A stretch of 64,000 nt of DNA, taken from positions 11,257,710 to 11,321,709 of the forward strand of contig CM119268.1 of NCBI GenBank assembly GCA_051294375.1. The letters run 5' to 3'. This DNA comes from Paraspadella gotoi (taxonomy: Eukaryota; Animalia; Chaetognatha). The number at the start of each line of letters is the position of its first letter. Within the stretch, counting starts at the first letter, position 1. Below are positions 1-64,000 of the stretch, in pieces. Below the pieces are notes generated by a model that saw only the letters and a list, made by a program, of their open reading frames with translations, ran no database searches and was not told where the DNA came from. Position numbers and translations under genes: made by a program.

Positions 1-556
1 CGAGACTCTTGCCTCTCAAGAGTAGCGAATATATTCGGTCATCATTTCATATACGGCATCCTCTTAAATACGTATACTAGTTTAGTGGCTTTCTTACCTT
101 CTTAACGCCTGCATTCTTTAACGTCGGCAAAGATGGAAGCCTTGGAAGTCAATTTTTCTATTTAGCAATTTTGTTTTTTAATGTAAATCAAATCTGGAAG
201 TTAGACGTGAGAGTTATAAGTCGATCTTGGCAAAAATAAAAAAAAATATTCCCCGAGAGAAACAAAATATGTTTAGGTTCAACATTCAACAACGTGCAAT
301 GTTAAAAATAATTGATATTAGAGCCAAATTCTGGAATGTTTTGATATTAGTACATGAGAGTATCACAGCAATGCGTGGAGACATGTATGAACAAGTAAGC
401 GTTCATTCACGAGAAAGGGGCACAGAGTGAGATTAGCCGATAACAGAATTAGTTTAATTACTGAAGAAAAACACAAAGAGAGATTTAGGAAGAGAAACAC
501 TGCATTATTCACGGTACGCGCAGGAATTTTGAAGACTCGTCCGGCGTCATTTGCCT

Positions 557-3500
557 TTAGAGAGGGTCCATTTCCAAGGTTTGGTCCCTCTCGTGTTGCG
601 CAACGCGAGAGAGATACTGAGTCTCCCAGCGAAGGGCCAGTCGAGAAGGTCCGCTGCCCATGACGCAACAGAACTGCAGCAGGTTATAGCAGAGACCCGC
701 GTCAAAAGGTTCCAGGTCATCTTCCAGCTCGGCCAAATAAGTGATGCGGTGGCGAGAAGTCATCTCCCACGTAGTAGCATTCACGCTGAGAAGAAAAAAA
801 AGGGAAAAATTCTATTTTCGAGAAGAGTCACTCGTTTCTCCGAAAAAATTTGAAATTAAACAAGTTGGAGTAAACAATACCGGATCTGCTTACGATCATT
901 TAGCGGTAATTAAATCTTGAATGATTGTTGACTGTTTAATCGATTGACTAAATCATTAATGGGGATGGATTGATAGATTTATTGATTATCGTTGAGGTCG
1001 TTATAGATGTTATAATTGTTGTAATATTTATTTTTGCTGCATGTATATACAATTTATACATTTCTTACGTAAAAAAGGAAAAAAAATCTTAAAGTATAGT
1101 GATCTCGCCAGACGTTACTTTCAAAGAAAATTAATGAAAAAATAAAAAAAAAATGAATGATTGATGCGATAATTATTGATATAATAATAAAAAACAAACA
1201 AATGAATGGAGGAATATGAAACATAACAATTTAAAAGACCTCAATGATGGGAAGCCATATCTAAACTTGTAGTTTCCTATAGTTACACACTTAAGCTATT
1301 TTCAATCTTAAAACAGCGTGACGATAGGGTGTTTCACCCAAATTTGAAAAGTTTTCAGATCTTCATTTACATCTAGGAAAATATGTTGGGAGGTAAAAAA
1401 ATAAGATTGTACTACTTTTTGTCAAAATTGATTCAACACCCTTAGTGCTACCCTCGCCTAAAGGATAAAAAAGCACACCTTGGGCACATTTTCGTCAATT
1501 GACTGAATCCTAGTGAGCCAATCCACGTCCAAAGGATCTTATTAATTGCCCCACCTTCTAAGGATGATGCAGTAAAAATTTCAGCTTTCTATCATTACGA
1601 AGGCTCACACTACAGCAGTTACTGTGTGATGGAGTATAGAGAACAGAAGGCTTTAAACATTTAAACTCAAAATAAAATCATTTCTCTTCAGATCTAATAT
1701 TTTTTTTATATAATATCATACTAGTAGGAGCCAAGTGTCCTATTTTTTAAAAGGTGTGCCCACATCCTGGTGGATACTTCCTGTACAAAATAATAAAAAC
1801 ATATATCACATTATATATCACTTACTTTTTCAACAGTTTTTAAATCTACAGTGTTAATTGTGACATAGTAATTAGTAGTCGTCTTGCAACAGTTCAATGG
1901 ACCCTTAAAATTATCATGTCTAGATTAATATTGAAAACATGGACAAGTAGTGAGATCAGTTAGGGTAGAATAGCATCATTAATTTTTCATAAAATTAAAG
2001 TTGCATTTAAGTGCGGCTCCATGAAAATTTTAAGGGTCTATTGCACTGTTGCAAGATGACTAATAATTAGTATGTCACAATTAACACTGTAGATTTAAAA
2101 ACTGTTAAAAAAGTAAGTGATATACAGTAGTGATTTATGTTTTTAATATACAGAAAGTATCCACCAGGATGTGGGCACACCTTTTAAAAAATAGGACACT
2201 TGGCTCCTACTAATATGATAATATATACAAAAAATATTAGATCTGATGAGAAATGATTTTATTTTGAGTTTAAATGTTTAAAACCTGCTGTTCTCTATAC
2301 TCCATCACACAGTAACTGCTGTAGTGTGAGCCTTCGTCATGATAGAGTGCTGAAATTTTTACTGCATCATCCTTAGATGGTAGGGCAACTAATAAGATCT
2401 TTTGGACGTGGATTGGCTCACTAGGATTCAGTCAATTGACGAAAATGTGCCCAAGGTGTGCTTTTTTATCCTTTAGGCGAGGGTAGCACTAAGGGTGTTG
2501 CACCAATTTTGACAAAAAAGTAGTACAATCTTATTTTTTTACCTCCCAACATATTTTCCTAGATGTGAATTAATATCTGAAACCTTTTCAAATTTGGGTG
2601 AAACACCCTAGCGTGACGACAGCACAAAGAAATAATACTAAATGGTTATCTACGCCCAAGACGGGCTTAAGCTCGTCTGGCGAGATAAAAATAAAAAATG
2701 TTTTATTTTTTCAATTGAAACTCATTTTTTCCGGAATTTGATATTCAGGCTTTCAGCTTAGTCTACCAATTCGACCCACACGCAAAATTTCAATTAAACG
2801 ATCTAATCAATTATAAATCATGGGCGGTCGAAGCTTAGGGTGTTTTACAGGGAGTGATTTAAAACTTTAAAAATGTGTATCACTTCATCTTTTTTTTTTT
2901 TATGATGCATCGGGTATATTTTAATTGAAGCTACTTAACCAGACCTTTTTTTAACTATTAATGCAATGCAACAAGCACTGCTGAAAAAACCACTCCTGCC
3001 ACAGCACTCAAAAGAATCACAGCTGCTCTTCATAAATGCTTCTGAAAGATTGTGTCACAGCTCGAAGACGGTTTTAATATTTTGATTGAAAGTTATATGG
3101 GTCTCCCCCTTTAAAACGCCCTACTTAGCACAGTTTAGGGGATTTAGATGTGGATATTATCAAGCCCGAAAATCCTTCAATCAAATATTAAAATATTGCT
3201 TCAGCTGAAATCTTTTTTTTTCAGCTATATACAACAATGCCCTCTGTTACAGCCATGCATAATAACCCAAATAGTATTGGCTCTTTATAAATGTCGCCTA
3301 GTAGCAAAAATATAAGGAAGTCCCAACTACATCAGTTATCGACTTCATAAGCTCACAAGAGATGGCACTCAACCATAATGGCTGATTCAGTGTGAACTCG
3401 ATTAATAAAAGCAATTCTAAGATGATATAAATTTTTTTTTCTTAAGGTTAAAATAAGTCTTGTTAAACGGTGGCAGTTTAATAGCCATAGGATAGTAAAG

Positions 3501-5164
3501 ATAAGATGTCCTAATAAATATTTCTAAATGGAGTTCTTCAATTGCTCTCTTTAGAATTTTCCTTTTAGCATAGAAATCAGCTATTAGCGCGCATATTTTT
3601 GGTTTTTACGTATGCTACTATTGCTACCTGCAGCATTCTTATAAATGGCTCTAAACGACTCGGGCTTGAACGGTTTAAAAGGTTTAAAAGCTAAGGGGGG
3701 TCGCAAAGGCGGAATTCATTTTTATTTAAAAATGATTTACCGACAAACTTTAGAGGCCGGACCGATGGACCCACAAAGTGAATTATAGATCCGAAATTTG
3801 CCATAAGCAGATCCGGATAAAAAGTCGACATCCGCGCAACCACCTGGCAAGGTAGGTGTGAAAGGCGAGAAGTCCAATGACCATCCCTATGGAGGGGACC
3901 AGGATCACGAAATTGATAATGTATCCTAGGTTATCGAGAACGCGCTCCATACCCGGCATAGACATGTCCAACCTCATAATGCTTTTAGAGTTGATGTATA
4001 AAGAAGCCGAAAGGACTATTCCCTCTGCAAAATACGTAGTAACGATTAAACGTAAAATCACAGTGGTCGTTTGGTAAATTAAATATGTTTTTATTAACGA
4101 CTGACCGAAAAAAAGAAACCACCAGAAGGCGGCGTGATTTCTCTGCCCCACGCAAGTTTCGAGCCACGGACAATGATGATCGTATCGCCGAACGCAAAAA
4201 CCGCAGTCCTCGCAGTGTCTCGTCCGCAAGGGTTGAGGAATACCGCAAAAGCCGCACTCGCGCAGCAGAGGTTTCGAGGGATCGTGGGGCATGCGATAAC
4301 GAGTGGCCGGGTCCACCACTGAACGAGCATTGCGTTTGTTTTACAGAAACTTATGTAGATAAAATTTCTTGGTAATTTTTAACTTACCCCCGTCGACCTT
4401 GGTGAAGTCGTTCCAAAATCTTCCTCCTCTCGATTCAACATCGTCGCGGTTCTGCTGCCCGTCTTCCTTGGGGTCGTTGGGCGGAACGAAGCCAGGATCG
4501 CGACAACACGTAACGAAATAAAGGACGAGGGCGACGGCGTATAGAAATAAATATCCCAGGCCGCAAGCCACGTCCTGGAAGGAGACGGCGGCGCCGTCCT
4601 CGCGCCCAACGAAAGTGTCCGTCAATGCCTCGCGCATGATAGAGTTTCGGTGGCCCGAGAAGACGGTGAGAACGAAGGCGGAAAGCGCAACGTGGATGCC
4701 GCGAGCCAGCATCGCCTTGAAGCGGCGCCGATGTCGCCGCCGCTTCGACGCGTCAACGTCGGCGCATGGGCACCGCGAACGGCGGCGCCAAGGGTTTTTG
4801 CCGCTCAGAAGGCGGCGCGCGCGCTGCTGGGATGTGAGTTTCTTTGGAGGCAGACGAGCAGGGGATAGGCCGTTGGGGCTGGTATAGGTGGCGGAAGGGC
4901 CAGGTAATGACTCGGATTTCGAGATTTGAGTTTGCATTCTTACCCTTGATCCTCGCCGCTGCTGCGAGCATCTATCTCGCGATTCTCCGCGTCTTCGGCC
5001 GTTTCGTTCTCGCTGTTTGCGATGTCCTCGTCGTCGTCGGCGTCTTCTGGACTTTCTGGCCACGCGACACCAGCATGACGTACTTCTGGCGTATGTTGAC
5101 TCAAAGCTTGATACTCTTTTGAGTTACGCCACGGGGCCGCCGCGGCGACTCGGGACAGCGCCAT
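557..5164 (-). CDS. ZDHHC12: DHHC palmitoyltransferase, ZDHHC12-like; multi-exon, last exon (557-~786) separated by a ~3-kb repeat-filled intron
   Basis: DPGFVP motif and Cys-rich domain [42 protein letters not shown]-terminal TTWE and PFDAG...NL motifs lie in the 557-784 ORF. GT-AG junctions join the ORF pieces. Paralog assignment is from memory of the family. Confidence 0.85.
1091..2688 (+). mobile_element. Non-autonomous Helentron/DINE-like (HINE) element, family A, copy 1 (interrupted by a foldback element)
   Basis: Begins aaagtatagtgatctcgccagacg and ends with a hairpin plus cgtctggcgagataaaa (subterminal inverted repeat TCTCGCCAGACG/CGTCTGGCGAGA). The same ends occur at 15511 and 32461. 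Confidence 0.75.
1325..2610. mobile_element. Foldback/MITE-like DNA transposon with ~600-bp inverted arms and 9-bp TSD (Mutator-like)
   Basis: Arms 1325-~1919 and ~2020-2610 are near-perfect reverse complements (tagggtgtttcaccc...gggtgaaacacccta). GCGTGACGA is directly repeated at 1316-1324 and 2611-2619. Confidence 0.9.
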
Positions 5165-5912
5165 ATTCGTAATTGACCTCGACTAAGATAACTTTTACTT
5201 CACGCTTCGAAGTTACGTCCCATGTCAAGTTGATAATCCCAGCAGACACGAGTGGCCAAGTTTGGATGGTCACATTTTAAAAAAAAAAATTTTAAATACT
5301 AATGCTAAAATAAATTAACAGGGTTCTCATAAAAAATTATCAGTAATGTTAGAACTGAATTTAAAAAGCTTTAGATCGTGTAAAAAATGGAAAAATCATT
5401 TTTTTAAAAATTAATAACAATTTAGCTAAAAATGAGTCGTTGGCATTCATAATAAATTTACAAAGTAGGTATAGAACCCATATCTTCGATGTTGTCAGTA
5501 AATCAATAATTAACTATACAAAATCCCCGTTGAATTTAAAACCTAAAGTTTTACTTAATCATATTATCATTTAGGTATTACATCACTAATGACAGGCAAA
5601 AATAAAGATAACAATTAGGCCTTAGTGGTATTTGTTTTGGTTTACTATTCAGCCGTTAAAGAGTAAAGTACAGTAAAGTAAAGAATTTCCCCGTTTACAT
5701 GGTGAACGGTTCGGAAAAGAAAAAAATTCAAATGAGGTCACATGCTTAAAAAATAGACTAGCAGCGAAAAAAACTTCAAGAAACGTGACGGAGAATTTAT
5801 ATTACAAAAAAAAAATTTCTCTGTCCGACTAGATTCCAAAGATAAGACAAAAAAAACCACGAGTCGTTCTAAAATGATCTCCCAGAGATCAGAAAGTCGA
5901 TTTCCAATCTCT

Positions 5913-8900
5913 TCACTTGTTTCTAACGAACCCAGAAACGGGCGGGGGACCGAGAGGAGGCGGAGCAGAGTTTGTCGTCGAGGCCAAAGGCGTAGGTGCG
6001 AGCGGCGACGGATAAAAGTCGCTGTCAATGCGCATCGTCGGAGGAAACGCCAGTCCCGCATAAGGAGGCGTCGGAGCGGGCGGAAAAGTCGGAGGAGCCA
6101 TCGTAGACTCCGCCTGAATGCCGAAAAGCGTCGGCGGAGGCTGGGGATGTGAAACAGGGCTGGTTTGCTTGGCTCCCACCGGGCCCGCCTCTGAAACGCC
6201 GGTCACCACGTGGATCTCTCTTTTTCCAATTGTGATTCCGAGGAGAGAGTAAATTTCACGGCACATGAACAGCACAGTGTCCTCCGACTCCCAGTAGCAA
6301 AGGTGAGAGGTGAAGGCGAACATGTATTCGTTGAGCGACTCGAAGGGAGCTTCTTGAAGTACGAAATCTACTCGGCGTCCACCGTTAAGGGCGCCCATGT
6401 CGACGTCGTCCTCGGTCTGGGTCGACAAGTCCGAAACGGAAAAACGTCGCTGGTCTTCGGTGCCGCCGCTCACGTCATTCACCACACTATTTACGGCGCT
6501 TTCTACCTCCGAAGTCGTCATGTGATATTTCGCAAAATCGCTGATGGTGGACCAAGTAGACTTGAGCGATTCCATCAACTGAGCCTTGATGTTGGACCCA
6601 AGGGAGGCCAATGATTCCCTGAAATAATAAAAATACAAGTTTCCACTAATTCTTTATCTGTTTTTTTTCATTTTCTGGAGGAATCAACCGCTATCTATTT
6701 GACGAGACTGACCCTCGCTTATTACCTTTCTCCATACTCACCTTAGCTCCAGATGCAAGCGCTTTCTTCCTTTATGGTGGGGAATCATAACGGGCTTAAG
6801 TTTGAGGTGTGGGTGAATGAGAGGTTCGATTCGGTAAGCGACAGGATCGAACGGATGAAAAACGTTGAAGAAGCTACCGCAGTTAGGAAGTTTAAAGTCA
6901 ACACCGATGGCGGTCAGTCCGCGAACCGTCAGAAACATGCCTATTTAAAAAGTATGGATTGAGAACAATAAATCAATAAATGTAAAGAATGCAGAGTAAA
7001 TTTAATATTCTTTCAAGCAATTCACAGAAATTCAGTAAAAACTTTTTACCGATTGGTGAACCCAGCGCGAAGCAAGAAACGGGGGTAAAGGCGAGCTTTG
7101 GGTACTTGACAAATGGTTGGCCAGTTCCTGCCATGCCGACTTCGTAAGAAACGTGAGAGATAGAGACGCTTCTTTCGGCGACGTCCCTTTCATTCGAGGG
7201 CTCTGCCGCGGCTGCGGCCGCCTCCCGTCGCTGCTTTTCTTCGGCGCGTTTTTCATCGATGTACACGAGCAGCTTCTTCCGTGGACCCATAGGAATTCCC
7301 AGTTCCCTCAAGTCAGATTCTCCGCAAATGAGCAAAGTCTCCATATCGATCCTTTCCGCTTCCAACTTGGGCGCCACGTCAGTAATGTCGAGACGCGCCA
7401 GGAGATCGCCAAGCTCTTCTACCGTCTCTTCCACTTGCTCCTCTTGGACCGAATCCTCCTCTTCCTCCTGTACCGTCGTCACCTGCTCGGCTGCCTCCTC
7501 TTCGTCCTTCTGATGTCTCAAGACGTCGAAGAGAATGAGAGAGCCAAGGCTGTGGCCGATGAGGGAGACGCGCCCAGCAAAATCGGGGTTTCGTTCAAGA
7601 AATAGGGCGTGGAGTCTGTTGATCTCGCCGACGACGGTCTCGGCGATCGTTTGGCAGTATTTCGGCGACGTGTAAAAGAGGATGTCGAGAAGAGTCTCGT
7701 TGGTAAAATTGCGAAGACGGCCGATGCTGTTGAGAGTGATCTGCTTAAGGGCAGCATCGACGCCTGTTGCGTCCCCGTGAAGCGCCTCGTGCCAAGCGAC
7801 GGGTAGAAACTCGAGCCGACCGACGCGGCCGCTCTCGCGGTGCTGCTTGAAGTGAGATTCGAGCAGCGTTTCGTGGATGGCGCGCATCCCGTCGACGCAT
7901 TCGAAGATAGAGCGGAAACGAAGGTCGCAGACGGGACCGATGCCGTGGCAGACAAAGAACAAGTGGTCGATCTGTTCTGACTCCCCATCCTCGATGGAGG
8001 GGAGGAATGTGTCATCGAGACCCCGCTTGACAACGCGAGGGCGAGACTGACCTTCTTGGACGGTGCCCCACTCGTCGGGCTCGCTGTTCGGCATGAAGTG
8101 GACCATGGCGTGAGGAGAATGCATAACGATGATTTCACCAGCCGGAAATTCCAGCCTCTGATGCCAGACGCCGGTCGTCATAGCTTGTCGATAGTGATCC
8201 TCCAACTGATCGGCTAAATCTTCCTGATACGGAACGAATCTGAAATAAAAATTGAAATAAATTGAAATAAAATTGAAATAAAATGAATCTAACTTCGTAC
8301 AGGGATAATCAATGGATTCATACATGTAATTAACATGTAATTAACTGCTTGCATAGAACCTGTTGTCAGAGTCGCCCTTGTAAAACCAAGAACATCTTCT
8401 AACTTCTGAAGGCGTTTCCTTCCAGTAGATGGCCTCACGAAGTCTCGTTTCCATATTCACGTCGTAACGGTTCCCTAAAATTTAAAAATAAATAATCGAC
8501 ACGGAACGTTAAAGAAATTTAAAATAAATCGTCTTCAAGTCATTTTTACCGTCGGTGCTAATTATAAGCGCCCCCAGCTCTTCCTCTTCTTCGTCGCAAA
8601 CTTCGTTGTAAGCTTCTTCGAGTCCGATCGAGTCGATCCAAGTGAAAGGATGCCAGACTTTTTTGTTTTCCACCTGATTACAATAAAACCAATGATGCGA
8701 GACTGGCACGTACGATTGCGTGGCGGCAGGAGCCGCAAGAGATGTCGATGAAGATGTAGGCGGTGGCGGCGGCATCATAACCGGGGGCGCGTAACTGCCA
8801 GCAGCGGCTGGGGCCTCGGAAGGCGTTAAAGGGACGCTGCCTGAGCCTCCCACAGAGGGCGCCATGAATGATCCCAAATTTGGGTAAGACCTAGATGTTG

Positions 8901-11900
8901 GAAATGTTGGGGTCTGATTCGTAGCGGGAAGAGGAGCCGGAGACGGAGAGAATAAACCGATGGGCGATGGCGTGGACGTCGCGCCTACACTCTCAATGCC
9001 GCTGCCGCTGCCCCCGCCGGCACCGTGAAGCATTCCATGATGAACGCGCTGCCCCATTATCCCCTGGTTAAGCCGAAACCCTGCGTTAGTCAAGGAAGCT
9101 TTCGGCGGCGGCGCCACGTTCGGCGGTGGATCGTAGTTCTTGAGAACGACGTCGTCAACGGAGCGAGGAGCGGCGCTAACCGGCGGCGGCGCTGGAGGCT
9201 GCGCCGAATGTTGGGATTGAGAAGGCTGTGGCGGTATGAAATACGAGGGAGCATGAGGAGGAGCGCAAGGAAAAGAACCAGAAGGAACGGCAGGAGCAGC
9301 AGCGGAAGTTGACGAGCTTTGAGCGGTGAGTGAGGTTGAACTAGAGGAATGAGATGCATTGGATGGAAAAGTAGGAACGGCGTCAAAAGAAGGATGAGGA
9401 GGAAACTGAGATTGAGAGGGAGCGGGTGGTCCGACTTTGGGTCCGATGGTGAGCGATGAAGAACTTGCCGCACTGGAAAAGATTACAAATCTATTACGTA
9501 GGGTATAGTGCGGGGTAATTCGGAACACTTTAGTAAGTAATCAATTTTTTCATATAATAAATCAATTTCTGAAAACAATTTTAAGGTGATATACCACTCA
9601 AAGTGTCCCCTCTACAGGTTGATGCAGTCGTTTTTATTTTGCGGCCCTTAGGAGCCGCATTTCTTGAAGAAATGAAAGTGTATTAATAATACTATAATAA
9701 TTTTTTCCGCCTAATTATTTAAAAAATGTAGCTAATAGTAATTATATTTTATAAATTATTACTAACCTGTTATAAAAAGGATATGAGGTAATACAGAACA
9801 CTTTCTTTACAGTTTTTCCGTTTTAATTGTATCTATGTAAAAAATAATTAAATAATTGTGGCGACGACGTTTTCGTCGCCACGGATTTGACCCCAGTTGG
9901 CCACTCTGTTCGGTGGTCGCTCGGGAAGCCGGCTACTGATCTGATCTCTCTCTCTCTCTCTCTTTCTCTCTCTTACTTGATCAGTGCCGCGCTCTCTACC
10001 TTTAGTTCTCTCACGATCTCTCATTGTAACAACATGTCTCTAATATTGTATCATTGCTAATAAATGTACCTCTACATAATCTTTTCGAAATGCTCTCAAC
10101 AATAACTAAAAATAAACGGTCTCGTCTAGAACATAAGGAAGTGGTCTTTTCATAGAATTGAAACATTCTTTGAAATATTATATACCACTTCATTGATAGC
10201 CAGGTACTCCGGTAGTGAATAAACGAGACTGTGAGAGAGTCTTGATTGAAAGCTTGCAGGGACCTGCTATGTCATTATCTTGTAAGAGTGATGGAGGCCT
10301 AAAACCACCAAAGCCTGTCCAAAATCAGGGGCAAGATGGCTTATTTATTAAATATGCGATTTATTTCGAATTCAACATGGTTGATTCAGTACTGAAGAGA
10401 CAGTAATTATTGTTATGAGTTAGTGATAGAACCGTTCAATATAAGCAGTCCCTGAGCTTCGGATCAGGCTGTAACACCATGTTACAGGCGGGTTAAGCGC
10501 CCCGTCCCTCTAAACTGCCAGACGACCACCGGGCTAGAACCCCGGACCTTTGGGTTGGGAGGCGAATGACTTGCCTCCGGCACCAATGGCCGCTGATGAA
10601 CGGTTGGTGGGTTTTAGTCCACCATAGTACAAACAATAAGCTCAAGCAAGACTAGGTATAAACAAAAAACCAAAAAAAACAAAAATTAATTAAATAGTAG
10701 TAAATATTGAGGACAGTGTCTTTCGACAAATAGATTTTTGTAATTAAATTTTTTCTACGTTTGTTAAACATAGTGAAGATGTCCTGGTAACCAAAGAATA
10801 GTTTCCCATCTGTTAAATCCAAAAGATCTTTCGTACGCCATCATTGATAGCTACATTGAGTTTGTTCATGTCTTTAGCTAAAAAAGTCTTTACTTCACAA
10901 CCATAGAGCAAAATAGGAACACCATTAGAGTAAAACAATTTCATGAGTAATTCTTGAGACGGTTTGTATAAGGCATTAATTATGCAATTGCTCGATCGAT
11001 AAAAAGATGCGAGTTCTTTGGTAGGGTCAAATAAAGATCCCTTTTTACTTGATAGGTGAAATCCAAGATAAGTCCATCAGTTTATTAACTCTATTGGATG
11101 GATCATATTGAATGGATAATTTTTATATTGGTTGTACCAATTTCATATATATTAATATTTAACAGTCATATTAGTTATTATTACATTTGAAAACGACTAT
11201 TCAAAGACGAAATTTGACAAGCAACTTTGAAATTGCTGCTGCAGGTACTGAAGCAGCGGCGAAATGCCGTAAATTTATTATGGAAAGTCAAGTTGGTAAA
11301 ATAATTAATGTACCAAAAAAATTATAAAAGATAAGCACACAATTTCTTTATTTAATTTTATATTACGGTGTTCCTAATTACCCCGCACTACCCTTTAATA
11401 ACCACTTAACCGTACTTTCTCACCTATGCGTGCTCGAAGGTCGCGAAGAAGTCTGAAACTCCGGCGTAGCAGAGTCTCTCGTAAACGAAACAGGAGCGGC
11501 GAAGGCTTCGTTTCCGAACGGCGATCCGGCGGGGGCGGCGGAAAAAAAGTTGGCGGGCGAAAACGGTGGGCCACTAGAAGGCGCTTTTAGAGGAGGGAAT
11601 GGAGAAGGTCCCGAGAGAAAACCGCCTAAGAGGAGTGAAATATTGCGTAAAAAAAGGCCATCCAAACAAGAAAAAACTACTTTGAGGCGGTATATTCAAA
11701 CCGCCTCTCATTCATCATCATTCACTGAATGAATCCAAACATTCAGCCAATCCCATTGGCTCAGAGGGGGAACGGCGTTGCGTTCCATCCACAGTCCTAA
11801 CGACTTCCCTCTATGTTGGCAAAGCGAAACCGTCCTATGGTAACCGCGCCAGTAACAGGCGTCACTGAGGGTCGGAAGCCCCCAAAGCCAACAGTGAGAT

Positions 11901-12267
11901 GCCCCATCCCAATGGGCATCACAGGCAACCCGGCTGTTGCCATTTATTGTAAAAGCTTCTCACCCGAAGAGGTGGCCTGTAAGTCCTCCACCTCGAAATT
12001 CTCCAGATCCTCTGCCCCAGGAAGCGGTGAGCCCATCGTCATGACAGGAAAGGGACTCCCCTTTGCAACCGTCATCGAGTCCCCCTGTGCGGCGTCGGCA
12101 GAAGCCGGCACCAACAAGGGGACGTTGTCGTCAAGAGTCGAATCCATCGTCAATCCACGGCCGCCGCTCATCAGCAGCAGCGGTGGCGGAGTTTCGGTTT
12201 TCACGTCGCGGGATGACGGGTGGAGTCGAGGCATGCGGTTTGCGCGGGGCGACGAAGAAGACGACAT
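5913..12267 (-). CDS. SEC23IP: SEC23-interacting protein / DDHD2-type intracellular phospholipase A1 (Pro-rich N-terminus, WWE-like region, lipase, SAM, DDHD)
   Basis: [10 protein letters not shown], lipase GHSLGS, SAM-like ([14 protein letters not shown]) and DDHD motifs [16 protein letters not shown] and [11 protein letters not shown]. Exon 1 is 12267-~11964, exon 2 ~11625-11423, further exons from ~9472; GT-AG boundaries. SEC23IP versus DDHD2 orthology is not resolvable by eye. Confidence 0.9.
10400..10593 (-). mobile_element. tRNA-derived SINE (Gly-like head)
   Basis: The minus strand starts GCGGCCA...TGGTCGT (pairing acceptor stem) with A-box-like TGGTGCCGGAGG and B-box-like GGTTCTAGCCC. 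The body recurs at ~41433-41510 (+), and adjacent sequence 10289-10350 recurs at ~35986-36046. Confidence 0.7.
10797..11076 (-). mobile_element. Degenerate non-LTR retrotransposon (LINE) fragment, region C-terminal to the RT core
   Basis: Manual translation WTYLGFHL...[20 protein letters not shown]...[14 protein letters not shown] / GFNRWETI (one frameshift). YLG and PxLLYGxE are typical of the LINE ORF2 RT thumb region. Confidence 0.75.
11683..11942 (+). mobile_element. ~260-bp structured dispersed element carrying a twister ribozyme fold, copy 1 (SEC23IP intron 1, antisense)
   Basis: Clearly homologous end to end with 38826-39078. TG...CA termini and multiple hairpins. Confidence 0.85.
11814..11893 (+). 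ncRNA. Predicted type-P5 twister ribozyme, copy 1
   Basis: P5 UGUUGGC/GCCAACA; P2 CCGC/GCGA; UAA cleavage motif at 11841-43; T2 GC/GC; P3 CAGUAAC/GUCACUG; P4 GGG/CCC around L4 UCGGAAGC; T1 CCG/CGG. The conserved L1 GA reads AA in this copy. Confidence 0.72.
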
Positions 12268-12485
12268 GGCGGACGAGATTCGCCGAAAAGGCTTTGTTTC
12301 TATTAAATTGTTGGGTAATTAATAATGCGAAGTTCTCTTCGAATGTCGATTAGGACTAAATTAAAAAAAACAAAAAAAACAGCAGCTGAATGCCAATTGA
12401 AATGTCATTACAACTGATGACATTTTAACCCGAAGACGGAAGAACATAATAAATAAAAGCGAGAAAGACGAAGAGAGAGTTGGCT

Positions 12486-13559
12486 TTATTGTTCGTGACG
12501 AGGGTCACCGACTTCGACATATTCTCCTTTTGCCATCCACTCTTGCATCGACCCGTCGTACACAGCGTAGGCCGCGAGAAGCCCCTTCTCTTCGGCGACG
12601 ACCTGTGCCGCCAACCCCATGGAACATGCCGTCGTCCCCGTAAGACATGACGCGACGAACGGCTCGTCCGCAGAAAGATCGATGCCGGCATCAAGGAAAA
12701 GTTGGTCTAATTCTTTTGGCGACTGTGGTAAAGAGAGGGACACGTTGTGACCACCTTCTAGCAATTTTATTCATGAAAACACTGAGCAAGTTACCTTCAT
12801 CTCGCCAGTGTCACGTGACAAAAATCGTCGAAAAAACAAATTCTTTGACGAGGGGACGTGTCCGGCGGAGAAGGCGCCCTCTGGACGCGCGTCCAAGACA
12901 TTGAGTTTCCCTCGCTCGATGCCTTCGCGGACTTGATCGAGCGTCCGATGATATCTCCCATCGTACTTGGCGCGGAAGGGAGCTTGCGGTGGCGACGCAG
13001 CGGGGAGTTCGGGTAACGAGCTCAGGGGACGATCTTCTCGGACCCACTTATCGAATCCGCCATTGAGAACGCGAACGAAAGGATGGCCGAAAACGCGGAA
13101 GAGCCACCAAAGTCGTGGCGCGGAAAAAAGGCCGCCAAAACCTTGATGATGGTCATAGGCGACGACTTCCGTGTTGGCGCCTAACAAAAATTCTTGATTT
13201 TAAAACTTCTTCAGAGGGAATAACTTTTTGCCATCGCCCTTACGCCCACCGATGCCAAGGTGGTTGACGTATTCCTCAAAGACACTGGCGGACGGAATAG
13301 TTCTGGTCAGACCCGAATCGACGTCCGCGCACTCGTCAAGATCAAAAAACACCGCTCCGGGAATGTGAGCCGACAAAAAAGTGCTTTCGGGCTCGTCGGC
13401 GCCCGGTAGAGAGCAAGTTGCATCACAAACGTACGGCTTCGAGCCCTTGGTGACTGATTGGCGGACGGCGGCAGAGTTGGCGGCCGATTTACTTATGTAA
13501 CTTGCGGAAACGAGGCGCTCGTATAGAGCCTCGGTTGATATCAGTGACCGGATTGTCAT
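12486..13559 (-). CDS. Two-domain rhodanese sulfurtransferase (TST/MPST family), 3 exons
   Basis: HIPGAVFFD, APRLWWLFRVFGH, VLNGGFDKW, LDARPEGAF...GHVP, active-site CLTGTTAC and VYDGSMQEW. Confidence 0.9.
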
Positions 13560-13902
13560 ATTGAAAAAACGCGAGAAAATAACTAGACAAAAATATAATT
13601 AAATTCTGATAAGATACACTAGAAAAAGTTCTGGTAATCAAAAAGCCATAGTCGTAGAGACGAGCGAGGTAATGCGCGTTGCGAACAATGGAATGAAGGT
13701 ATACGAACCCTCGAAATTAATTCTTACGCCGATTTCGAGTTAATTTTTAATTCAAATTCGCTATGACTAGGATATGCGAAGACTGCGAATAGTTGCATTA
13801 AAATCTATAAAAAAAATTAGAATTTCGAGGGGAAAGGGGGGAATGGGGGAAGGACGGAAAACCAAAAAACTGTGAAAGGACGCCTTTTGTGAAATTTGTA
13901 GT

Positions 13903-16654
13903 TCATTGGCGTCGCTGGCGTTTGGGCTGTGGAGTAGCCGGCCCAAAGTTGGGCTCGTCGATGAGAGACACGTCCCTGCGTCTTTTATCCTCGGTGAGGC
14001 TGGACTGGCGCTGCTGGAAGCGGATCTGCATGATGTCGAAAATGATGCCGGGCATCTGCGTCGCCAACTGCTGCCAATCCTGTGAGGGACACTTGTTGAG
14101 AAAATCCAGCGCACGTTGCTTAAGATTCGGAGCCTCGTGGAGTTCGGCCAGATTTAACATTTCTTCCACGTTTCCTTTTTTAAGCTGAAAGATGAATAAC
14201 GAAAGCTTATTTTTTTTGTTTTGGGCAACGGCAATTCGAATTTTTATTTATAATTAAAAATTACGGACACGTTTCGGCTAGAGTTCGAGTCTTCATCAGC
14301 GCAAACTAATTTGTAAAATATTTTTGAAATTATTTCTAAAAAATAAAAAGAGAGAGAGAAAAAATAGAAACTCTTTCTCTCTCTCTCTCTTTTTTCTTTT
14401 TTTACTAAAAATACCAAAAATATTTCACAAATAAATTTGCGCTGATAAGAATCAAACTGGATCCAAAAATGTCCGTAATTTTTTTATTGTAAATAAAAAT
14501 TATATTTGTCGTTGCCGAAAACAAAAATTAAACCTTTGTTATTCTAAATTCAAATACAACGAAACTAAGGGATTAACACAAGGTGAGAGATGAAAAATTT
14601 AAAATGAAGGAAATATGACCAAATGAGAAAAAGAGAACTAACCTGTAGGATGAGCTCTTTCTCACAATTGTCTTTGAGCCTTTTAAGTTCGAACTGATTG
14701 GCGGCGGCGAGCAGGCTGGTGATGGACTCGAGCGATTCTTCGACGGTTCCAGTGTAAATGTAACGCATAACTTCCTCGAAAACGGAAGCTTTGATGTTGT
14801 GAACGTTAATGAGGACGCGCCCGTGAACGTCCACGCCAGGCGCCGTCGAATAGTCCAAGCGAGTCTCAGAATGAACGCGGCTGGGTTCCTCTGCTGGATT
14901 TTGTTCGTCGGCTGGTGGGGTAAAATGAATGAATGAATGAATGAATGAATGAATTGTGAAAAGGGGTAATATAATTTTTTTTAAATTAATTTTCAAAAGA
15001 TGGGGAACGGAAAAAATATGCAAAAGATAAAAATGTCGATTAATAGGGGAAGATATAAAAAGACTTACATTGCAAAAACATCTTTCTCATGACAGGCGAT
15101 CCCGCGCTGAGGATAACCTTGTGACCGAAAAATCGTCTCTCTCCGACAGAGAAGACAACATCGCTCAGCATCTCCGTGTCGGCCCAGAGTTTGTCGAGAT
15201 CCTGCTGAAACTTGGTCCAGGGATGGGATAGCCGTTCTTTCTCCATTTGAAGTTGACGACGCTTGTCGACGCTGCCGACGTCGTGAACGATGTTGATCAC
15301 GCAGACGAGCGTGAGAGAGTTGTCCTCGTCGATGTAGTTCTCCGGTTCGCGCTTGAGACGATCGAGCAGTAGAAACTTCTTGAAGCCCCAAGCCGGATGC
15401 TCCTTCTCGTTGAAGCAGCAGACTTTGAGGCTGTTGCGGAGATTCCGCTTTTCACCGTCGAGAAGAATGGCGATCTCGAAGTTGGCCCGTACCTATTAGA
15501 AAGAATATTAAAAGTATAGTGATCTCGCCAGACGTTACTATAAAAAAAATTAATGAAAAAAAAACATAAATGATCGAGGATATAACAAATTATTAATATA
15601 ATAGTAATTGATAAATATAATAGTAATTGATTGATTGATGTAATAATAATTGATTATTGATGCGATGATAACCAAATATTAATACGATAACCAAATATTG
15701 ATTCGATAACCAAATATTGATACGAGGATAACCAAATATTGATATGAGGATAACCAAATATTGATGCGATAATAACCAAATGATGGATGCGATAATAATC
15801 ATTCATTGATGTGATGATAGTCATTCATTTTAAATAAAAACAAACTGGACAGCCACTTGACAGCCACTGCAGAACTGAACTCGTCTATATATATAAAAAG
15901 TTTTGTAAATAAAACAAATAAATGAGTGTAAGAATATAAAACATGTGAATGTAAAAGATCTTGCTGATTAGAAGCTATATCTAAATTTTTAACTTCCTAT
16001 GGTTACAAACTTAAGCTATTTTTAATATTAAAACAGCATAACGACGAAGACATTGACTACGATAAAAAAAAGCAAACAAATTAACATATCTCCCAAGTCG
16101 GGCATTCGCCCGTCTGGCGAGATAAAAAAAAACTTGCTTTTCTGTTACTTATTTAGTAAATTGAAAGTCTCGCCCATTCCGATCTACCTCAGAATCCTTG
16201 CCGCAGTAGACCAAATAAACAGAGAGGAAGGGCCGGTCGTTTTGCTCGTGATCGTGACCGCGGAGATGGATCTTCATCTGAAACTGAATGCGGTCGTCGC
16301 CGGCTTCAGAGGGAAAATTTTTCGAGATGAGGAGGTTTTGTCCATGGTCCACTTCGTCGACGTCATCGTCGGGGTCAGGGTCGCGTTGCCACACGCGAAG
16401 GAATTCCTAAAAGAAGATTAAAGTAACTCATAATCTATGAATGAAATGAATGAAAACGCAAAAAATTCGGTTACCCTTATGGTCCAATTGAACTTAAGCT
16501 TTCCGAAGCAGACGGAGGAGACGCACTCCTCTTCGATGCGGTGGTCTGAATCGGATCCTAGGTCGGCGATGAGCTGTTCCTGCGAAGCCGTCTCTTGGAG
16601 ATGTCCGATGATGACCGAATCGATGGAATCGTCCAAACTGACGTGATCCTCCAT
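13903..16654 (-). CDS. MATH-BTB (SPOP/roadkill-like) Cullin3 adaptor, ~5 exons
   Basis: MATH-like KFNWTI, FLSVYL and WGFKKF; BTB SDVVFSVGERRFFGHKVILSAGSPVM and VMRYIYTG...LLAAANQFELKRLKDNCE; BACK-like AELHEAPNLKQRALDF; C-terminal basic NLS PQPKRQRRQ. Confidence 0.85.
14195..14544. mobile_element. Imperfect ~350-bp inverted repeat of Penelope-like LTR remnants, each with a hammerhead motif, in the last intron of the SPOP-like gene
   Basis: Arm ttgggcaacg...ttacggaca...tcatcagcgcaaa mirrors tttgcgctgataa...tgtccgtaa...cgttgccgaaaac around a GA/CT centre. Confidence 0.7.
14261..14304 (-). ncRNA. Minimal type I hammerhead ribozyme (Penelope-type)
   Basis: Minus strand reads UUGCG CUGAUGA A GACU-cgaacucu-AGCC GAAA CGU GUC^CGUAA. 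Stem I UUGCG/CGUAA pairs, the core is intact, and stem II has one mismatch. Confidence 0.65.
15511..16124 (+). mobile_element. HINE/DINE-like element, family A, copy 2 (intron of the SPOP-like gene)
   Basis: Same 5' and 3' ends as 1091-2688; internal gataaccaaatattgat-type tandem repeats. Confidence 0.8.
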
Positions 16655-16910
16655 TCTCTCTTTAGATTCGGCTTTATTTTTGTTTTCGTTGATCGAGAGA
16701 AATCAATTCGCAAATCAAGCGGTAATTTATGAATTTTATTTTGGGAAAGACGCCTGTTAAATACGATCAAAAAAATCAAATTGTGAACAGAGAGAACAAA
16801 AGGGATATAACAAATTCTCAAAGACCAAAGCAATTGATAAAAGAACCGGGACAGTGGGTACTAGTATTAATTTAAATACATTTTCGGCGGTGAAAGTAAA
16901 AATCAATTCC

Positions 16911-17554
16911 TCATTTCACTTTAACGAAATTGTACGAGAGTTCCGTTATACCGACGGGCTCTTCCGATCTCTCGTCGTAGTCCGCCCAATCGCTCTCAGA
17001 AAGGTCGACATCTTCAAAGTTGGCGCCGCTCTCGCGGTGTTCCACCGTCCAACCTCTGCGCGGCTGCATGGGAAAAAACAGCATACCAAGTTGATCACCG
17101 TAAATGATTCAACTAACATCAACTTCAAGCGGGAGACCGTGCCTCGAATTCGACGGGTTCCAAGCCTCGACAGTCGAAAACGACAATGGTCTGAAACTGT
17201 CCAGAGTCATTGACGTAAGGCTTGATCGAGTCTTTCAAAATGTCTATGGAATTTTCCCGAGAACAAAGCTTGCACTTAGCCACCATGGAAGCGCTTCCGC
17301 GACCGCCCTGCAAGGTGGAGTTGCGAGAGAGAGAAATTGAGTGACGGGATATAGTTTACCCAAACTGGTCTCGATATAGCGACAAGAACCTTCAAAGGAG
17401 CACTCTCTGCGAGGGAAATGTACTGGAATTCGGAGGAAACTTCGCTGCAGCTACCACACTTTGTTTTTAGATACCACCGAAAGTCTTCTCCGGATGCGAA
17501 AACACTGCGCACATTTTCCAATTGGGCCTTGATCTGCAGGCCAAGCTTCACCAT
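16911..17554 (-). CDS. CZIB: CXXC motif-containing zinc-binding protein (UPF0587/DUF866, C1orf123)
   Basis: [14 protein letters not shown]...[10 protein letters not shown]...[23 protein letters not shown]...[11 protein letters not shown]...[15 protein letters not shown]...FVKVK*; 3 exons. Confidence 0.93.
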
Positions 17555-18441
17555 TTTTCAGAATTGAGCCTGCTGTAGTAATTAAATATTTTTTTTTAAT
17601 TTGACGGCGTATGAAAGATAGTCCAAAAATGGTTTAAAAGCTAAGGACCCCGATTTGCGTCACTTTCCATTACATGCTTACTACTTAGTGCTTAAGTCAG
17701 TTAAATTGAATTAAATTAAATACTTGTTTTATAATTGATTTTAAAATTTGGGTTCATAAAGAAAGAGACTGGATCGAAAACCTTATGGGGTGACGAATGT
17801 AATATTGCATTAATCATTAAGGCTAAGAATCAAAAACATAGAACGTTAAAGAGAATTAATGACTAGTTGTGCCTTTTTAAGGAGAATAGTATAGAAACCT
17901 CAAGGACATACCAATGATTTAATTGTTAAAAAATCAATCGAAGACATGAATATAAGTTTGCGATATTGAAAAAAAAATTCAACGTTAATATTTTCACAAT
18001 ACAAGTATCTGCATAGTTAAGAAGTTCTTTAACTAAAAGATAATAACACATGGCTATAAGTTAATTATATAAACTTTGAAAAGTCGAGATTATGTATGTC
18101 ACAGCATTTTTTTAAAAATTGCCAATAAATAATATTCAATGATGACAAAATCCCTTTAAATTTAAAAACTGATATTATTCTAATTATGACTGTGGCACAT
18201 AAGCAGTCAGATACAAGCGGTCTCTATAATCACATTAAGAATGGAATGACTTGAAAACAAGTTTTAACCATTGACAAAATCAATCAGTCTCGAGTTCTTT
18301 ATACTATCATTAATTCAAGGCTTCCTTATATTACCTTATGTTATCCTTAGAAACGACCACTAACACCCCCCTTAAAAATGCTCAGAAGAAAACAAAAATT
18401 AAATTAAACAGAGAAGAAAAATAGGAAGAGAATGGTTGTAA

Positions 18442-19567
18442 TCACTTCAAGTCTTCCTCGCCCTCTATAGTCTTTTTCACTCTCAGCAGCATCGTTGTCG
18501 TCCACTGGTCGATCCGCGACACCGAGTCGTAATCCTTAACGGCCTCCGTGAAACCGTCCACGTCATTCTCCTCCACGTGCTCCATCAGACGCGACAGTAG
18601 CCTCGTTTCCCGTGTGTCCGCCAGCGCGGGATGCATTTCCTGGTACTTTTGCATCGCTTGCTGGGCGTTCAGCAGATCCACGCACAGGTGGCACAGTGAG
18701 GCTTTGAAGAAATAATCTTTGGCGGAATACTTTAGGAGCTGATTGTCCATGCATGAGGTCGCCACTTCTTCGTAAATTTCGATGGCCTGAAAGAAGAAGG
18801 AGATAGCATAAGATTTCTTCGTTTCTTTCCTATGATTATTTGCAAGAAACCTGTTCGTATTTCTCCATTTGCGCTGCGTACTGCGCGACTTTGAGAAGAC
18901 ATTTGTTGGCGCTGCTGCTGGATTCTTCGCCCTTGAAGTAGTCGGCAGCCTGACGATAATGCGACATGGCCTTCTCTAAGTCTATCATCTCCGACTCGTA
19001 GATCTCGGCGATGGTCTGGTGATGCTTGGCTGCAAACAGTATCAAAAAGTCATTTTGCAGCAACGTTTTGTAAAAAATGAAATGCTGAAACAAAAAAAAC
19101 CAATCTAAAACAGCCGCAAAATTCTTACCCGCGATTGTAAATCTCCCCATATCCGTGTAGATTTCGATAGCCTTTTGTAAGCAGTTGACGGCCTCTTCGG
19201 GATCGGCCTTTTTGAAACAGTTTCCGGCGTCGACGAAATTGGAAGCGGCCTCGTGTTTCGATTGACTGTGGTTCAGATATATGAGTGCCGCGTCGCAAAA
19301 GGCCTTTCCCGCCGGCGTCCACTTTTTCGCCATCTTGAAAGCGTTAGCGGCGCTGAAATAGTGAAGTTTGGCGGCTTTAATAATGCTTACCTGACATACG
19401 ATTCCAAGCTTTGAAAGTTTAATTCTGACTCACCTCTTATAAAGTTCGGCGGCCTCCTCGACCTTGCTCTGTCCCCCGAAAAGAGAGCCAAAGAAAGTCT
19501 GCGAGGATTTAAGTTTTTTCTCGGCTTCGGCCGCCAACTCTATTCCCTTCTTTTCTTGATCGGCCAT
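18442..19567 (-). CDS. NAPA: Alpha-soluble NSF attachment protein (alpha-SNAP)
   Basis: [71 protein letters not shown] and C-terminal EEDLK. Confidence 0.96.
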
Positions 19568-19928
19568 CGTTTCCCAGAGGATGAAACGAAGCCAAAGAAA
19601 GGGGAAAAAAAACGGGCAAAAAAAGTTACCGAGCTTTAGTAATTGATTCTTTGTCTGGAAAATTGAACAAATATTAAGCAAATAACATCAAAGATGGTTG
19701 AAATTGATCCCGTGATAACAAACGGAAAAAAAGGAATTCATTCGCAACCTCTCAGCATATGAAATTTGCTTCTATGAATAACAATAAAAGGGACTGGGAC
19801 AAAGCTCAAGCGGCAAATACACTTTCAGGACACGACACCATCGAAATATTGAACGTTCATTACGCGTATTTTCTTTTCGATTGTCAATTTTTAGCGGATT
19901 GCGATTTCAATCGTTGATTACGATTTCT

Positions 19929-21752
19929 TCAGCTCTTTTGTCCTTTTTTCCCGACCATCTTGACGAGCTCAACGTCAAAGACGAGGCTGCTATTAGGCGG
20001 AATGTCCTTGGAGGGAGGCTTGTTCCCGTAAGCCTTATGGGGCGGGAGGATGAGCCGGCGCTTGCCACCGACCTTCATGCCTTCGAGGCCTTCGTCGAAA
20101 CCTGAAATTAGGTCCTTGGAGCCGACAACGTGCCTAAGAGGGGATTCGCTGGGTCGAGTGTTGGAGTCGATCACTTTGTTGGTAGATTTGAGGCGTGCCG
20201 TGTAACGAACGAAACAAGTGGAGCCCTTGCGCGCCTCGTCGCCGGAACCAACATCGTGGTCCGATACAACGACTCCGCCCGGAAGAGTGACGGCGGGAAA
20301 CTTGGCGCCAGGGATGGCTCCAGATTTTGCCGGCGAGGGCTTGGATTTGTTACCGGCGAAGCCGTTGAGAGTCGCCTTGGATGGGGTTACATTAAGCGAG
20401 TCGTCGAGAGAGGATTCGTTCGCCGATTCGTTATTCTTATTTTTGTTTCTATTCTTCTTCTTTTTCTTTTTATCCGATTGGGGTGTGGCAGTCGGGTTTA
20501 CTGCGCCTTCGGCGGCTACTGCTTTGGGCTCTCCTTCGGTTTTTTCTTTCGATTTTTCATCCACCTCTTTCCTAATGCTATTCAAAGCGGAGTTGATCGC
20601 CGGGTCGACCTCCAATGATTTTGTCGGAGACGCAGCGATGGAATCTTTCTTCGGCGATTGGGCGGGCGCTTTAGTCGGAGATACGTTTCCGGCGCCTTTC
20701 TTGGAAGCCTCTGCGGATCCTTTCATCGGAGACTTTACGGACAAATCTTTTTTCGGCGAAGCCTCGACATTTTTCTCCACGACGGCTGCGTTCTTTTTAT
20801 CCGCACCTTTATCTCCGGCGACTTTAACGCCCTTGGCGGCGGCTGGGGCTTCCTCGGCGGGCAACTCCTCGATAGTCACCGAATTCTCGGATCGCCTTCT
20901 CTTATTCTTTCTCTTTTTCTTACCAGCGGCACCAGGCGTATTATCGGCGTCCATGACTTCAACCTTTGGTGATACTTTGTTAACAACGTTCTTCGATTTA
21001 GCGTTAAAAGCATTTTTCGCCTTTCCGTCAAGAAGAGCTTTTCTTTTGGATTGGGGCTTTGCCTAAATTTTTTTATTGTAAAGTAATGAATTTTTCCGTT
21101 ATAAAAAAATAAAAGTAAAATGTAAAAAAAAATAAATATATTTAAAAAAAAAAAGAAACATGTAATTTTTAATTTTCATAAGTCCTCTAACCGTCGAAAC
21201 TGACCTTGCTAGGAATCAGCTCGTCGTCGTCGTCGTCCTCCGATTCCGACTCCGGAAACTCGAGCTCAGGTTCGGACTCTTGATCACTGTCGTCGTAGTC
21301 CCAATCCTGATCCTGGGGTTCCTCGGGTCTAATGAACCCTGTCAAGTAAACCGTTCCCTTGCCGGTCACATGGAGATTAATCTCTTCACCCATGTCGAGC
21401 TCGTAGTCCAGAGCCACGTTGTACAAGGAATCGTGCTTCAGTGTGCAAAGGAGATAGTCGTAACCTAGCGAGAGAAAAAAACTGGATTTAAAAATGTCCC
21501 ACCCAATTGAAGTGAAAAAAGTATGGACAAGGAAAAAAAAAAAACTTAAATAAAACCTTTTGATCCAAGCCAGACGGAGACGAGACCGTTGCCGACGTCG
21601 CCCCCAAGAGAAACTGGTTCGAGGGCCGCCATAGAAATATGAAAGGGCCTAATCACTTTTTGGGTGTAACGCTTGCCTCCCTGCATGGCGACGCCCCAGA
21701 AAGTGCCATTCGAATCTGAAGATTCTTCGTTCATTTCCTTAATCTTCACCAT
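19929..21752 (-). CDS. Nucleoplasmin-like domain FKBP histone chaperone / PPIase (FKBP39/Fpr3-4 type)
   Basis: N-terminal NPL domain (FWGV...PFHISMAALE...GKGTVYLTGF), acidic tract, Lys-rich linker and C-terminal FKBP domain (GFDEGLEGMKVGGKRRLILPPHKAYG...IPPNSSLVFDVEL). Confidence 0.9.
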
Positions 21753-21965
21753 CTTTTTAATTTCTTACGAGGGGAGAGGAAAGGCTAAAAACTTCCGGTA
21801 GAAAATTAAAACTGAAAAAAAGAAACAAAAACACGGAAATACGTTTTCTTTGACAGTATCGATGAATATGATTTTTATGAAGATATCACAGATGGCGCAA
21901 GAAACAAAAACAATTGTGTATCAATTAAAAGGACGAAGAAATCAGTTATTTCATCCCGCTCTTTT

Positions 21966-24293
21966 TCAATTTTCGTCAAGTCGCATTATGTAGCCGATGG
22001 CCGTCTGGAGGGAGATTAGGCAATATCCCTCCTCGCCCATCTGGTAAGATTCGTGGATGAATTCGGACATGGCTCGAGCCTCGGACGCCAACTGCGGCGT
22101 CCGCGACTTTAGCACTGCGAAGGACAGAATGGGCAGAAGGTCGTCGGCGCCAAGACTCCCGTCCTCTGGACTGTCCCCGCCAGCGTTGAAGGCCTTGACG
22201 GCGTCCACGCATCCGCAAACTACCTTGCACATGTCGACGAGGCATTCGAGCTTGGCCAGGGGCGAAGCAAGGGTGGCCAGACGATGAAGAGCGGCAATCA
22301 CGGGTTCGTAGCCATGCTGGGAATCGGGACCTCCTCCGACGAGGCAAAGGGAAGGAGAAACGCCTACATCTTGAGGGTCTAAATCTGTGGGTGAAAAAAT
22401 TATTTTTAAATGGCGACCAAACTGATATTTCATTAACCCAAAAAATCGCTCACCCATGTTATTGGTCATAATCTTGGCCAACTGGACCTCGTCGTCCTTG
22501 TTCCCAAGACGAAACATGTTGACCAAGAGCGGCCAAAGAGGTTTGAAAAAGACTTTCTCGATAAATCCGTAAGCGCGATCTCGAGCGGCCGCCGCCGCAG
22601 CGCAATCCTCACCAAAAACCGCTTCGCCATACAGCAGGGTCAATCGAGACATAATCAGCTCCATGGACATGCGAACGTCCTGTCAAAAAAAAATTTGTTA
22701 ACAATCGTTACATTCATTTGTTAAAAAACATTATTCGTCTAACCTGCGAAACGGCATCCAGATGTCGTTCAATGGCTTCCTCTTCCAATATGAGGAGCTT
22801 CTGCCTTTCGAATTGGCGTTGTTCCAGATCGGCGATGAAGCGAGAGTTGTCATCGGCTGTCCCTTCGGCGGCTGCGGAAGAACTCGAGGAGACAGCTTTG
22901 GGAGTAGAGTTTTCATCCCGCTCGTAATAGGGCACGATGATAGAGTCAAGTTTGCGCACATAGGGCGAGATGAGAGGTTGAAGACGGTTCATCAAAACTC
23001 GTTGGCGACGAAACATCAGTTCTGTAAAGAATAACCAGAAATGATCACTAAACTACAAAGCGCCTTGATCTTTCGTTGTTCGTCTTCTTACTTTAAACCA
23101 TTTTAATCACGGTTATTAAAAAATACCCCTTTTCTTTCCCCCACCTAAATTAAATAAACATTTATGTACAGTGTACAGTACATTGTACACACCCTTGCCA
23201 CCAGAAACCTGCGAGCGGATGATCTCGCTGCGAGACGATCTTGGCGAGAAGAGCGTCAACGTATTTTGCTTCATCGTCAGCGGCGCCAGCTTCTCTGGCC
23301 TCAGTTAATTTCTTCTTCAACAGAGGAAACACGGCGTTGTCCTGCTCGATGACCATGGCCGCTGCGAAAAACTTAGCTTTGTCGCGATCTTCGATCGAAT
23401 CCCCTTCGTTGAACCTTCATGTTTAAAAAGGTTTGATATATTTGATATGTACATTGCCTCGAAATCCAAAAACAATCTCACCTCGCCAAAGCGTCAGCCT
23501 CTAAAGCCCTCTTCCGCTCTTCCATTCTCTTCTCCATCGCCTCCCTCGTCTTCCTTCCAATTTCCCTCTCCTCCTCCATTTTTCTAAAGGCGGCCATATT
23601 GAGCGTCGCTCTTTGATTTTGTTTCAAGTCGACCCGTGGCAGATAACGAGGTACGCCGCCAGTTCGACGTCGAAAAGCCTCCGTCATGGCGCCGACCTGG
23701 AGCTGACGGCGTTCCCCGGCTGAAACCGATGAGAACGACGATGACGAGGGTCTCCCGGAAGAAGTTGGCCTTTTATCCGTCCCGACGGCGGCGGAAAAAG
23801 TCTGGTTGACCGGTGGTTTTTTCGCAGGATCGGTGGGCGGCCAAGCATTGGCGGTGGGGCGTTTCGGTGGCGCCGAAATCGGCGCATGAGGTAAACTAGA
23901 AATATTTGGCAAATCGACTGGAACATCAGGCAAAAGAAGATTGATGTCGTCGACGGGTGAAGATTTGTCATTTTCATTTGAGTTCTTTCTCGCATTTCCT
24001 CCTCCTGCTCCTCCTCCGTTTCCTCCACCACTATCCGGACCGGTATCGGCCAAGTCGTTGACTCGATCCAAACACTGCCGGGAAAGTTTGATAAAATTAC
24101 GCCGCTGCGTCGTCACTTCGGCTGAGGCCACAGCACCAAGAGCGGCGTCCTGTCGCATGAGCTCGATAAGCGCGGCCAGGCAGTCGAGGTAACGACGATA
24201 CGCGTCGAAGGATCGATCCCTGGCCAAGTCGAGAGAAACGGCGTCGTTCACCCGCTTCTTCACGTTCGGCCATTGACTCTGCAAGGAGCTCAT
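21966..24293 (-). CDS. VPS9D1: VPS9 domain-containing protein 1 (MIT-like N-terminus, C-terminal VPS9 GEF domain)
   Basis: AVSLD...AYRRYLDCL N-terminus; VPS9 motifs SPLAKLECL, LGADDLLPILSFAVLKS and GEEGYCLISLQTAIGYI. Confidence 0.85.
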
Positions 24294-24390
24294 TGTACCT
24301 TTTATCCCTTTCAAATCGAAGACATTCTGCGTTAACCGAATAAATAACAAGGAATTGAAAAATCAAAACAAGGTCGGTGACGGAACAGTA

Positions 24391-27300
24391 TTAAATTCTC
24401 GCGGATTGTATCGAATCGAAATCGGACAAAACTTTTCGGCAACGGTCGCAAATAGAGTCTTGCTCCTCGACGTTGTAGAGTCGGCATCTCAAGCAACTGA
24501 GACACTGAGTTTTTTCAGCTACAAAACGAAACTCGGTCCCGTCTTCGAAATGAGGATGAAGTATTTCGATCTCGGTTCTCTCGAGGGCGTCAGCATCTAG
24601 ATCCTCGTCCTCATTATCCACGGTGATCACCTTTTTGATCGGGGGCAACCGCGGGAGTTTCCACGCGTCTGCGCTCGAGACGCCAGTTATCTCGAGGCGG
24701 GCACACCCGAGTAACTCTGCCGAAAACTCAATGAATTCCGGCGTGACCTCCTTGTCGATCTCCACACGAAGCAAGAAAGTTTTCATTTCGAGTGCGGAAA
24801 CTGTCGGCTTGTCCAGCGCCTCCTCCAATCGCCGTAATAAATACTTACGGAGGGCGAGGCCGTCGCGAAAAGCCCCCTCAACGAGGACCTCGTCGACACC
24901 GGAAAAATCGAAGCTTACGGCGTCACCCCAGTTGGTCTTCATAATGCTCGTGGAGGGAGTAGGGCGTCGGTGAGAGAAGAGTTCGTCGGCGAGGTGAGGC
25001 AAAATGGGGGCCAGAGCTGGAAGCAGCTGTGAAAATTCGAAGTTATTATGGAATGAAAAAATAAGTTCTAAAATAAAAAGACTATTAACCCCGTCAAGCA
25101 GATGACTCAAAGTCGTCTGAGCTGCCCTTCTCCCAGCCGAATCAGCTGCATCGCAATATAGACGATCTCGGACCGGATCCAGATACAGGGATGAAACGGT
25201 TTCAACAAAGTCACGGATCCTGGAGGTGGCCGTGGCGAAGGAAAAAGATTCAAAGGCAGTTTCCACCTTAATTAAACAATTGATACATAAATAATTAGTT
25301 AAAATTAAAATTTACATGATTTTAAATTTTTAAACGTCTAACCTCCCCCAAAAACGTTTTTAACTGAAGCAGAATGGCTTGGTCCAAGATTCGGAGATTC
25401 TTTGCTGGAAGAGAATGGACAGATGGATCGAAGTCGAACAAGTTTCCAAGAACGAAGCGCAAAGTTTTTCTGTTGAATTTCAATTACATGTTTGAAAGAA
25501 AAAGGTTTAACCTGAGGAAGCTTATATCAATACTTTCGACAGAATTTATAGAGATTGCCGATTATAAATTCTGTAACTTTTGATAAATTTTGACAAATCG
25601 TCGAGGTTCAAACCTCATTCGGAAGACCCGGTCATAGTTTTGTCCGACGACGTTCGGTCCAAGCTTAATGACGGACTTTCGCTCCGCGGAACTAGCAACC
25701 CATAATCGAAGAACGTCGACCCCCGCGCCCTCCTGTCGAGTGACTTCATAAATTAGTTTTCTTTGTAAACCTTTCTCGAATGAACTCTTTCCCTACTTCA
25801 TTCTTTTTGCCAAAGATAAGTTCTTGTGGGTCGACGACGTTGCCTTTGGACTTGGACATCTTCCGTCCCTCTTCATCAACAACGAACCCGTGGACGAGAA
25901 TGTTCTTGAAGGGGGCTTCTCCATGGACGGCTACGCAGGTTAGCAGAGAGGAAAGAAACCATCCGCCGTATTGATCGAGTCCCTCTAGGTACAGGTTCGA
26001 CATATGACAGCCTGAAAAATTATTCAAGGAGTTTATAAAGAGAAGCGACTTTATAAACAATTTTCTTTTATGGTCGTACCCGTTTCTCTCTTCACAACGC
26101 TATTCCAAGATGAACCACTGTCAAACCAAATATCAAGTATGTCGTCGCCCCTGACAAAATCTTTGGAAGACCTGTCTCCGAGGCCAGAGGCGGAGAGGAC
26201 GCCATCGGGCAGGAGCGTCTCAAGTGGAAGTCGCCACCAACAGTCAGAGCCACCTGCTAATTAACATTGTTTCATAAAAACAGTTCTTTTTCAAATGATT
26301 CTATAAAACCTCACCGTTGTTTCGAAACAAATCTTTTAAGTGTCTGACGGTAAAATCGTTGATAAGTGGTTCCCTCGATTTTTTGTCATAGAAAACAGGA
26401 ATGGGAAGACCCCAAACACGCTGACGAGAAATACACCAATAATTCCGCTGTTTTTGAAAAACATTAACAAAACTATGGGCTAAATCATTTAAATTTGACT
26501 GTTCATAACTTTCATTGGTGTCCAACCTGACGTAATTTTTCTGCCATTTCCGACCCTTTTGTTGGATCAGGAAAAAAGTTGACACTCTCCAAGGCTTTTA
26601 GGGCCTCCACCGTAATGCTTCTGTTATCTACGAACCACTGAAGGCTGGCAAGAATGATCACTGGTTGTTTGGTTCTCCAGTCATAGGGGTAGCTGTGAAT
26701 ATATTCTTTTTGATGTAGAACGTTGTTTCCCAACATCTTCAACACTTTACCATTGCCGTCGCCCAGCACTTCCAATCCTTCCAGTTCGGGGCCGGCTTCC
26801 CGGGTAAATCTACCAAGTTTGTCGACCCAAGGCCGCTCGACTGACAAATTATGCGCACGAAAAACATGAAAGTCGTCGTGTCCATGGGCAGGGGCAGCAT
26901 GTACGAGGCCCGTTCCCTTTGTGTCGTGAACATGAGAAGAGGGAAGGAAGGGAAGCGGATCTGAAGTCATCACCAACGGATGAACGTAGGAAAGTTTATC
27001 AAGATTCTCCATCAGGCGCAACGTTTTCACTCGACGCCCCAAAGCGTCGGCTACGTTATCAACGCAATTCTCCGCCAAGAGGTAAGCAGCCACATCGTCC
27101 TCCATCTCCACAACCACGTACTTCATCTTGGGATTAAAACAAATTCCTCGGTTCGCGGGAATCGTCCACGGAGTCGTCGTCCATACAAGAGCATTTAGTT
27201 CACCGTGATCGCACATCAGAGGAATCGAAAGGTAAATCGCGATGCTGCGGTGATCGTCATTATACTCCAACTCTGATTCCGCCAATGCCGACTGCGATGA

Positions 27301-28129
27301 GGGACTCCAATAGATGGGCATGAAAGATTGATAGACGCAGCCGCGCTAAAAAAATAAATACTATTCTGAGGCATAGATACAATAACTTAAAACTAAAATA
27401 AAGAACATTAAATAAATTATTTTTGTATACCATGTACATGGCGTAAAAAACATCCAACTGTGAAACTTCGTATTCCGAGTCGAAACTGCGGTAACATCCC
27501 TCGTCTGTCCAATCGGCTACCAAGTTCCAGCTCTTGAAGGCTCGCCGTTGTTCCTCGATCGCCTTGGACGCGAATGATTTGGCACAGTCGCGGATGGAGA
27601 TCGGGTCCGAGACGCTCGACGGCGCCGCCGCCCCTTGCAGCGCCTTCAGCTCAATGGGCAATCCATGGCAATCCCATCCTGGCACATAATGGACTTTGCA
27701 GCCGCGCAGCAATTTCCAACGCAAGGCAATATCCTGATAAGAGTTGATATCAGAAAAACTAAAAAAGCGATGGTTCTTTTTTTACCAAATCACCTTCAAT
27801 ATTTTGTTGAGAGCGTGACCGACATGAGGACTACCGTTGGCGTAGGGCGGGCCGTCGTGTAGGACAAAAAGCTCGTGTCGACGCTGACTTCGTTGCCAAT
27901 CGTACAACGAGTCGTGGTCGAATTCCTCTCTTACTTTCCGTTCTCTCTCCAGCACGCCCGTCATAGTCAAAGGAAAGTCGGTGCGCGGCATCAACAAAGT
28001 TTCTTTGTAAACTGAGGACTTTTGCTTTTTCAGTTTCGCCGAGGATTTCCATCTTACTTGACTTGAGATAACGAAAACTTCCGAACGGCGCGAGAAGTTT
28101 AGGCATTTTTCAGCGCAATTCTTAAGCAT
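24391..28129 (-). CDS. IARS2: Mitochondrial isoleucyl-tRNA synthetase, multi-exon
   Basis: [23 protein letters not shown] (HIGH), [43 protein letters not shown] and C-terminal CLRC...CDRC; N-terminal targeting-like peptide. Confidence 0.95.
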
Positions 28130-28307
28130 AATAAAATAGCTTTGTAAAATAAAATAAAAATGAACAATGTCAATAGTAAAATGGCATAAAATTTTTTTTT
28201 AAAAACCGCGTAAGTAGCCTAATAAACCACATATAAGATCACAATCAATTGACCAAATCCGCCACCAAATAAACACGCATTCATACAAAATGAAGTCTCA
28301 TGTTCTT

Positions 28308-29448
28308 TCAAAATTTAATTCTAAATCGAGAGTACGCGTCATTAACGGCGGCTCTCGTCTCCAGCTGATCGAAAAACTCTCCCACAAAGGTAGAGATGGC
28401 GGCTTCGCGATTTAACAGGCCCGCCAGACCTTGACCAGTTGCCTTTATTCGCTGAACTTTAACTTCAGGGCCAAATTTTTTAGCGACAAAGGAATCCATA
28501 TCGTCGATCCCGTCCACGAGGCCCTGTTCCAACGCCCCCTTTCCGGTCCAAAACTCACCGCTGAAGACGTCGGACTCGTCGCCGACGATGCGGCTCCCGC
28601 GACTCGCCTTGACAAAGGCGATGAAGTGATCGTGAATGGCGCGTAAAGTCCGATCCACGCGGGCAGCATTTTTCTCGTTGTCTTCGGTGAAAGAGTCGGC
28701 CAGGAGTTTGTTTTCGCCCGCCGTGCGGACGCGGCGTTCTACGCCCCATCGCCTTATCACGTCCTGTACTCGGGGAAAGCTGACGGGTTCAATAAATGTG
28801 CCGTAGCCGAAACTGCGGTAACAACTGTGCGAACCTGAAGACCGAAAGTATAGGAGAGCACGCCAATGCTTCCAACTATGGAGGACTCGCTAGCGTATAT
28901 CTCGTCAGCGGCACAGGCTATAAAGTAGCCACCAGAGGCACCCGCATCTTCGATGAAGGCATAAACCTTGACTCCTTTTTTGTCCGCCAAAGATCGAATT
29001 CTAAAGGCGAGTGAGTAGACGATTACAATAAAGGACGCCATAATAATTAATATGGACGACTTTAAAATCACCTTTTCGCCACGAGTTCCGACTGCACAGC
29101 GGAACCTCCAGGAGAATTGATTTGAAGACAAACGGCTTTTAGGTTCCGAACCTTGAAGGACTTTTCAATTTGCTTATTGTAGGAATTCAGGTTGATACGA
29201 CGGCGTCCACCGCCGAATCCCGAGTCCTCAATGGGGCCAGTCAGACGCAAAACGGCCACCGCATCGCGTTTATCGCCCTGGATCCAACGCTTGAGTTTAG
29301 TTGAAAAAGAGTCGTCATAGTCGTCGGCCGAAGACGCGGCGGACACGTTTCTCGAGAGAAGCGGGGGAGAAAGGAATTTTAAGACTGGGTAAATATTTCT
29401 CGATTTCGCTCGAGGAAGAGACGTGAAGAACCTATTTATAACATTCAT
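28308..29448 (-). CDS. Peptidase S49 (SppA/protease IV-like), 3 exons, probable mitochondrial targeting peptide
   Basis: INSPGGSAVQS, EDAGASGGYFIACAADEIYASESSIVGSIGV, TAGENK and FSGEFWTGKGALEQGLVDGI. Confidence 0.9.
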
Positions 29449-29756
29449 CGTTTCAATGTTTCGAACGCCGATGTCTTTCTTGGACTGAGGAGTGAGGAAA
29501 TAGCAGAATCATCGGAAAAAAATTTAGAAGCTGAACAATTTTAATCGAAAACTACCTGCCACATCCCATTGATTTAAATCAATTTCGATTCATAAGCAAT
29601 ACACCTGTAATTGTAAACTAGTAAACAACAAATATAAGCTGAAATTTTGTAAAAATAGTTTTGATAGATATTAAAGCGGAAAAAAAGGTTTCTGCACGAT
29701 CCAAATCCTAATCGGGAGGAAATCGTCGATTTTATTTTAAAATTCATTTTTCAAGT

Positions 29757-30527
29757 TTACCATGGAAGGTATTTTCCACTCTCGCCAAAGTCGTAATTGT
29801 AAAACTTTCCGGTCTCCATTTTTGGAAAAGTGACAATCATGTGCCGAACCGACTCCTCGACTGATAGATGACCCTGCTCGCCGCCCATATCGGTTCGGAC
29901 CCAACCAGGATGAATGGCGCTTACCAATATTCCATCCTTCTCAAATTCCACCGAGAGAGATTTTGACACCATATTGAGCGCCGCTTTTGACGCTTTGTAT
30001 GCATAATACGGAAAGTCTTTCGGTGCTGTCGTGTTAGTGATAGATCCTAAGTCAGAACTCATCATCACTATTCCAGCCGAGAAAATGGTCATTCCGATTT
30101 CACCAGCTCGAGTCTTCTCGGCCGCACGCTTCAGGAGCGGATGGAACTTTTTTCCGATGAGCAAAGGAGCGACCGCGTTGGCCCGAAAACAATCGGTCGT
30201 CGATTGAAAAGAAAACGCCTCCGGCTCATACTTGACGGGGAAGATTCCCGCGTTGTTAATGAGAGTGTTAAGGCCGTCGGGACAGAGGCGCTCCGTTTCT
30301 TCAACGGCGCGATCGACGGATGCATCATCGACGACGTCGAGTTGGAGGACTTCCACGCGGGTCGATCGGCACGACTCGGCGAGCGACCGTAAGTCCGAGG
30401 ACGAGGAAGGATTTCGGCAAGCAGCTATAATTAGTTGGGGGGTCGGTTTAACATTCGTCAACTGCTTGACTAACTCGAGGCCTAGCCCTCTGTTTGCACC
30501 AGTTATTAAAATGTTCGTCGATCCCAT
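29757..30527 (-). CDS. Short-chain dehydrogenase/reductase, C-factor/sniffer-like; intronless
   Basis: ILITGANRGLGLELVKQL, LINNAGI, YAYKASKAALNM and HPGWVRTDMGG. Confidence 0.92.
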   Translation of the reverse strand: MGSTNILITGANRGLGLELVKQLTNVKPTPQLIIAACRNPSSSSDLRSLAESCRSTRVEVLQLDVVDDASVDRAVEETERLCPDGLNTLINNAGIFPVKYEPEAFSFQSTTDCFRANAVAPLLIGKKFHPLLKRAAEKTRAGEIGMTIFSAGIVMMSSDLGSITNTTAPKDFPYYAYKASKAALNMVSKSLSVEFEKDGILVSAIHPGWVRTDMGGEQGHLSVEESVRHMIVTFPKMETGKFYNYDFGESGKYLPW

Positions 30528-30965
30528 TTTTTTTATTAAAGAAAAAAATATTATCTCATTCCTCTTTAACAGTTCAGCATTAAGTGACAAAAAAACTTGC
30601 GAAAGAATTATCCTCAATACTGATTAGAGTTACATTAGCCAATGTGTTTTTGATAATTGCAATATAATTAAGTTCTTTTTAATCGGCGTTAATTTTTCCC
30701 AAACTTCATTTTACCCAATCAAAACGGAGTCCAAGGAGTATAGCAAGCATTAAACAAACAATCACGAAATTTTTATCAGCTAAAAATTTTTAGATAATAC
30801 AAATCAAAGTGAGATCACAAAAAATTCAAAGTTAAAGAGTATTTTTCGCAATGGAATAGAGGCGAAGAACAAAATAAAATTGAAAATGAAATGTTTACCC
30901 GGTCCAACCGTAAGTAGGTATTAGGTAAGTAGCCCTCATTAATAAGTTCACTTTCCGCCACCCGT

Positions 30966-31917
30966 TTAATCGAAAAAATCGATGTTCTGCCCCGAAACGA
31001 ATTCGTTGAGGATCAAAGTCGCAACCATTTTCTCCGCAGAACATTGGCAAGAAACATAAGAGTTTGTTTTGTTTATTTCCTCGAATAACTGCCGAGTTTC
31101 TAAGTCACCGCACTCGGTCCGGACCTTCACCGACATATCCGTGCCCTCGAGCGGACCAGGACTCCAACTCAGGACCCGAACGTTCGGTTCTTCTGACGCT
31201 AGAACCTACGTAAAAGTAACGAGCATTGGTTGTTGAGCTCCTTTAACAACTATTAATCATTAGTTTGTTTTTTTTAATTTTGGGTTACCCGGAAGAACAT
31301 GTTCCTTGCGGCTTTTCCGGCGCAGTAGAGTCCCATACTTTTGAAAGGCTTGAATCCACACAAGGAGGAGATCTGGACGACTATTCTGTTTGGATGATCG
31401 CCGGCGTAGGCTAGGAAGGCCGAGTTGATGGCGACAACAGAGGACAAATTGACGCGAAAATATTCGTCGACTTCCACGGGGTCGCGAATGTCGAGGGCGT
31501 TTTTCCCGATGTCGCCGACCGTACCTTTTTTTTTCGCGCACGAGAGAAACGATGAGGCGAATGAATTTTGAATAGATTATTTACAGCATCTACCTATATC
31601 TTTGGCTAAAAACCTGCGTTGTGCACGATAATAAGTTGTTTGAACGTTCTGGGATTCGGGCAAGATAAGAAGAGGTTCTGAAACTCGGCATCCTTTGCTA
31701 AAGACAAATCCAACTTTTTCTTCTCAACGGAAACGAGCGGCGCCACTCGTCTCACCGACGCTTCCGTCACCACCAACGCTTCCTCATCCCTTGCCAAGAG
31801 CAGTAAAAGCGAGTGGGGGCCGACGCGTTCAGCCAAGGCTAGCGACACCGCCCGGCCAAAACCTCGCGAGGCACCAGTTACGACGACAAAAGATTTGGCG
31901 TCAGGAACCAACGCCAT
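30966..31917 (-). CDS. SPR: Sepiapterin reductase (SDR), 3 exons
   Basis: VVTGASRGFGRAV, IIVHNAG, ISSLCGFKPFKSMGLYCAGKAARNMFF, VLSWSPGPL and C-terminal NIDFFD*. Confidence 0.88.
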
Positions 31918-32093
31918 ACCCGTGAACCGGACAAGTTATTTATCACTTCAAATCAGAAAAAAACATACAAGTAATCAATTTTTTTACATACATAATTACA
32001 TAACTCTCACATAATTGAACTTCCTGGAGTCTCAAAAAAATCATTAAAAACTATAGCAATAAAGCTTGGCATTATGAAATAGTTTTGTCTAAT

Positions 32094-33090
32094 TCAACCA
32101 TCGCAAGGCTCAGGAAATTCGTAATGCTTGACACCCTTGACAGTAACATCACTCGGATACTGCTTGGGTAGTATTGGATAAACATGTGAGACGTTCCAGG
32201 TGCAAATAGCCACTAGCCAATAGACCAAAACAGTACTTAGAAAGAAAAGAATAAATCTTTCAAGAGTGTAACCCTTGGGAAAAGCTCCTGTGACCCTCTG
32301 CTGTGGCTCTAGTCTGTCCTCCGTATAAAGATCCGCATCAATGTGCATCGGTTCCCCGAAATTACGTCTGAAAATAAAACAAAACTAATTCTTTTCTCGA
32401 TCTACTGAGGAAGTATCAGCATATGTATGAGCAAATTTTATTATAACAAAAAAAATCTTAAAAGTATAGTGATCTCGCCAGACGTTACTATCAAAGAAAA
32501 TAAATGAAAAAAAAAAATAATTGATGAGAACGAATTATTGATATAATAATGATTAATATAATAATAATTGATTAATTGATATAATAATAATTAATAGATT
32601 GATGTAATGATAATTGATTGATTGATGTAATGATAATTGTTTGATTGATGTAATGATAATTGATTGAATAATAATTGATTGATTGATATAATAATAATTG
32701 ATTGATTATTGATATGATGATAACCAAATATTGATGCAATAATAACCAAATATTGATGCAATAATAACCAAAGGATTGATGGAATGATAACCAAATGATG
32801 GACGCAATGATAACCAAATGATGGACGCAATGATAATCATTCATTGATGAAATAATAATCATTCATTGATACGATAATAATCATTCATTGATGCGATGAT
32901 ATTCATTTATTGATGCGATGATATTCATTCATTGATGCGATGATATTCATTCATTGATGCGATGATAGTCATTCATTGATGCGATGATAGTCATTCATTG
33001 CTGCGATGATAGTCATTCATTGCTGCGATGATAATCATTCATTGCTGCGATGAGTCATTCATCGTAAATAAAACAAATGCGAGTATGAGT

Positions 33091-33122
<32 letters not shown>

Positions 33123-34406
33123 AAAAAAAGATAGAGAGAAGCTGGACAGCCGCTGCAGAACTTAATTTGTTTTTAGACAAATCAGAAGAAGCAGCGACGG
33201 AAAAAGAGAGCGACATATATTTTAAAAAGCTGGACAGCTGAACAAATGAATGGAGGAATATGAAACGTGTGAATTTAAAAGATCTTGCTGATTAAAAGCT
33301 ATATCTAAATTTTTAGCTTCCTATGGTTACACACTTGAGCCATTTTCAATGTTAAAACAGTGTGACAACGACAACAACGACGAATACAGTCAAAAGAAGC
33401 AGAAATGAATTAACATCTCGCCCAAGTCGGGAATTCGCCCGTCTGGCGAGATAAAAATGACTGCAAAATCGGCGAATGTAAAAATAAGCCCTACTAAATA
33501 AATGCTAATGTATACACCGTTAAAATAATCTATCATGAGCATAGATTATGGTATTAAAATATTTTTTATCAAAAATGCTTTTTTCTGAGGGTACTAGCCT
33601 AGTTAAAAATATTATATTATTATATGAAACAAAAATTTTTTTTAATTTAAAAATTTTTTGATGGATTCTGATAGAGCATAAAAAGTTGATCAAGAAATAT
33701 AATTAGAGCTTTTAAAAATTCTTATGTTTTCTAAGTGAAAATATAAATAAAAATTGATAAAATCATCGGAAGATGATGATGAATTTTTACGTTTTTTCTT
33801 ATTTATGACACTTATTATAAAAATATTTAAAAAAGAATTATACTTTGTGTAGATAACTTTTTATGAGCTATCTGAATCTGGTTTTAAAATAAAAAAATTC
33901 CAAAATAAATTTTGGCCTTTCCTATCTATAAATAAATATTAAAAAATTAATTACTAGGTTATAGAACCATATTAGAAATTTTTTGTCCATTGAAAGTATT
34001 CTTAGAAATGTATAAATATTCGTTTGAGCATGTACTCACACTAAATTTTTGACTCACCCCATTGAGTTGGGCTACCCCTACTACTAACAGACCCTTCAAC
34101 CTTTACGCTTCATGGATACCTGTCATATTGATAGTCCCAGTTGTAGTACGGATCTCGTGCGTAACCGCCAGATTTCGGCAAATCCGGATAGTCGCCAAAC
34201 TCCCCTGTTGGTATGGGTTTGTAGTCCTCAACGATGAGACCGTACTTTTTAGCGGCGGCGGCGTACATCTCGGGCGTGGTGGGAAAAGGTCCGGCCTTCC
34301 AATCCTGATTCCAGGTCGTTATAGAGCCGTGGCGGACAGAACCCAACAGGCGGAAGGAGGCGGCTGGGACGCGCCCGACCGAGCGAAGAATCGGAAGGAG
34401 GACCAT
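32094..34406 (-). CDS. NDUFB8: NADH:ubiquinone oxidoreductase subunit B8 (ASHI), 2 exons
   Basis: WKAGPFPTTPE...AAAAKKYGLIVEDYKP...GDYPDLP...RDPYYNWD joined to RNFGEPMHID...PILPKQYP...HYEF. Confidence 0.93.
32461..33453 (+). mobile_element. HINE/DINE-like element, family A, copy 3 (NDUFB8 intron), with an expanded ~22-bp minisatellite
   Basis: Same termini as the other copies; tandem gatgcgatgatagtcattcatt units at ~32830-33060. Confidence 0.8.
33560..34000. repeat. Old, degenerate palindromic MITE-like remnant (approximate limits)
   Basis: gattctgatagagcataaaaagttgatc (~33664) is mirrored by gataactttttatgagctatctgaatc (~33852); related motifs near 41264 and 51198. Confidence 0.4.
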
Positions 34407-35535
34407 GGCAGAGATAAAGTACAACTCCCACGGATCACCGACCGTCTCTCGGTTTCTCAACTCAGAACCCTGCAGCACCGGCAGAAAAAGCAACGAATCT
34501 ATTTAATCACTGCAGGATCACAGAGAACAACATTAGTGATGTTAATTTAAATTGGAAAAAAAATGGGCAAGAGTTTTTGAACGGATGAAATGAGTTTTCT
34601 GGAGTGACGAAAGGGAAAGGGAAAGGAAGGGTCCGAACAAAAACTGTGAAAGTTGATACTTTTCACTCATCTATTCCTTAGAAAAATTGTAGGGAGGAAA
34701 CAAATCCCGACTAAACTATGTAGTAGTAAAAAATCAATAATAGAAAAACTGGTGGTGTTGTCGTCTACGTCTAAAAATAAAGTGTTTAGCGGCTTTATCG
34801 TTACATTCTCGCTGAAAGATTTTAAAAATATTTTAGAAAAGGAACTCGATAATGAAAATAATTAAAAAAACAAAGGGGAAATGAGACGAGGAGAAAATTA
34901 ATTTTTATTTTCTGAGATCTTGATAAAAGTAGTAACGCGTCTAGAAGAGAGTGTGGGAGGAATAAGCAACAGGTCCCGATTTAAATGTAGCACTTATCAC
35001 CGTATTAAACGAAGCTCGCAACGGCCGGAAACGTTTGCATTTAAAATATATTATACGATGCTGAAGGAACCGAGGATATTTCGCTAAATATAAAAAAGCT
35101 AATCGTTTCCGCGCTGTGATTATTTAAGGCATGCGTATTGCGTGGTATTGTTTTTTTCTCACTTCTCCCGCGATTGTATCCTTTTATATCAATATTGTTT
35201 CTTCCATTGAAGTCTAATTCATTTGTCAAAACCGCATATAATCAAGAAGGCCAACCTTTTCCCCAACCGAAAAGGTATTATTATTAAAAAAAAACCCGGT
35301 TGACAAGAGGTAAGTAAGAATAAAGAAAAACGTACTTACAAGCTAGAGAGAAAAAATACAACAATTACTCCTTCAAAAAAAAATTAAGGAACAGAAAAAA
35401 GATACGATCTCGAAGATCGCTACGTATATTTATATTTCGTAGGTTTCGACGCTTAACTTCCGCCAAGCTTTTCGGCGGTTTATATATATATATTTTTATA
35501 CATATATATCGTGTTTCTTCGCGGAGACCCGCCTC

Positions 35536-38500
35536 TCAGCCGATCTTGGCCCATCTGACGAAGTCAGGCACATCCTTTACGGGCACGTTACGGGCGATTG
35601 CTTTTACGCGAAGATTTCGGTCGTCGGTGAGCAGAACCGCCTCTCGGAGGAGACGCAAGGGCGCGCCAGGATCGTCCGGCATTTTCGCGGTAGCAGAGGC
35701 ATCGACCGGCGAGTCCTTCGTCAAATGCAGGCACGAATTGAGAATCAGGTCGTCGTTGTTTCCGCGAGAGCCGACTTGCGACGTGTCGACCTCCTCGCTG
35801 CGAAATGCGATCGTGTCTAAGATCGAACCCTTCGAAGTGATCGCACGGATACCGCTTTTGTACTTGAACTGATCCCGTACCCAAGATAGAGCCATTTTTG
35901 CACCCTCAAAAACCTGAACAATAAATAGTAGGCTCCTTTGTTTGAAAGTTGTTGATAGTTATATATTATCAACTAATAATATTATGGATGGAGGCCATAA
36001 ACCACCAAAGCCTATCCAAGGGGGCAAGATAGATTATTTATTAAATGAATAGATAATTTTTATATTGGTTGTACCAATTCATTAGTATATTTTTTCATGA
36101 TAAAATTTTGAGAAAATTTTTGAATTTAATAAAATATTTTATAACTGATAGTCTTCTGTTTTTAATAAAAAAATGAGAAGTTTAGGTTAAACGTGTCTAT
36201 CTGCTCTACAATTTATAACTGGAGAACACCAAATTGCATACCTTTTGCGCTTGTTCGTGCGTCTCGTAAGCGTCTGGACGGCACCCTTTGGCGAGACCTT
36301 CTAATTCCGTCAAAACGATTAACGGGATGACCAACGTTGTTGACAGCTGACTGTTTTTACAACCGATTAACTGAATCGCTGTCGGGAGAAATACGAAGTA
36401 TTATGCAAATTACGCACAGCGAATGTATATTGTATAAGGTTTGTAAGTACCATGGAGATGATCAATGTAGCAGTTAGTGTCGGGAAGCAGGTAACGAGGA
36501 CGAATCTCCAATTGAGTTGATCGCTTCTGAAGGTGACTATCGACCACCGCGCGTGCCGTCTCCTTTGCACGTTGCCTCTCCTCTATTTCCTGAAAAGATC
36601 CGTTTGGTAAGATCTGGTCGAAGCCCGAATTTAAAAAGGGACATACCTTTTGAGTTTTTCTTACCTGTCTCAAAACCTCTCGCTTCTCTCTCAATTCCTT
36701 GACGTGATCGTCCTCTTCCTTGTCATCTCTCTCGCCTGTTGACCGTTCTTCTTTCTCTTCCTCCACTTCGGGTTCACTCGTCCCACCGTCGACCGCGGTT
36801 TGGACTTTCGGTAAGTCTTCCGACGCCAGGTTTTCGCAGCCTGAGAGCGAAAGAGAAGCATAGGCTCTGTAATAACGACATGGTTTGATGATATACTATC
36901 TGTGTACCAAAACTTTAAAAAAATGGATTGCTTTTAGGTAAAAAATTAAAAAAATTATAAAATACAACAATATGCAAATGAGTTTTCGCGGATCAATTAA
37001 TTTTTTTCAAAATAAGTATCTTACTGTATTTCGGCTCGACAAGTGACTCGTAGGTGTGCGAATCGAGGTTGTAAGCTAGAAGGGGAGGATCGATGCCGCA
37101 GAGGTAGTCCGAGAACATCCGAAGTTGGGAGATGCGCAGGCATTCCTCGGCACGGTTCTGCTCCACGCTAGAATCCACGTAGGAATAATTGTGGGGCCTG
37201 AAAAATGTAAATGCGGGTGAGGGGAAAATAGTAACAAACTGAAGGAAGACGTCAACTCCATACACAATTCCCTTACTTGGACAGCAAAGGCACGAAACCG
37301 GCAAGAGAGACATCTTCGTCGAGGATGACAGGGCTTTTCCCTTCCTCCAAATGCGGACTCAGTTCGACGTCGTCGATGTCAACTCGCTTGAGAGCGTTGA
37401 AGAACGCCGCCAACGAACCGAAAACGTCCGTGCTGCGAGGGAAAAGAAAAATAAAATAAAATATTTTTCATTAATGGAAAAAAATATTTACAAATATCTT
37501 CAGCATATTTTATTTAAAGATAAAGATTAGTTTAAGGTGACGAGATGAAAAAAAAAAACTAATTTTAAATTTAAAACTAAATTACTAGCACCATTCCCAC
37601 CTAAAAGGCGGCGCGCTCCCCTCTTCCTCGTCCTCCACTGACTCAGCCACACTTCGACGCAGCGCCGTCGGAGGATTCCACAGGTCTACATGACAGGCGC
37701 ACCAGTCGCACCAGACTTTTACGACTGGGAGCAGCTGGGAGAGGGCTTCTCTCGTTGCCGTCGGTTTCGAGGAAGTCGATGGACCGGCGCTGCCCGACTC
37801 GATAAAGGGAGAAGGCGGCGCTTCAGCGTCCGTCGAGGCGTCGGCGATGATATCGGGAGAAGGGGGGCAACTCGCGGGCTTGTCGGACGAAGGCGGTTGG
37901 GCGGAGACGGAAGTATCGTCGGCCGGTGAATTCTCCGATGATTCCGTCTCGAGTAGCTGCGTTATTCGCTGGCAGCAGAGGCAAAAATTTTACTAATAAG
38001 ATTTCGGTTTAAAAATCAAATCATTCCAGCCGACTAGCTTTTAAAAAGTGTCCCTCACCTGCACAAGCAGAGCGAACATGTTAAATCCAAGCGAGAGTGC
38101 GAACTCTTGTAGAGGATTAGAAGGGGTGGAAGGACGAGAGTCGCTGTCCGCGGGAGAGAGCGCCGATGTCGCCGCTTGTTGCTCCACTTGAAACATGTTG
38201 ATTGCCATTAATTGCAACAGTCGCTGCTGCCCGACGGGACATGGCCGATGCGACAGCAGGCACTTGAACTCCCAAAGCAGCAGCGAACTAAGATGGGGAA
38301 ACGTTTCCATCCCGATCTTGGTGAACAGTCTGGAGAAAATTAAAAGTTGCAAATATTTTTGAAAAGTCATTGAAACTATGGCACCGATTTTTGACTGCGT
38401 CCAAACGTTAACCTGCCGTGGACGTTGAGGAATGACATGACGAATCGACGGTTCAGTTCCACCGGCGTCATCGTCTTCAACTCATCCTCGATCGTCGTTC

Positions 38501-39779
38501 TCGAGGTCGTCGATGAAGACTCCGAAGCTGTAGGTTCTTCCGCATCAGCATCGACCGACTAAAAAGATATTTTAAATTATTTTTGACATTAAATTAAGCT
38601 ATTAGTATTTCGTTGCTAAGTCGTACCTGCGACGAAACTACCCCGTCGGGCCCGATCCAAATCTCGACCCTCGGTGGAACGAAGGGCTTCTTCGACTTGC
38701 GCCTCTTCTTCGTCTCCTTAGCTTTTTTAGTCGGACGAAGCTTTTCCTTACGGCGCCGTTCCTCGTCCGCTTCATGCTTTTTACGAACCTAGCGGTGAAA
38801 AAAACTCATTTGATTATTACGATAATGTGGCGGTATATTCACACCGCCTCACGTCCACCATCGTTCAGCCAATATCATTGGCTCAGAGGGGGAACGCACC
38901 ATCCCAGGCGTTGCGTTCTATCCACAGTCCTAACACGACTTCCCTGTGTTGGCAAAGCGAGACCGTCCTAGGGTAACCGCGCCAGTGACTGGAGGCGTCA
39001 CTAAGAGTCGGAATCCCCCAAAGCCAACAGTGAGATGCCCCATCTCAATGGGCATCACAGGCAACCCGGCTGTTGCCATATTAAAATATTTTCAAATAAA
39101 ATAGAAGATCTCACGTCGTCAAATATAGAGTTGAGGGATTCTCTCGCGGTGATGAAGGGGTTGCTGGCCGCTAAGCTGCGCATATAGTAGTAGACGGCGT
39201 CTAATTTTCGCTTCGTGTAGACCGCAAGGATAGCCAATTGATTGTAGGGTCTCCCATTCTTTGGCGCGAGCTGCTGTGCCTTTAAGTAGTAGCTACGGGC
39301 CTTACCGTAGTTGGGATTAGGGTAAGTTTGTTCGCGATACCTACGAATGCATAGACGTTATAGTGACTAAAGAAATTAAAAGCAAGTAATTTGGGCAATA
39401 TTGTAAATTACGTAAATTAAGTAACTATAGAGCGTGATCGGTGAGTCTAACCTTGCGATATCTCCCAGGGCGATGAGGCACTTTTGGGCGGAGACGAGCG
39501 CCATCCTGACGGCGCGGCAGAGGCCCTCATTGCGGAAAGGCGTTGGTCTCTCGACAAAGTCGGCCACAGAAATTTGAAAAGTCGTCTCGAGACGCTGGAG
39601 GAGGGAGTCGTAGAAGAGGACGGCGTCGTCGAGGACCTGGTAAATCTCGGCGCGAGCCTGAGAGAAAAAATTGAAAATAAGAAATTTTTTTCTTAAAACA
39701 GACAGGTTTCTACTATGATTATAGCTTTTATCAGCGCAAATTGACAAATTAGACAAATTTTCACAAAACGTGTGTGTGT

Positions 39780-39811
<32 letters not shown>

Positions 39812-42800
39812 AAAAGAAAGAATGAGAGAGAGATGAGGTTAAAGTTTCCAACAAAAAATTGAGAGATAAAATAGTGGTGAGAAGTTGAGGACAGCTAAAG
39901 AGTGAGGAAAGTGGGAAAGAAGTGAAAGGTCAGAGATTTAAATGCATACATTAAGCAATGTACATTTGTACAACACGGTGAATTTTTTTTTTAAACTGAA
40001 ATTAACAATTAAATAAAATAAGTTGATTGAACTACAACTAAAGAAAAATTAAAAGTTAATTAAAGTTAAAAATATACAATCGAAAGAAAAACAATACTAT
40101 AAGAATTGTTAAAGAATTATGTAATTTAAAAACTCACTTTTTCCTCAGCCACTTTATCGCCCTCCTCTTGCGCCTTAAGGAGGCCCTTGCGTGAGAGTTC
40201 GATGATTTGGTAAAAGCAAGACTTCCACAGGAGTTGCTCGAGGTTGTTCTTGTTTGAAAGTTCAAGGTCGAGAAAGAGCAGATCCACCAGGAGGGAGCAG
40301 AGCCTCTCGCGCCTTTCTATCACCTTGGGGACGTTTTCATCGTTGAGGGGCCAGCGCGACAGAAGATTGCTTAGTTGATTGTCGACGGCCGTCACTTCTT
40401 GAAGGAGAGCGTCGAACTGTTGCAGCTTAGAGGGCTCTCGGTAAGGAGCGCCGCCCGTTGGGTCAGAATGCGCGAAACCGCCTCGCGCCATAGGAGCGCC
40501 TGGATGCGGCATACCGGCGGGACCTCTGGCCCTAAGATACTGCGCATGAGCCATAGAGGAAGCCTCGCCACTCGGGTGAAAAGCTTCACCCGAGCCATAT
40601 TCTGGCCCATAATAACCGGGATTGGCGTACGCCGAGGGATGACCGTACGGCGGTGGTCGGTAAAAGTTTTGCGCTTGTTGCGGTTGACCGTGCGGTTGTT
40701 GCATGTTTGGAGGCAAAAATCCTGGATGAGGCGGCGGCACCCTTCCACCTCCGTAATAGCCAGAGTAATGCTCCGGAGTCGGATAAAGAGAGTGAGGGGG
40801 TGTATCGGGCGAGTCGACGGAGGGCGCCCTCTGGGCCTGCGATGCCATTAGCGGCTTCGTCGGATTGCGAGGATCGTAGAGGCGATCTTCGTTGTATACC
40901 GACACTTGATGTCGATCATGGCGCCTTTCCTTTTGTTGTTGCTGTTGTTGCTGCTGCTGCTGTTGTAGGTATTGCTGACGAAATCTAGGCGGGGCATTTT
41001 TCGGAGGAACGAAGTGCTTTGGAGGTGGGGGATCTGCAACTGTAAAGAAAATGTATAAATAATTTTTATTGCCTCTACATTAAAGCGTATATAGTAAAAA
41101 TTCTATATTTAAGTTTATTTAAAATTCTAAAAGTGAGGAGCGAACAACATTAAACTAATGAACATTTATGTATAAAAAAAAGTAGGCCATATTTATACAT
41201 AGTACTAATCCATTAAATGTTAACATTTTAAAATAGTTTTCTGTAGGATTTTTTTGCAGATTTGGATTCGTCATGAAAAGTTGATATAAAGAAATATAAC
41301 TCTTTTTTAATAACTATTTCATTAAGTTGGTCAAATATAAGAAAAAACCTATATTTTAAGCTAAAAATTAAAATTTTATATATTAAATATAGTTTTTTTA
41401 AATTTTTAACCCACTTAATGAAAGAATTTTTAAGCCTGATCCGAAGCTCAGAGACTGCTTATATTGAACGGTTCGGTCACTAACTCATAACAATAATTAC
41501 CGTCTCTTCACAATCAAAATTAAGAAAATTTTGAAATTTTACGATTTTATGAGGATAGTACTATAAATATAGCCTACTGCGAAAATTAACAAGTTTGAGC
41601 AAACAATGTCGGATCTGCCTACGATAATTAAGCGGTAATGAGCTAATCCGATGATAAATCATGGTAATATTTTCTAACTTTCTATTTGTTATCTTAACAG
41701 ATCATAACAAATTGTAACATAACAAATCTTAACAGACTTCTTAATAAATCTTTGAAAAAATCTATAAATCAATTGATCTATCAATCATTACCAGTAGCTG
41801 CTAATACCAACTTGCATAATTTAGTCAACTTGCAAAATTTGCTCAACTGACATAATTTGATCAACTGACATAATTTGCTCAACTGGCATAATTTGGTCAA
41901 CCGGCTTTATTTGCTCAACTGGCATAATTTGGTCAATAGGCATAATTTGTCAAGCAATCAATCAATCAGAGAGAGATAGAGAGGGAAACTTTAAATCCAT
42001 CCAATCACGAGTAATTGGAGTATTATGCTAAGGGGGGACGGAGAGACGGACGGACGGACGAACACCATTTTTTTTTGGCATAATTTATCATAATTTGATG
42101 TTCTGACATGTTCTAAGTTAATGACCGACAAGATTTGGGGGGTGGACAGACGGACCGACAAAGTAAATATTTACGATAAGCAGATCTGACTAAAAATATA
42201 ATTTTTTTTTTGGATAAATTAATGTTTACTGATGTTATGTTGTTCATATTTGAATTTTAGAATTTTTGTATGCAACTTTCTACGCTCTGCTCTACATGGT
42301 AACAATTCTAAAACAGCCGTTAAAAACGCTCCCATTTGCAAACCATTATTTCATTGATTTTAAAAGTTGAGTAAAAAATACCAAAATCATTTGTTTTCAA
42401 ATTTTATATTCATCAGTTAAGATATGCCTTGACAATGAGTGGAAAAAGTTGACTTTTAAAATGGGGTTTCAATTTCTAACTCAGTTTTTAAATTCAATTT
42501 TTTAAAACTTTTAATACTTTTTAGATAAAGTATTTATTATTAATATGAAAAATTTAAAAGAATGATACTTACGAAAGCTCTTATATAAAAATTAAGCTGC
42601 CCAACCCCGGTTCAGGATACCCTATCACATTTTAATAAAAATTTTAAATTTGCCCTACAGCTATTGATTTTTTGAAAGATATCTCGTTTTTGACTATCCT
42701 AATTAAATTAAAGCTGGGCCAGTTAAATTTTATACTACAGTATTCGTAAGTACATCATTCTCTGATTTGCAAGGGCTTTCAGAAGATAATAATATTAATA

Positions 42801-45800
42801 TCATTTTATTTTAAATTTCTTCACTGGAAGTAAGAGAAAAAAATTGAATTTAAAACACAGCGAGTTTAAAAATCAGAGACGATTTTCAAATCTATCTTCC
42901 TGCTATCATTGCTTCAAGGCATATCAAAGTCGATTCTGATAAAATTTGCATATATAAATAGTTAGGGTATTTACTTTTAAATTCATATTTAACATTTAAC
43001 AAGTTTGAGCAAACAATGTCGGATCTGCCAATGATCATTATCGGTAATTAATTAATTAATAATTAAATAATTCAAGTTAATTAACTAGGCATTTAATTAA
43101 TTAATTTGATCCCAAATGTTTGTTTTTAGGTCTTTTCGCCACTAACCACGACAATATCAATGACGATAAGAATAATGCCGATAACGATTGACTTGATTGA
43201 TTGACTGATTAATTAATTATTGATTAATTAATTGACTAATTGATTAATTAACTGATTATTTTATTAATTAATACATCTTGTATTTACATTTAATATAAAA
43301 AAAAAAGAAGCATAATCAATTAGTGAAACAGATTTTTTTTGTTTTTCTCATTTAAACTCAATTCCACTCAAACAATTCCATCAAAACTTGATTTCCAGTT
43401 TAATCATACTTTTCTACCCACATACAAAATATCAGGTCAATCGCCGCATCCACTCATGAGCAATTGGTTTTCAAATAGTGAAATATATTTGTTTGTTTTT
43501 TCCACTCATTTCCATTCGGATGATTCAAAAACTTTGATTTTCTCATAATTTATCATAATTCGATGTTCTGACATGATATAAGTGCCCGACAAGATTGAGG
43601 GGGCGAACCGACGGACCGACAAAGTGAATTATAGAGTCGGGATCTGCTGATAAGCAGATCCGACTAAAAAAACTTTATGGGTTTGCAAATGGCAGCTTTT
43701 TTTAGCGGCGGTTTTAGAATTGTCATCAAGTAGATGTATGTTGATAACATCTTTTTGAATAAAGCGATACCGGGCGGAGATGGAGTCTTTCTCGCGGCTT
43801 CCATAATTCCTTCGGGTATCCTGATGATTCCGCCACCCTTGCCCGAGCGCGATGGGTCATTACTCTCCTGCTCTTTAACCTTTCCAGCAGCTCCAGTGTT
43901 AGCGTTAGGAACTGTTGATGAAGCGATTTTTGCTTCTTTGCCGTCTTTCTCTTTTCCCTCGGAAGAAAAGCGAGACTTTTTATCCGACTGAGACCGATTG
44001 CTGTCGTACGAACTGGCCGAGTCCTGGCGACATCGTTGTCGATTTCTATCGCCTGAGAAATAAGCATTTTTCGGTTTAAAATATTTATAAATCAAGAATT
44101 TGGTCCCCCCTTTGGGAACTCAAATGATTCGAACAAAGACGACGACGAATATAATAACGAAGACGACGACGAAGTCTTTGTACTTTGTGACCCGTAGTGG
44201 TCAGTAAGAATAACCTTTCCTAACCAAACAGAATGACCTTGTTATGGCTGACCTTTTCCAGCCAATGTAAATACGTATTTGTTGTTGTTATTTTTACCTT
44301 TTTGATTTTTACTTACTTATTTTCGTTAATATATGTTTTCTCTTCTCACAAAAAACACGTCTCGAATTTTTCTCTAAATTCTTATTTTTGAGTCACCTCA
44401 CCCCCAAAATATCTGAAAACAGAAAACGTCGAACCTTTCCCTTTGTCTTCCCTACGATCTTCCTTGCTTCTCCGAGGTGATTTGGATTTAGCATCATCTT
44501 TGGGTTTGACGGGCTCCTGTTTGTCCCGAGGGTTGTTCTCTTGTCTGTCCTTCTGTTTGTTTTCATTTTTGTCGCGAAGTTTTTCTTCGTGTGACGGCGT
44601 TTCGTTTTGAGGAGAATTAATATCACCAGTATTGGAATCCTCCATTTTAATTTCAAGCTTGCCTTCTTTTTCGAGCTTCAGTTCTTCCTCGTACATTTTA
44701 TCCTAAATAAATTTTTAAATGTTAAATTTTGAATGTAAGAATTTTGTTCGGTCATCCTCATTGACTCACCCTTTCAAAATCTTCTATCTCGGCGCTCCAC
44801 GATTCCACAAATTCACGGTCACGCGTGAGAACCTCGAAAGAGCATTCGGACTGACCGGAAGCTTCCTCGCTTACGTCTTCCATGTCGCGGGACCGTGGTC
44901 GACTTGACGACCCGCCACTGTCCGCGTGAGCTTCCTCTTTCAGTCTCGACGCCTCCTCGTCTAACTTTCGCTTCACGTCCCTGACATTAATGGCTCCGCC
45001 GCCTCCTCGGCCTCCGCGTCGGTTCAACGCCGGATTTCGCCCCTGAGGGGCAGGAGGTCCTCTTCGTTCGTCCCTCCGAGGAGCCTCCTTATCTCGTCTC
45101 CGATCCACGTCTCTCTTCTCAAAATCTCTGCCTTCGTCTCGACGTCCGTCGCGCCTTTCCTCCTTTTTCGCTTCTCTCTCCACAGACGGTCGACCGCGCC
45201 TCTCGTCGGTGTATCTCTTTCCGCCAGCCACGCCGCCTCCCGGACCGCAACCGCCGACGCCACTTCCGCCCCAATCCTCCCATCCTTTATCGCTCCCAGT
45301 GCTCGTTGTCCGGTTGCGATGATTATAGCCGAGCCGCCCCTGATCCAAGGAATCTTTCGACGAAGATCCTTTAACCCTGTCCCCTTGCTTAAGCTTGTCG
45401 TGCTGGCTGAAGGTTCTTGTGAGGCTGTTGCTGCCCGACAGCTGGTTTGTTACTTCCATTTTCTCTCTCATACTTTCGCTTCTGTTAATTCCTCCGTGTG
45501 GCGGGCCCTTGTCCCAACTCTCCCCGCGCCCATCTCTTCCATTATGCCTGCCCTTACCACGGCCACTACTGCTTCCGGTGGAATCTTTGTGAAACCTTCC
45601 CCCCTTCGTCTCCTCTGGGTTTCTTCTTTCTTTTCCCGCATCCACCTCAAAATTTTCCTTGTGTGGTCTCCCGAACTTTTGGGAGTAACCGCCGACGCCA
45701 GCGTCATCCCGAAGTCCGCGCTGATCGAAGCGATTTCCGGCGGCGGCCGCTCCCGGGTCCCTTGGGTGTGGCCGCTGATGATAATCGTCTCTCTTACTTT

Positions 45801-47103
45801 GATCGTGCGGGGTTTGATGATCATAGTCTTCGTAGTGCTGTTGCCTCCGATCTATTCTGTAAGCATCGTCTCTTCTCTCTCCACCCTCGTTCCGAATCTG
45901 CCTTGCGCCGCGGAAATGTCGCTCATCTTCCACCGGTGGCGCGTAGAAGTCCCCTCGGTCAGGGCGCGCCTCCTTCTGTCGACCATCTTTAGATGGATTG
46001 TTCCTACGTCCAGAATCTTTCCAAACTTCGCGTTGGTTTTCCTGGGATTGTTGCGACTGATGCGTTTGCGGTTGAAGCGGTTGCGATTGTTGTTGCTGAT
46101 GATGATTATTCGCTCGGCCATGATTAAACTTAGGACTTTCCTCTCTGAACTCTGTGTTTCTTCCAACGTTCTTGTTCTGTGAAGGGGGATGCTGCCTGGA
46201 TTCACGCTTTCCGCTCCGATGTTCAGCGACGTGGTGTCCTCCCCGATGATCGGCAGGGTGCTGTTGTCCGCTTCTGTGATCCGAGGCGTGATGCGGTGCA
46301 CCCCGGTGATTAGTCAGCGGACTTTCGCTTCGATGTCGATCTTCGGCTTTTACTGAATGTGCCTGAAAGGGTGAGATGATGGCAGGCGAATGTTATATCC
46401 TTATCTACGCTTCACTGATGAGAACAGACGTTAAATCTTTTCGTTCTCGTCTCGATTACTTACCTGCGACGATTTTCCTTTTCCAAATTCGGTTTCTTCG
46501 TGACTGGATCCTGTGTCGCCGGTATCCCCACGAGCTTTTGGAACGTAACGCGGGATATCCGGTCGCTGAGAATTAACATTTTAACCCACTACAATGAATA
46601 ATTTACGAGATAAGTACATATAAGGTAGTAATTACGAAAATAAGAACCTTTGGCTTTGACCCAAAACTGCTAGCATCTGTCAATGAAAGTTCTGTGAGTC
46701 GCTGTTGTAACGAAGAAACCTCGGACGAATGTTTGGAAGATTTTTGTTCCGCCGGGGCGTGACCAGATCCGCGATCGCCGCTTCCACTCGGAGAACCGTC
46801 GCCGCGCTTCGACAACTTTGAAACGCCCGCCTGATAAACCTTATTTCAAAAACCATAGTTTTTACCGAATTATCAAATTCGGTAGTATCGAAAAATTCCG
46901 ATACAATACATACCTGCATAACGGGTCTCTGCTTTTTGTTTCCATGATAATATTCATCGCCGTAATCTACATTTCTACCCCTCTGACCTCGATGTTGGGA
47001 AGGAATTTCTCTCCCATGCATCTGAAATTAGTTGGAGTACGGTATCATAATTATGTCATGACGTGACAAATATTGGTATCCTCACCCCTGATGCAGACGC
47101 CAT
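35536..47103 (-). CDS. SMG6: SMG6/EST1A nonsense-mediated decay endonuclease, many exons
   Basis: N-terminal EJC-binding-like motifs (RPVMQ|IYQAG, RPDIPRYVPK); Est1/TPR region (LEQLLWK, ALGDIARY, PKNGRPYNQLAILAVYTKRKLDAVYYYMRSLAASNPF); PIN domain (LLPDTNCYIDHL, NNDDLIL, LLTDDRNLRVKA). The ATG at 47103 is inferred. Confidence 0.93.
38826..39078 (+). mobile_element. ~255-bp structured dispersed element carrying a twister ribozyme fold, copy 2 (SMG6 intron, antisense)
   Basis: Homologous end to end with 11683-11942. Confidence 0.85.
38947..39029 (+). ncRNA. Predicted type-P5 twister ribozyme, copy 2
   Basis: UGUUGGC AAA GCGA GA CCGU CC-UAG-GG UAA CCGC GC CAGUGAC-loop-GUCACUA AGAG UCGGAAUC CCCC AAA GCCAACA. 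The conserved L1 GA is intact; T2 and P4 carry substitutions. Confidence 0.68.
41588..42192 (+). mobile_element. HINE/DINE-1-like element, family B, copy (SMG6 intron)
   Basis: Starts aacaagtttgagcaaacaatgtcggatctgc and ends gcagatctgactaaaa (subterminal IR); GGAC microsatellite; internal ~21-bp tandem repeats. Confidence 0.78.
42370..42980. repeat. Degenerate AT-rich palindromic MITE-like remnant (approximate limits)
   Basis: gatatgccttga...aaattcaatttt is mirrored by aaaattgaattt...tcaaggcatatc. Confidence 0.4.
42998..43666 (+). mobile_element. HINE/DINE-1-like element, family B, copy (SMG6 intron)
   Basis: Same 5' end; 3' hairpin ggatctgctgataagcagatcc followed by gactaaaa. Confidence 0.8.
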
Positions 47104-47589
47104 GGTTTTCCGATGGAGGTCATCCAACCCCCTTTGACGATGATAATATCAGCGAGTATAGCACACATATACAAGAAAAACTTGACCTGGTAAACGTTTC
47201 GTATTAAAAGAAAAACTGGAAAAGAAATATATCCAGCATTATGCACTCAAATAAAAGAACGAATGGGCGACTCAATAAAAATTTTACTAAGTGAGAAAAT
47301 TAAACTGGAGCCACGAGGGTGGTATCCGGAATAAATTGAACGTTTCATGCACAGTTATGGCCAGTACACAAATCCGCGCGGATTTAAACGCTCGTAATCA
47401 TCATGACGTCGCGATAACCGCACTGGAATTCCGTTTTTTTCTTTTATGATTTTCACGTCATCGAGGATGAACCGATGATTCTGAGGCGGCGCCGAAGACT
47501 CCAGTGTCCTCTCCGTATTAAGTCCGTCCAACGTTGATGGAGCCATTCGTCGAAAGTCGAAAGTCGTAACGTCCAAATCTTTTTTCCGC

Positions 47590-47960
47590 CTTTGCCTGGA
47601 GCCCGGAAAATGGGGGCAATGAGATCCGAGGAGGATTACGCAAAGGAGGAGCGAAAGAGAGGGCGAGAGGTCGAGTCGCTGTCGTCTCTCTCTCTCTCGC
47701 GCTCGCGAACAAAAGGTATTGACGATAGCCACAAAGTTGGGTACCCGGAATTAACTTATTTAAGGCTATTTTTTAAAATTAAAAATATATATTGTAGCTA
47801 ACCGTTAAAACCTGTTCCATTTCAAGATATTTTCGGCGCCGATCCATATTTTTCTGGCGTCATCAACTCAAGTTTTTGCGACGAAGATAGACGAAGTGTC
47901 CACCGTCCGCCAGCGACGAGAACCTCGACTCGAACAAGAGACTTACTCCACACAAAAAAA
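47590..47960. promoter_or_regulatory. Probable bidirectional promoter between SMG6 (-) and TMEM19 (+)
   Basis: The only head-to-head gene junction in the window; CpG-rich with GA/CT tracts. Inferred from position. Confidence 0.45.
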
Positions 47961-48253
47961 CGCACTGGATTTACCAAAATTAACATTTTCCCTCCTGATT
48001 TCTGTTGAAAACTTGTATTTCTACTTAAAAGTTAAATTCTACAACGACCCATGCCTCGAATGCTCAACTCTTCGTTTGCTATTTATCTTCTCAAAATAGG
48101 GGAAAAATCCACATGCTTCGGATTTATTTTCAATGAAAAAATGCCACTTTTTCATTATTAATTAGGACGTTTGATACAAATTTAATTTCGATGATAATAT
48201 TTTTTGGTTTTCATTATCGCATTTTTAGAGGTTTGTTGACTCCGTTTACAAAA

Positions 48254-49646
48254 ATGTTCCCGTCCGCGTATGTTTTCGTTACGACCTCATTAGAACTCTT
48301 CTATTTAACCTATAAATTCAACATCGCTTTATCGACAATCAACAATTACCGAATTATATTCGCGATTATAGCCCCGGTAATTATGGCATTGCGAGGAGTC
48401 AGGAAAAAAAGCTTAGGTAAGTAGAGCCAAAGGGGTTTTGTTTCTTCTAAAAAGTAAATTACAAAGCGATTTATGCATATGTCATATTAAAAAAAATCCT
48501 CTATATTTCTCTGGTGTCCAAAACATTGAAATCTCTTCCCATATCCTCAGATTGGTCGGGATGCTTGTCTGGCATCGCTGTCGGATTTTTTCTAACCCTA
48601 CCCAACTTGGCATTCTTTTCCTGTCTTTTTACCACTTTTGTCCTTGGTACCAAAGCAACAAAGTTTCGGTCCTCCTTAAAAAAAGCTTTTGAAGCGAACT
48701 ACAAGGAAGGGGGGCAGAGAAACTGGGAGCAGATCTTGAGCAACGTTGCTGTTCCCGCGCAACTTGCTCTGTTGTATCTTAACACTCACGGCCCTGGAGA
48801 ACTGGCAATAGATTTCAGAAACGGTACTTCGTTAGATCGATGTTATCACTTATTTTTATCATTTTATCCTTCAAATTTACATCGTTTTTCATTTCCTATC
48901 AGATAAGATTATCAGAAGCTCATTTCTGGCTATGGCGGTTGTCGCCTCGCTCTCCTGCTGTTTTGGGGATACCCTGGCGTCCGAACTCGGCTCCGTTTTC
49001 GGCGGGGAATGTCCGAGGTACATGTTATTGTCAATTGATAAATAATTATTATGGTTTGGTTCGCTTTGCGACTCCCGTTTTTTCGCAGTTGACTTGATAT
49101 TGTTTTCAGATTAATAACAACTTTGCAAAAAGTGCCTCGTGGCACAAATGGAGCCGTTTCTTTCCACGGTACTTGCTACAGGTATCTTCATTATCTGTGC
49201 GTACCATATTGCGGTCGGGCCTCCTATTTTTATCAAATTTACTTTCGTCAGTTTCTTGGGAGGCTTGTTGATTGGTCTCTCTTACGCCCTCACCGTCTCC
49301 TGCTGCTTATTCTCATTCTCCATCTTTTCCTTCGCGCAAACCGTTTTCGGCGCTGGATTGGCCGGGCTTTTCGGATCTTTTCTGGGTGAGTTTATTTAGT
49401 ATCCATCTTCCATCCTCCAAAACCCTCTTTATATAAAATTTGAATTCTTTAGATTCTCTCCTGGGAGCGCGGTTGCAATATTCCGGTCTCAGCGAAAATT
49501 CTGGGCAAATAGTGGAACATCCGGGTCCGGAAGTAAAACATCTGAGTGGAATAGATGTGCTCTCCAATCATTCTGTGAACCTCATTTCTTCTGTTTTAAC
49601 TGCAGCCGCTGTTCCATCATTAATGTACGTGTTGTTTAAGCCTTGA
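48254..49646 (+). CDS. TMEM19: Transmembrane protein 19 (DUF92), ~6 exons
   Basis: RKKSL|DWSG, ATKFRSSLKK...KEGGQRNWEQILSN, GDTLASELG, KVPRGTNGAVS, DSLLGARLQYSG and LSNHSVNLISS. Confidence 0.92.
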
Positions 49647-51052
49647 AAAGGGGGTTGGAACCAGTTACCAGTATTGATGTACATTTAGGTAATCGTTCTG
49701 TTAGTCTCTGGCTTCTCGCGTTTTATTCGAATATTATATCATTTATGTGCCGTTTCTCATCAGTTATCTATTTTAACTTTTTATGGCTCTCTTGTTGTCT
49801 CTGCTCTTGCTTTACTTATATACTACTTTTTGGTGCTTATAACCTTTCAATCTCATTAATCGCCCAACAGTGTGATTCTGATACAACTTTGACAAAAAAT
49901 AAATGACTATGCCTACATACTTTCATTGTTTTTAAATTTCTGTCTTTTGTTTTTGTAAAAGATTAAGGTGATTAGAAATTCTCTGTTTAACAGAAGCTGG
50001 GTAGAATATTTCTTCCAGTTGCCTTCGCTTCTCAAGGGGAACATTTCGCTTGATTTCTATGATTTATCTCTCCTTCAGAAGCCTTGGGAGCCTTCGGAGA
50101 TAGTGCCAGCAAACCTCTTTTCCACCCTTTCTGTGATCTCCTAGTTTGTGGGAAGACGCGAACCGTGACGTTGAGACCCAGAAGAAAAAAGGTCCCGACC
50201 CTTTTTGCCCAAATATTTCCATATTGTTGCTCTGTGCCATGCTCCCTGTCAGTAGCCGTTATCTTTTAAGGCGTATGCGGTATGCCGTATGGGTGTGACT
50301 GGTCCCTTTCTACCTAAATCTAAAAGAAAAGAATACCTAGTACCTAATGCTAGTGAATATTGAAAGTGTTTAAACGCTACAAAGAGCTTTTTTAGTTATA
50401 ATAATATTGTTAAAATTGAACTAGAACAACTTTGACAAAAAACAAGTTTGAAAGCTTTTTAGTTTGGTTATGATAACGGAGAGGGATATTTTTTTTGCTG
50501 AGTTTGCATCGACGCCTGAGAGGACGCTTTGATTCTGTCGGATTGCTGAAGATGGTGGTGTGGTGGTGGTGACCGAGAGAAAAGGAGGAAAACAAGTTCT
50601 CCTCCCCCTCGTTCAAAACTTTTGTTTCTGTTCTGACGGGAAGTTTTCAATTTTCAGTCGCATGACAAGGCACGTACGAAGTCTGTTTTGAGTGGAGCAA
50701 CCACCGTCATTTTTCAAAAAAAAAAAAACTTGCGTCTTCAGAACTTTACTCTCGATATCATTTCCATGAAGAAATTAAGAATGTGAAAATCGAAAAAAAT
50801 TAAAATTAGTAAAATCATTTGAGAGCTACAGTACATAGGACCTTTTTTCTATTGTTTGTTTGTTGATGATAATTGTTTTGAATCAACCTTGTTGTATTCG
50901 AATAAAATCGCATATATATGAAATTGGTACAACCAATATAAAAATATATATAATAATAATTATAAGTTATATATATATATAACTTTAACCTTGCTCTCCT
51001 CTCTCTCTTTCTCTTTAACTCATAAAAAATTGTTCTAATTCACAAATGCCAA

Positions 51053-51095
51053 GCGCTGAAGAAGGCTCGAATTTTGTGAGCCGAAACATGTCTGC
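51053..51095 (+). ncRNA. Minimal type I hammerhead ribozyme (Penelope-type)
   Basis: GCG CUGAAGA A GGCUC-gaauuuugu-GAGCC GAAA CAU GUC^UGC: intact core, perfect 5-bp stem II, self-complementary ACAUGU stem III, downstream AATAAA. Confidence 0.78.
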
Positions 51096-54000
51096 ATCTT
51101 ATTAAATAAAATAGTTGTACAAAATTAAAAACTTTGCTAATAATATTATTATAAAATAAAAAAAATTCAAAATAATTTTTTTGAAATTTTTATTATAGAT
51201 TCAGATTCCTCATAAAATGTTGGAGCAAAAATATAAAACATTATCAAAAATTTCGTTGTTTTCAATACCGAATTTGGAAAAATTCTTTACTTTATACTCT
51301 GGATTTATTATGAGATAATACTTTTTTCATTTTTCGTTGTTTTAATATTAAAATATGATATAATATATTTTATAAAAGTTTCTCATTTTTTTCCAAATTT
51401 GTTATTTAAGTTAAAAAAAATATTTTAAAATTTTATTAGTTTACAAGAATATTACTAGTTTATTACTACAAAGAAAATATTATACTAAAAAAAAATATTG
51501 TTAACTCGCTTAATCTTTTTATCACTCCACCCTAATATATAAAATATAGTCAAGATTTTCACGTTCAATTTTTTTCTTATTTCTTTATCTTTTTTTCCAG
51601 TGCAGAATAAACACAACCAACAATCAATTATTGATCGCGTTCTCGCCTCAGACAAAAAGTGACCAGCCTCACAAAACTAAAAGGGCGAGTCGAAAAAGAG
51701 AAAAACAGCTCCGAGATTCGGTGTGGATCTTGCGTGAGGAGGAATTTCGAGACAGCGCCTTCGGAAATCAAAGGATTTTTTTTTTCAGACTTTTTCGCTG
51801 GATTTTCACGCGTCTACGATCCGTGAATTCGAATCTTCCTTGTTTGACTTAGTATTTTTTCCCCTTGTTAATAGAAAAAAGAAAGGAGCTAAAGGATTGA
51901 ATGACTAGGAACATTTCCTCGATCTCAAGCGAGAAATATTGGCACTGGACTGCTTTTGGCTGAGACCGCGTCGTTTTATGCATAAAACGGAAAGTTTTAC
52001 CGCGCGCTTTTCAGGCTACTTTCTCGTTTCTTGGCAGGCCTTGCGTCAGGGAACCTGCCGAGAGGAAGGGGAAAACGGTTGAAACTTTAAATGGCAATTC
52101 ACTCCTTTGTCCCGTCAGAGAAAATTTCCTTGGATTGTGACCTTTCGTGATCAAAAACGGAATTAAATACTATTGGATTTAAACTGTGTAACTGTGTAAA
52201 TAAGGAAAGGAAAAGAATAAATGGATGAGGCTTTAAATGAGAAGCGAAAAAAGTACTTGCAGCTAGATCGGGAAAGGCACTAAAAAATATAAAGAATCTA
52301 AAACTAAAAGAGATAAGATTTTACGAGGGAAACATTCGATTCGTTAGATAGAGAGTGAGAGAAGAAGAGAATGATATGAGCAGACAGAGATACTGCGAGA
52401 ACGTGGAAACTCGAGAGCGGGACAAATGGAGTAGTTGAGATGGTTGAGACGAAAGAAATTCCTGGCTTCACAAAGTTCCAAACAAGTCCGGCACGGCGCA
52501 ACCGAAGCCCATTGTGTTCGAGTGTCAATGACTAATAGTCCCGAATAGAATAAAGCAATACACAATCTTGGTGCCACAACAACCGTTCTTTCTTCCAGTC
52601 GTCGTCGTCATCGATGATTTATTCCAAAGTATTTCTCCATTTCTTGTCCTCGAAGTCGTAAAGCGAGTCGGTTTCGCCGAAAGTCGATAGGAGCGAACGT
52701 GATGTAAATTGTAAGTCGTGTAATGTTTTTCGTCGGTGGAGATTTTTTCTTTGTCTTTACAGTTTACTATAGATTGTTTCGATTTAAACCTCAAGTATTC
52801 ATGGACTTTCCTCCCATCCGAAAACCTATGGCCACTGCCTCACTTCATTTGCCATTCTCAAAACAAAAGGCTCTAACCTGTCGAGCGTCGGGTCCATTGG
52901 GTGAAGAAAACAAAGGAATCCGTGATACTGGCTCTTGGCTGCTCCACTTTTGTACCTCCCGACCCCCTTCCCCATTTACGCGCACGACCACCATTTTTGA
53001 ATCTACTATTTCCATTACGTCTTTTTTTAAGTTTATCTTGTTCTTTCATATATTAAAAGTGAAAAGAATAGGAAAAGAAAGTTATAGGAGGAAAAGAATA
53101 AAGTTTTCAGATTTGAGGGAGGATGGCGCTCATGGACCGATCATTAGCGCAGACAGAGGAGAGAGGAACGAAAGGAAAGAAAGAAAGTCATCCGAATCCC
53201 GATAATTAATTCTGTAATCTTGTAGGCCTGATTTCCCGTACAATAGAATTTGAATTACGTATAAAAGACAAACGTTTAGAATTTATAAGCGTTATTTCCA
53301 AACAAATCTAATTTTCGGATCAATTTTTATTCCATCGCTTATGTTTCTTTCAAATAAAATAAACATAATTTAAACTTTATTGTCGTTTTGTGTTTGTTGT
53401 TTTTTGTTTGTTTTTATTTTTTTGTGCGGAGCGTGCGTCGTTTTTAATTCGTATTTCTCGAGTTTTAAATCCAGTGTGCAGTGGTACAACATACTCCTCT
53501 CGCTCTTTTATCTAATTACTCTCAATTTGCGTTTCTTAATGGAGCTCCTGTTCGGCATAACTGAGACGACTTCTGTGTCGTGGACATTGACGAAAGTAGT
53601 TGGCTCTGTAGCCCGGTCGCAGATTTTGGGAGGCGTTTGTCATCAATTTTATTGTCCCGTTGTCATTTTTAGTCGTTTCAATGATAAGAGATTACATAAA
53701 AGTAACAGGTACGAAGAAGATGGTAAATGATTGGAACAAGGAATTGTTGTTGTTAGATATTTTGTAACGGTGTGTACCATCGCACGTTCTTTCTCGGCTA
53801 TTCATGAATCATTTTTTTTGTGGCTTCGACAACGAAATCTCTCTTTTTATTATTTTCTCATTTTCTTTTTTTTATCTTGCTTGTTCCTTCTCTTTTTCTA
53901 CCCGAGTGGAGAACAAACCTATTGCAGGATGTCGAATAATTGCCAATAAAATATACAAAAGAAGAGAAGGAGAGGGAGAGGCTGACAGCAAACCCGGATG

Positions 54001-54238
54001 CATTATTTATAGTTTAGTCAATGAGAAACAATCGAATGCAGATTGAAACTTTGAAAGCTGTTATTTTCTGGTTGGAAATAGAACGGAGAAGACGACGCTT
54101 CCTTTTCGTTTTGCAGTCAACCGCAACGTCTTGCGAGAGCTTGAGCTTTAGCCTTAGCCTTAGGTAATTTTCTCCACATCTCTCTCACACTTTTTTTTTT
54201 CTTTCACATCCACTTTCATATCGCTCATTTTCTTATAA

Positions 54239-54963
54239 AACAAGTTTGAGCAAACAATGTCGGATCTACTCACGATCATTATCGGTAATTAATTAATAAT
54301 TATTTAATTAATTTAATTAATTTGATCCGAAATGTTTGTTTTGATTGATTAATTGACTGATTAATTAATTATTGATTAATTAATTGACTAATTGATTAAT
54401 TAACTGATTAATTATTTGATTAATTAATACATCTTGCATTTACATTTAAAATAAAATGAAAAAGAAGAATATTCAATTAGTGAAACAGGTTCTTTGAATT
54501 TTCCATTTAAACTCATTTCCACTCAAACGATTCTATCAAAACTTGATTTCCAGTTTAATCACACACTTACCCAAATACAAATTTCAAGTCAATCGCCCCA
54601 TCCACTCATGAGTAATTGATGTTCAAATAATGAAATATACTTTTTGGTTTTTTTCCATTTAAACTTGGACGATTTCCATCATATCCAGCTCAATAACACA
54701 CTTCCCTACCCACACACAAAATTTCATTCCAATCCATCCATCCAATCACGAGTAATTGGTGTTTTTTGCTAAGGTCGGTCGGACGGATGGAAGGACGGAC
54801 GGACAGACATACAGACGGACGGACATCGTTTTTTTTGGCATAATTTATCATAATTCGATGTTTTACATGATATAAGTGAATGCCCGACAAGATTGAGGGG
54901 GCGGACCGACGGACTGACAAATTGAATTATAGAGTCGGGATCTGCTGACAGCAGATCCGACTA
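54239..54963 (+). mobile_element. HINE/DINE-1-like element, family B, copy
   Basis: Same termini as 42998-43666; ggacggacagac microsatellite at ~54780-54824. A 5'-end fragment of this family also lies at ~859-910. Confidence 0.8.
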
Positions 54964-55585
54964 AAAATACCAACGTTCCGCTTTGGTTAAGACATTGTGA
55001 AAATCACATTACGTGATCTTAGACTAATGAATTCCAATAACAAAAGAGAAAAGGAATGAGCGCGGTCGTGATTGTCGCGTGACAGACTCTTGTACGGAGA
55101 GCGTGTGGTCAATTAAGGAAAAGAGGGTGAAAAGTTAGATTAAAGGAGTAAGAATAGTAGGGGGTAACGAAAGGCAAGACCTAGTGAGAGAAGTAATGCA
55201 AAGAAAGGAAGAAGAAAAAGGACAGACTAAGAGCGATGGTCGCTAATTGGATGAATCCCAACTCGATTTCCTCGAATCGCTGAATCGTGATTGGCTCGAT
55301 TGGGGTTTGACGATGGAGTCGGGAGATTGGAGTTGAGACCACATGGAAGGGAAGATTGTCGCGCAAGGAAATCGTGGAGGGACCAACGGAGGAGAATAAA
55401 TCTCATTATCTTACGTTTATGTATCTATTATATATAAAGACAAACTCAGTTACTGGGAAATTTGATCATAAGTAAATTTTAAATGAGTCTAACTGGACCA
55501 TTGATGAAGTAACTTCCTAGAATTTGTATTTTTCATAATAATAGTTGATAATTGATTCTGTCGTGCTTAACAGATGGAAAATGAT

Positions 55586-55669
55586 AAAACAGTAGATTTA
55601 ATAATTTATTCATGATGAAAAAGCACTGTACTTCGAAGTCAGAATAAATTATTAAATCTACTATGTTTT
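55586..55669 (+). repeat. Long hairpin enclosing a degenerate hammerhead core
   Basis: agtagatttaataatttattc pairs with gaataaattattaaatctact; between them aTGATGA...GAA GTC. Confidence 0.5.
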
Positions 55670-56548
55670 CTACTAGTCGTTATCGATACAGGAAGTGGTT
55701 TAATCTTTCTTTTTAATTAAGTATCCCTAGGGAAAAAAAATAGAGCGTGGAAAATTTCTAACCCAGAGCTGAGAACTTATAAGTCACGAAACCAGTTTAA
55801 AAGAAATTTTTTCACTTGAAAAATATTGTCTAGACGGGATTCATCTCTTAATCTTTTCGAGGAAGACATGAAAAAGGGTTCCGCTTACAAACGGCGCATT
55901 TAGCGAAAAAAACAACTCTTTCCTATATGTTAGTCTGTATACTCAATATTAATTTAATTTGTACCATAATACAAATTGGCCGAACTAGGGATTGGTTAAA
56001 ACATCATCATCCGATTCTAATTATAAAAAAGTACATTTTTTTGCGATATTTAAGAAAAAAATCATGTCCATTTTTGTCCATTTTCACTTTCGTCCTCGTT
56101 TGAATGCCAAGGAAAGTTGAGAAAAATTTTTTCCTTTGGAAATCCGTTCTTCCTTATCTTATTCACCTCTGAAATTGCTTAAATCATTTGAGTTTGCCTA
56201 TGAATTAATTAAAATTGACAAGCTAAAAAAATTTCATTTTCAGTTTTTAATCATAATTTGTTTAAACAAAAATTGTTCAAATTGGTTTAAATTTACAGAA
56301 AATAGCCTATTGAATAAGCTCTTTAAAACCTATAAATAATTAAAAACCTGCTTCGTTTAGCCACAAATAATTTTTAAAGACGGCATTTATTTGTGACTTT
56401 TTGTGACTTGCGTTATTTTTAATAAAAAGAATATTTCAAACTGATTATTAGTTTTAAAAGATAATATAACATACTGACGTTGATTAATCAAAAAAAAAAC
56501 CGCATCCTTTTAATCCAATGGAAAGCGTCAGGACTTGTTTTTTCTCAG

Positions 56549-56594
56549 AATCGACAGATTTTGCGGAAAATATTTTCCGCAAAATCTGTCGATT
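56549..56594. repeat. Perfect 46-bp palindrome
   Basis: aatcgacagattttgcggaaaat|attttccgcaaaatctgtcgatt. Confidence 0.9.
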
Positions 56595-59163
56595 TACTAA
56601 ATCGCTAGGCAACCAAACTTTGAATAAATCTTGCGCACCCAAAATTTTTTTACTAGTTAAATTTTAAACATTTTCATATAATTAACATAAAAATATATAA
56701 GTGACCGGAGAAAAAGAGAAGAGGAGGGAAAGACAATGTGTGTGAAAAAGGAAGCTGATAGAGGGGGAGGGAGCGGATTGGAAGTATAAAAATGAGTAAG
56801 AGGAGATGTGAGAACAAGAAAGGAGAGAAAAGAAGAGATAGTAGGAAAAGAGAGACAGAATCGGAGAAAGAAGAAGAAAAGCTGAGATAAAGAAAGAAAT
56901 AGTAAAGGAAAAAGAGACAAAAGAGAGGAAGAGAGAGGAAAGAGAAGAGAGGAGGATTAAAGGAAAGAAAGAGTGACAGAAAAGAAGGAAGAAAGAAGGA
57001 AAAAGAAAAAGAGAGTGTAAGAAACAAAAAGATTATGTGTCATCTTTTTCCTGAAGAGTCCTGTGAACCTAAATGACGTTAAAATTCTTATGAGCTATTT
57101 CATCGTTAAAAGTTGTTCTTACCATGAAAAATTGCCTGTACTTTTTTCTTAAATTAAGCAGATAACGAGATTTGATTGTTTGTCGCGAAAGAAATCATGT
57201 CTTACCGTATTTTGAAGGCATAGAAATTCACCTAGTGTGCTCTACCTTACAAGTAAAAGATAACTATAGCCAACCGTTTTTTTAACTGAAGAATGTCCTA
57301 TATTTATCAGCGAGATGAAAATAAATGACAATTATTCCAATTTCAAAATCATTGTCTAAAATACCCGAAGCGGGAGTAGAGCCAAAGGAAAGCCTCGAAA
57401 TTATACCGTGATCCGGTTTCATACATTTTTACACTAAATTTTTTATTTTTTTATTTTTCGAAGGACATTCAAGCCGTACATTCCTTATCGCGCCATTTAT
57501 TTATCATTTTTTTAAATTTGTATATATATTTTCATTATTTATTTCTTCTGCTTACCTTCCCCGCTCATTCGCCGTTCCCTCGGGTTAATAATATTCCCGG
57601 TAAGGTTTTGATTTATTCGTCGTTGGGTCTCGGGGTGTTTACTGCGCGGCCACCGCCGGCCGTTTGGGTTGGGGGCGGTTCCGCCCACTCGGACCGGAAG
57701 GGAATGAGGTCGAAAGTCTAAAAAAGGGCCCAAGGATGTTTTTGATTCGGGAGACACCGGTCTCGGCCGACGACGCCGCGCCTTTTTATGCTCGGTGGTC
57801 ATAGGGGTCAGGTGGTCGGACCGTAGAGGGCAGGGTTAGGGGTTGCAGGCGTGAGCGCAATATTGAACGATGACTATTACTTATTACAGATGTTCATGAG
57901 ACAGTTCATTTTTTTTTAATCTTGTCTACATTGGGTTTAGTTAATTTTTTTTTTATCGAAGTGGTACATAATAAATAAATATTTCTACAATACAATTTAG
58001 AAAGAATCCGGAATAACATAAAAGGAAGCTTGGTTAAATAATAAATTTGAAGTTTACTCTTTTGTACTACAACGATTTTTATTCAAAAACACTTTTTAAA
58101 ACACCAAAACACAACGAAACGAAAGGAATACCACATTATGAAGTTTACTCTTTACATTTTACTCGCGTTTCCTCGAGCTAGTAATAAAATAGCCAAATTC
58201 AGCGAGTGTTTCCCAAAACAAGAAGGAAATGGGTGTTAAGGGTGGCGCTTTCGATTTAAACGTTTACCGACAGTTTCGTCACCTGAAAACCCACAAAAGA
58301 TTAAAATCCCTCGTGAGAAAAAGAAATTCAAGATGAGTCTGTCGTTAATTTGATAATGATCCTGCTGGTTTTTTACAACAAAAAATTTTCTCTGGAAAAT
58401 TTTTTTAAATACTTGCGGTTTGCTGAATAATTCTTTTCTTTTTTTTTTATTTCAGTATGAAACTAAAATTGCTATTTAAGTTAAAGTTTTGAGCAAATAT
58501 AAACATTCATTCAAATATTTGATTTTAGTAAAAAAATTATAGATTTGATTTCTCTTTATTCTCTTTTTTCTCTTTTTTTCTCTTTTTTTCTTTTTCATTC
58601 ATTGAGTTTTGAAAGAAAAGGTTTTTTCTTTGAAGAAAACAAAAATTTCCGCGCATCGAATTCAAAGCGACAAAGCAGCAATATATATTAATATATAATG
58701 CTATATATAATAATAATGTATATATATAATATCATATATTATACATTACATATTAATCTCTCGTGTAAGCTTGACAATTTTCATCCAGCAATAACCACAA
58801 TAAATATATTTCGACGTTTTTTAAACTTTTTCCTTGATCGGCAGCTTTTAGAAAATATAAAAACTCACGTTATCCTTTCTAATCTTCTGTAATTTGGTTC
58901 AAATATTATTCAAACGTCCGACGTTCGAAGACAGCTTTTGTCCATATAACCGACAATTCTGCCATCTCCTTCTAAACCCATAAAGGTATTCCGCAATTGA
59001 ATTTGAAGAGTGGATGTTGGAGTAGCTCAAGGATGAGAAGATGCGACGATGGTAGATTCGGAATCTTGATTCTGTCCGTTTTGGCATCTATTGTCTTCCG
59101 CTGAAATTCATATTCTTTTGAGCGGATTCTAGCTGTCAGAGACGCATTAGGAATTCCAACAGG

Positions 59164-59165
<2 letters not shown>

Positions 59166-59225
<60 letters not shown>

Positions 59226-59694
59226 AGTTCCTGTCATCAATTCCGTTTAAGCCCGGTTTTATCTCTTGACTATCCCTTGAAATTTTATTATTTCAGGTTA
59301 ATATTCGCTATAAAAGTTTTCCATTTGGTTTTATTCGTATTTTATGTTTTTTTACTTCTTTGCATTTTAATTGATTTGGCTCCACTTGTGAATATTTAAG
59401 ATATCAAATTTAAGGGACTGCAAGCGCCGCCTTCAGGAAATCCTTAAACTATAAAGAACAAGAGGCCTAATTCCTATGCAGTGTGTCTTATAAATACATG
59501 TAGTCAATGACTACTAGTCATGTCATGGCACGTCATGTTATGTTATGTCACATCATGTCATGGGACGAGAAATACACGTGATAAGGCAGTCACTGCGGCG
59601 CAACACATTTGAATTACCGTTCTTGTTTTCGTAATTTCTCTCTTTCCTTAAATCCTTTTTTTCTTTCTTTCTTTCTTTCCTTAAATCCTTTTTT

Positions 59695-59770
<76 letters not shown>

Positions 59771-59891
59771 TTTCATTGCTTCTAATAGAAAAAAAATTTT
59801 CTAGTTTAACGAGTTTTTTTGTATTTTGAAGTCAGTTTTAAGTTGAAACGAAACCGAAAATCTCTCTCTCTCTTTTCTTTCTCTCCTCTCT

Positions 59892-59953
<62 letters not shown>

Positions 59954-59960
59954 CCCTCTC
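59166..59960. repeat. Microsatellite cluster: (CT)n 59166-59223, (TTTC)n ~59697-59771, (CT)n ~59861-59960
   Basis: Directly visible tandem repeats. Confidence 0.95.
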
Positions 59961-61360
59961 TGTCCTTCTCATGATTTTTCACATTCTTCATCGTCTGGAG
60001 TTCTTTCAACGTCACGGTTCGAAAAGTCCACACAAAAAAGCCAACAAATAATTAAATAAAAAAATTGAATGAAAGAAAAGAAGGCAAAAGTGGCGTTGGA
60101 GTCGGAATCTTGACACATTTTCGAGTTTAAAGCGTGAGCCCTCTCGCCCCCTTTCCCGTTCACCCGGATGTTGCCGGCTTTATTATACAAAAATCGGCTG
60201 TAGCTCTCGCCACGACCTCTGACGTCAACGCCCGAGGGTTGATTCTCTCGGGCCTTTCTCGACCACGAAGGATTGATGGCGTGAGGGAGAACGAGTGACG
60301 CCGAAAGAGTTAGTTGGAGAGCGACTGAGAGTGAAAGAGAGAGAGAGAAAGAAAGAGCACAAAGCCCTGTTTGTCAAATCTTTTATTGAAAAAACTCATT
60401 TCTCATTATTTTAAAAAATATACCTAATTTTCCACCTCACAAAAATTGCCTTAAAAACTTGAAGCGCAGGAAAAAACAACGCAATTCCAATATCAACGTG
60501 ATTCCACGTCCCGTTGCGTTGATACCGAAAAAAAATCGTGTTCATTCTCGATTCCATCGCTTCTTCCTCCCTCCCTCTTCCTTTCCTCCACTCAAAAGCC
60601 TTACCCGCTCCTCATCCTCTCTCCCCCTCCTCCTCTTCTTCTCTTTGCCTCATCCTGTGAGTCAGAGAACTGAAACAGCTCTTCTTCTTCTTTCTCAATT
60701 TCCTTTCACGTTTGATTCTGCATTGACATTTCCGTCTCTCTCTCTCACTCTCCTCCACGCTCACGCGCGCGCGCCTTTGCACTTTTCCGATCTTCCATCT
60801 ATCTCTCCTCTCCTCTCTGAGTCGCAAATTCGCTCGACTGTTTCTGTCTCTCTCTCTCTTTCTCCCTGACTCTCGTTCTATATATATCTTCCATCCTGCA
60901 AGTCTTGCTACCCAACTGACCTTCGATTTTTCAATTAAGGAAAGAATTTTTACCAAAAAAAAAGAGAGAAGAAAAAAGACCGAAAAATTCGCCTCGCGGG
61001 TCGAAAATTGTGGTTTTCATCGCCAGCAGAAAAAAAAAAAAAAAAAACTTTCGGTGATAAACAAAAACACGGATCTTCGACTAGAAACGAAATTGTTTTT
61101 TTTTTTCTGAACTGAAATCGTTCGGTTCTCGTTTCGCTAAAAAAAAAAAATTTATAAAAAAAAATTTATAAAAGGAATATTTAAAACTGGAAAAAGTTTA
61201 AATCGGCGTCGGCGCTCTTCTCATCGGTCAATTCTCCCTTTCTTCAAACTTGCTGTAATCAAACCTCCCCATCTTCGTGCATCACTCGCCTTCCCTTCTT
61301 CCCCTCCACCTCCATCTTCCGTTCCCATTTCCCCACCCCCCCCTGCGATGCGTGATCCTC

Positions 61361-61515
61361 ATGGCTGACCCTTGGACGACTGAGCGCCGGGACAAGACGA
61401 ACCATGGAGTCGGCGGCGGCGTCGACGGCGGTGGCGACGGCGGTGGCGACGGTATCGACCCGGAGGCATTCGTCCAAACTGATCAACGCGGAGTTGCGGA
61501 AGAGCCTGATCAAAG
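61361..61515 (+). CDS. Possible first coding exon of an unidentified gene (MADPWTTERRDKTNHG...EEPDQ)
   Basis: GC-rich ORF starting ATGG and ending at a strong donor AAG|GTGAGG. Upstream are CT-rich leader-like sequence and a TGACGTCA (CRE) site at 60220-60227. No recognisable domain. Confidence 0.3.
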
Positions 61516-64000
61516 GTGAGGGAACTGGTTCGGAAGAAGGGTCAGAGAAAGGTTTGACTTTTTAAAATCGCGGAGTGTGGGAATTCTAATTTGGCATAAT
61601 TTTACTTTCGCCGACCAGGGTTAGGGTTAAGGGTGGTTTAGGGGTGGGTTCACACTTTAAGTATGGCAATACATGATTACGTACCAGGTGACCCGTCACT
61701 AGCACGTTCACTATTTTCAAATTAAGTCCGGCGTGATTGGGTTTCCTGGTTCCCCTTCAGTCCCCGATTATTTCGATTATAGGTTTTTCGGCGATCCCGG
61801 AGTTGAATACGCTCTGGACGTTTATGGGAAAACCTAAATATATAATATAAATAATAAATATTAAAAAATTATGATATCTGAATTCCTTTATTTTTTTTGG
61901 ATAAATTATCCTCTTCCATTACGTTTTTTTCGTTCTTATTCTTTTTCCGTTAATTCTTTAAGAAAAACCTTATTCTTCATTTTCCATATGCTTCCTGAGC
62001 CTCCATTGATCTCCAGGAATGCCGTAAGTTTTTTGTCGATATTCCTAATTGCCTTTTCATTTCTCTCTCATATCATTCCTGTTCCCATTTCCCGGTTTTT
62101 CCCCTTCAAAAATGGAGGGAAAAAAAGTTCGGAAAACTACGGACGCGGACCGAAGTGAAAATGGGAGACGAGACCCTGATATGGAAGGGAGGGGCTCGAA
62201 GATCAGTCAAGCAAAAAATAGGAAGTAAACGAAAAAGTAAACAGAAACGATTTGTCTGTATTTTTCCCCCTTTTTTTCCCCCTTCCCAGTCGTAGAGCAT
62301 TCAGGTGTTTTAAGACTTTGGGAGACTAATGGTTTAGGTTGAAGCTTCTTTCTGTACTCTAGTCTTTACTCTTTTAACTTTTTCACTCTAGAGTTTTGAT
62401 GTTTGTATTTAAAAAATCTGAAAAAATTAAACCAAATAAAATTAGGAATAAGGCCGAAGACCCTACTCATTGGGATCTAAAAGAAACGGATCATTTATCC
62501 TCTTCATTAAAAATATAAGATAAAAAGAAAAAAAATCGTCCTTATTTATCGTTCGCGCAAAAAAAGGGCCACGACAACAAATCTTTCGTCTAATGGGGAA
62601 AATCATTTTATAAATTAATGCTCATCTTTTTTAGTAGAGAGAGAAAGGGGAGTTGGTGACGGTGTCGAGTGCAACGATGAGAGAAAATAAAAGTTCCGGG
62701 TCTGTTCACTGACTGGAAGCGTGAAAAAAATAAAATCCATGAATAGGAAGATAATGAGAAGGGGGGGGGGGCTCCAGTGTGAGCTTGGTCTCAGCCGGAG
62801 GACGGGGCCCCTCGTTCAATGATTAAACACAATTGTAGATAATCACGACGCCCCTCCCGACTCAGCCCTTTTTTTTTTTTTTTTTGCTCTTGGCTCAATT
62901 TATCATCGGAATGTTTGGCGGTTGCGATTTTTTTTTATTGTCGTATTTTATCGCTTTTCGTAGTTTATCGTCGCGATAGAAGGGGACGACAAATCGCTTG
63001 AATCATAGCGGTTTGTTTGGTGCCGAAGAATGAGGATGTTTCGCGCCACTGAACAAAAGAGTTTTGTGGAAGAGGAAATTGGTGACTTTTTTGGCACCGG
63101 ACCAGAATCCTAGGAAATAAATTTTGATCAATATTTAAGATTTACTGTTTTTTACTCTGCTTAGGAAAGGGTGCAAAATGCTACATAATATCTTGGGTTT
63201 TTTTAATTTTTTAAAAATATAATTGATAAGACTAAAAGAAAATTCTTTAAAACTTTCATTTATTCACGATATATCAGTTTTATCAACGATATTTAACAAT
63301 GAACATTCACAATGAAATGAAATTCAGCTAGAGAAATCTAGCGATCGACATTCTACAATAGCATTTAAGTTTTCAAAAAAGGCAATTTATTTCCAGATCC
63401 CGCAGGCCGTAATGAAGGTGACATCAACACAATTTTTTCTTATCTCCACGGAATCGATTCTTTGGCATCAGTTCGAGAAAATACCCTTAAAGCTCTTTGC
63501 ACCACGGTAAGTTTATTAAAAGATGTTTTAAAACTAATTTTTTTAACCGCCAAGAGTTATATGACGCACTATTTGACTTATCTCGTCGTTTTTGACAGCC
63601 ATTAGTATTAATTTGATAAAAACACGCCGAAGATTTCCTGGGAACACTCAAGTTTGTCATGAAAAATTCTCCTAATATTGAGTATTATTCAATTTTAACG
63701 ACACGTTCCATAACCTTTAATCTAATAGTAATGCAAAATAGGTTATAATGGGTCATCATTAATCTGGAATTTATAAATAGTAATTGAATTTTTTGGTGTC
63801 GAATGTTTTTTTTTTCTTTCTTAAACTTGTTCGGATCATTTTAAACCTCTCAAATCTGCGGGTTGAAATTTGATCTTGTTTGCGTTTATTAAATATCATC
63901 GACATGTTAAATTCAGCTTCGCGTTTTTGTTAAGGTTTTTGTTAACGACAGCTGGCTCTAATAAAGAAAAGTGGTATTGTCTAATACTAGTGATGATCGG

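What the first reader, a model, noticed from the sequence alone, without database searches (positions are those of the whole stretch)
557..47103. Fourteen co-oriented housekeeping genes over 47 kb: a probable very long trans-spliced operon
Seen in sequence: 14 consecutive, functionally unrelated genes lie on the minus strand. Approximate stop-to-next-ATG gaps, from SMG6 downstream, are 1130, 175, 440, 310, 180, 100, 215, 360, 890, 255, 345, 220 and 750 bp. Most gaps are too small for a 3' UTR plus promoter plus 5' UTR. Established: polycistronic transcripts resolved by spliced-leader (SL) trans-splicing occur in nematodes, tunicates, flatworms, chaetognaths and other animals, and are enriched in housekeeping and mitochondrial genes. 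Inference: one or a few operons start at ~47.6 kb. Fourteen cistrons would be long for an animal operon, and it may continue past the left edge of the window.
Basis: partly seen in the sequence, partly recalled or inferred. Interest (0 to 1): 0.78.

Follow-up and report, generated by a model that had tools for sequence, protein, structure and literature searches.

The report
Fourteen-gene head-to-tail run, probable operons
Fourteen unrelated housekeeping genes of an unidentified invertebrate lie head-to-tail on one strand, with assembled messages only 15-90 bases apart where RNA could be checked. They are likely read as one or a few shared transcripts cut up by leader splicing, a known arrangement in some animals that may be unusually long here.

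Summary
Fourteen minus-strand genes fill 3783-47123: SMG6, NDUFB8, two SDRs, S49 peptidase, IleRS, VPS9, FKBP, alpha-SNAP, CZIB, SPOP, MPST, DDHD and zDHHC. No plus-strand ORF there has a Pfam match.

One public run (X1) proved to be spliced RNA. It could be laid only on 12000-21090. There:
- One contig runs unbroken through SPOP and MPST.
- One 7.2-kb contig ending in FKBP must, by length, also hold VPS9 and IleRS.
- Separately assembled messages lie 61, 15, about 90 and 36 bases apart.
- The DDHD message starts exactly behind the best splice acceptor of its gap and carries 21 letters that do not continue the local DNA.

This fits operons resolved by leader splicing. However, the leader's letters were never seen and are not shown to be shared between genes. 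The SPOP and CZIB contigs start on a CAG that could equally be a transcription start. Contigs cannot prove single molecules.

My odds: 0.6 that the run holds leader-resolved operons, and 0.15 that it is one 14-gene unit. The kind is known; only the length might be exceptional.

The parts
47124..47618 (.). Divergent intergenic region between the SMG6-like ATG (47123, minus) and a DUF92/TMEM19-like gene (ATG 47619, plus). It is the candidate bidirectional promoter for the head of the run.
   Evidence: Gene finder on both strands. DUF92 Pfam hits on the plus strand at 48451-49386. GC is 0.43 here against 0.28-0.36 in the 13 internal gaps. Promoter function is inferred.
35536..47123 (-). SMG6-like gene, predicted as 20 exons and 1955 aa. 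A long low-complexity N-terminal part lies upstream of a 2.7-kb intron.
   Evidence: EST1, EST1_DNA_bind and PIN_4 hits; models. The join of 47123-43771 to the rest is predicted only.
32094..34406 (-). NDUFB8 (complex I ASHI subunit). Two coding exons are split by a 1.7-kb intron that holds a repeat element.
   Evidence: NDUF_B8 hits in ORFs 34113-34502 and 32097-32384.
30966..31917 (-). Short-chain dehydrogenase a (3 exons).
   Evidence: adh_short hits; model.
29757..30527 (-). Short-chain dehydrogenase b (single exon, 256 aa; 'C-factor/sniffer'-type relatives).
   Evidence: the best relatives are 54-62% identical and unnamed; named animal hits are about 45% identical.
28308..29448 (-). Peptidase S49 (SppA-like) gene with introns.
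   Evidence: Peptidase_S49 hits in two ORFs; model; the longer relatives found number only 5, all about 270-300 aa, and the one named is bacterial.
24391..28129 (-). Mitochondrial-type isoleucyl-tRNA ligase, 998 aa in 9 predicted exons.
   Evidence: tRNA-synt_1 and Anticodon_1 hits; named relatives 'isoleucine--tRNA ligase, mitochondrial'; tblastn exon map.
21966..24293 (-). VPS9-domain protein.
   Evidence: VPS9 hit; models.
19929..21752 (-). Nucleoplasmin-FKBP. Its RNA contig ends at 19674.
   Evidence: NPL and FKBP_C hits. Contig record 4 has a piece at 19674-21064.
19613..19673 (-). Uncovered 61-nt spacer between the FKBP contig end and the SNAP contig start. It holds the best acceptor of the gap (AG at 19656-19655, score 7.5).
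   Evidence: tables 2 and 8 with my depth arithmetic.
17589..19612 (-). Alpha-SNAP message (CDS 19567..18442; 3' UTR of about 850 nt ending in an A-run behind ATTAAA).
   Evidence: SNAP hits. Contig record 3 and three joints. Depth arithmetic gives the 5' end at 19612.
17570..17588 (-). Spacer between the SNAP 3' end (17589) and the CZIB 5' end. It holds two acceptors, ctacAG|cAG| (scores 5.8 and 8.6), 15-18 nt before the CZIB ATG.
   Evidence: The CZIB contig 5' end comes to 17573 +/-2 by depth arithmetic.
16846..17573 (-). CZIB (CXXC zinc-binding, C1orf123-like) message; CDS 17554..16911. One intron is GC-AG.
   Evidence: CXXC_Zn-b_euk hits; joints 17063/17143 and 17306/17389.
12392..16755 (-). 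One 2845-nt spliced contig that holds both SPOP (CDS 16654..13903) and MPST/rhodanese (13559..12486). The 343-nt gap between them is retained. The contig begins on the AG of the best acceptor of the CZIB-SPOP gap (16755-16754).
   Evidence: Contig record 2, pieces and joints; MATH, BTB and Rhodanese hits; acceptor rank 1 of 7 in its gap.
12356..12391 (-). 36-nt spacer between the MPST contig end and the DDHD acceptor: a pyrimidine tract ending in AG at 12357-12356.
   Evidence: acceptor rank 1 of 8 in its gap.
5913..12355 (-). DDHD-type phospholipase gene (WWE, SAM, DDHD; CDS 12267..5913). Its 4352-nt contig starts at 12355 and carries 21 further 5' letters that do not continue the local DNA.
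   Evidence: Contig record 1: record letters 22-377 lie on 12355-12000. Pfam. Model.
3783..5164 (-). zDHHC palmitoyltransferase, the last gene of the run. A further exon at 785-557 is possible.
   Evidence: DHHC hit; models differ.

Best explanation
The fourteen same-strand genes are likely transcribed as one or a few polycistronic units, and the downstream messages are predicted to be completed by splicing a short leader onto an acceptor just upstream of each start codon (a spliced-leader-type operon).

SHOWN:
- The gene order, the shared strand and the gap sizes.
- X1 holds spliced RNA of these genes.
- One contig runs through SPOP and MPST.
- Where messages were assembled apart, 61, 15, about 90 and 36 nt separate them.
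- The DDHD message begins directly behind a canonical acceptor and carries 21 letters that do not continue the local DNA.

INFERRED:
- That the 21 letters are a trans-spliced leader shared with other genes.
- That the 7.2-kb contig ending in FKBP also holds VPS9 and IleRS.
- That the bridging contigs reflect real precursors.
- That transcription enters from the divergent region at 47.1-47.6 kb, and perhaps again at the larger gaps.

Most likely layout: a few abutting units, such as IleRS-VPS9-FKBP and SPOP-MPST-DDHD, rather than one 14-cistron unit.
For: 1. ARCHITECTURE. There are 14 of 14 genes on the minus strand, and 0 of 69 plus-strand ORFs have a Pfam hit. Stop-to-ATG gaps are 97-1129 nt, and 9 of 13 are under 400 nt.

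2. X1 IS SPLICED RNA. It shows 10 joints with GT/GC..AG ends on the minus strand.

3. BRIDGING.
- Record 2 (2845 nt) covers 16755 to 12392 with all introns removed and the SPOP-MPST gap retained (piece 13249-14184).
- Record 4 (7192 nt) has about 5755 letters upstream of FKBP exon 3. The predicted FKBP exons 1-2, VPS9, IleRS and the two gaps sum to put its 5' end at about 28112-28250, which is the IleRS start (my arithmetic).

4. TIGHT ENDS. Bin depths table 2 equal contig depth times covered bases nearly exactly. This fixes the SNAP 5' end at 19612, the CZIB 5' end at 17573 +/-2 and the CZIB 3' end at about 16846. Together with the FKBP end (19674), SNAP end (17589), SPOP start (16755), MPST end (12392) and DDHD start (12355), the spacers come to 61, 15, about 90 and 36 nt. 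The 887-nt SNAP-CZIB gap is almost entirely SNAP 3' UTR.

5. ACCEPTORS.
- The DDHD contig starts 0 nt, and the SPOP contig 2 nt, from the exon start set by the top-scoring AG of their gaps.
- The CZIB contig starts 1-4 nt from the two top AGs of its gap.
- By my post hoc arithmetic, 2 of 4 contig starts within +/-2 nt has p of about 0.006, and 3 of 4 within +/-4 nt has p of about 0.0008.
- At those three genes, and at the best AG upstream of the SNAP ATG (which the SNAP contig does not reach), no ATG lies between the acceptor and the start codon.

6. LEADER. Record 1 carries 21 letters before 12355 that do not match 12356 onward.

7. PRECEDENT.
- Such packing of unrelated housekeeping genes with spacers of 0-100 nt is how SL operons look in Ciona (median 1 bp), Oikopleura (about 31 bp) and C. 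elegans relatives (about 110 bp) (PMC7986045, passages).
- The same holds in chaetognaths, with 3 nt between poly(A) site and acceptor (PMC2481426, passages) and 18% of genes in operons (PMC12460157, passages).

8. COMPOSITION. The internal gaps are AT-rich like introns (GC 0.28-0.36), whereas the divergent region at the head has GC 0.43.
Against: 1. The letters of the 21-nt leader were never seen, because 75 of 81 loose ends were not printed. It is not shown to be shared by other genes, and it could be a cis-spliced upstream exon.

2. The SPOP contig starts on the A of c-AG with no leader, and the CZIB contig starts on or beside such an AG. An A after a C is also what an initiator-type start looks like, so these two genes may have their own promoters.

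3. The two kinds of 5' end do not fit one simple leader. The DDHD leader cannot end in G, because the match would then have run on into the genomic AG. The contigs that start on the AG would be explained most easily by a leader that ends in AG.

4. The SNAP contig starts at 19612, 42 nt short of the best acceptor and not behind an AG.

5. Contigs are assemblies. A contig across two genes can arise from overlapping UTRs or read-through, as the tool itself warns.

6. Acceptor scores do not discriminate.
- 7 of 13 downstream genes have an AG at or above the 90th percentile of background AGs in their AUG-free zone. By my rough estimate, chance alone would give about 4-5.
- SDR-b has none (best score -10.6), and SDR-a, IleRS and zDHHC are weak.

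7. The gaps of 1129, 748 and 438 nt could hold promoters.

8. Nothing was laid on 21.1-47 kb or 1-12 kb, so 8 of 13 junctions have no direct RNA evidence. For two of these (IleRS-VPS9 and VPS9-FKBP) there is only the length inference from record 4.

9. No SL RNA family was found in the window. None was expected there, and no whole genome is held.
Confidence: 0.6

Rival explanations
1. One single operon of 14 (or more) cistrons is driven from the divergent region at 47.1-47.6 kb. Every downstream gene depends on leader splicing.
For: All 14 genes share one strand and no plus-strand gene lies between them. The only GC-richer, divergent, promoter-like gap is at the head. The 887-nt gap turned out to be 3' UTR, so large CDS gaps need not mean promoters. 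Contig depths differ by only about three-fold (158-490), but the tool warns that depth cannot rank genes.
Against: Three gaps (1129, 748, 438 nt) were not examined with RNA. The SPOP and CZIB contigs start on CA(G) without a leader. Operons of this length are not in the passages I read: nine genes in Paraspadella, a nine-gene operon in Oikopleura, and up to seven in Ciona. Eight for C. elegans is recalled. I made no systematic search for longer ones.
Confidence: 0.15
2. There are no operons. This is a compact genome in which each gene has its own small promoter inside the short gap or in the upstream gene's 3' UTR. Bridging contigs come from overlapping UTRs or read-through, and the DDHD leader is an ordinary cis-spliced 5' exon.
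For: The SPOP contig begins at an A preceded by a C, downstream of A/T-rich DNA, and the CZIB contig begins on or beside a similar CAG. Contigs cannot prove single molecules. Acceptor scores are near chance expectation. With random orientation, a run of 14 is expected about once per 20,000-gene genome (my arithmetic).
Against: Only 15 and 36 nt separate two message pairs, and the DDHD message starts exactly behind a pyrimidine tract plus AG with non-local letters. A cis 5' exon for DDHD would have to lie inside or upstream of MPST. To my knowledge (recalled), animals with messages this tightly packed are mostly those with leader splicing.
Confidence: 0.2
3. A shared first exon is spliced in cis. 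One capped non-coding exon near 47.2 kb, or at the head of each sub-cluster, is spliced alternatively to the acceptor of each downstream gene, and each gene ends at its own poly(A) site.
For: It would explain a non-local 21-nt leader at an acceptor without any SL RNA gene. It would also explain the orphan acceptors upstream of several ATGs.
Against: No joint from 12355 to an upstream exon was listed, although short sides may go unreported. Splicing over up to 35 kb past many stronger sites is unlikely. I know of no precedent at this scale (recalled, not searched).
Confidence: 0.05

Closest known systems
Chaetognath operons (Spadella cephaloptera RPS14-PCNA; Paraspadella gotoi genome-wide)
   Same: Unrelated housekeeping genes lie head-to-tail with very short distances between poly(A) site and acceptor. 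In Spadella that distance is 3 nt (PMC2481426). In P. gotoi 18% of genes are in operons defined by gaps under 250 bp, and no leader is specific to downstream genes (PMC12460157). The spacers of 15-90 nt seen here would pass that definition for at least IleRS through DDHD.
   Different: The window's organism is not identified. Its leader is unseen, and 21 letters is shorter than the 33-36 nt chaetognath leaders in Table 3 of PMC2481426. The longest operon reported there has nine genes. The operon table of PMC12460157 (xlsx supplement) could not be read, so I cannot say whether this gene run is already listed there.
Tunicate operons (Ciona intestinalis, Oikopleura dioica)
   Same: A single leader serves both monocistronic and operonic genes. 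Spacers are about 1 bp (Ciona) and about 31 bp (Oikopleura). The genes are enriched for housekeeping functions. A nine-gene operon is known in Oikopleura (PMC7986045; PMC11067885).
   Different: In a single-gene IleRS tree the window groups with none of the named clades included. No tunicate was among the rows, so placement with tunicates was not tested. Introns here have a median of 87 nt with canonical GT-AG ends.
Caenorhabditis operons resolved by SL2
   Same: A polycistronic precursor, spacers of about 100 nt (median 111-112 bp in C. briggsae), and housekeeping and mitochondrial genes.
   Different: There is no evidence here for a specialised downstream leader. The organism does not group with any named ecdysozoan. 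The maximum of eight genes per operon is recalled, not read.
Kinetoplastid polycistronic transcription units
   Same: Long same-strand runs of unrelated genes start at divergent strand-switch regions, and every message is capped by a leader.
   Different: Those genomes almost lack cis-introns, and their units hold tens to hundreds of genes. Here the genes carry many spliceosomal introns and are of animal type (NDUFB8, SMG6, SPOP). This comparison is recalled, not tested.

Membership tests
Metazoan operon resolved by spliced-leader trans-splicing | Two or more same-strand genes whose mature messages are separated by a very short intercistronic stretch (0 to about 250 nt) | tested here: met
   Contig ends, with depth arithmetic, give spacers of 61, 15, about 90 and 36 nt, and 0 (bridged) for SPOP-MPST. 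This was tested only for the five junctions in 12000-21090.
Metazoan operon resolved by spliced-leader trans-splicing | A polycistronic primary transcript that spans the junctions | tested here: inconclusive
   One contig holds SPOP plus MPST. Another, by length, holds IleRS plus VPS9 plus FKBP. Assembled contigs do not prove single molecules.
Metazoan operon resolved by spliced-leader trans-splicing | The same non-genomic leader on the 5' ends of downstream (and usually many unlinked) messages, joined at a 3' splice acceptor | tested here: inconclusive
   The DDHD contig carries 21 non-local letters directly before acceptor 12357-12356. The letters were not printed, and no second gene showed a leader. 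The SPOP and CZIB contigs start on the AG without one.
Metazoan operon resolved by spliced-leader trans-splicing | SL RNA genes (leader exon, GT donor, Sm site) in the genome | not testable with these tools
   No whole genome is held. Rfam finds no family in the window.
Metazoan operon resolved by spliced-leader trans-splicing | One promoter at the head and no obligatory promoter in front of downstream genes | not testable with these tools
   No CAGE, ATAC or raw reads were available. There are only composition hints (GC 0.43 at 47124-47618 against 0.28-0.36 in the gaps).
Metazoan operon resolved by spliced-leader trans-splicing | Functionally unrelated, broadly expressed housekeeping or mitochondrial genes | tested here: met
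   Pfam assignments include NDUFB8, a mitochondrial-type IleRS, MPST, SNAP, FKBP and SMG6. All genes in the laid stretch are present in the one RNA run.

The most novel reading that the evidence does not exclude
The whole run from 47.1 kb to at least 3.8 kb is one leader-resolved operon of 14 or more cistrons spanning over 43 kb. That would be longer than any animal operon in the passages I read (nine genes in Paraspadella and Oikopleura, seven in Ciona). It would sit in a bilaterian lineage that the single-gene tree places with no named phylum. It would also carry a bacterial-type S49 peptidase gene that has gained introns and joined the operon.
Probability: 0.15. Interest if true: 0.7.

Novelty: new member of a known kind. 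Interest (0 to 1): 0.5.

Why it matters
If leader splicing is confirmed, this locus gives a compact and well-defined test case. At least eight abutting housekeeping genes (IleRS to DDHD), and perhaps fourteen, have mapped message ends. It could be used to ask how long an animal operon can be and where internal promoters sit. It could also show whether a foreign, bacterial-type gene (S49 peptidase) can be domesticated simply by landing in an operon. If the organism belongs to a phylum where operons are already described, the finding is an ordinary though long example. The interest rises only if the unit is single or the lineage is new for operons.

Tried and rejected
- WHOLE GENOME. None is held.
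- EARLIER NOTES. Nothing exists on this genome or on look-alike stretches. Word searches returned only other genomes.
- RNA RUNS. No RNA holder is listed on record. The one holder, X1, was marked 'RNA?' and was shown to be spliced RNA only by laying it.
- LAYING 12000-31999. 
- LOOSE-END TABLE. It printed 6 of 81 rows, all in an intronic repeat, so the leader's letters were not obtained.
- EXACT 29-MER OF THE DDHD 5' EXON IN METAGENOME CONTIGS. There were 0 matches.
- The search for related loci WITH AN SDR ALIGNMENT. The patterns chosen were generic SDR motifs. The 80 loci kept are 30-40% identical and were not examined; the close relatives were not reached. The loci were not used.
- RFAM ON THE WINDOW. 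There were 0 matches.
- TWO CHAETOGNATH LEADER MOTIFS (Table 3 of PMC2481426) SEARCHED IN THE WINDOW. Each gave one match, with 3 and 2 mismatches. 19 of 100 and 34 of 100 shuffles did as well. The first match lies inside the intronic repeat and has no GT donor after it. Both were rejected as chance.
- PROTEIN ATLAS. It recorded no informative taxa.
- TAXON.
  - The best named IleRS relatives are an annelid, a brachiopod and insects at 45-49% identity.
  - In a FastTree of 37 rows (36 chosen by me from the 120 listed hits, plus the window), the window groups only with one unnamed protein. It falls outside the arthropod, vertebrate and mollusc-annelid-nemertean-brachiopod groups.
  - The phylum stays open.
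- SUPPLEMENTS OF PMC12460157. The spreadsheet with the operon list is too large to read, and the PDFs held nothing useful.
- GENE FINDER. The first settings fused all genes, so the penalties were raised. Its plus-strand 'genes' inside the run are shadows of the minus-strand coding frames and have no Pfam support.
- ACCEPTOR-SCORE ENRICHMENT. This is not convincing as stand-alone evidence.

Full report
WHAT IS THERE

The window is animal DNA with short introns. Of 52 predicted introns, the median length is 87 nt, and 10 are confirmed by RNA joints with GT/GC..AG ends.

Pfam scans of all stop-to-stop ORFs gave these counts:
- 31 of the 100 minus-strand ORFs of 80 aa or more that lie below 47103 have a match.
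- 5 of 45 shorter minus-strand ORFs have a match; these were taken from the whole window.
- 0 of 69 plus-strand ORFs of 75 aa or more below 47103 have a match.

The first plus-strand gene is a DUF92/TMEM19-like gene. Its predicted ATG is at 47619, which is 494 nt from the SMG6-like ATG at 47123 and divergent from it.

A small splice-aware gene finder that I wrote and trained on the window recovers all RNA-supported introns. It yields 14 genes on the minus strand: SMG6-like, NDUFB8, two short-chain dehydrogenases, an S49 peptidase, mitochondrial-type IleRS, a VPS9-domain protein, nucleoplasmin-FKBP, alpha-SNAP, CZIB, SPOP-like MATH-BTB, MPST/rhodanese, a WWE-SAM-DDHD phospholipase and a zDHHC palmitoyltransferase.

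The bases between each stop and the next ATG are 1129, 176, 438, 308, 178, 97, 213, 361, 887, 256, 343, 218 and 748.

Two details stay open:
- Whether 47123-43771 is the low-complexity N-terminus of SMG6 or a separate gene.
- Whether zDHHC ends at 3783 or has a last exon at 785-557.

IS IT MORE THAN CHANCE?

Co-orientation of 14 genes has probability 2^-13 for a given run. With random orientation, about one such run is expected in a genome of 20,000 genes (my arithmetic), and the first stage looked at very many windows. Orientation alone is therefore weak evidence. The RNA data carry the argument.

RNA EVIDENCE

No whole genome is held. One public run, coded X1, holds 76% of the sampled words of 17000-26999. 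The second and last call laid it on 12000-21090.

X1 is spliced RNA. Its contigs skip exactly the predicted introns. Four contigs matter:

- Record 2 (2845 nt, depth 490) runs from 16755 to 12392 with all SPOP and MPST introns removed. The 343-nt SPOP-MPST gap is retained within one unbroken piece (13249-14184).
- Record 4 (7192 nt, depth 158) matches 21064-19674 with its letters 5755-7145. About 5755 letters therefore lie upstream of FKBP exon 3. Adding the predicted FKBP exons 1-2, the VPS9 gene, the IleRS gene (exon map checked by tblastn with two relatives) and the two gaps puts its 5' end at 28112. With alternative intron calls it lies up to about 28250. Either way it falls at the start of IleRS. 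This tricistronic reading is an inference from lengths.
- Record 3 (1780 nt, depth 289) is alpha-SNAP. Its 3' end is at 17589, so the 887-nt SNAP-CZIB gap is almost entirely SNAP 3' UTR.
- Record 1 (4352 nt, depth 170) is the DDHD message. Its letters 22-377 lie on 12355-12000, so 21 letters at its 5' end do not continue the local DNA.

CONTIG ENDS FROM DEPTH ARITHMETIC

In one search table 2 each bin's summed depth equals contig depth times covered bases, to within rounding, for the five exon-only bins I checked.
- Bin 19600-19903 then requires exactly 13 bases of the SNAP contig, which puts its 5' end at 19612.
- Bin 17472-17775 requires about 102 bases of the depth-247 CZIB contig, which puts its 5' end at 17573 +/-2.
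- Bin 16560-16863 requires 18 bases of the CZIB contig, which puts its 3' end near 16846.

The stretches between consecutive assembled messages are therefore:
- FKBP|SNAP: 61 nt
- SNAP|CZIB: 15 nt
- CZIB|SPOP: about 90 nt
- SPOP|MPST: none (bridged)
- MPST|DDHD: 36 nt

A small unexplained surplus in bin 12304-12607 (about 360 depth units) would fit a low-depth contig across the 36-nt spacer. That is speculation.

WHERE THE MESSAGES START

I scored all AG dinucleotides with a matrix built from the 52 intron acceptors. True acceptors have a leave-one-out median of 6.2. Other non-coding AGs have a median of -1.5 and a 90th percentile of 4.8.

- DDHD: the contig starts exactly behind the top AG of its gap (ttttttttgttttttttaatttAG|t).
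- SPOP-MPST: the contig starts on the AG of the top acceptor of its gap (tatttaacAG|g).
- CZIB: the contig starts at the pair of top acceptors ctacAG|cAG|, 15-18 nt before its ATG.
- SNAP: the contig stops 42 nt short of the top acceptor of its gap.

By my post hoc arithmetic, 2 of 4 starts within +/-2 nt of the best acceptor in the last 150 nt has p of about 0.006. Three of 4 within +/-4 nt has p of about 0.0008. At DDHD, SPOP and CZIB, and at the best AG upstream of the SNAP ATG (which the SNAP contig does not reach), no ATG lies between the acceptor and the start codon.

Across all 13 downstream genes the acceptor scores are not discriminating. Seven have an AG at or above the 90th percentile in the AUG-free zone, against a rough chance expectation of 4-5. 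SDR-b has none.

INTERPRETATION

Unrelated housekeeping and mitochondrial genes lie head-to-tail. Their messages are 0-90 nt apart. Contigs bridge some junctions. One message begins at an orphan acceptor with a non-local leader. This is the anatomy of animal operons resolved by spliced-leader trans-splicing. Passages I read describe the following:
- Median spacers of 1 bp in Ciona, about 31 bp in Oikopleura and about 111 bp in Caenorhabditis briggsae (PMC7986045).
- A nine-gene operon in Oikopleura (PMC11067885).
- A 3-nt spacer in Spadella (PMC2481426).
- In Paraspadella gotoi, 48% of genes trans-spliced, 18% in operons (defined by gaps under 250 bp) and a longest operon of nine genes (PMC12460157).

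By that 250-bp criterion the eight genes from IleRS to DDHD would count as one operon. The CDS gap of 178 nt would add S49 as a ninth.

WHAT SPEAKS AGAINST IT

- The leader's letters were never seen, because only 6 of 81 loose ends were printed and all lay in an intronic repeat. It is not shown to be common to several genes, and it could be a cis-spliced exon.
- The SPOP and CZIB contigs carry no leader and begin on the (C)AG itself. An A after a C is also what an initiator-type transcription start looks like.
- The ends are not mutually consistent with one simple leader. The DDHD leader cannot end in G, because the alignment would then have extended into the genomic AG. Contigs beginning on the AG are explained most easily by a leader ending in AG that forks from the unspliced path.
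- Contigs are not molecules. Bridging can come from read-through or overlapping UTRs.
- Eight of 13 junctions have no direct RNA evidence. For two of them (IleRS-VPS9 and VPS9-FKBP) there is only the length inference from record 4.
- The gaps of 1129, 748 and 438 nt could hold promoters.

My odds:
- 0.6 that the run contains leader-resolved operons, most likely a few abutting units such as IleRS-VPS9-FKBP and SPOP-MPST-DDHD.
- Within that 0.6, about 0.15 that it is one unit of 14 cistrons.
- 0.2 for separate promoters throughout.
- 0.05 for a shared cis first exon.
- The remaining 0.15 stays unassigned.

WHICH ORGANISM?

This is unresolved.
- The best relatives of SDR-b and IleRS are unnamed proteins at 54-62% identity. 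Named relatives are generic animals at 42-49%.
- In a FastTree of 37 IleRS rows (36 chosen by me from the 120 listed hits, plus the window) the window groups only with one unnamed protein. It falls outside the arthropod, vertebrate and mollusc-annelid-nemertean-brachiopod groups. A single-gene tree cannot place a phylum.
- A lineage poorly represented in named databases fits, for example a gnathiferan such as a chaetognath. This was not tested.
- Two chaetognath leader motifs from the literature match the window no better than chance.
- The operon list of PMC12460157 sits in a spreadsheet that could not be read. I cannot say whether this run is already annotated somewhere.

VERDICT

The operon interpretation is partly supported by RNA, while the single 14-cistron operon is unproven. 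The kind of system is known in several animal phyla. Only the possible length and the unidentified lineage give it more than ordinary interest.

Noticed in passing
28308-29448 (minus): The S49 (SppA-type) peptidase gene has spliceosomal introns and sits between animal genes. The only longer relatives found (5, about 38-49% identical) include a bacterial 'S49 family peptidase' as the one named hit. It is a candidate old horizontal transfer now embedded in the run. The search was shallow (682 candidates).
   Followed up: partly
15500-16140, 32450-33457, 1081-1324, 2655-2695: A repeat family has short inverted ends (ctcgccagacg / cgtctggcgag) and an internal 22-bp satellite (about ATGATAACCAAATATTGATGCG). 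It lies in the SPOP and NDUFB8 introns and twice near the left end. RNA contigs pile up on it (bin depth up to 5813, 42 contigs at one place), so it is abundant in the transcriptome or in many loci.
   Followed up: partly
17064-17142 (minus): The second CZIB intron uses a GC-AG pair. The RNA joint confirms it.
   Followed up: yes
29757-31917 (minus): Two short-chain dehydrogenase genes lie in tandem, one with three exons and one intronless. This looks like a local duplication.
   Followed up: no
19674 (end of contig record 4): The 7192-nt contig has 47 further letters after its last matched base at 19674. By depth arithmetic these do not lie on the next 61 nt of the window. They might be a tail or something else; I did not see them.
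   Followed up: no
49700-64000: The right 14 kb is AT-rich and full of microsatellites: (TC)n, (CTTT)n, (TAAT)n. It has no Pfam-supported gene on either strand. This contrasts sharply with the dense run.
   Followed up: no
44396-44677 (minus): There is a weak bZIP_Maf match (E 6.7e-4, below the curated cut-off) in a frame overlapping the predicted SMG6 N-terminal exons. It may be chance, or a hint that 47123-43771 is a separate gene.
   Followed up: partly

Follow-up and report, generated by a model that had tools for sequence, protein, structure and literature searches.

Animal genomes commonly contain twisters, and a role for them is known in one setting only, the 5'-end processing of RTE-type retrotransposons. 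Their near-invariant letters are the AA after the scissile bond, the GC after P2, the GA in L1 and the AAGC in L4. One permuted form, type P5, is presumably Rfam family RF02684. A review gives just "at least ten" near-invariant letters in L1 and L4 (PMC5408937), and passages of a later study describe P1 as dispensable in vitro, imperfections in P1 and P2 and insertions in L1 as tolerated, and a G-to-A change at the general base as lowering the cleaved fraction merely from 0.76 to 0.54 (PMC11662667). Excerpts from the literature on mobile elements report that Perere-3, an RTE-clade element of Schistosoma mansoni, has T-variant twisters at its 5' end (Liu et al. 2021, PMC8501958) and that RTE elements contain truncated twisters (PMC7761336). 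In amphibian hammerheads, as passages of Cervera and de la Pena 2020 (PMC7229834) and of a preprint by Li et al. 2026 (10.64898/2026.07.22.740005) relate, a closing helix of 1–2 bp with a palindromic tetraloop makes cutting dimer-dependent.

Here we analyse a 64,000-nt stretch of DNA (the window) that carries two copies, A and B, of a dispersed repeat. Judged by its letters, the 3' half of copy A matches a type-P5 permuted twister in all core features except a normal P1 helix, and we read it as a real twister-class fold within a short non-autonomous mobile element. It is a predicted variant of a known twister kind that the standard RNA family library does not detect. Our reading as a whole, held with moderate confidence, is that of a type-P5 twister in a dispersed repeat, with a predicted cut between U11841 and A11842 that is likely dimer-dependent, the carrier being a likely non-autonomous retroelement.

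A short repeat in A/T-rich DNA

Alignment and blastn place copies A and B in one repeat family of about 255 bp, non-coding and sharp-ended; they are 86.7% identical over 218 columns and 83.8% identical over the first 37. A blastn search of the 64-kb window with word size 7 found no third copy. The copies and their terminal structures are:

11683–11943, + strand: copy A of the element (alignment, blastn; right end sharp at 11943)
38826–39080, + strand: copy B of the element, ending at 39079/80 (alignment, blastn; both ends sharp)
11686–11705, + strand: 5' terminal hairpin GGCGG...CCGCC (sequence reading; equivalent hairpin in the copy B fold)
11898–11941, + strand: two terminal hairpins at the 3' end of the unit (sequence reading; copy B fold)

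The original prediction had described a repeated unit of about 260 bp. The repeat is real, as the two aligned copies attest, and its right ends needed correction, to 11943 from 11942 in copy A and to 39079/80 from 39078 in copy B. Copies A and B begin with TGAGGCGG and TGTGGCGG, respectively, and share the end GTTGCCAT; an insertion of 21 nt close to the 5' end is private to copy A. The two 3' terminal hairpins are formed by GAUGCCC/GGGCAUC (11898–11920) and GGCAAC/GUUGCC (11924–11941).

Data on the wider family come from contigs of public runs (X1, X3 and X9), and contigs are blind to RNA ends. At the right end of copy A, 11943, the sequence continues into unlike A/T-rich DNA in 173, 106 and 35 contigs of X1, X3 and X9, respectively. 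Around copy B, loose ends were found before 38826 in 147, 94 and 33 contigs and behind 39080 in 160, 104 and 38 contigs of the same runs. Family flanks based on copy B are A/T-rich with an agreement of 0.40–0.44, and in the contigs the flanks terminate in ...ATAT. Contigs of the public DNA runs reveal at least hundreds of separate insertion sites in A/T-rich DNA, and the summed depth of the family is ~10^4 times that of its flanks. The sharp ends on both sides, the junction contigs numbering at least hundreds and the lack of any ORF within the unit bear out the earlier proposal of a non-autonomous dispersed element, and we agree with it that no clean target-site duplication is visible at copy A or copy B. 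A search for the 3'-hairpin pattern in metagenomes returned one locus (L001), a G+C-rich and unrelated chance match, and scans of genome contigs and viral contigs gave 0 matches.

The family is very homogeneous. Among the variants listed, positions 39031–39080 have none at 2% or more except the private 39045 of copy B, and in the 5' half at least 7 sites are polymorphic and 38934–46 form a hypervariable patch.

Copy A lies antisense inside a 338-nt intron of a minus-strand gene. An X9 contig splices 11624 to 11963, and the intron ends read CT..AC, or GT..AG when taken on the minus strand. Since X9 contains this spliced contig, it is probably an RNA run. Along the unit, the X9/X1 depth ratio climbs gradually in the 3' direction, by a factor of ~3 to 4, a pattern that contig depths do not allow to be interpreted. 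Copy B is non-exonic and lies inside or adjoining a minus-strand SMG6-like gene with these domains:

39379–39894, − strand: EST1 domain of the SMG6-like gene
35539–35958, − strand: PIN domain of the SMG6-like gene

A promoter duplicated together with its genes was rejected as an account of the repeat, as the flanks of copies A and B are unrelated. We also rejected a tRNA-, 7SL- or 5S-derived SINE, with 0 ARAGORN genes in the window and no such Rfam match at E<=10 for either copy.

The original prediction had favoured a solo LTR or retrozyme. In our judgement it is extremely unlikely that the repeat represents an LTR retrozyme reduced to a solo LTR, or that it is one unit of a tandem non-LTR retrozyme spreading through circular RNA. 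The TG...CA ends that suggested it are literally present but carry nothing as evidence for an LTR. A head-to-tail joint (11939 to 11744) would also fit and occurs in only one contig per DNA run, and passages of PMC7229834 describe animal ribozyme-bearing non-coding retroelements of similar size. Against these points, each window copy stands alone, with no tandem arrangement, and the 27 kb that separate them contain host genes (SPOP-like, alpha-SNAP, FKBP, class I tRNA synthetase and others); paired copies flanking an internal region are absent among the window copies. Instead of being permuted, the family's ends are fixed, and in hundreds of contigs they border on unrelated A/T-rich DNA; no 4-bp target-site duplication is visible. 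Plant-type LTR retrozymes have two ribozyme-bearing LTRs around a non-coding core with PBS and PPT, and a short target-site duplication, and non-LTR animal retrozymes form tandem 170–400-bp units, each with a type I hammerhead, that are expressed as circular RNA. Neither the LTR pair and duplication of the former nor the tandem hammerhead units of the latter were found among the window copies. Rfam detected no hammerhead in the window at gathering score, or in the 401 nt around each copy at E<=10. It further counts against this explanation that the retrozymes known to us bear hammerheads and not twisters.

A non-autonomous DNA transposon, Helitron-like or of unknown class, with the twister-like fold as a passenger, is very unlikely in our view. 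Sharp ends with subterminal hairpins on both sides would suit such an element, as would A/T-rich targets without target-site duplication and a depth along the unit that has no 5'-truncation gradient. It is opposed by the termini, which are unlike the TC...CTRR ends of Helitrons, and by the lack of terminal inverted repeats in the unit; we also know of no role for self-cleaving RNA in DNA transposition.

Parts and pairings of the twister-like fold

The original prediction had parsed 11814–11893 as a type-P5 twister, and this parse stood up when we checked its named pairings letter by letter and matched it with a descriptor. Within copy A the domain occupies positions 132–211 of 261 bp, and its parts follow one another in the order P5, P2', L1, P1, UAA, P2, GC, P3, P4/L4 and P5':

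11814–11893, + strand: twister-like domain of copy A (descriptor match, pair list; P5 kept in MFE and centroid folds)
11824–11827, 11828–11829 and 11830–11832, + strand: P2 3' strand GCGA, L1 3' side AA and T1 strand CCG
11833–11840, + strand: P1 segment UCCUAUGG (family majority UCCUAGGG)
11841–11843, + strand: predicted cleavage site U11841^A11842, then A11843 (alignment to the Rfam twister consensus UAA, descriptor)
11844–11847 and 11848–11849, + strand: P2 5' strand CCGC and T2 strand GC (Rfam alignment, pair list)
11850–11867, + strand: P3 hairpin, C-G closing pair plus AGUAAC/GUCACU (pair list)
11869–11882, + strand: P4 GGG/CCC with loop L4 UCGGAAGC at 11872–11879 (Rfam alignment, pair list)
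38947–39029, + strand: twister-like domain of copy B (pair list, family contigs)
38974–38975, + strand: equivalent predicted site in copy B, U38974^A38975

In copy A, P5 joins 11814–20 to 11887–93 by 7/7 Watson-Crick pairs and P4 has 3/3 pairs. P2 consists of three Watson-Crick pairs and one C.A (3/4), the latter at the L1-proximal pair of both copies, where no family variant is listed. Both pseudoknots were found as first described: T1 pairs 11830–32 CCG with 11873–75 CGG (3/3 Watson-Crick pairs in copy A and likewise in copy B), and T2 pairs 11848–49 GC with 11878–79 GC (2/2 in copy A, 1/2 in copy B), their partners being the CGG and the GC of L4. P3 forms 6/7 pairs in each copy, with one A.C mismatch in copy A, absent from copy B and from the family majority, and a damaged closing pair in copy B. 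The copy B domain keeps L1 GA and an intact P3 stem and has GAG in P4 and AAUC in L4; its damage in P4, the P3 closing pair and T2 comes from private changes at 39003, 39006 and 39014. The predicted cut U11841^A11842, also part of the original prediction, agrees with the UAA of the Rfam twister consensus and with the descriptor.

The family majority letters remove all defects of copies A and B, giving the L1 G, a perfect P3, GGG in P4 and AAGC in L4. The missing L1 guanine of copy A, which has AA instead, had been noticed before and is confirmed; the family majority has G at 11828 (A>G, 136173.7/138024.3 of depth in X1, 51929.8/52400.7 in X3 and 11554.4/11639.8 in X9). In X1 the depths are 15361.9/16934.9 for 11854 A>G in P3, 378211.9/379541 for 39006 A>G in P4 and 400391.9/402027.1 for 39014 T>G in L4/T2, and 39003 A>G repairs the P3 closing pair in the family majority. 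Each of these five repairing changes makes up >90% of the depth in X1, X3 and X9. The majority has UAA, GC, GA and AAGC and both pseudoknots; the near-invariant letters missing are the L1 G in copy A and the L4 G in copy B. Among the variants listed, polymorphisms at 2% or more within the 84-nt domain are confined to the P3 loop, where they comprise 38994 G>T and an indel of TGG or AGG; some members of the family carry that insertion behind 11856.

In one X1 contig, which is a deletion derivative at a depth of 32.4, CAGTGGC...GCCACTG replaces the CAGTGAC...GTCACTG of the family. The P3 pair is thus altered on both sides in the same contig, a single-locus anecdote that we do not count as covariation.

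The P1 segment departs from a normal helix, as it offers a 2-bp stem (U.G, C-G) under the palindromic tetraloop CUAG and alone forms no stable hairpin (0.0 kcal/mol). The majority segment is self-complementary end to end, and 11838 T>G accounts for 131771.2/132991.8 of the depth in X1. As a self-duplex, the P1 segment reaches −3.8 kcal/mol in copy A and −8.2 kcal/mol for the copy B 8-mer, which is offset by one base and contains a 6-bp CCUAGG duplex.

We infer that the fold is catalytically active, and we propose that the element RNA would cut itself between U11841 and A11842. Because a 2-bp P1 with a CUAG tetraloop would leave a lone copy weak, two copies may pair through the palindromic P1 segment, giving an extended P1 that then permits the cut; such pairing is likely required. 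The weak helix III with palindromic tetraloop of amphibian hammerheads serves, by analogy, as the model for this paired P1.

Chance likeness and loss of activity

It is possible to see the P5-closed domain as a structured 3' part of a mobile element, used for example in recognition by a copying enzyme, that resembles a twister by chance and never cuts. We consider this unlikely, and the tests of the parse bear on it from both sides. The type-P5 descriptor was composed after the candidate had been seen, a point in favour of chance; on both window strands it has one match, which is copy A, and copy B is unmatched. Two order-1 random sequences of 20 Mb each served as background: the one modelled on the window gave 7 core matches, the one modelled on the element 1. 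With extra factors of 0.014 for a P5 of at least 6 Watson-Crick pairs and 0.007 for a P3 hairpin across the gap, the combined chance expectation for this post hoc descriptor is ~4e-6 per window, which argues against a chance likeness. Over ~250,000 windows, 0.1 to 1 chance match of such quality is possible somewhere.

Measured by the covariance-model match that the original prediction had named as its test, the result is weak. At gathering score, Rfam gave 0 matches in the whole window, and this lack of a significant match is what a chance likeness would lead one to expect. At E<=10, the 401 nt around each copy gave no twister and only chance snoRNA and miRNA matches, and 97 nt of copy B gave no match. 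On a 95-nt stretch of copy A, again at E<=10, twister-P1 (RF03160) was the only match among 4227 families, a partial one of 11.4 bits against a cut-off of 67.2, with an E of 6.7 on the 95 nt and of ~1 at window scale for that family alone. Its alignment spans UAA, P2, GC, P3, P4, GUCGGAAGCC and P4' of the consensus. That the only sub-threshold family should be the twister itself speaks against chance. The Rfam models are built without pseudoknots, a P1-type model is blind to the permuted half, and no type-P5 model is listed.

Thermodynamics favour another nested structure, as a chance likeness would allow: the nested twister structure of copy A has −18.1 kcal/mol, compared with an MFE of −25.5 kcal/mol for another fold. 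Folding z-scores were not significant (−1.88 and −0.55 on the + strand, −1.52 and −2.05 on the − strand) and gave no strand preference, and the dimer MFE is a trivial full-length duplex and uninformative. The chance explanation also gains from the absence of P1 as a stable helix and from the 3' 134 nt of the unit, which are uniformly invariant, the two terminal hairpins foreign to the twister fold included. It must be weighed against the family majority, in which all ten near-invariant letters named at the outset occur together with both pseudoknot pairings.

We regard it as quite unlikely that the domain is a true twister descendant that has lost its activity and survives as a structural relic in a family spread for other reasons. 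A P1 eroded to 2 bp and the L1-proximal C.A of P2, shared by both copies with no variant listed there, are consistent with such a history, and passages of PMC8557442 describe Naiad-type elements as thriving without canonical ribozymes. On the other side, excerpts of PMC11662667 report P1 as dispensable and P2 imperfections as tolerated, and the family majority keeps the catalytic letters and both pseudoknots intact, which an unconstrained relic need not do; this argument from conservation is weak because the family is young.

The preferred reading, an element whose RNA cuts itself through a type-P5 twister, meets two difficulties of its own. It is hard to see what a lone dispersed unit would gain from being cut in its middle, and recognition by reverse transcriptase could by itself account for the uniformity of the 3' half.

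Mobility and comparison with known elements

Under this preferred reading the element would move via RNA, with reverse transcriptase supplied in trans, and by analogy the leading candidate for its source would be a Penelope-like (Naiad-type) element. We treat this connection with Penelope-like (Naiad) elements as no more than a lead. A non-autonomous derivative of such an element would be expected to have its 3' region in common with an autonomous RT/GIY-YIG element of the same genome and to insert in (TA)n; the flanks here are A/T-rich and terminate in ...ATAT. Among 94 window ORFs scanned there was no reverse transcriptase or GIY-YIG ORF. In the passages available of the Naiad consensus FASTA (Craig et al. 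2021), in which line breaks can hide matches, 11 window-derived words gave no element match, and five L4-type loop variants together with TCGGAAGC gave no obvious P5-type twister among the passages listed.

We tentatively suggest, as a doubtful extension, that the family may belong to a "double twister" lineage of P5 twisters with P1 shrunk to a palindromic tetraloop and dimer-only cutting, which would serve short Penelope-like non-autonomous retroelements as hammerheads serve retrozymes; the family would be young, possibly active and unseen by covariance models.

If the preferred reading is true, a permuted twister with a dimer-prone P1 in a short dispersed element would constitute a second setting for twisters, in parallel with hammerhead retrozymes and Penelope-like elements. 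Library models would then overlook a whole architectural variant, so that twisters in animal genomes, and likewise "ribozyme-free" retroelements such as Naiads, may be undercounted. The family is abundant and homogeneous; cloning and assaying intact natural copies should be easy.

With the type-P5 twister (twister clan CL00120) the domain shares the order of parts, both pseudoknots and, in the family majority, UAA, GC, GA and AAGC, and P3 is the only variable part of the domain here. It differs in a P1 of 2 bp with a palindromic CUAG tetraloop in place of a normal hairpin, in a T1 of CCG:CGG where the Rfam consensus line has CCC, in the C.A at the L1-proximal P2 pair and in a score far below the Rfam cut-off, and its cleavage is predicted. 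The twisters of Perere-3 and other RTE elements resemble it, in the excerpts cited above, as twister-class folds with a reduced P1 in high-copy mobile elements. In contrast, the Perere-3 ribozyme is described there as heading the element and cutting at its 5' end, with the target-site duplication supplying P1, whereas the fold here is permuted (type P5) and internal, and its predicted cut falls inside the unit.

Schistosome Sm-alpha-type SINEs (passages of PMC6765202) are likewise short non-autonomous repeats with an internal ribozyme, predicted in our case; theirs is a hammerhead and ours another ribozyme class, and no tRNA-like or Pol III head was detected here. Naiads, as passages of Craig et al. 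2021 (PMC8557442) portray them, resemble the repeat in inserting at A/T-rich, (TA)n-like sites, in target-site duplications that are difficult to discern, in reaching very high copy numbers in invertebrates and in having no canonical hammerhead, but the repeat here has no reverse transcriptase or GIY-YIG ORF. Finally, hammerhead non-LTR retrozymes and Penelope-like pseudo-LTRs are, in passages of PMC7229834, short (170–400 nt) non-coding elements with a self-cleaving-type motif, as is this element, although the motif here is of twister class and the units are dispersed singly rather than in tandem arrays. With the amphibian hammerheads of those passages the element has in common a closing helix of just 1–2 bp under a palindromic tetraloop.

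A short dispersed element in a gene-dense stretch

The window is gene-dense, and a Pfam scan of its 94 open frames identified exons for a DHHC palmitoyltransferase, a DDHD2-like phospholipase (WWE, SAM and DDHD; the closest atlas clusters of this frame are animal), a rhodanese, a SPOP-like MATH-BTB protein, alpha-SNAP, a nucleoplasmin-FKBP, VPS9, a class I tRNA synthetase, an S49 peptidase, a short-chain dehydrogenase, NDUFB8, DUF92 and, on the minus strand, an SMG6-like protein (EST1 and PIN). Nothing resembling a reverse transcriptase, an endonuclease or a transposase turned up among the 94 frames.

Two copies of a non-coding repeat lie in the window, copy A at 11683-11943 and copy B at 38826-39079/80. 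They are 86.7% identical over 218 columns and 83.8% over the first 37, their flanks bear no relation to each other, and sensitive blastn detected no third copy in the window. Contigs from public runs were aligned to both copies with a fit threshold of 80% or more. Among these runs X1 and X3 are DNA and X9 is probably RNA; the best DNA runs possibly come from the window's own source sample and are not independent of the window. At this threshold X1 contributes 3546 contigs for the copy A stretch and 6636 for the copy B stretch, and summed word depth is ∼9e5 to 1e6 on the unit compared with 26-37 on unique flanks, a ratio that is not to be read as copy number. Contigs leave the unit exactly before 38826 (147, 94 and 33 in X1, X3 and X9, respectively) and behind 39080 (160, 104 and 38), continuing into dissimilar A/T-rich sequence (agreement 0.40-0.44) where ...ATAT commonly closes the left flank and ATAT commonly opens the right one. 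Since these departures occur at fixed ends into unlike A/T-rich DNA, the repeat is a discrete element of ∼255 bp. It occupies hundreds or more sites, probably thousands, and A/T-rich DNA is its insertion target. Contig depth over the unit shows no 5'-truncation gradient.

Both copies are antisense to genes, although a sample of two is too small to carry meaning. An X9 contig runs directly from 11624 into 11963, and the skipped 338 nt (11625-11962) have CT..AC at their ends, or GT..AG when read on the minus strand. Copy A thus nearly fills, in antisense, an intron of a minus-strand gene. Copy B sits inside the SMG6-like gene, with EST1 exons to one side and PIN exons to the other, and X9 depth on its immediate flanks is low or absent.

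Microsatellites and several further repeat families also occur in the window. A composite dispersed repeat (families D10, D15 and D16) has three copies at 1079-1352, 15499-16128 and 32449-33457, each adjoining an A/T-rich minisatellite with a period of 22-23 bp (15573-15830, 32514-33084). A large, near-perfect inverted repeat at 1317-2618, with 370-nt arms that are 96% complementary and additional ones of 104 and 105 nt, forms a foldback-type structure of ∼1.3 kb. Several collinear direct-repeat blocks (families D11, D13, D14, D17, D19 and D20) relate 41588-43650 to 54239-54948 at a spacing of ∼11.2 kb and 81-96% identity, and a partial third set occupies 41588-42189; the blocks reflect a local duplication or, alternatively, a further repeat family. 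A 78-nt inverted pair (10393-10470 and 41433-41510, 95% complementary, 31 kb apart) is probably another short dispersed repeat. A 544-aa open frame at 44758-46392 on the minus strand has no Pfam match and falls in the most strand-skewed 2-kb bins of the window (GC skew -0.20, AT skew -0.29). Long (CT)n and (TTTC)n arrays lie at 59161-59970, and (GA)n tracts at 33087-33141 and 39771-39837.

Twister pairings in the two copies and in the family

The original prediction of a repeat bearing a type-P5 twister parse is borne out, as the repeat ends are sharp and a letter-by-letter pair check found every named pairing in copy A.

Elements of the twister parse in copy A
11814-20 with 11887-93: P5, 7/7 pairs
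11821-23: J, AAA
11824-27 (GCGA) with 11844-47 (CCGC): P2, 3 Watson-Crick pairs and C.A
11828-29: 3' side of L1, AA
11830-32 (CCG) with 11873-75 (CGG): T1, 3/3
11833-40: P1 segment, UCCUAUGG
11841-43: predicted cleavage site, U^A A
11848-49 (GC) with 11878-79 (GC): T2, 2/2
11850-67: P3, 6/7
11869-71 with 11880-82: P4, GGG/CCC
11872-79: L4, UCGGAAGC

Copy B has GA in L1 and retains the six inner P3 pairs; three private substitutions affect the closing pair of P3 (39003), P4 (39006) and L4 (AAUC, 39014). We then determined the family-majority letters, those carried by most contig depth, from contig tables of differences from each window copy; the figures below are from X1, with which X3 and X9 are concordant.

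Family-majority letters that differ from the window copies (X1 depth with the change/total)
11828, A>G against copy A (136173.7/138024.3): restores the L1 guanine
11854, A>G against copy A (15361.9/16934.9): mends the P3 mismatch
11838, T>G against copy A (131771.2/132991.8): P1 segment becomes UCCUAGGG
11813, A>G against copy A (majority): immediately outside P5
11814, T>C against copy A (majority): outermost P5 pair lost
39003, A>G against copy B (377735.2/379820.6): P3 closing pair
39006, A>G against copy B (378211.9/379541): P4
39014, T>G against copy B (400391.9/402027.1): L4 AAGC, T2

The L1 guanine, whose absence from copy A had been pointed out earlier, is thus present in most of the family. 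These letters demonstrate that the majority form unites all core features and that both window copies derive from it with slight damage. Such repair is expected of any consensus that matches, and beyond making the match independent of a single copy it adds little.

More telling is where the family varies. Among the variants listed at ≥2%, those in the 84-nt domain are a G>T change at 38994 (14% in X1) and an indel of TGG or AGG, both in the loop of P3, and none falls in the last 50 nt of the unit. Comparison with copy A at a 5% cut-off adds variants of low frequency at two places in the stem of P3, 11852 and 11855. In the 5' half of the unit, polymorphism affects at least 7 sites (38863 at 46% and 38873/4 at ∼70% among them), and 38934-46 is hypervariable. 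In copies that spread, constraint is tighter across the entire 3' half, and the sole freely varying place is a stem-loop that is also variable among known twisters.

One contig each from two further runs, X10 (organism B) and X11 (a biofilm metagenome), carries family-majority letters throughout the twister domain (alignments on 11775-11943 and 38826-39080). The two share one right flank that is not A/T-rich, and they represent either a single locus, sampled at low depth, in this animal or a relative, or an insertion of the element inside another high-copy sequence.

Covariance models and chance expectation

No Rfam family matched at gathering scores in the whole window, and no twister was returned at E≤10 on 401-nt stretches around the copies. 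When 95 nt (11806-11900) were searched, the single match among 4227 families was twister-P1 (RF03160) at 11.4 bits (E 6.7, cut-off 67.2), which aligns UAA, P2, GC, P3, P4, GUCGGAAGCC, P4' and AAAG to the Rfam consensus. The type-P5 model was not among the matches listed for these 95 nt, and a 97-nt stretch of copy B gave no Rfam match at E≤10. The covariance-model check proposed with the original prediction thus had a weak outcome, with nothing at gathering score and only this sub-threshold match. Because the P1-type model is blind to the permuted half and Rfam models are without pseudoknots, these models are not decisive either way.

After the candidate had been seen, we also composed a type-P5 descriptor based on the canonical order of parts and on the consensus line of Rfam. 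It consists of U-NNN-AAGC with a 3-bp P4; NAA, four letters and GC at most 49 nt upstream; a P2 partner (at least 3/4), GA or AA and the exact NNN complement 5-40 nt before the site; and a P5 stem. Over both window strands its one match is copy A. It was then run on order-1 random sequence, 20 Mb for each of two models. Under the window model there were 1500 loop anchors; the middle part was present at 356 and the core matched at 7, compared with 727, 182 and 1 under the element model. By chance, P5 reached at least 6 Watson-Crick pairs in 1.4% of 40,000 trials under the window model and in 1.0% under the element model; the corresponding rates for a P3 hairpin of at least 5 pairs spanning the gap were 0.7% and 0.6%. 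For this post hoc descriptor the expected number of chance matches per window is ∼0.045 x 0.014 x 0.007 = 4e-6, and ∼250,000 windows scanned could yield 0.1 to 1 chance matches of such quality.

Taken together, we consider the fold likely to be of the twister class, a reading that includes an inactive relic. Activity as a self-cleaving ribozyme is a prediction for which we see the case as evenly balanced. Natural copies of the majority type make the twister reading easy to test.

Class of the element and comparison with known systems

The element has no open frame, no terminal inverted repeats, sharp ends, A/T-rich targets and very high homogeneity; subterminal hairpins are found at both ends, and no target site duplication is visible at copies A and B. 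It had been labeled a candidate retrozyme and possibly a solo LTR, a label that finds no support, as no tested feature fits an LTR pair or a solo LTR. A Helitron-like or other DNA element is a less likely reading.

In X1 and X3, one contig each joins 11939 back to 11744 at near single-copy depth (35 and 26), placing a 196-nt part of the unit in head-to-tail arrangement. A tandem retrozyme was rejected, there being only one such joint contig per DNA run, and a tRNA-derived SINE was rejected by Rfam E-value searches of both copies and a tRNA gene search.

A preprint proposes that animal retrozymes are non-autonomous Penelope-like derivatives (10.64898/2026.07.22.740005). A Penelope-like link for this element is suggested tentatively, at less than even odds. 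Eleven window-derived words gave no match to the element in the published Naiad consensus file, in a string search that misses matches across line breaks. Among the papers returned for twisters with retrozymes, SINEs and circRNA, and for twisters with Penelope-like elements and Naiad, none joins twisters to Penelope-like or Naiad elements or ties a twister to a short dispersed non-autonomous element, though this sequence may already be listed among predicted twisters. Two papers place twister variants at the 5' terminus of RTE-type elements (PMC8501958; PMC7761336).

The element combines P5 order with a minimal, palindromic P1 and goes unrecognized by Rfam. The majority sequence that separates T1 from the predicted cleavage site, UCCUAGGG, can be drawn as a hairpin of two pairs (U.G and C-G) with a palindromic CUAG tetraloop, which alone has no stability (ViennaRNA). 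The self-duplex of an 8-mer from copy B, which is shifted by one base and includes a 6-bp CCUAGG duplex, reaches -8.2 kcal/mol. According to a study of ∼2600 natural type-P1 twisters, P1 is dispensable, P1/P2 imperfections and L1 insertions are tolerated, and replacing the general-base G with A lowers the cleaved fraction from 0.76 to 0.54 only (PMC11662667).

Two copies of the fold might pair via the P1 segment, within a tandem transcript or in trans, and the paired copies might then cut as a double twister. Such dimer cutting, proposed by analogy, is a possibility that we regard with some doubt. The model is provided by axolotl and newt hammerheads, in which a one-pair helix III reportedly lies under a palindromic tetraloop and monomers cut poorly while dimers cut well (PMC7229834). 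A minimal closing helix and a palindromic tetraloop are common to these hammerheads and the element.

Follow-up and report, generated by a model that had tools for sequence, protein, structure and literature searches.

Does the 255-bp repeat that interrupts an intron of an SMG6-like gene encode a self-cleaving RNA of the twister class, by what route might such a repeat have spread, and can the orientation of its intronic copies be read as a sign of catalysis? It is already known that animal genomes contain twisters and that mobile elements can carry ribozymes. The initial annotation of the window (the whole 64,000-nucleotide stretch of DNA analysed here) described two damaged copies of a twister-bearing element, proposed that their consensus would restore the conserved core, and suggested that their antisense placement in introns might be indirect evidence of activity. 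We addressed these points with the letters of the window, with Rfam and descriptor scans, and with contigs from public sequencing runs.

Two copies of the repeat lie in introns of minus-strand genes

The two copies (Table 1) are on the same strand and are 87% identical, with 189 of 218 letters matching in the aligned part of the window self-comparison, and nhmmer found no third copy of the 255-bp repeat in the 64-kb window. The right end of copy 2, previously placed at 39078, is moved to 39080 by the loose ends of contigs. The first and last 6 nt of copy 2 form an imperfect inverted repeat (5/6 matching). Folding z-scores for the whole unit were -5.2 for copy 1 and -1.7 for copy 2.

Both copies had been described as lying on the + strand within introns of minus-strand SEC23IP-like and SMG6-like genes, and a splice joint, the exons and GT/AG boundaries confirmed this. 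One RNA-type contig joins 11624 to 11963 (CT..AC), which corresponds to a minus-strand intron around copy 1, while the exons flanking copy 2 lie together on a single RNA-type contig of 13,778 nt; read on the minus strand, the intron between them begins with GT (39114) and finishes with AG (38789), its own joint falling outside the joints listed. If the inserts were removed, the introns would measure 71 and 76 nt. The SMG6-like gene was identified by its EST1 and EST1_DNA_bind domains and the SEC23IP-like gene by SEC23IP homologs and its WWE_3 and SAM domains; the best protein-database matches, from animals, were 44% and 52% identical. We assigned the intron of copy 1 to the SEC23IP-like gene by position, inferring its link to the coding exons below 9540. 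Thirteen of the 15 open reading frames of at least 200 amino acids are on the minus strand. A dense run of same-strand genes extends from 3783 to 46392, in which the sulfurtransferase stop is separated from the presumed SEC23IP start by only about 220 nt, and from the sequence this arrangement appears operon-like.

Other repeats are also present in the window. One ribozyme-free family (1079-1352, 15500-16128 and 32448-33457), which we take to be Helentron/HINE-like, has subterminal inverted repeats and internal tandem repeats, and its three copies share one orientation. A second ribozyme-free family, presumably also HINE-like, has four copies in one orientation (3727-3823, 41586-42196, 42998-43670 and 54239-54970), two of them in introns of the SMG6-like gene. 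A 1.3-kb foldback element (1317-2618), with arms of up to 370 nt at 96% complementarity, is inserted at the end of the repeat at 1079-1352, and the self-comparison revealed palindromic stretches at 14194-14544, 41307-41433, 55586-55669 and 56549-56594.

Table 1. Positions, in the window, of the repeat copies, their parts and their host introns
Feature	Positions	Strand	Remarks
Copy 2, dispersed 255-bp repeat	38826-39080	+	Fills 255 of the 326 nt of the SMG6-like intron
5' terminal hairpin of copy 2	38826-38851	+	8 of 9 pairs, begins TG; from the sequence
5' structured domain	38867-38947	+	Hairpin 38867-38883, stem 38891-38919, closing stem 38885-38947
Putative ribozyme	38948-39028	+	Type-P5 twister-like; from the pair table, the Rfam twister-P1 consensus and the weak copy 1 match
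Predicted scissile U^A bond	38974-38975	+	149 nt into the element; placed from the twister consensus (PMC5408937)
Private lesions of copy 2	39003-39014	+	39003 (P3 end), 39006 (P4 middle), 39014 (T2)
Two 3' hairpins and right end	39030-39080	+	Hairpins 39030-39058 and 39060-39077
Copy 1	11683-11944	+	Ribozyme 11815-11892; lesions 11828 (general base), 11854 (P3), 3-nt loop deletion
Host intron, SMG6-like gene	38789-39114	-	GT..AG, 326 nt; EST1 and EST1_DNA_bind in flanking and upstream exons
Host intron, SEC23IP-like gene by position	11625-11962	-	338 nt, spliced in RNA-type contig

The centre of the repeat aligns with a circularly permuted twister

A type-P5 twister was recognised by permuted P1, P2 and P4, a T1 pseudoknot of 3 bp plus an A-A, a T2 pseudoknot of 2 bp, and an L1 with U^AA and GA, where the A of U^AA is the general acid and the G of L1 GA the general base; the definitions of types P1, P3 and P5 and the position of the cut follow the accessible text of PMC5408937. 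In the pair table the centre of the repeat aligns base by base with such a fold, with its termini in P5. Both copies form all 6 pairs of P5 (38948-53/39023-28), all 3 pairs of T1 (38963-65/39009-11) and 3 of the 4 pairs of P2 (38957-60/38977-80). T2 (38981-82/39014-15) and P4 (39005-07/39016-18) are complete in copy 1 (2/2 and 3/3 pairs) and each one pair short in copy 2 (1/2 and 2/3). P3 (38983-89/38997-39003) has 7 bp, P1 is a 2-bp hairpin (38966-73), P4 closes an L4 of 8 nt (39008-15), and the L1 GA and the U^AA are at 38961-62 and 38974-76. Two of the three T1 pairs depart from the Rfam twister-P1 consensus on both sides with pairing kept, the repeat having CGG in L4 with CCG where the consensus has CCC with a G-run.

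A strict P5 descriptor (fixed UAA, GC, L4 U..AA, perfect T1, 6-bp P5), which was written after the element had been seen, matched only the two copies on both strands of the window. Across 150 Markov shuffles of the window it gave no match with at most one defect, 0.02 per shuffle with at most two, and 0.12 per shuffle with at most three. A looser P5 descriptor returned 22 rows in the window at up to three defects and so discriminates poorly. The Rfam scan of the whole window at gathering thresholds found no twister, and the Rfam scans of the window found no hammerhead. Copy 1 aligned with positions 1-62 of the 68-position twister-P1 model (RF03160) and scored 11.4 bits, well under the cut-off of 67.2, in an alignment cut short by the permutation of the fold. 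Copy 2 gave nothing at E of 10 or below and the Rfam type-P5 family matched neither copy, in scans that took in these two damaged copies and not the family majority sequence. Taken from the sequence, this architecture makes it very likely that the centre of the repeat is a twister, and RNA of the + strand is predicted to self-cleave at U38974^A38975.

The repeat belongs to a dispersed family with two fixed ends

We read the family from the contigs of four (X1, X4, X7 and X9) of 11 listed public runs, the locus itself being present in nine runs of the same organism; X9 was taken to be RNA-type by guess, supported by spliced contigs. Contigs aligned to the element numbered 6393 in X1, 6432 in X4, 2023 in X7 and 432 in X9. 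Depth across the element was thousands of times that of its flanks, although summed contig depth is no copy number, and the depth shares given below describe collapsed contigs, not counts of copies. Loose ends were found before 38826 in 144/139/93/33 contigs (X1/X4/X7/X9) and behind 39080 in 171/175/104/38, with additional ones at 38822 in 38/39/18 contigs; against copy 1, 185 and 35 contigs depart behind 11943. One DNA run thus holds 171-185 different right flanks. The loose flank letters are AT-rich and mutually unlike (agreement 0.39-0.45), and their consensus, which is biased by the reference flank, reads ATAT on both sides. Since both ends are sharp and have similar flank counts, the copies have neither 5' truncation nor a poly-A tail, and no tail, TTTT or polyA signal was found inside the element. 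The repeat is a dispersed family with two fixed ends in AT-rich sites, comprising at least about a hundred insertions and likely hundreds to thousands.

Exact motifs of the element had no match in metagenome, genome and viral contigs. A degenerate P5/CGG pattern hit at least 37 viral and at least 120 metagenome loci; among the 157 pattern matches listed, one (L156:297-367) fitted the loose descriptor with at most one defect, probably by chance, and a P5 pattern with canonical T1 had no match in viral contigs.

The lesions of each copy are private

The readings on which the initial annotation based its consensus were reproduced in the pair table. Copy 2 keeps the L1 GA where copy 1 reads AA, and at 38987-38999 in P3 it has a G-C pair against A-C in copy 1. 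In copy 2 the last letters of L4 are AAUC, which leaves C-U at the T2 pair 38982-39014, and the 5' side of P4 reads AGAG, with A-C at the middle pair 39006-39017. Copy 2 has a further lesion that had gone unmentioned, C-A at the terminal P3 pair 38983-39003, and thus three in all. Two more A-C mismatches, at the L1-proximal P2 pair 38960-38977 and at 39004-39019 outside the three P4 pairs, are common to both copies, and because the family has no 5% variant at these pairs we regard them as family traits and not as lesions.

Where copy 2 has its three lesions, the contigs hold a different letter in 99.6% (39003), 99.8% (39006) and 99.3% (39014) of X1 depth and in 97.5-98.3% of X4 depth. For copy 1, the corresponding shares of X1 depth are 99.2% at the changed general-base G and 90.5% at the P3 site. 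The general base, T2 and P4 are intact in about 99% of X1 depth. The core lesions are therefore private to each copy. The expectation that a consensus would restore the core thus stands, in that the contigs of the four runs hold an intact majority with all catalytic and pseudoknot positions. What falls away is the idea of complementary lesions, which are private mutations and carry no evidence, because any two decayed copies would show them.

Subfamily variation of the repeat resides in the 5' structured domain, where the pair 38896-38914 has undergone a compensatory switch: it is G-C in both window copies and A-U in 93-95% of depth, which places both window copies in a minority subfamily that holds 5-7% of depth. 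In X1, none of the 74 ribozyme sites had a minor letter at 5% or more, against 12 of the 181 sites in the rest of the element (p = 0.02), a count that leaves aside the low-depth rows 38934-38946 (beside the copy 2 indel) and 38990 (3.5% in X1), all outside the core. The terminal regions (27 and 52 nt) were likewise free of polymorphism, so that constraint would act on the ends together with the ribozyme and not on the ribozyme specifically, unless the family is simply young. A young burst would also make the ribozyme homogeneous.

Possible routes of spread

Judging from its anatomy, the family may spread as a retrozyme-type retroelement whose 255-bp units are solo-LTR-like copies, the reading that we prefer and hold with middling confidence. 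The TG start, the 5/6 inverted 6-mer and the ATAT flank consensus on both sides fit integrase ends, and the size of the element, its central ribozyme, its TG start, its inverted ends and its A/T-rich 4-nt flanks resemble the solo LTRs of plant retrozymes. The right terminus reads ...CCATA, that is, TA and not the CA of TG...CA. The immediate 4-nt flanks are ATAA/TTAA and ACTT/TATT, with no perfect 4-bp target site duplication at either copy, and no internal region, PBS, PPT, paired unit or go-back joint was found among the joints listed (15 of 85; 15 of 36). A central ribozyme would split the RNA of a monomer in two, which argues against 5'-end trimming as in Perere-3; the central position would make sense if source loci had two units in direct repeat, as in plant LTR retrozymes. 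Such a locus would be transcribed, both of its ribozymes would cut, and the intervening piece would circularise. A helper retroelement would then reverse-transcribe the circle, and integrase would insert the product at AT-rich sites, which would give the fixed ends.

A possible alternative, which we consider clearly less probable, is a MITE-like non-autonomous DNA transposon with inverted ends of 6-7 bp, a TA or 4-bp target duplication and mobilisation by a DDE transposase, in which the twister, active or not, is a passenger captured once. The sharp symmetrical ends, the imperfect inverted 6-mer, the AT-palindromic flank consensus, the terminal hairpins and the monomeric dispersed copies would all suit such an element. 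TA lies one base beyond both ends of copy 2, but the left TA is absent from copy 1. The inverted ends are asymmetric as well as very short, and no variant at 5% repairs them. A DNA transposon would also have no reason to keep the catalytic positions while subfamily changes fall outside them (0/74 against 12/181), and a literature search combining twister, transposon and terminal inverted repeats returned no papers.

Less likely again is that the copies are monomeric offspring of a tandem non-LTR retrozyme or of an element derived from a Penelope pLTR, with a twister replacing the type I hammerhead. The animal host agrees with this origin, as do the 255-bp unit, which is within the range of 150-400 bp, and the dispersed monomers; monomers scattered in this way, with 42-44% of copies intronic, are reported for Xenopus in the accessible portions of bioRxiv 10.64898/2026.07.22.740005 and PMC7229834. 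However, Penelope-like insertions are described in the part of PMC8557442 that was available as 5'-truncated with partial tandems, whereas both ends are fixed here, and the flank consensus does not continue into a second unit.

Other element classes were rejected. A tRNA-SINE is contradicted by the cut site 149 nt inside the element and by the lack of a tRNA and an A-tail, an SL-RNA-like origin by the lack of a U-run, and a Helentron/HINE by the lack here of the subterminal repeats that other families of the window have. In CryptonS elements the ends are direct repeats of 5-6 bp, mostly TATGG, in the oomycetes and the diatom covered by the available text of PMC3212892; in the repeat, the only TATGG belongs to the minus strand of the right end and stands in inverted orientation to the TGTGG of the left end.

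Activity of the two copies and the meaning of their orientation

We think it improbable that the RNA does not cleave and that its twister fit is vestigial or has arisen by coincidence in a repeat rich in hairpins. Such a reading would draw on the Rfam scores below threshold, on the two family-wide A-C mismatches and the 2-bp P1, and on the competing folds that dominate the pseudoknot-free predictions. In these predictions pair probabilities were 0.87-1.0 for P5, 0.04-0.26 for P2, 0-0.09 for P4 and 0 for P1, and the twister scaffold was 9.5-12 kcal/mol above the MFE in the two copies, but the program cannot score pseudoknots. Furthermore, all catalytic and pseudoknot positions are present and T1 is compensatory. 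Imperfections in P1, P2 and P4 are largely tolerated in about 2600 natural type-P1 twisters, as reported in the accessible part of PMC11662667. At 38979-38998, a rival hairpin pairs the GC of T2 with the P3 loop in the MFE structure of copy 1, and a short hairpin internal to P3 competes in copy 2; these modelled hairpins could represent misfolding or a switch.

In the same portion of PMC11662667, mean cleavage fell from 0.76 to 0.53 when the 2-bp pseudoknot had one mismatch and to 0.54 when the general-base G was changed to A. As cleavage of comparable natural twisters was lowered but not zero, both copies are likely weakened and not surely dead. By this analogy, copy 2 would likely be weakened by its T2, P4 and P3 lesions together, without necessarily being dead. 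Because it is antisense, it would not be made as a ribozyme from the host promoter, and it likely decays neutrally.

The proposal that sense insertions would cut the host pre-mRNA and be purged, so that an antisense bias would reveal catalysis, started from two antisense copies out of two, for which the probability without any bias is 0.25. This concordance is not special to the ribozyme repeat, because the ribozyme-free families of the window are equally concordant (3/3 and 4/4); of the further repeat pairs, one was concordant and two were discordant. An antisense bias is reported for intronic transposable elements in general in the consulted parts of PMC3088655, PMC3517506 and PMC1794541. 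Reporter experiments disagree on self-cleavage within introns: as related second-hand in the available text of PMC2995048, a hammerhead was tolerated and did not block splicing, whereas a fast HDV ribozyme was not tolerated and did. Since splicing was blocked only by the fast ribozyme, the premise of purging is plausible for a fast twister but is not given. Given the bias of ribozyme-free elements and the tolerance of cleavage, catalysis would not be proved by an orientation bias as such; proof would take a bias that follows the intactness of the core and is stronger than in control repeats. Damage in both antisense copies says nothing either way about the purging of sense copies.

We put forward only tentatively, as a conjecture that is probably too strong, that recently expanded, fixed-end, integrase-type units have formed around a type-P5 twister, either as a twister retrozyme or as the first MITE-like element to bear a ribozyme. 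Intact copies would then be numerous enough in the compact genome for sense intronic insertions to be purged, and orientation bias would report ribozyme activity in vivo across the whole genome. With naturally mutated copies present by the hundreds or thousands among densely packed genes, it could also be tested directly whether selection in animals acts against fast self-cleavage in introns.

Comparison with known systems

The ribozyme itself is most readily compared with type-P5 twisters (Rfam clan CL00120), with which it shares P1, P2, P4, P3, P5, T1, T2, the U^AA, the L1 GA and the consensus spacing. It differs from them in its CGG/CCG T1, its 2-bp P1 hairpin and the family-wide A-C at the end of P2, in scoring below the Rfam thresholds, and in sitting within a 255-bp repeat.

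For the element as a whole, we infer from anatomy that the closest counterpart would be the solo LTR of a plant retrozyme with its hammerhead replaced by a twister. The accessible text of PMC4918200 describes isolated hammerheads in plant solo LTRs of 300-400 bp with 4-bp target site duplications, and proposes that a circular template yields solo LTRs directly. Both are non-coding units about as long as an LTR, with a single self-cleaving motif at the centre and with fixed ends, and both occur as many isolated copies. The repeat differs in its animal host, in having a twister and not a type III hammerhead, in its right end of TA and not CA, and in being known here only as monomer units. Animal non-LTR retrozymes, in the sections of PMC7229834 and bioRxiv 10.64898/2026.07.22.740005 that could be consulted, resemble the repeat in their animal hosts, in a ribozyme unit of 150-400 bp and in dispersed monomers, many of them intronic. 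They carry type I hammerheads in tandem arrays, whereas no tandem of the repeat occurred among the joints listed (15 of 85; 15 of 36), and rare arrays are possible.

The twister of the Schistosoma mansoni Perere-3 T-variants is, in the accessible part of PMC8501958, likewise a high-copy twister tied to an invertebrate mobile element. In that coding LINE the cut site occupies the 5' end and adjoins the target site duplication, whereas the predicted cut site of the repeat is 149 nt into a non-coding, tailless unit whose two ends are fixed. Our literature search, which covered openly accessible article texts, found no twister described within an LTR-like or MITE-like unit of fixed ends. In the parts of the literature available to us, the described retrozymes use hammerheads and the link between twisters and transposons is the 5' end of a LINE. 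A permuted twister at the centre of a unit with fixed ends would add a third arrangement to these, and one that is invisible to Rfam thresholds.
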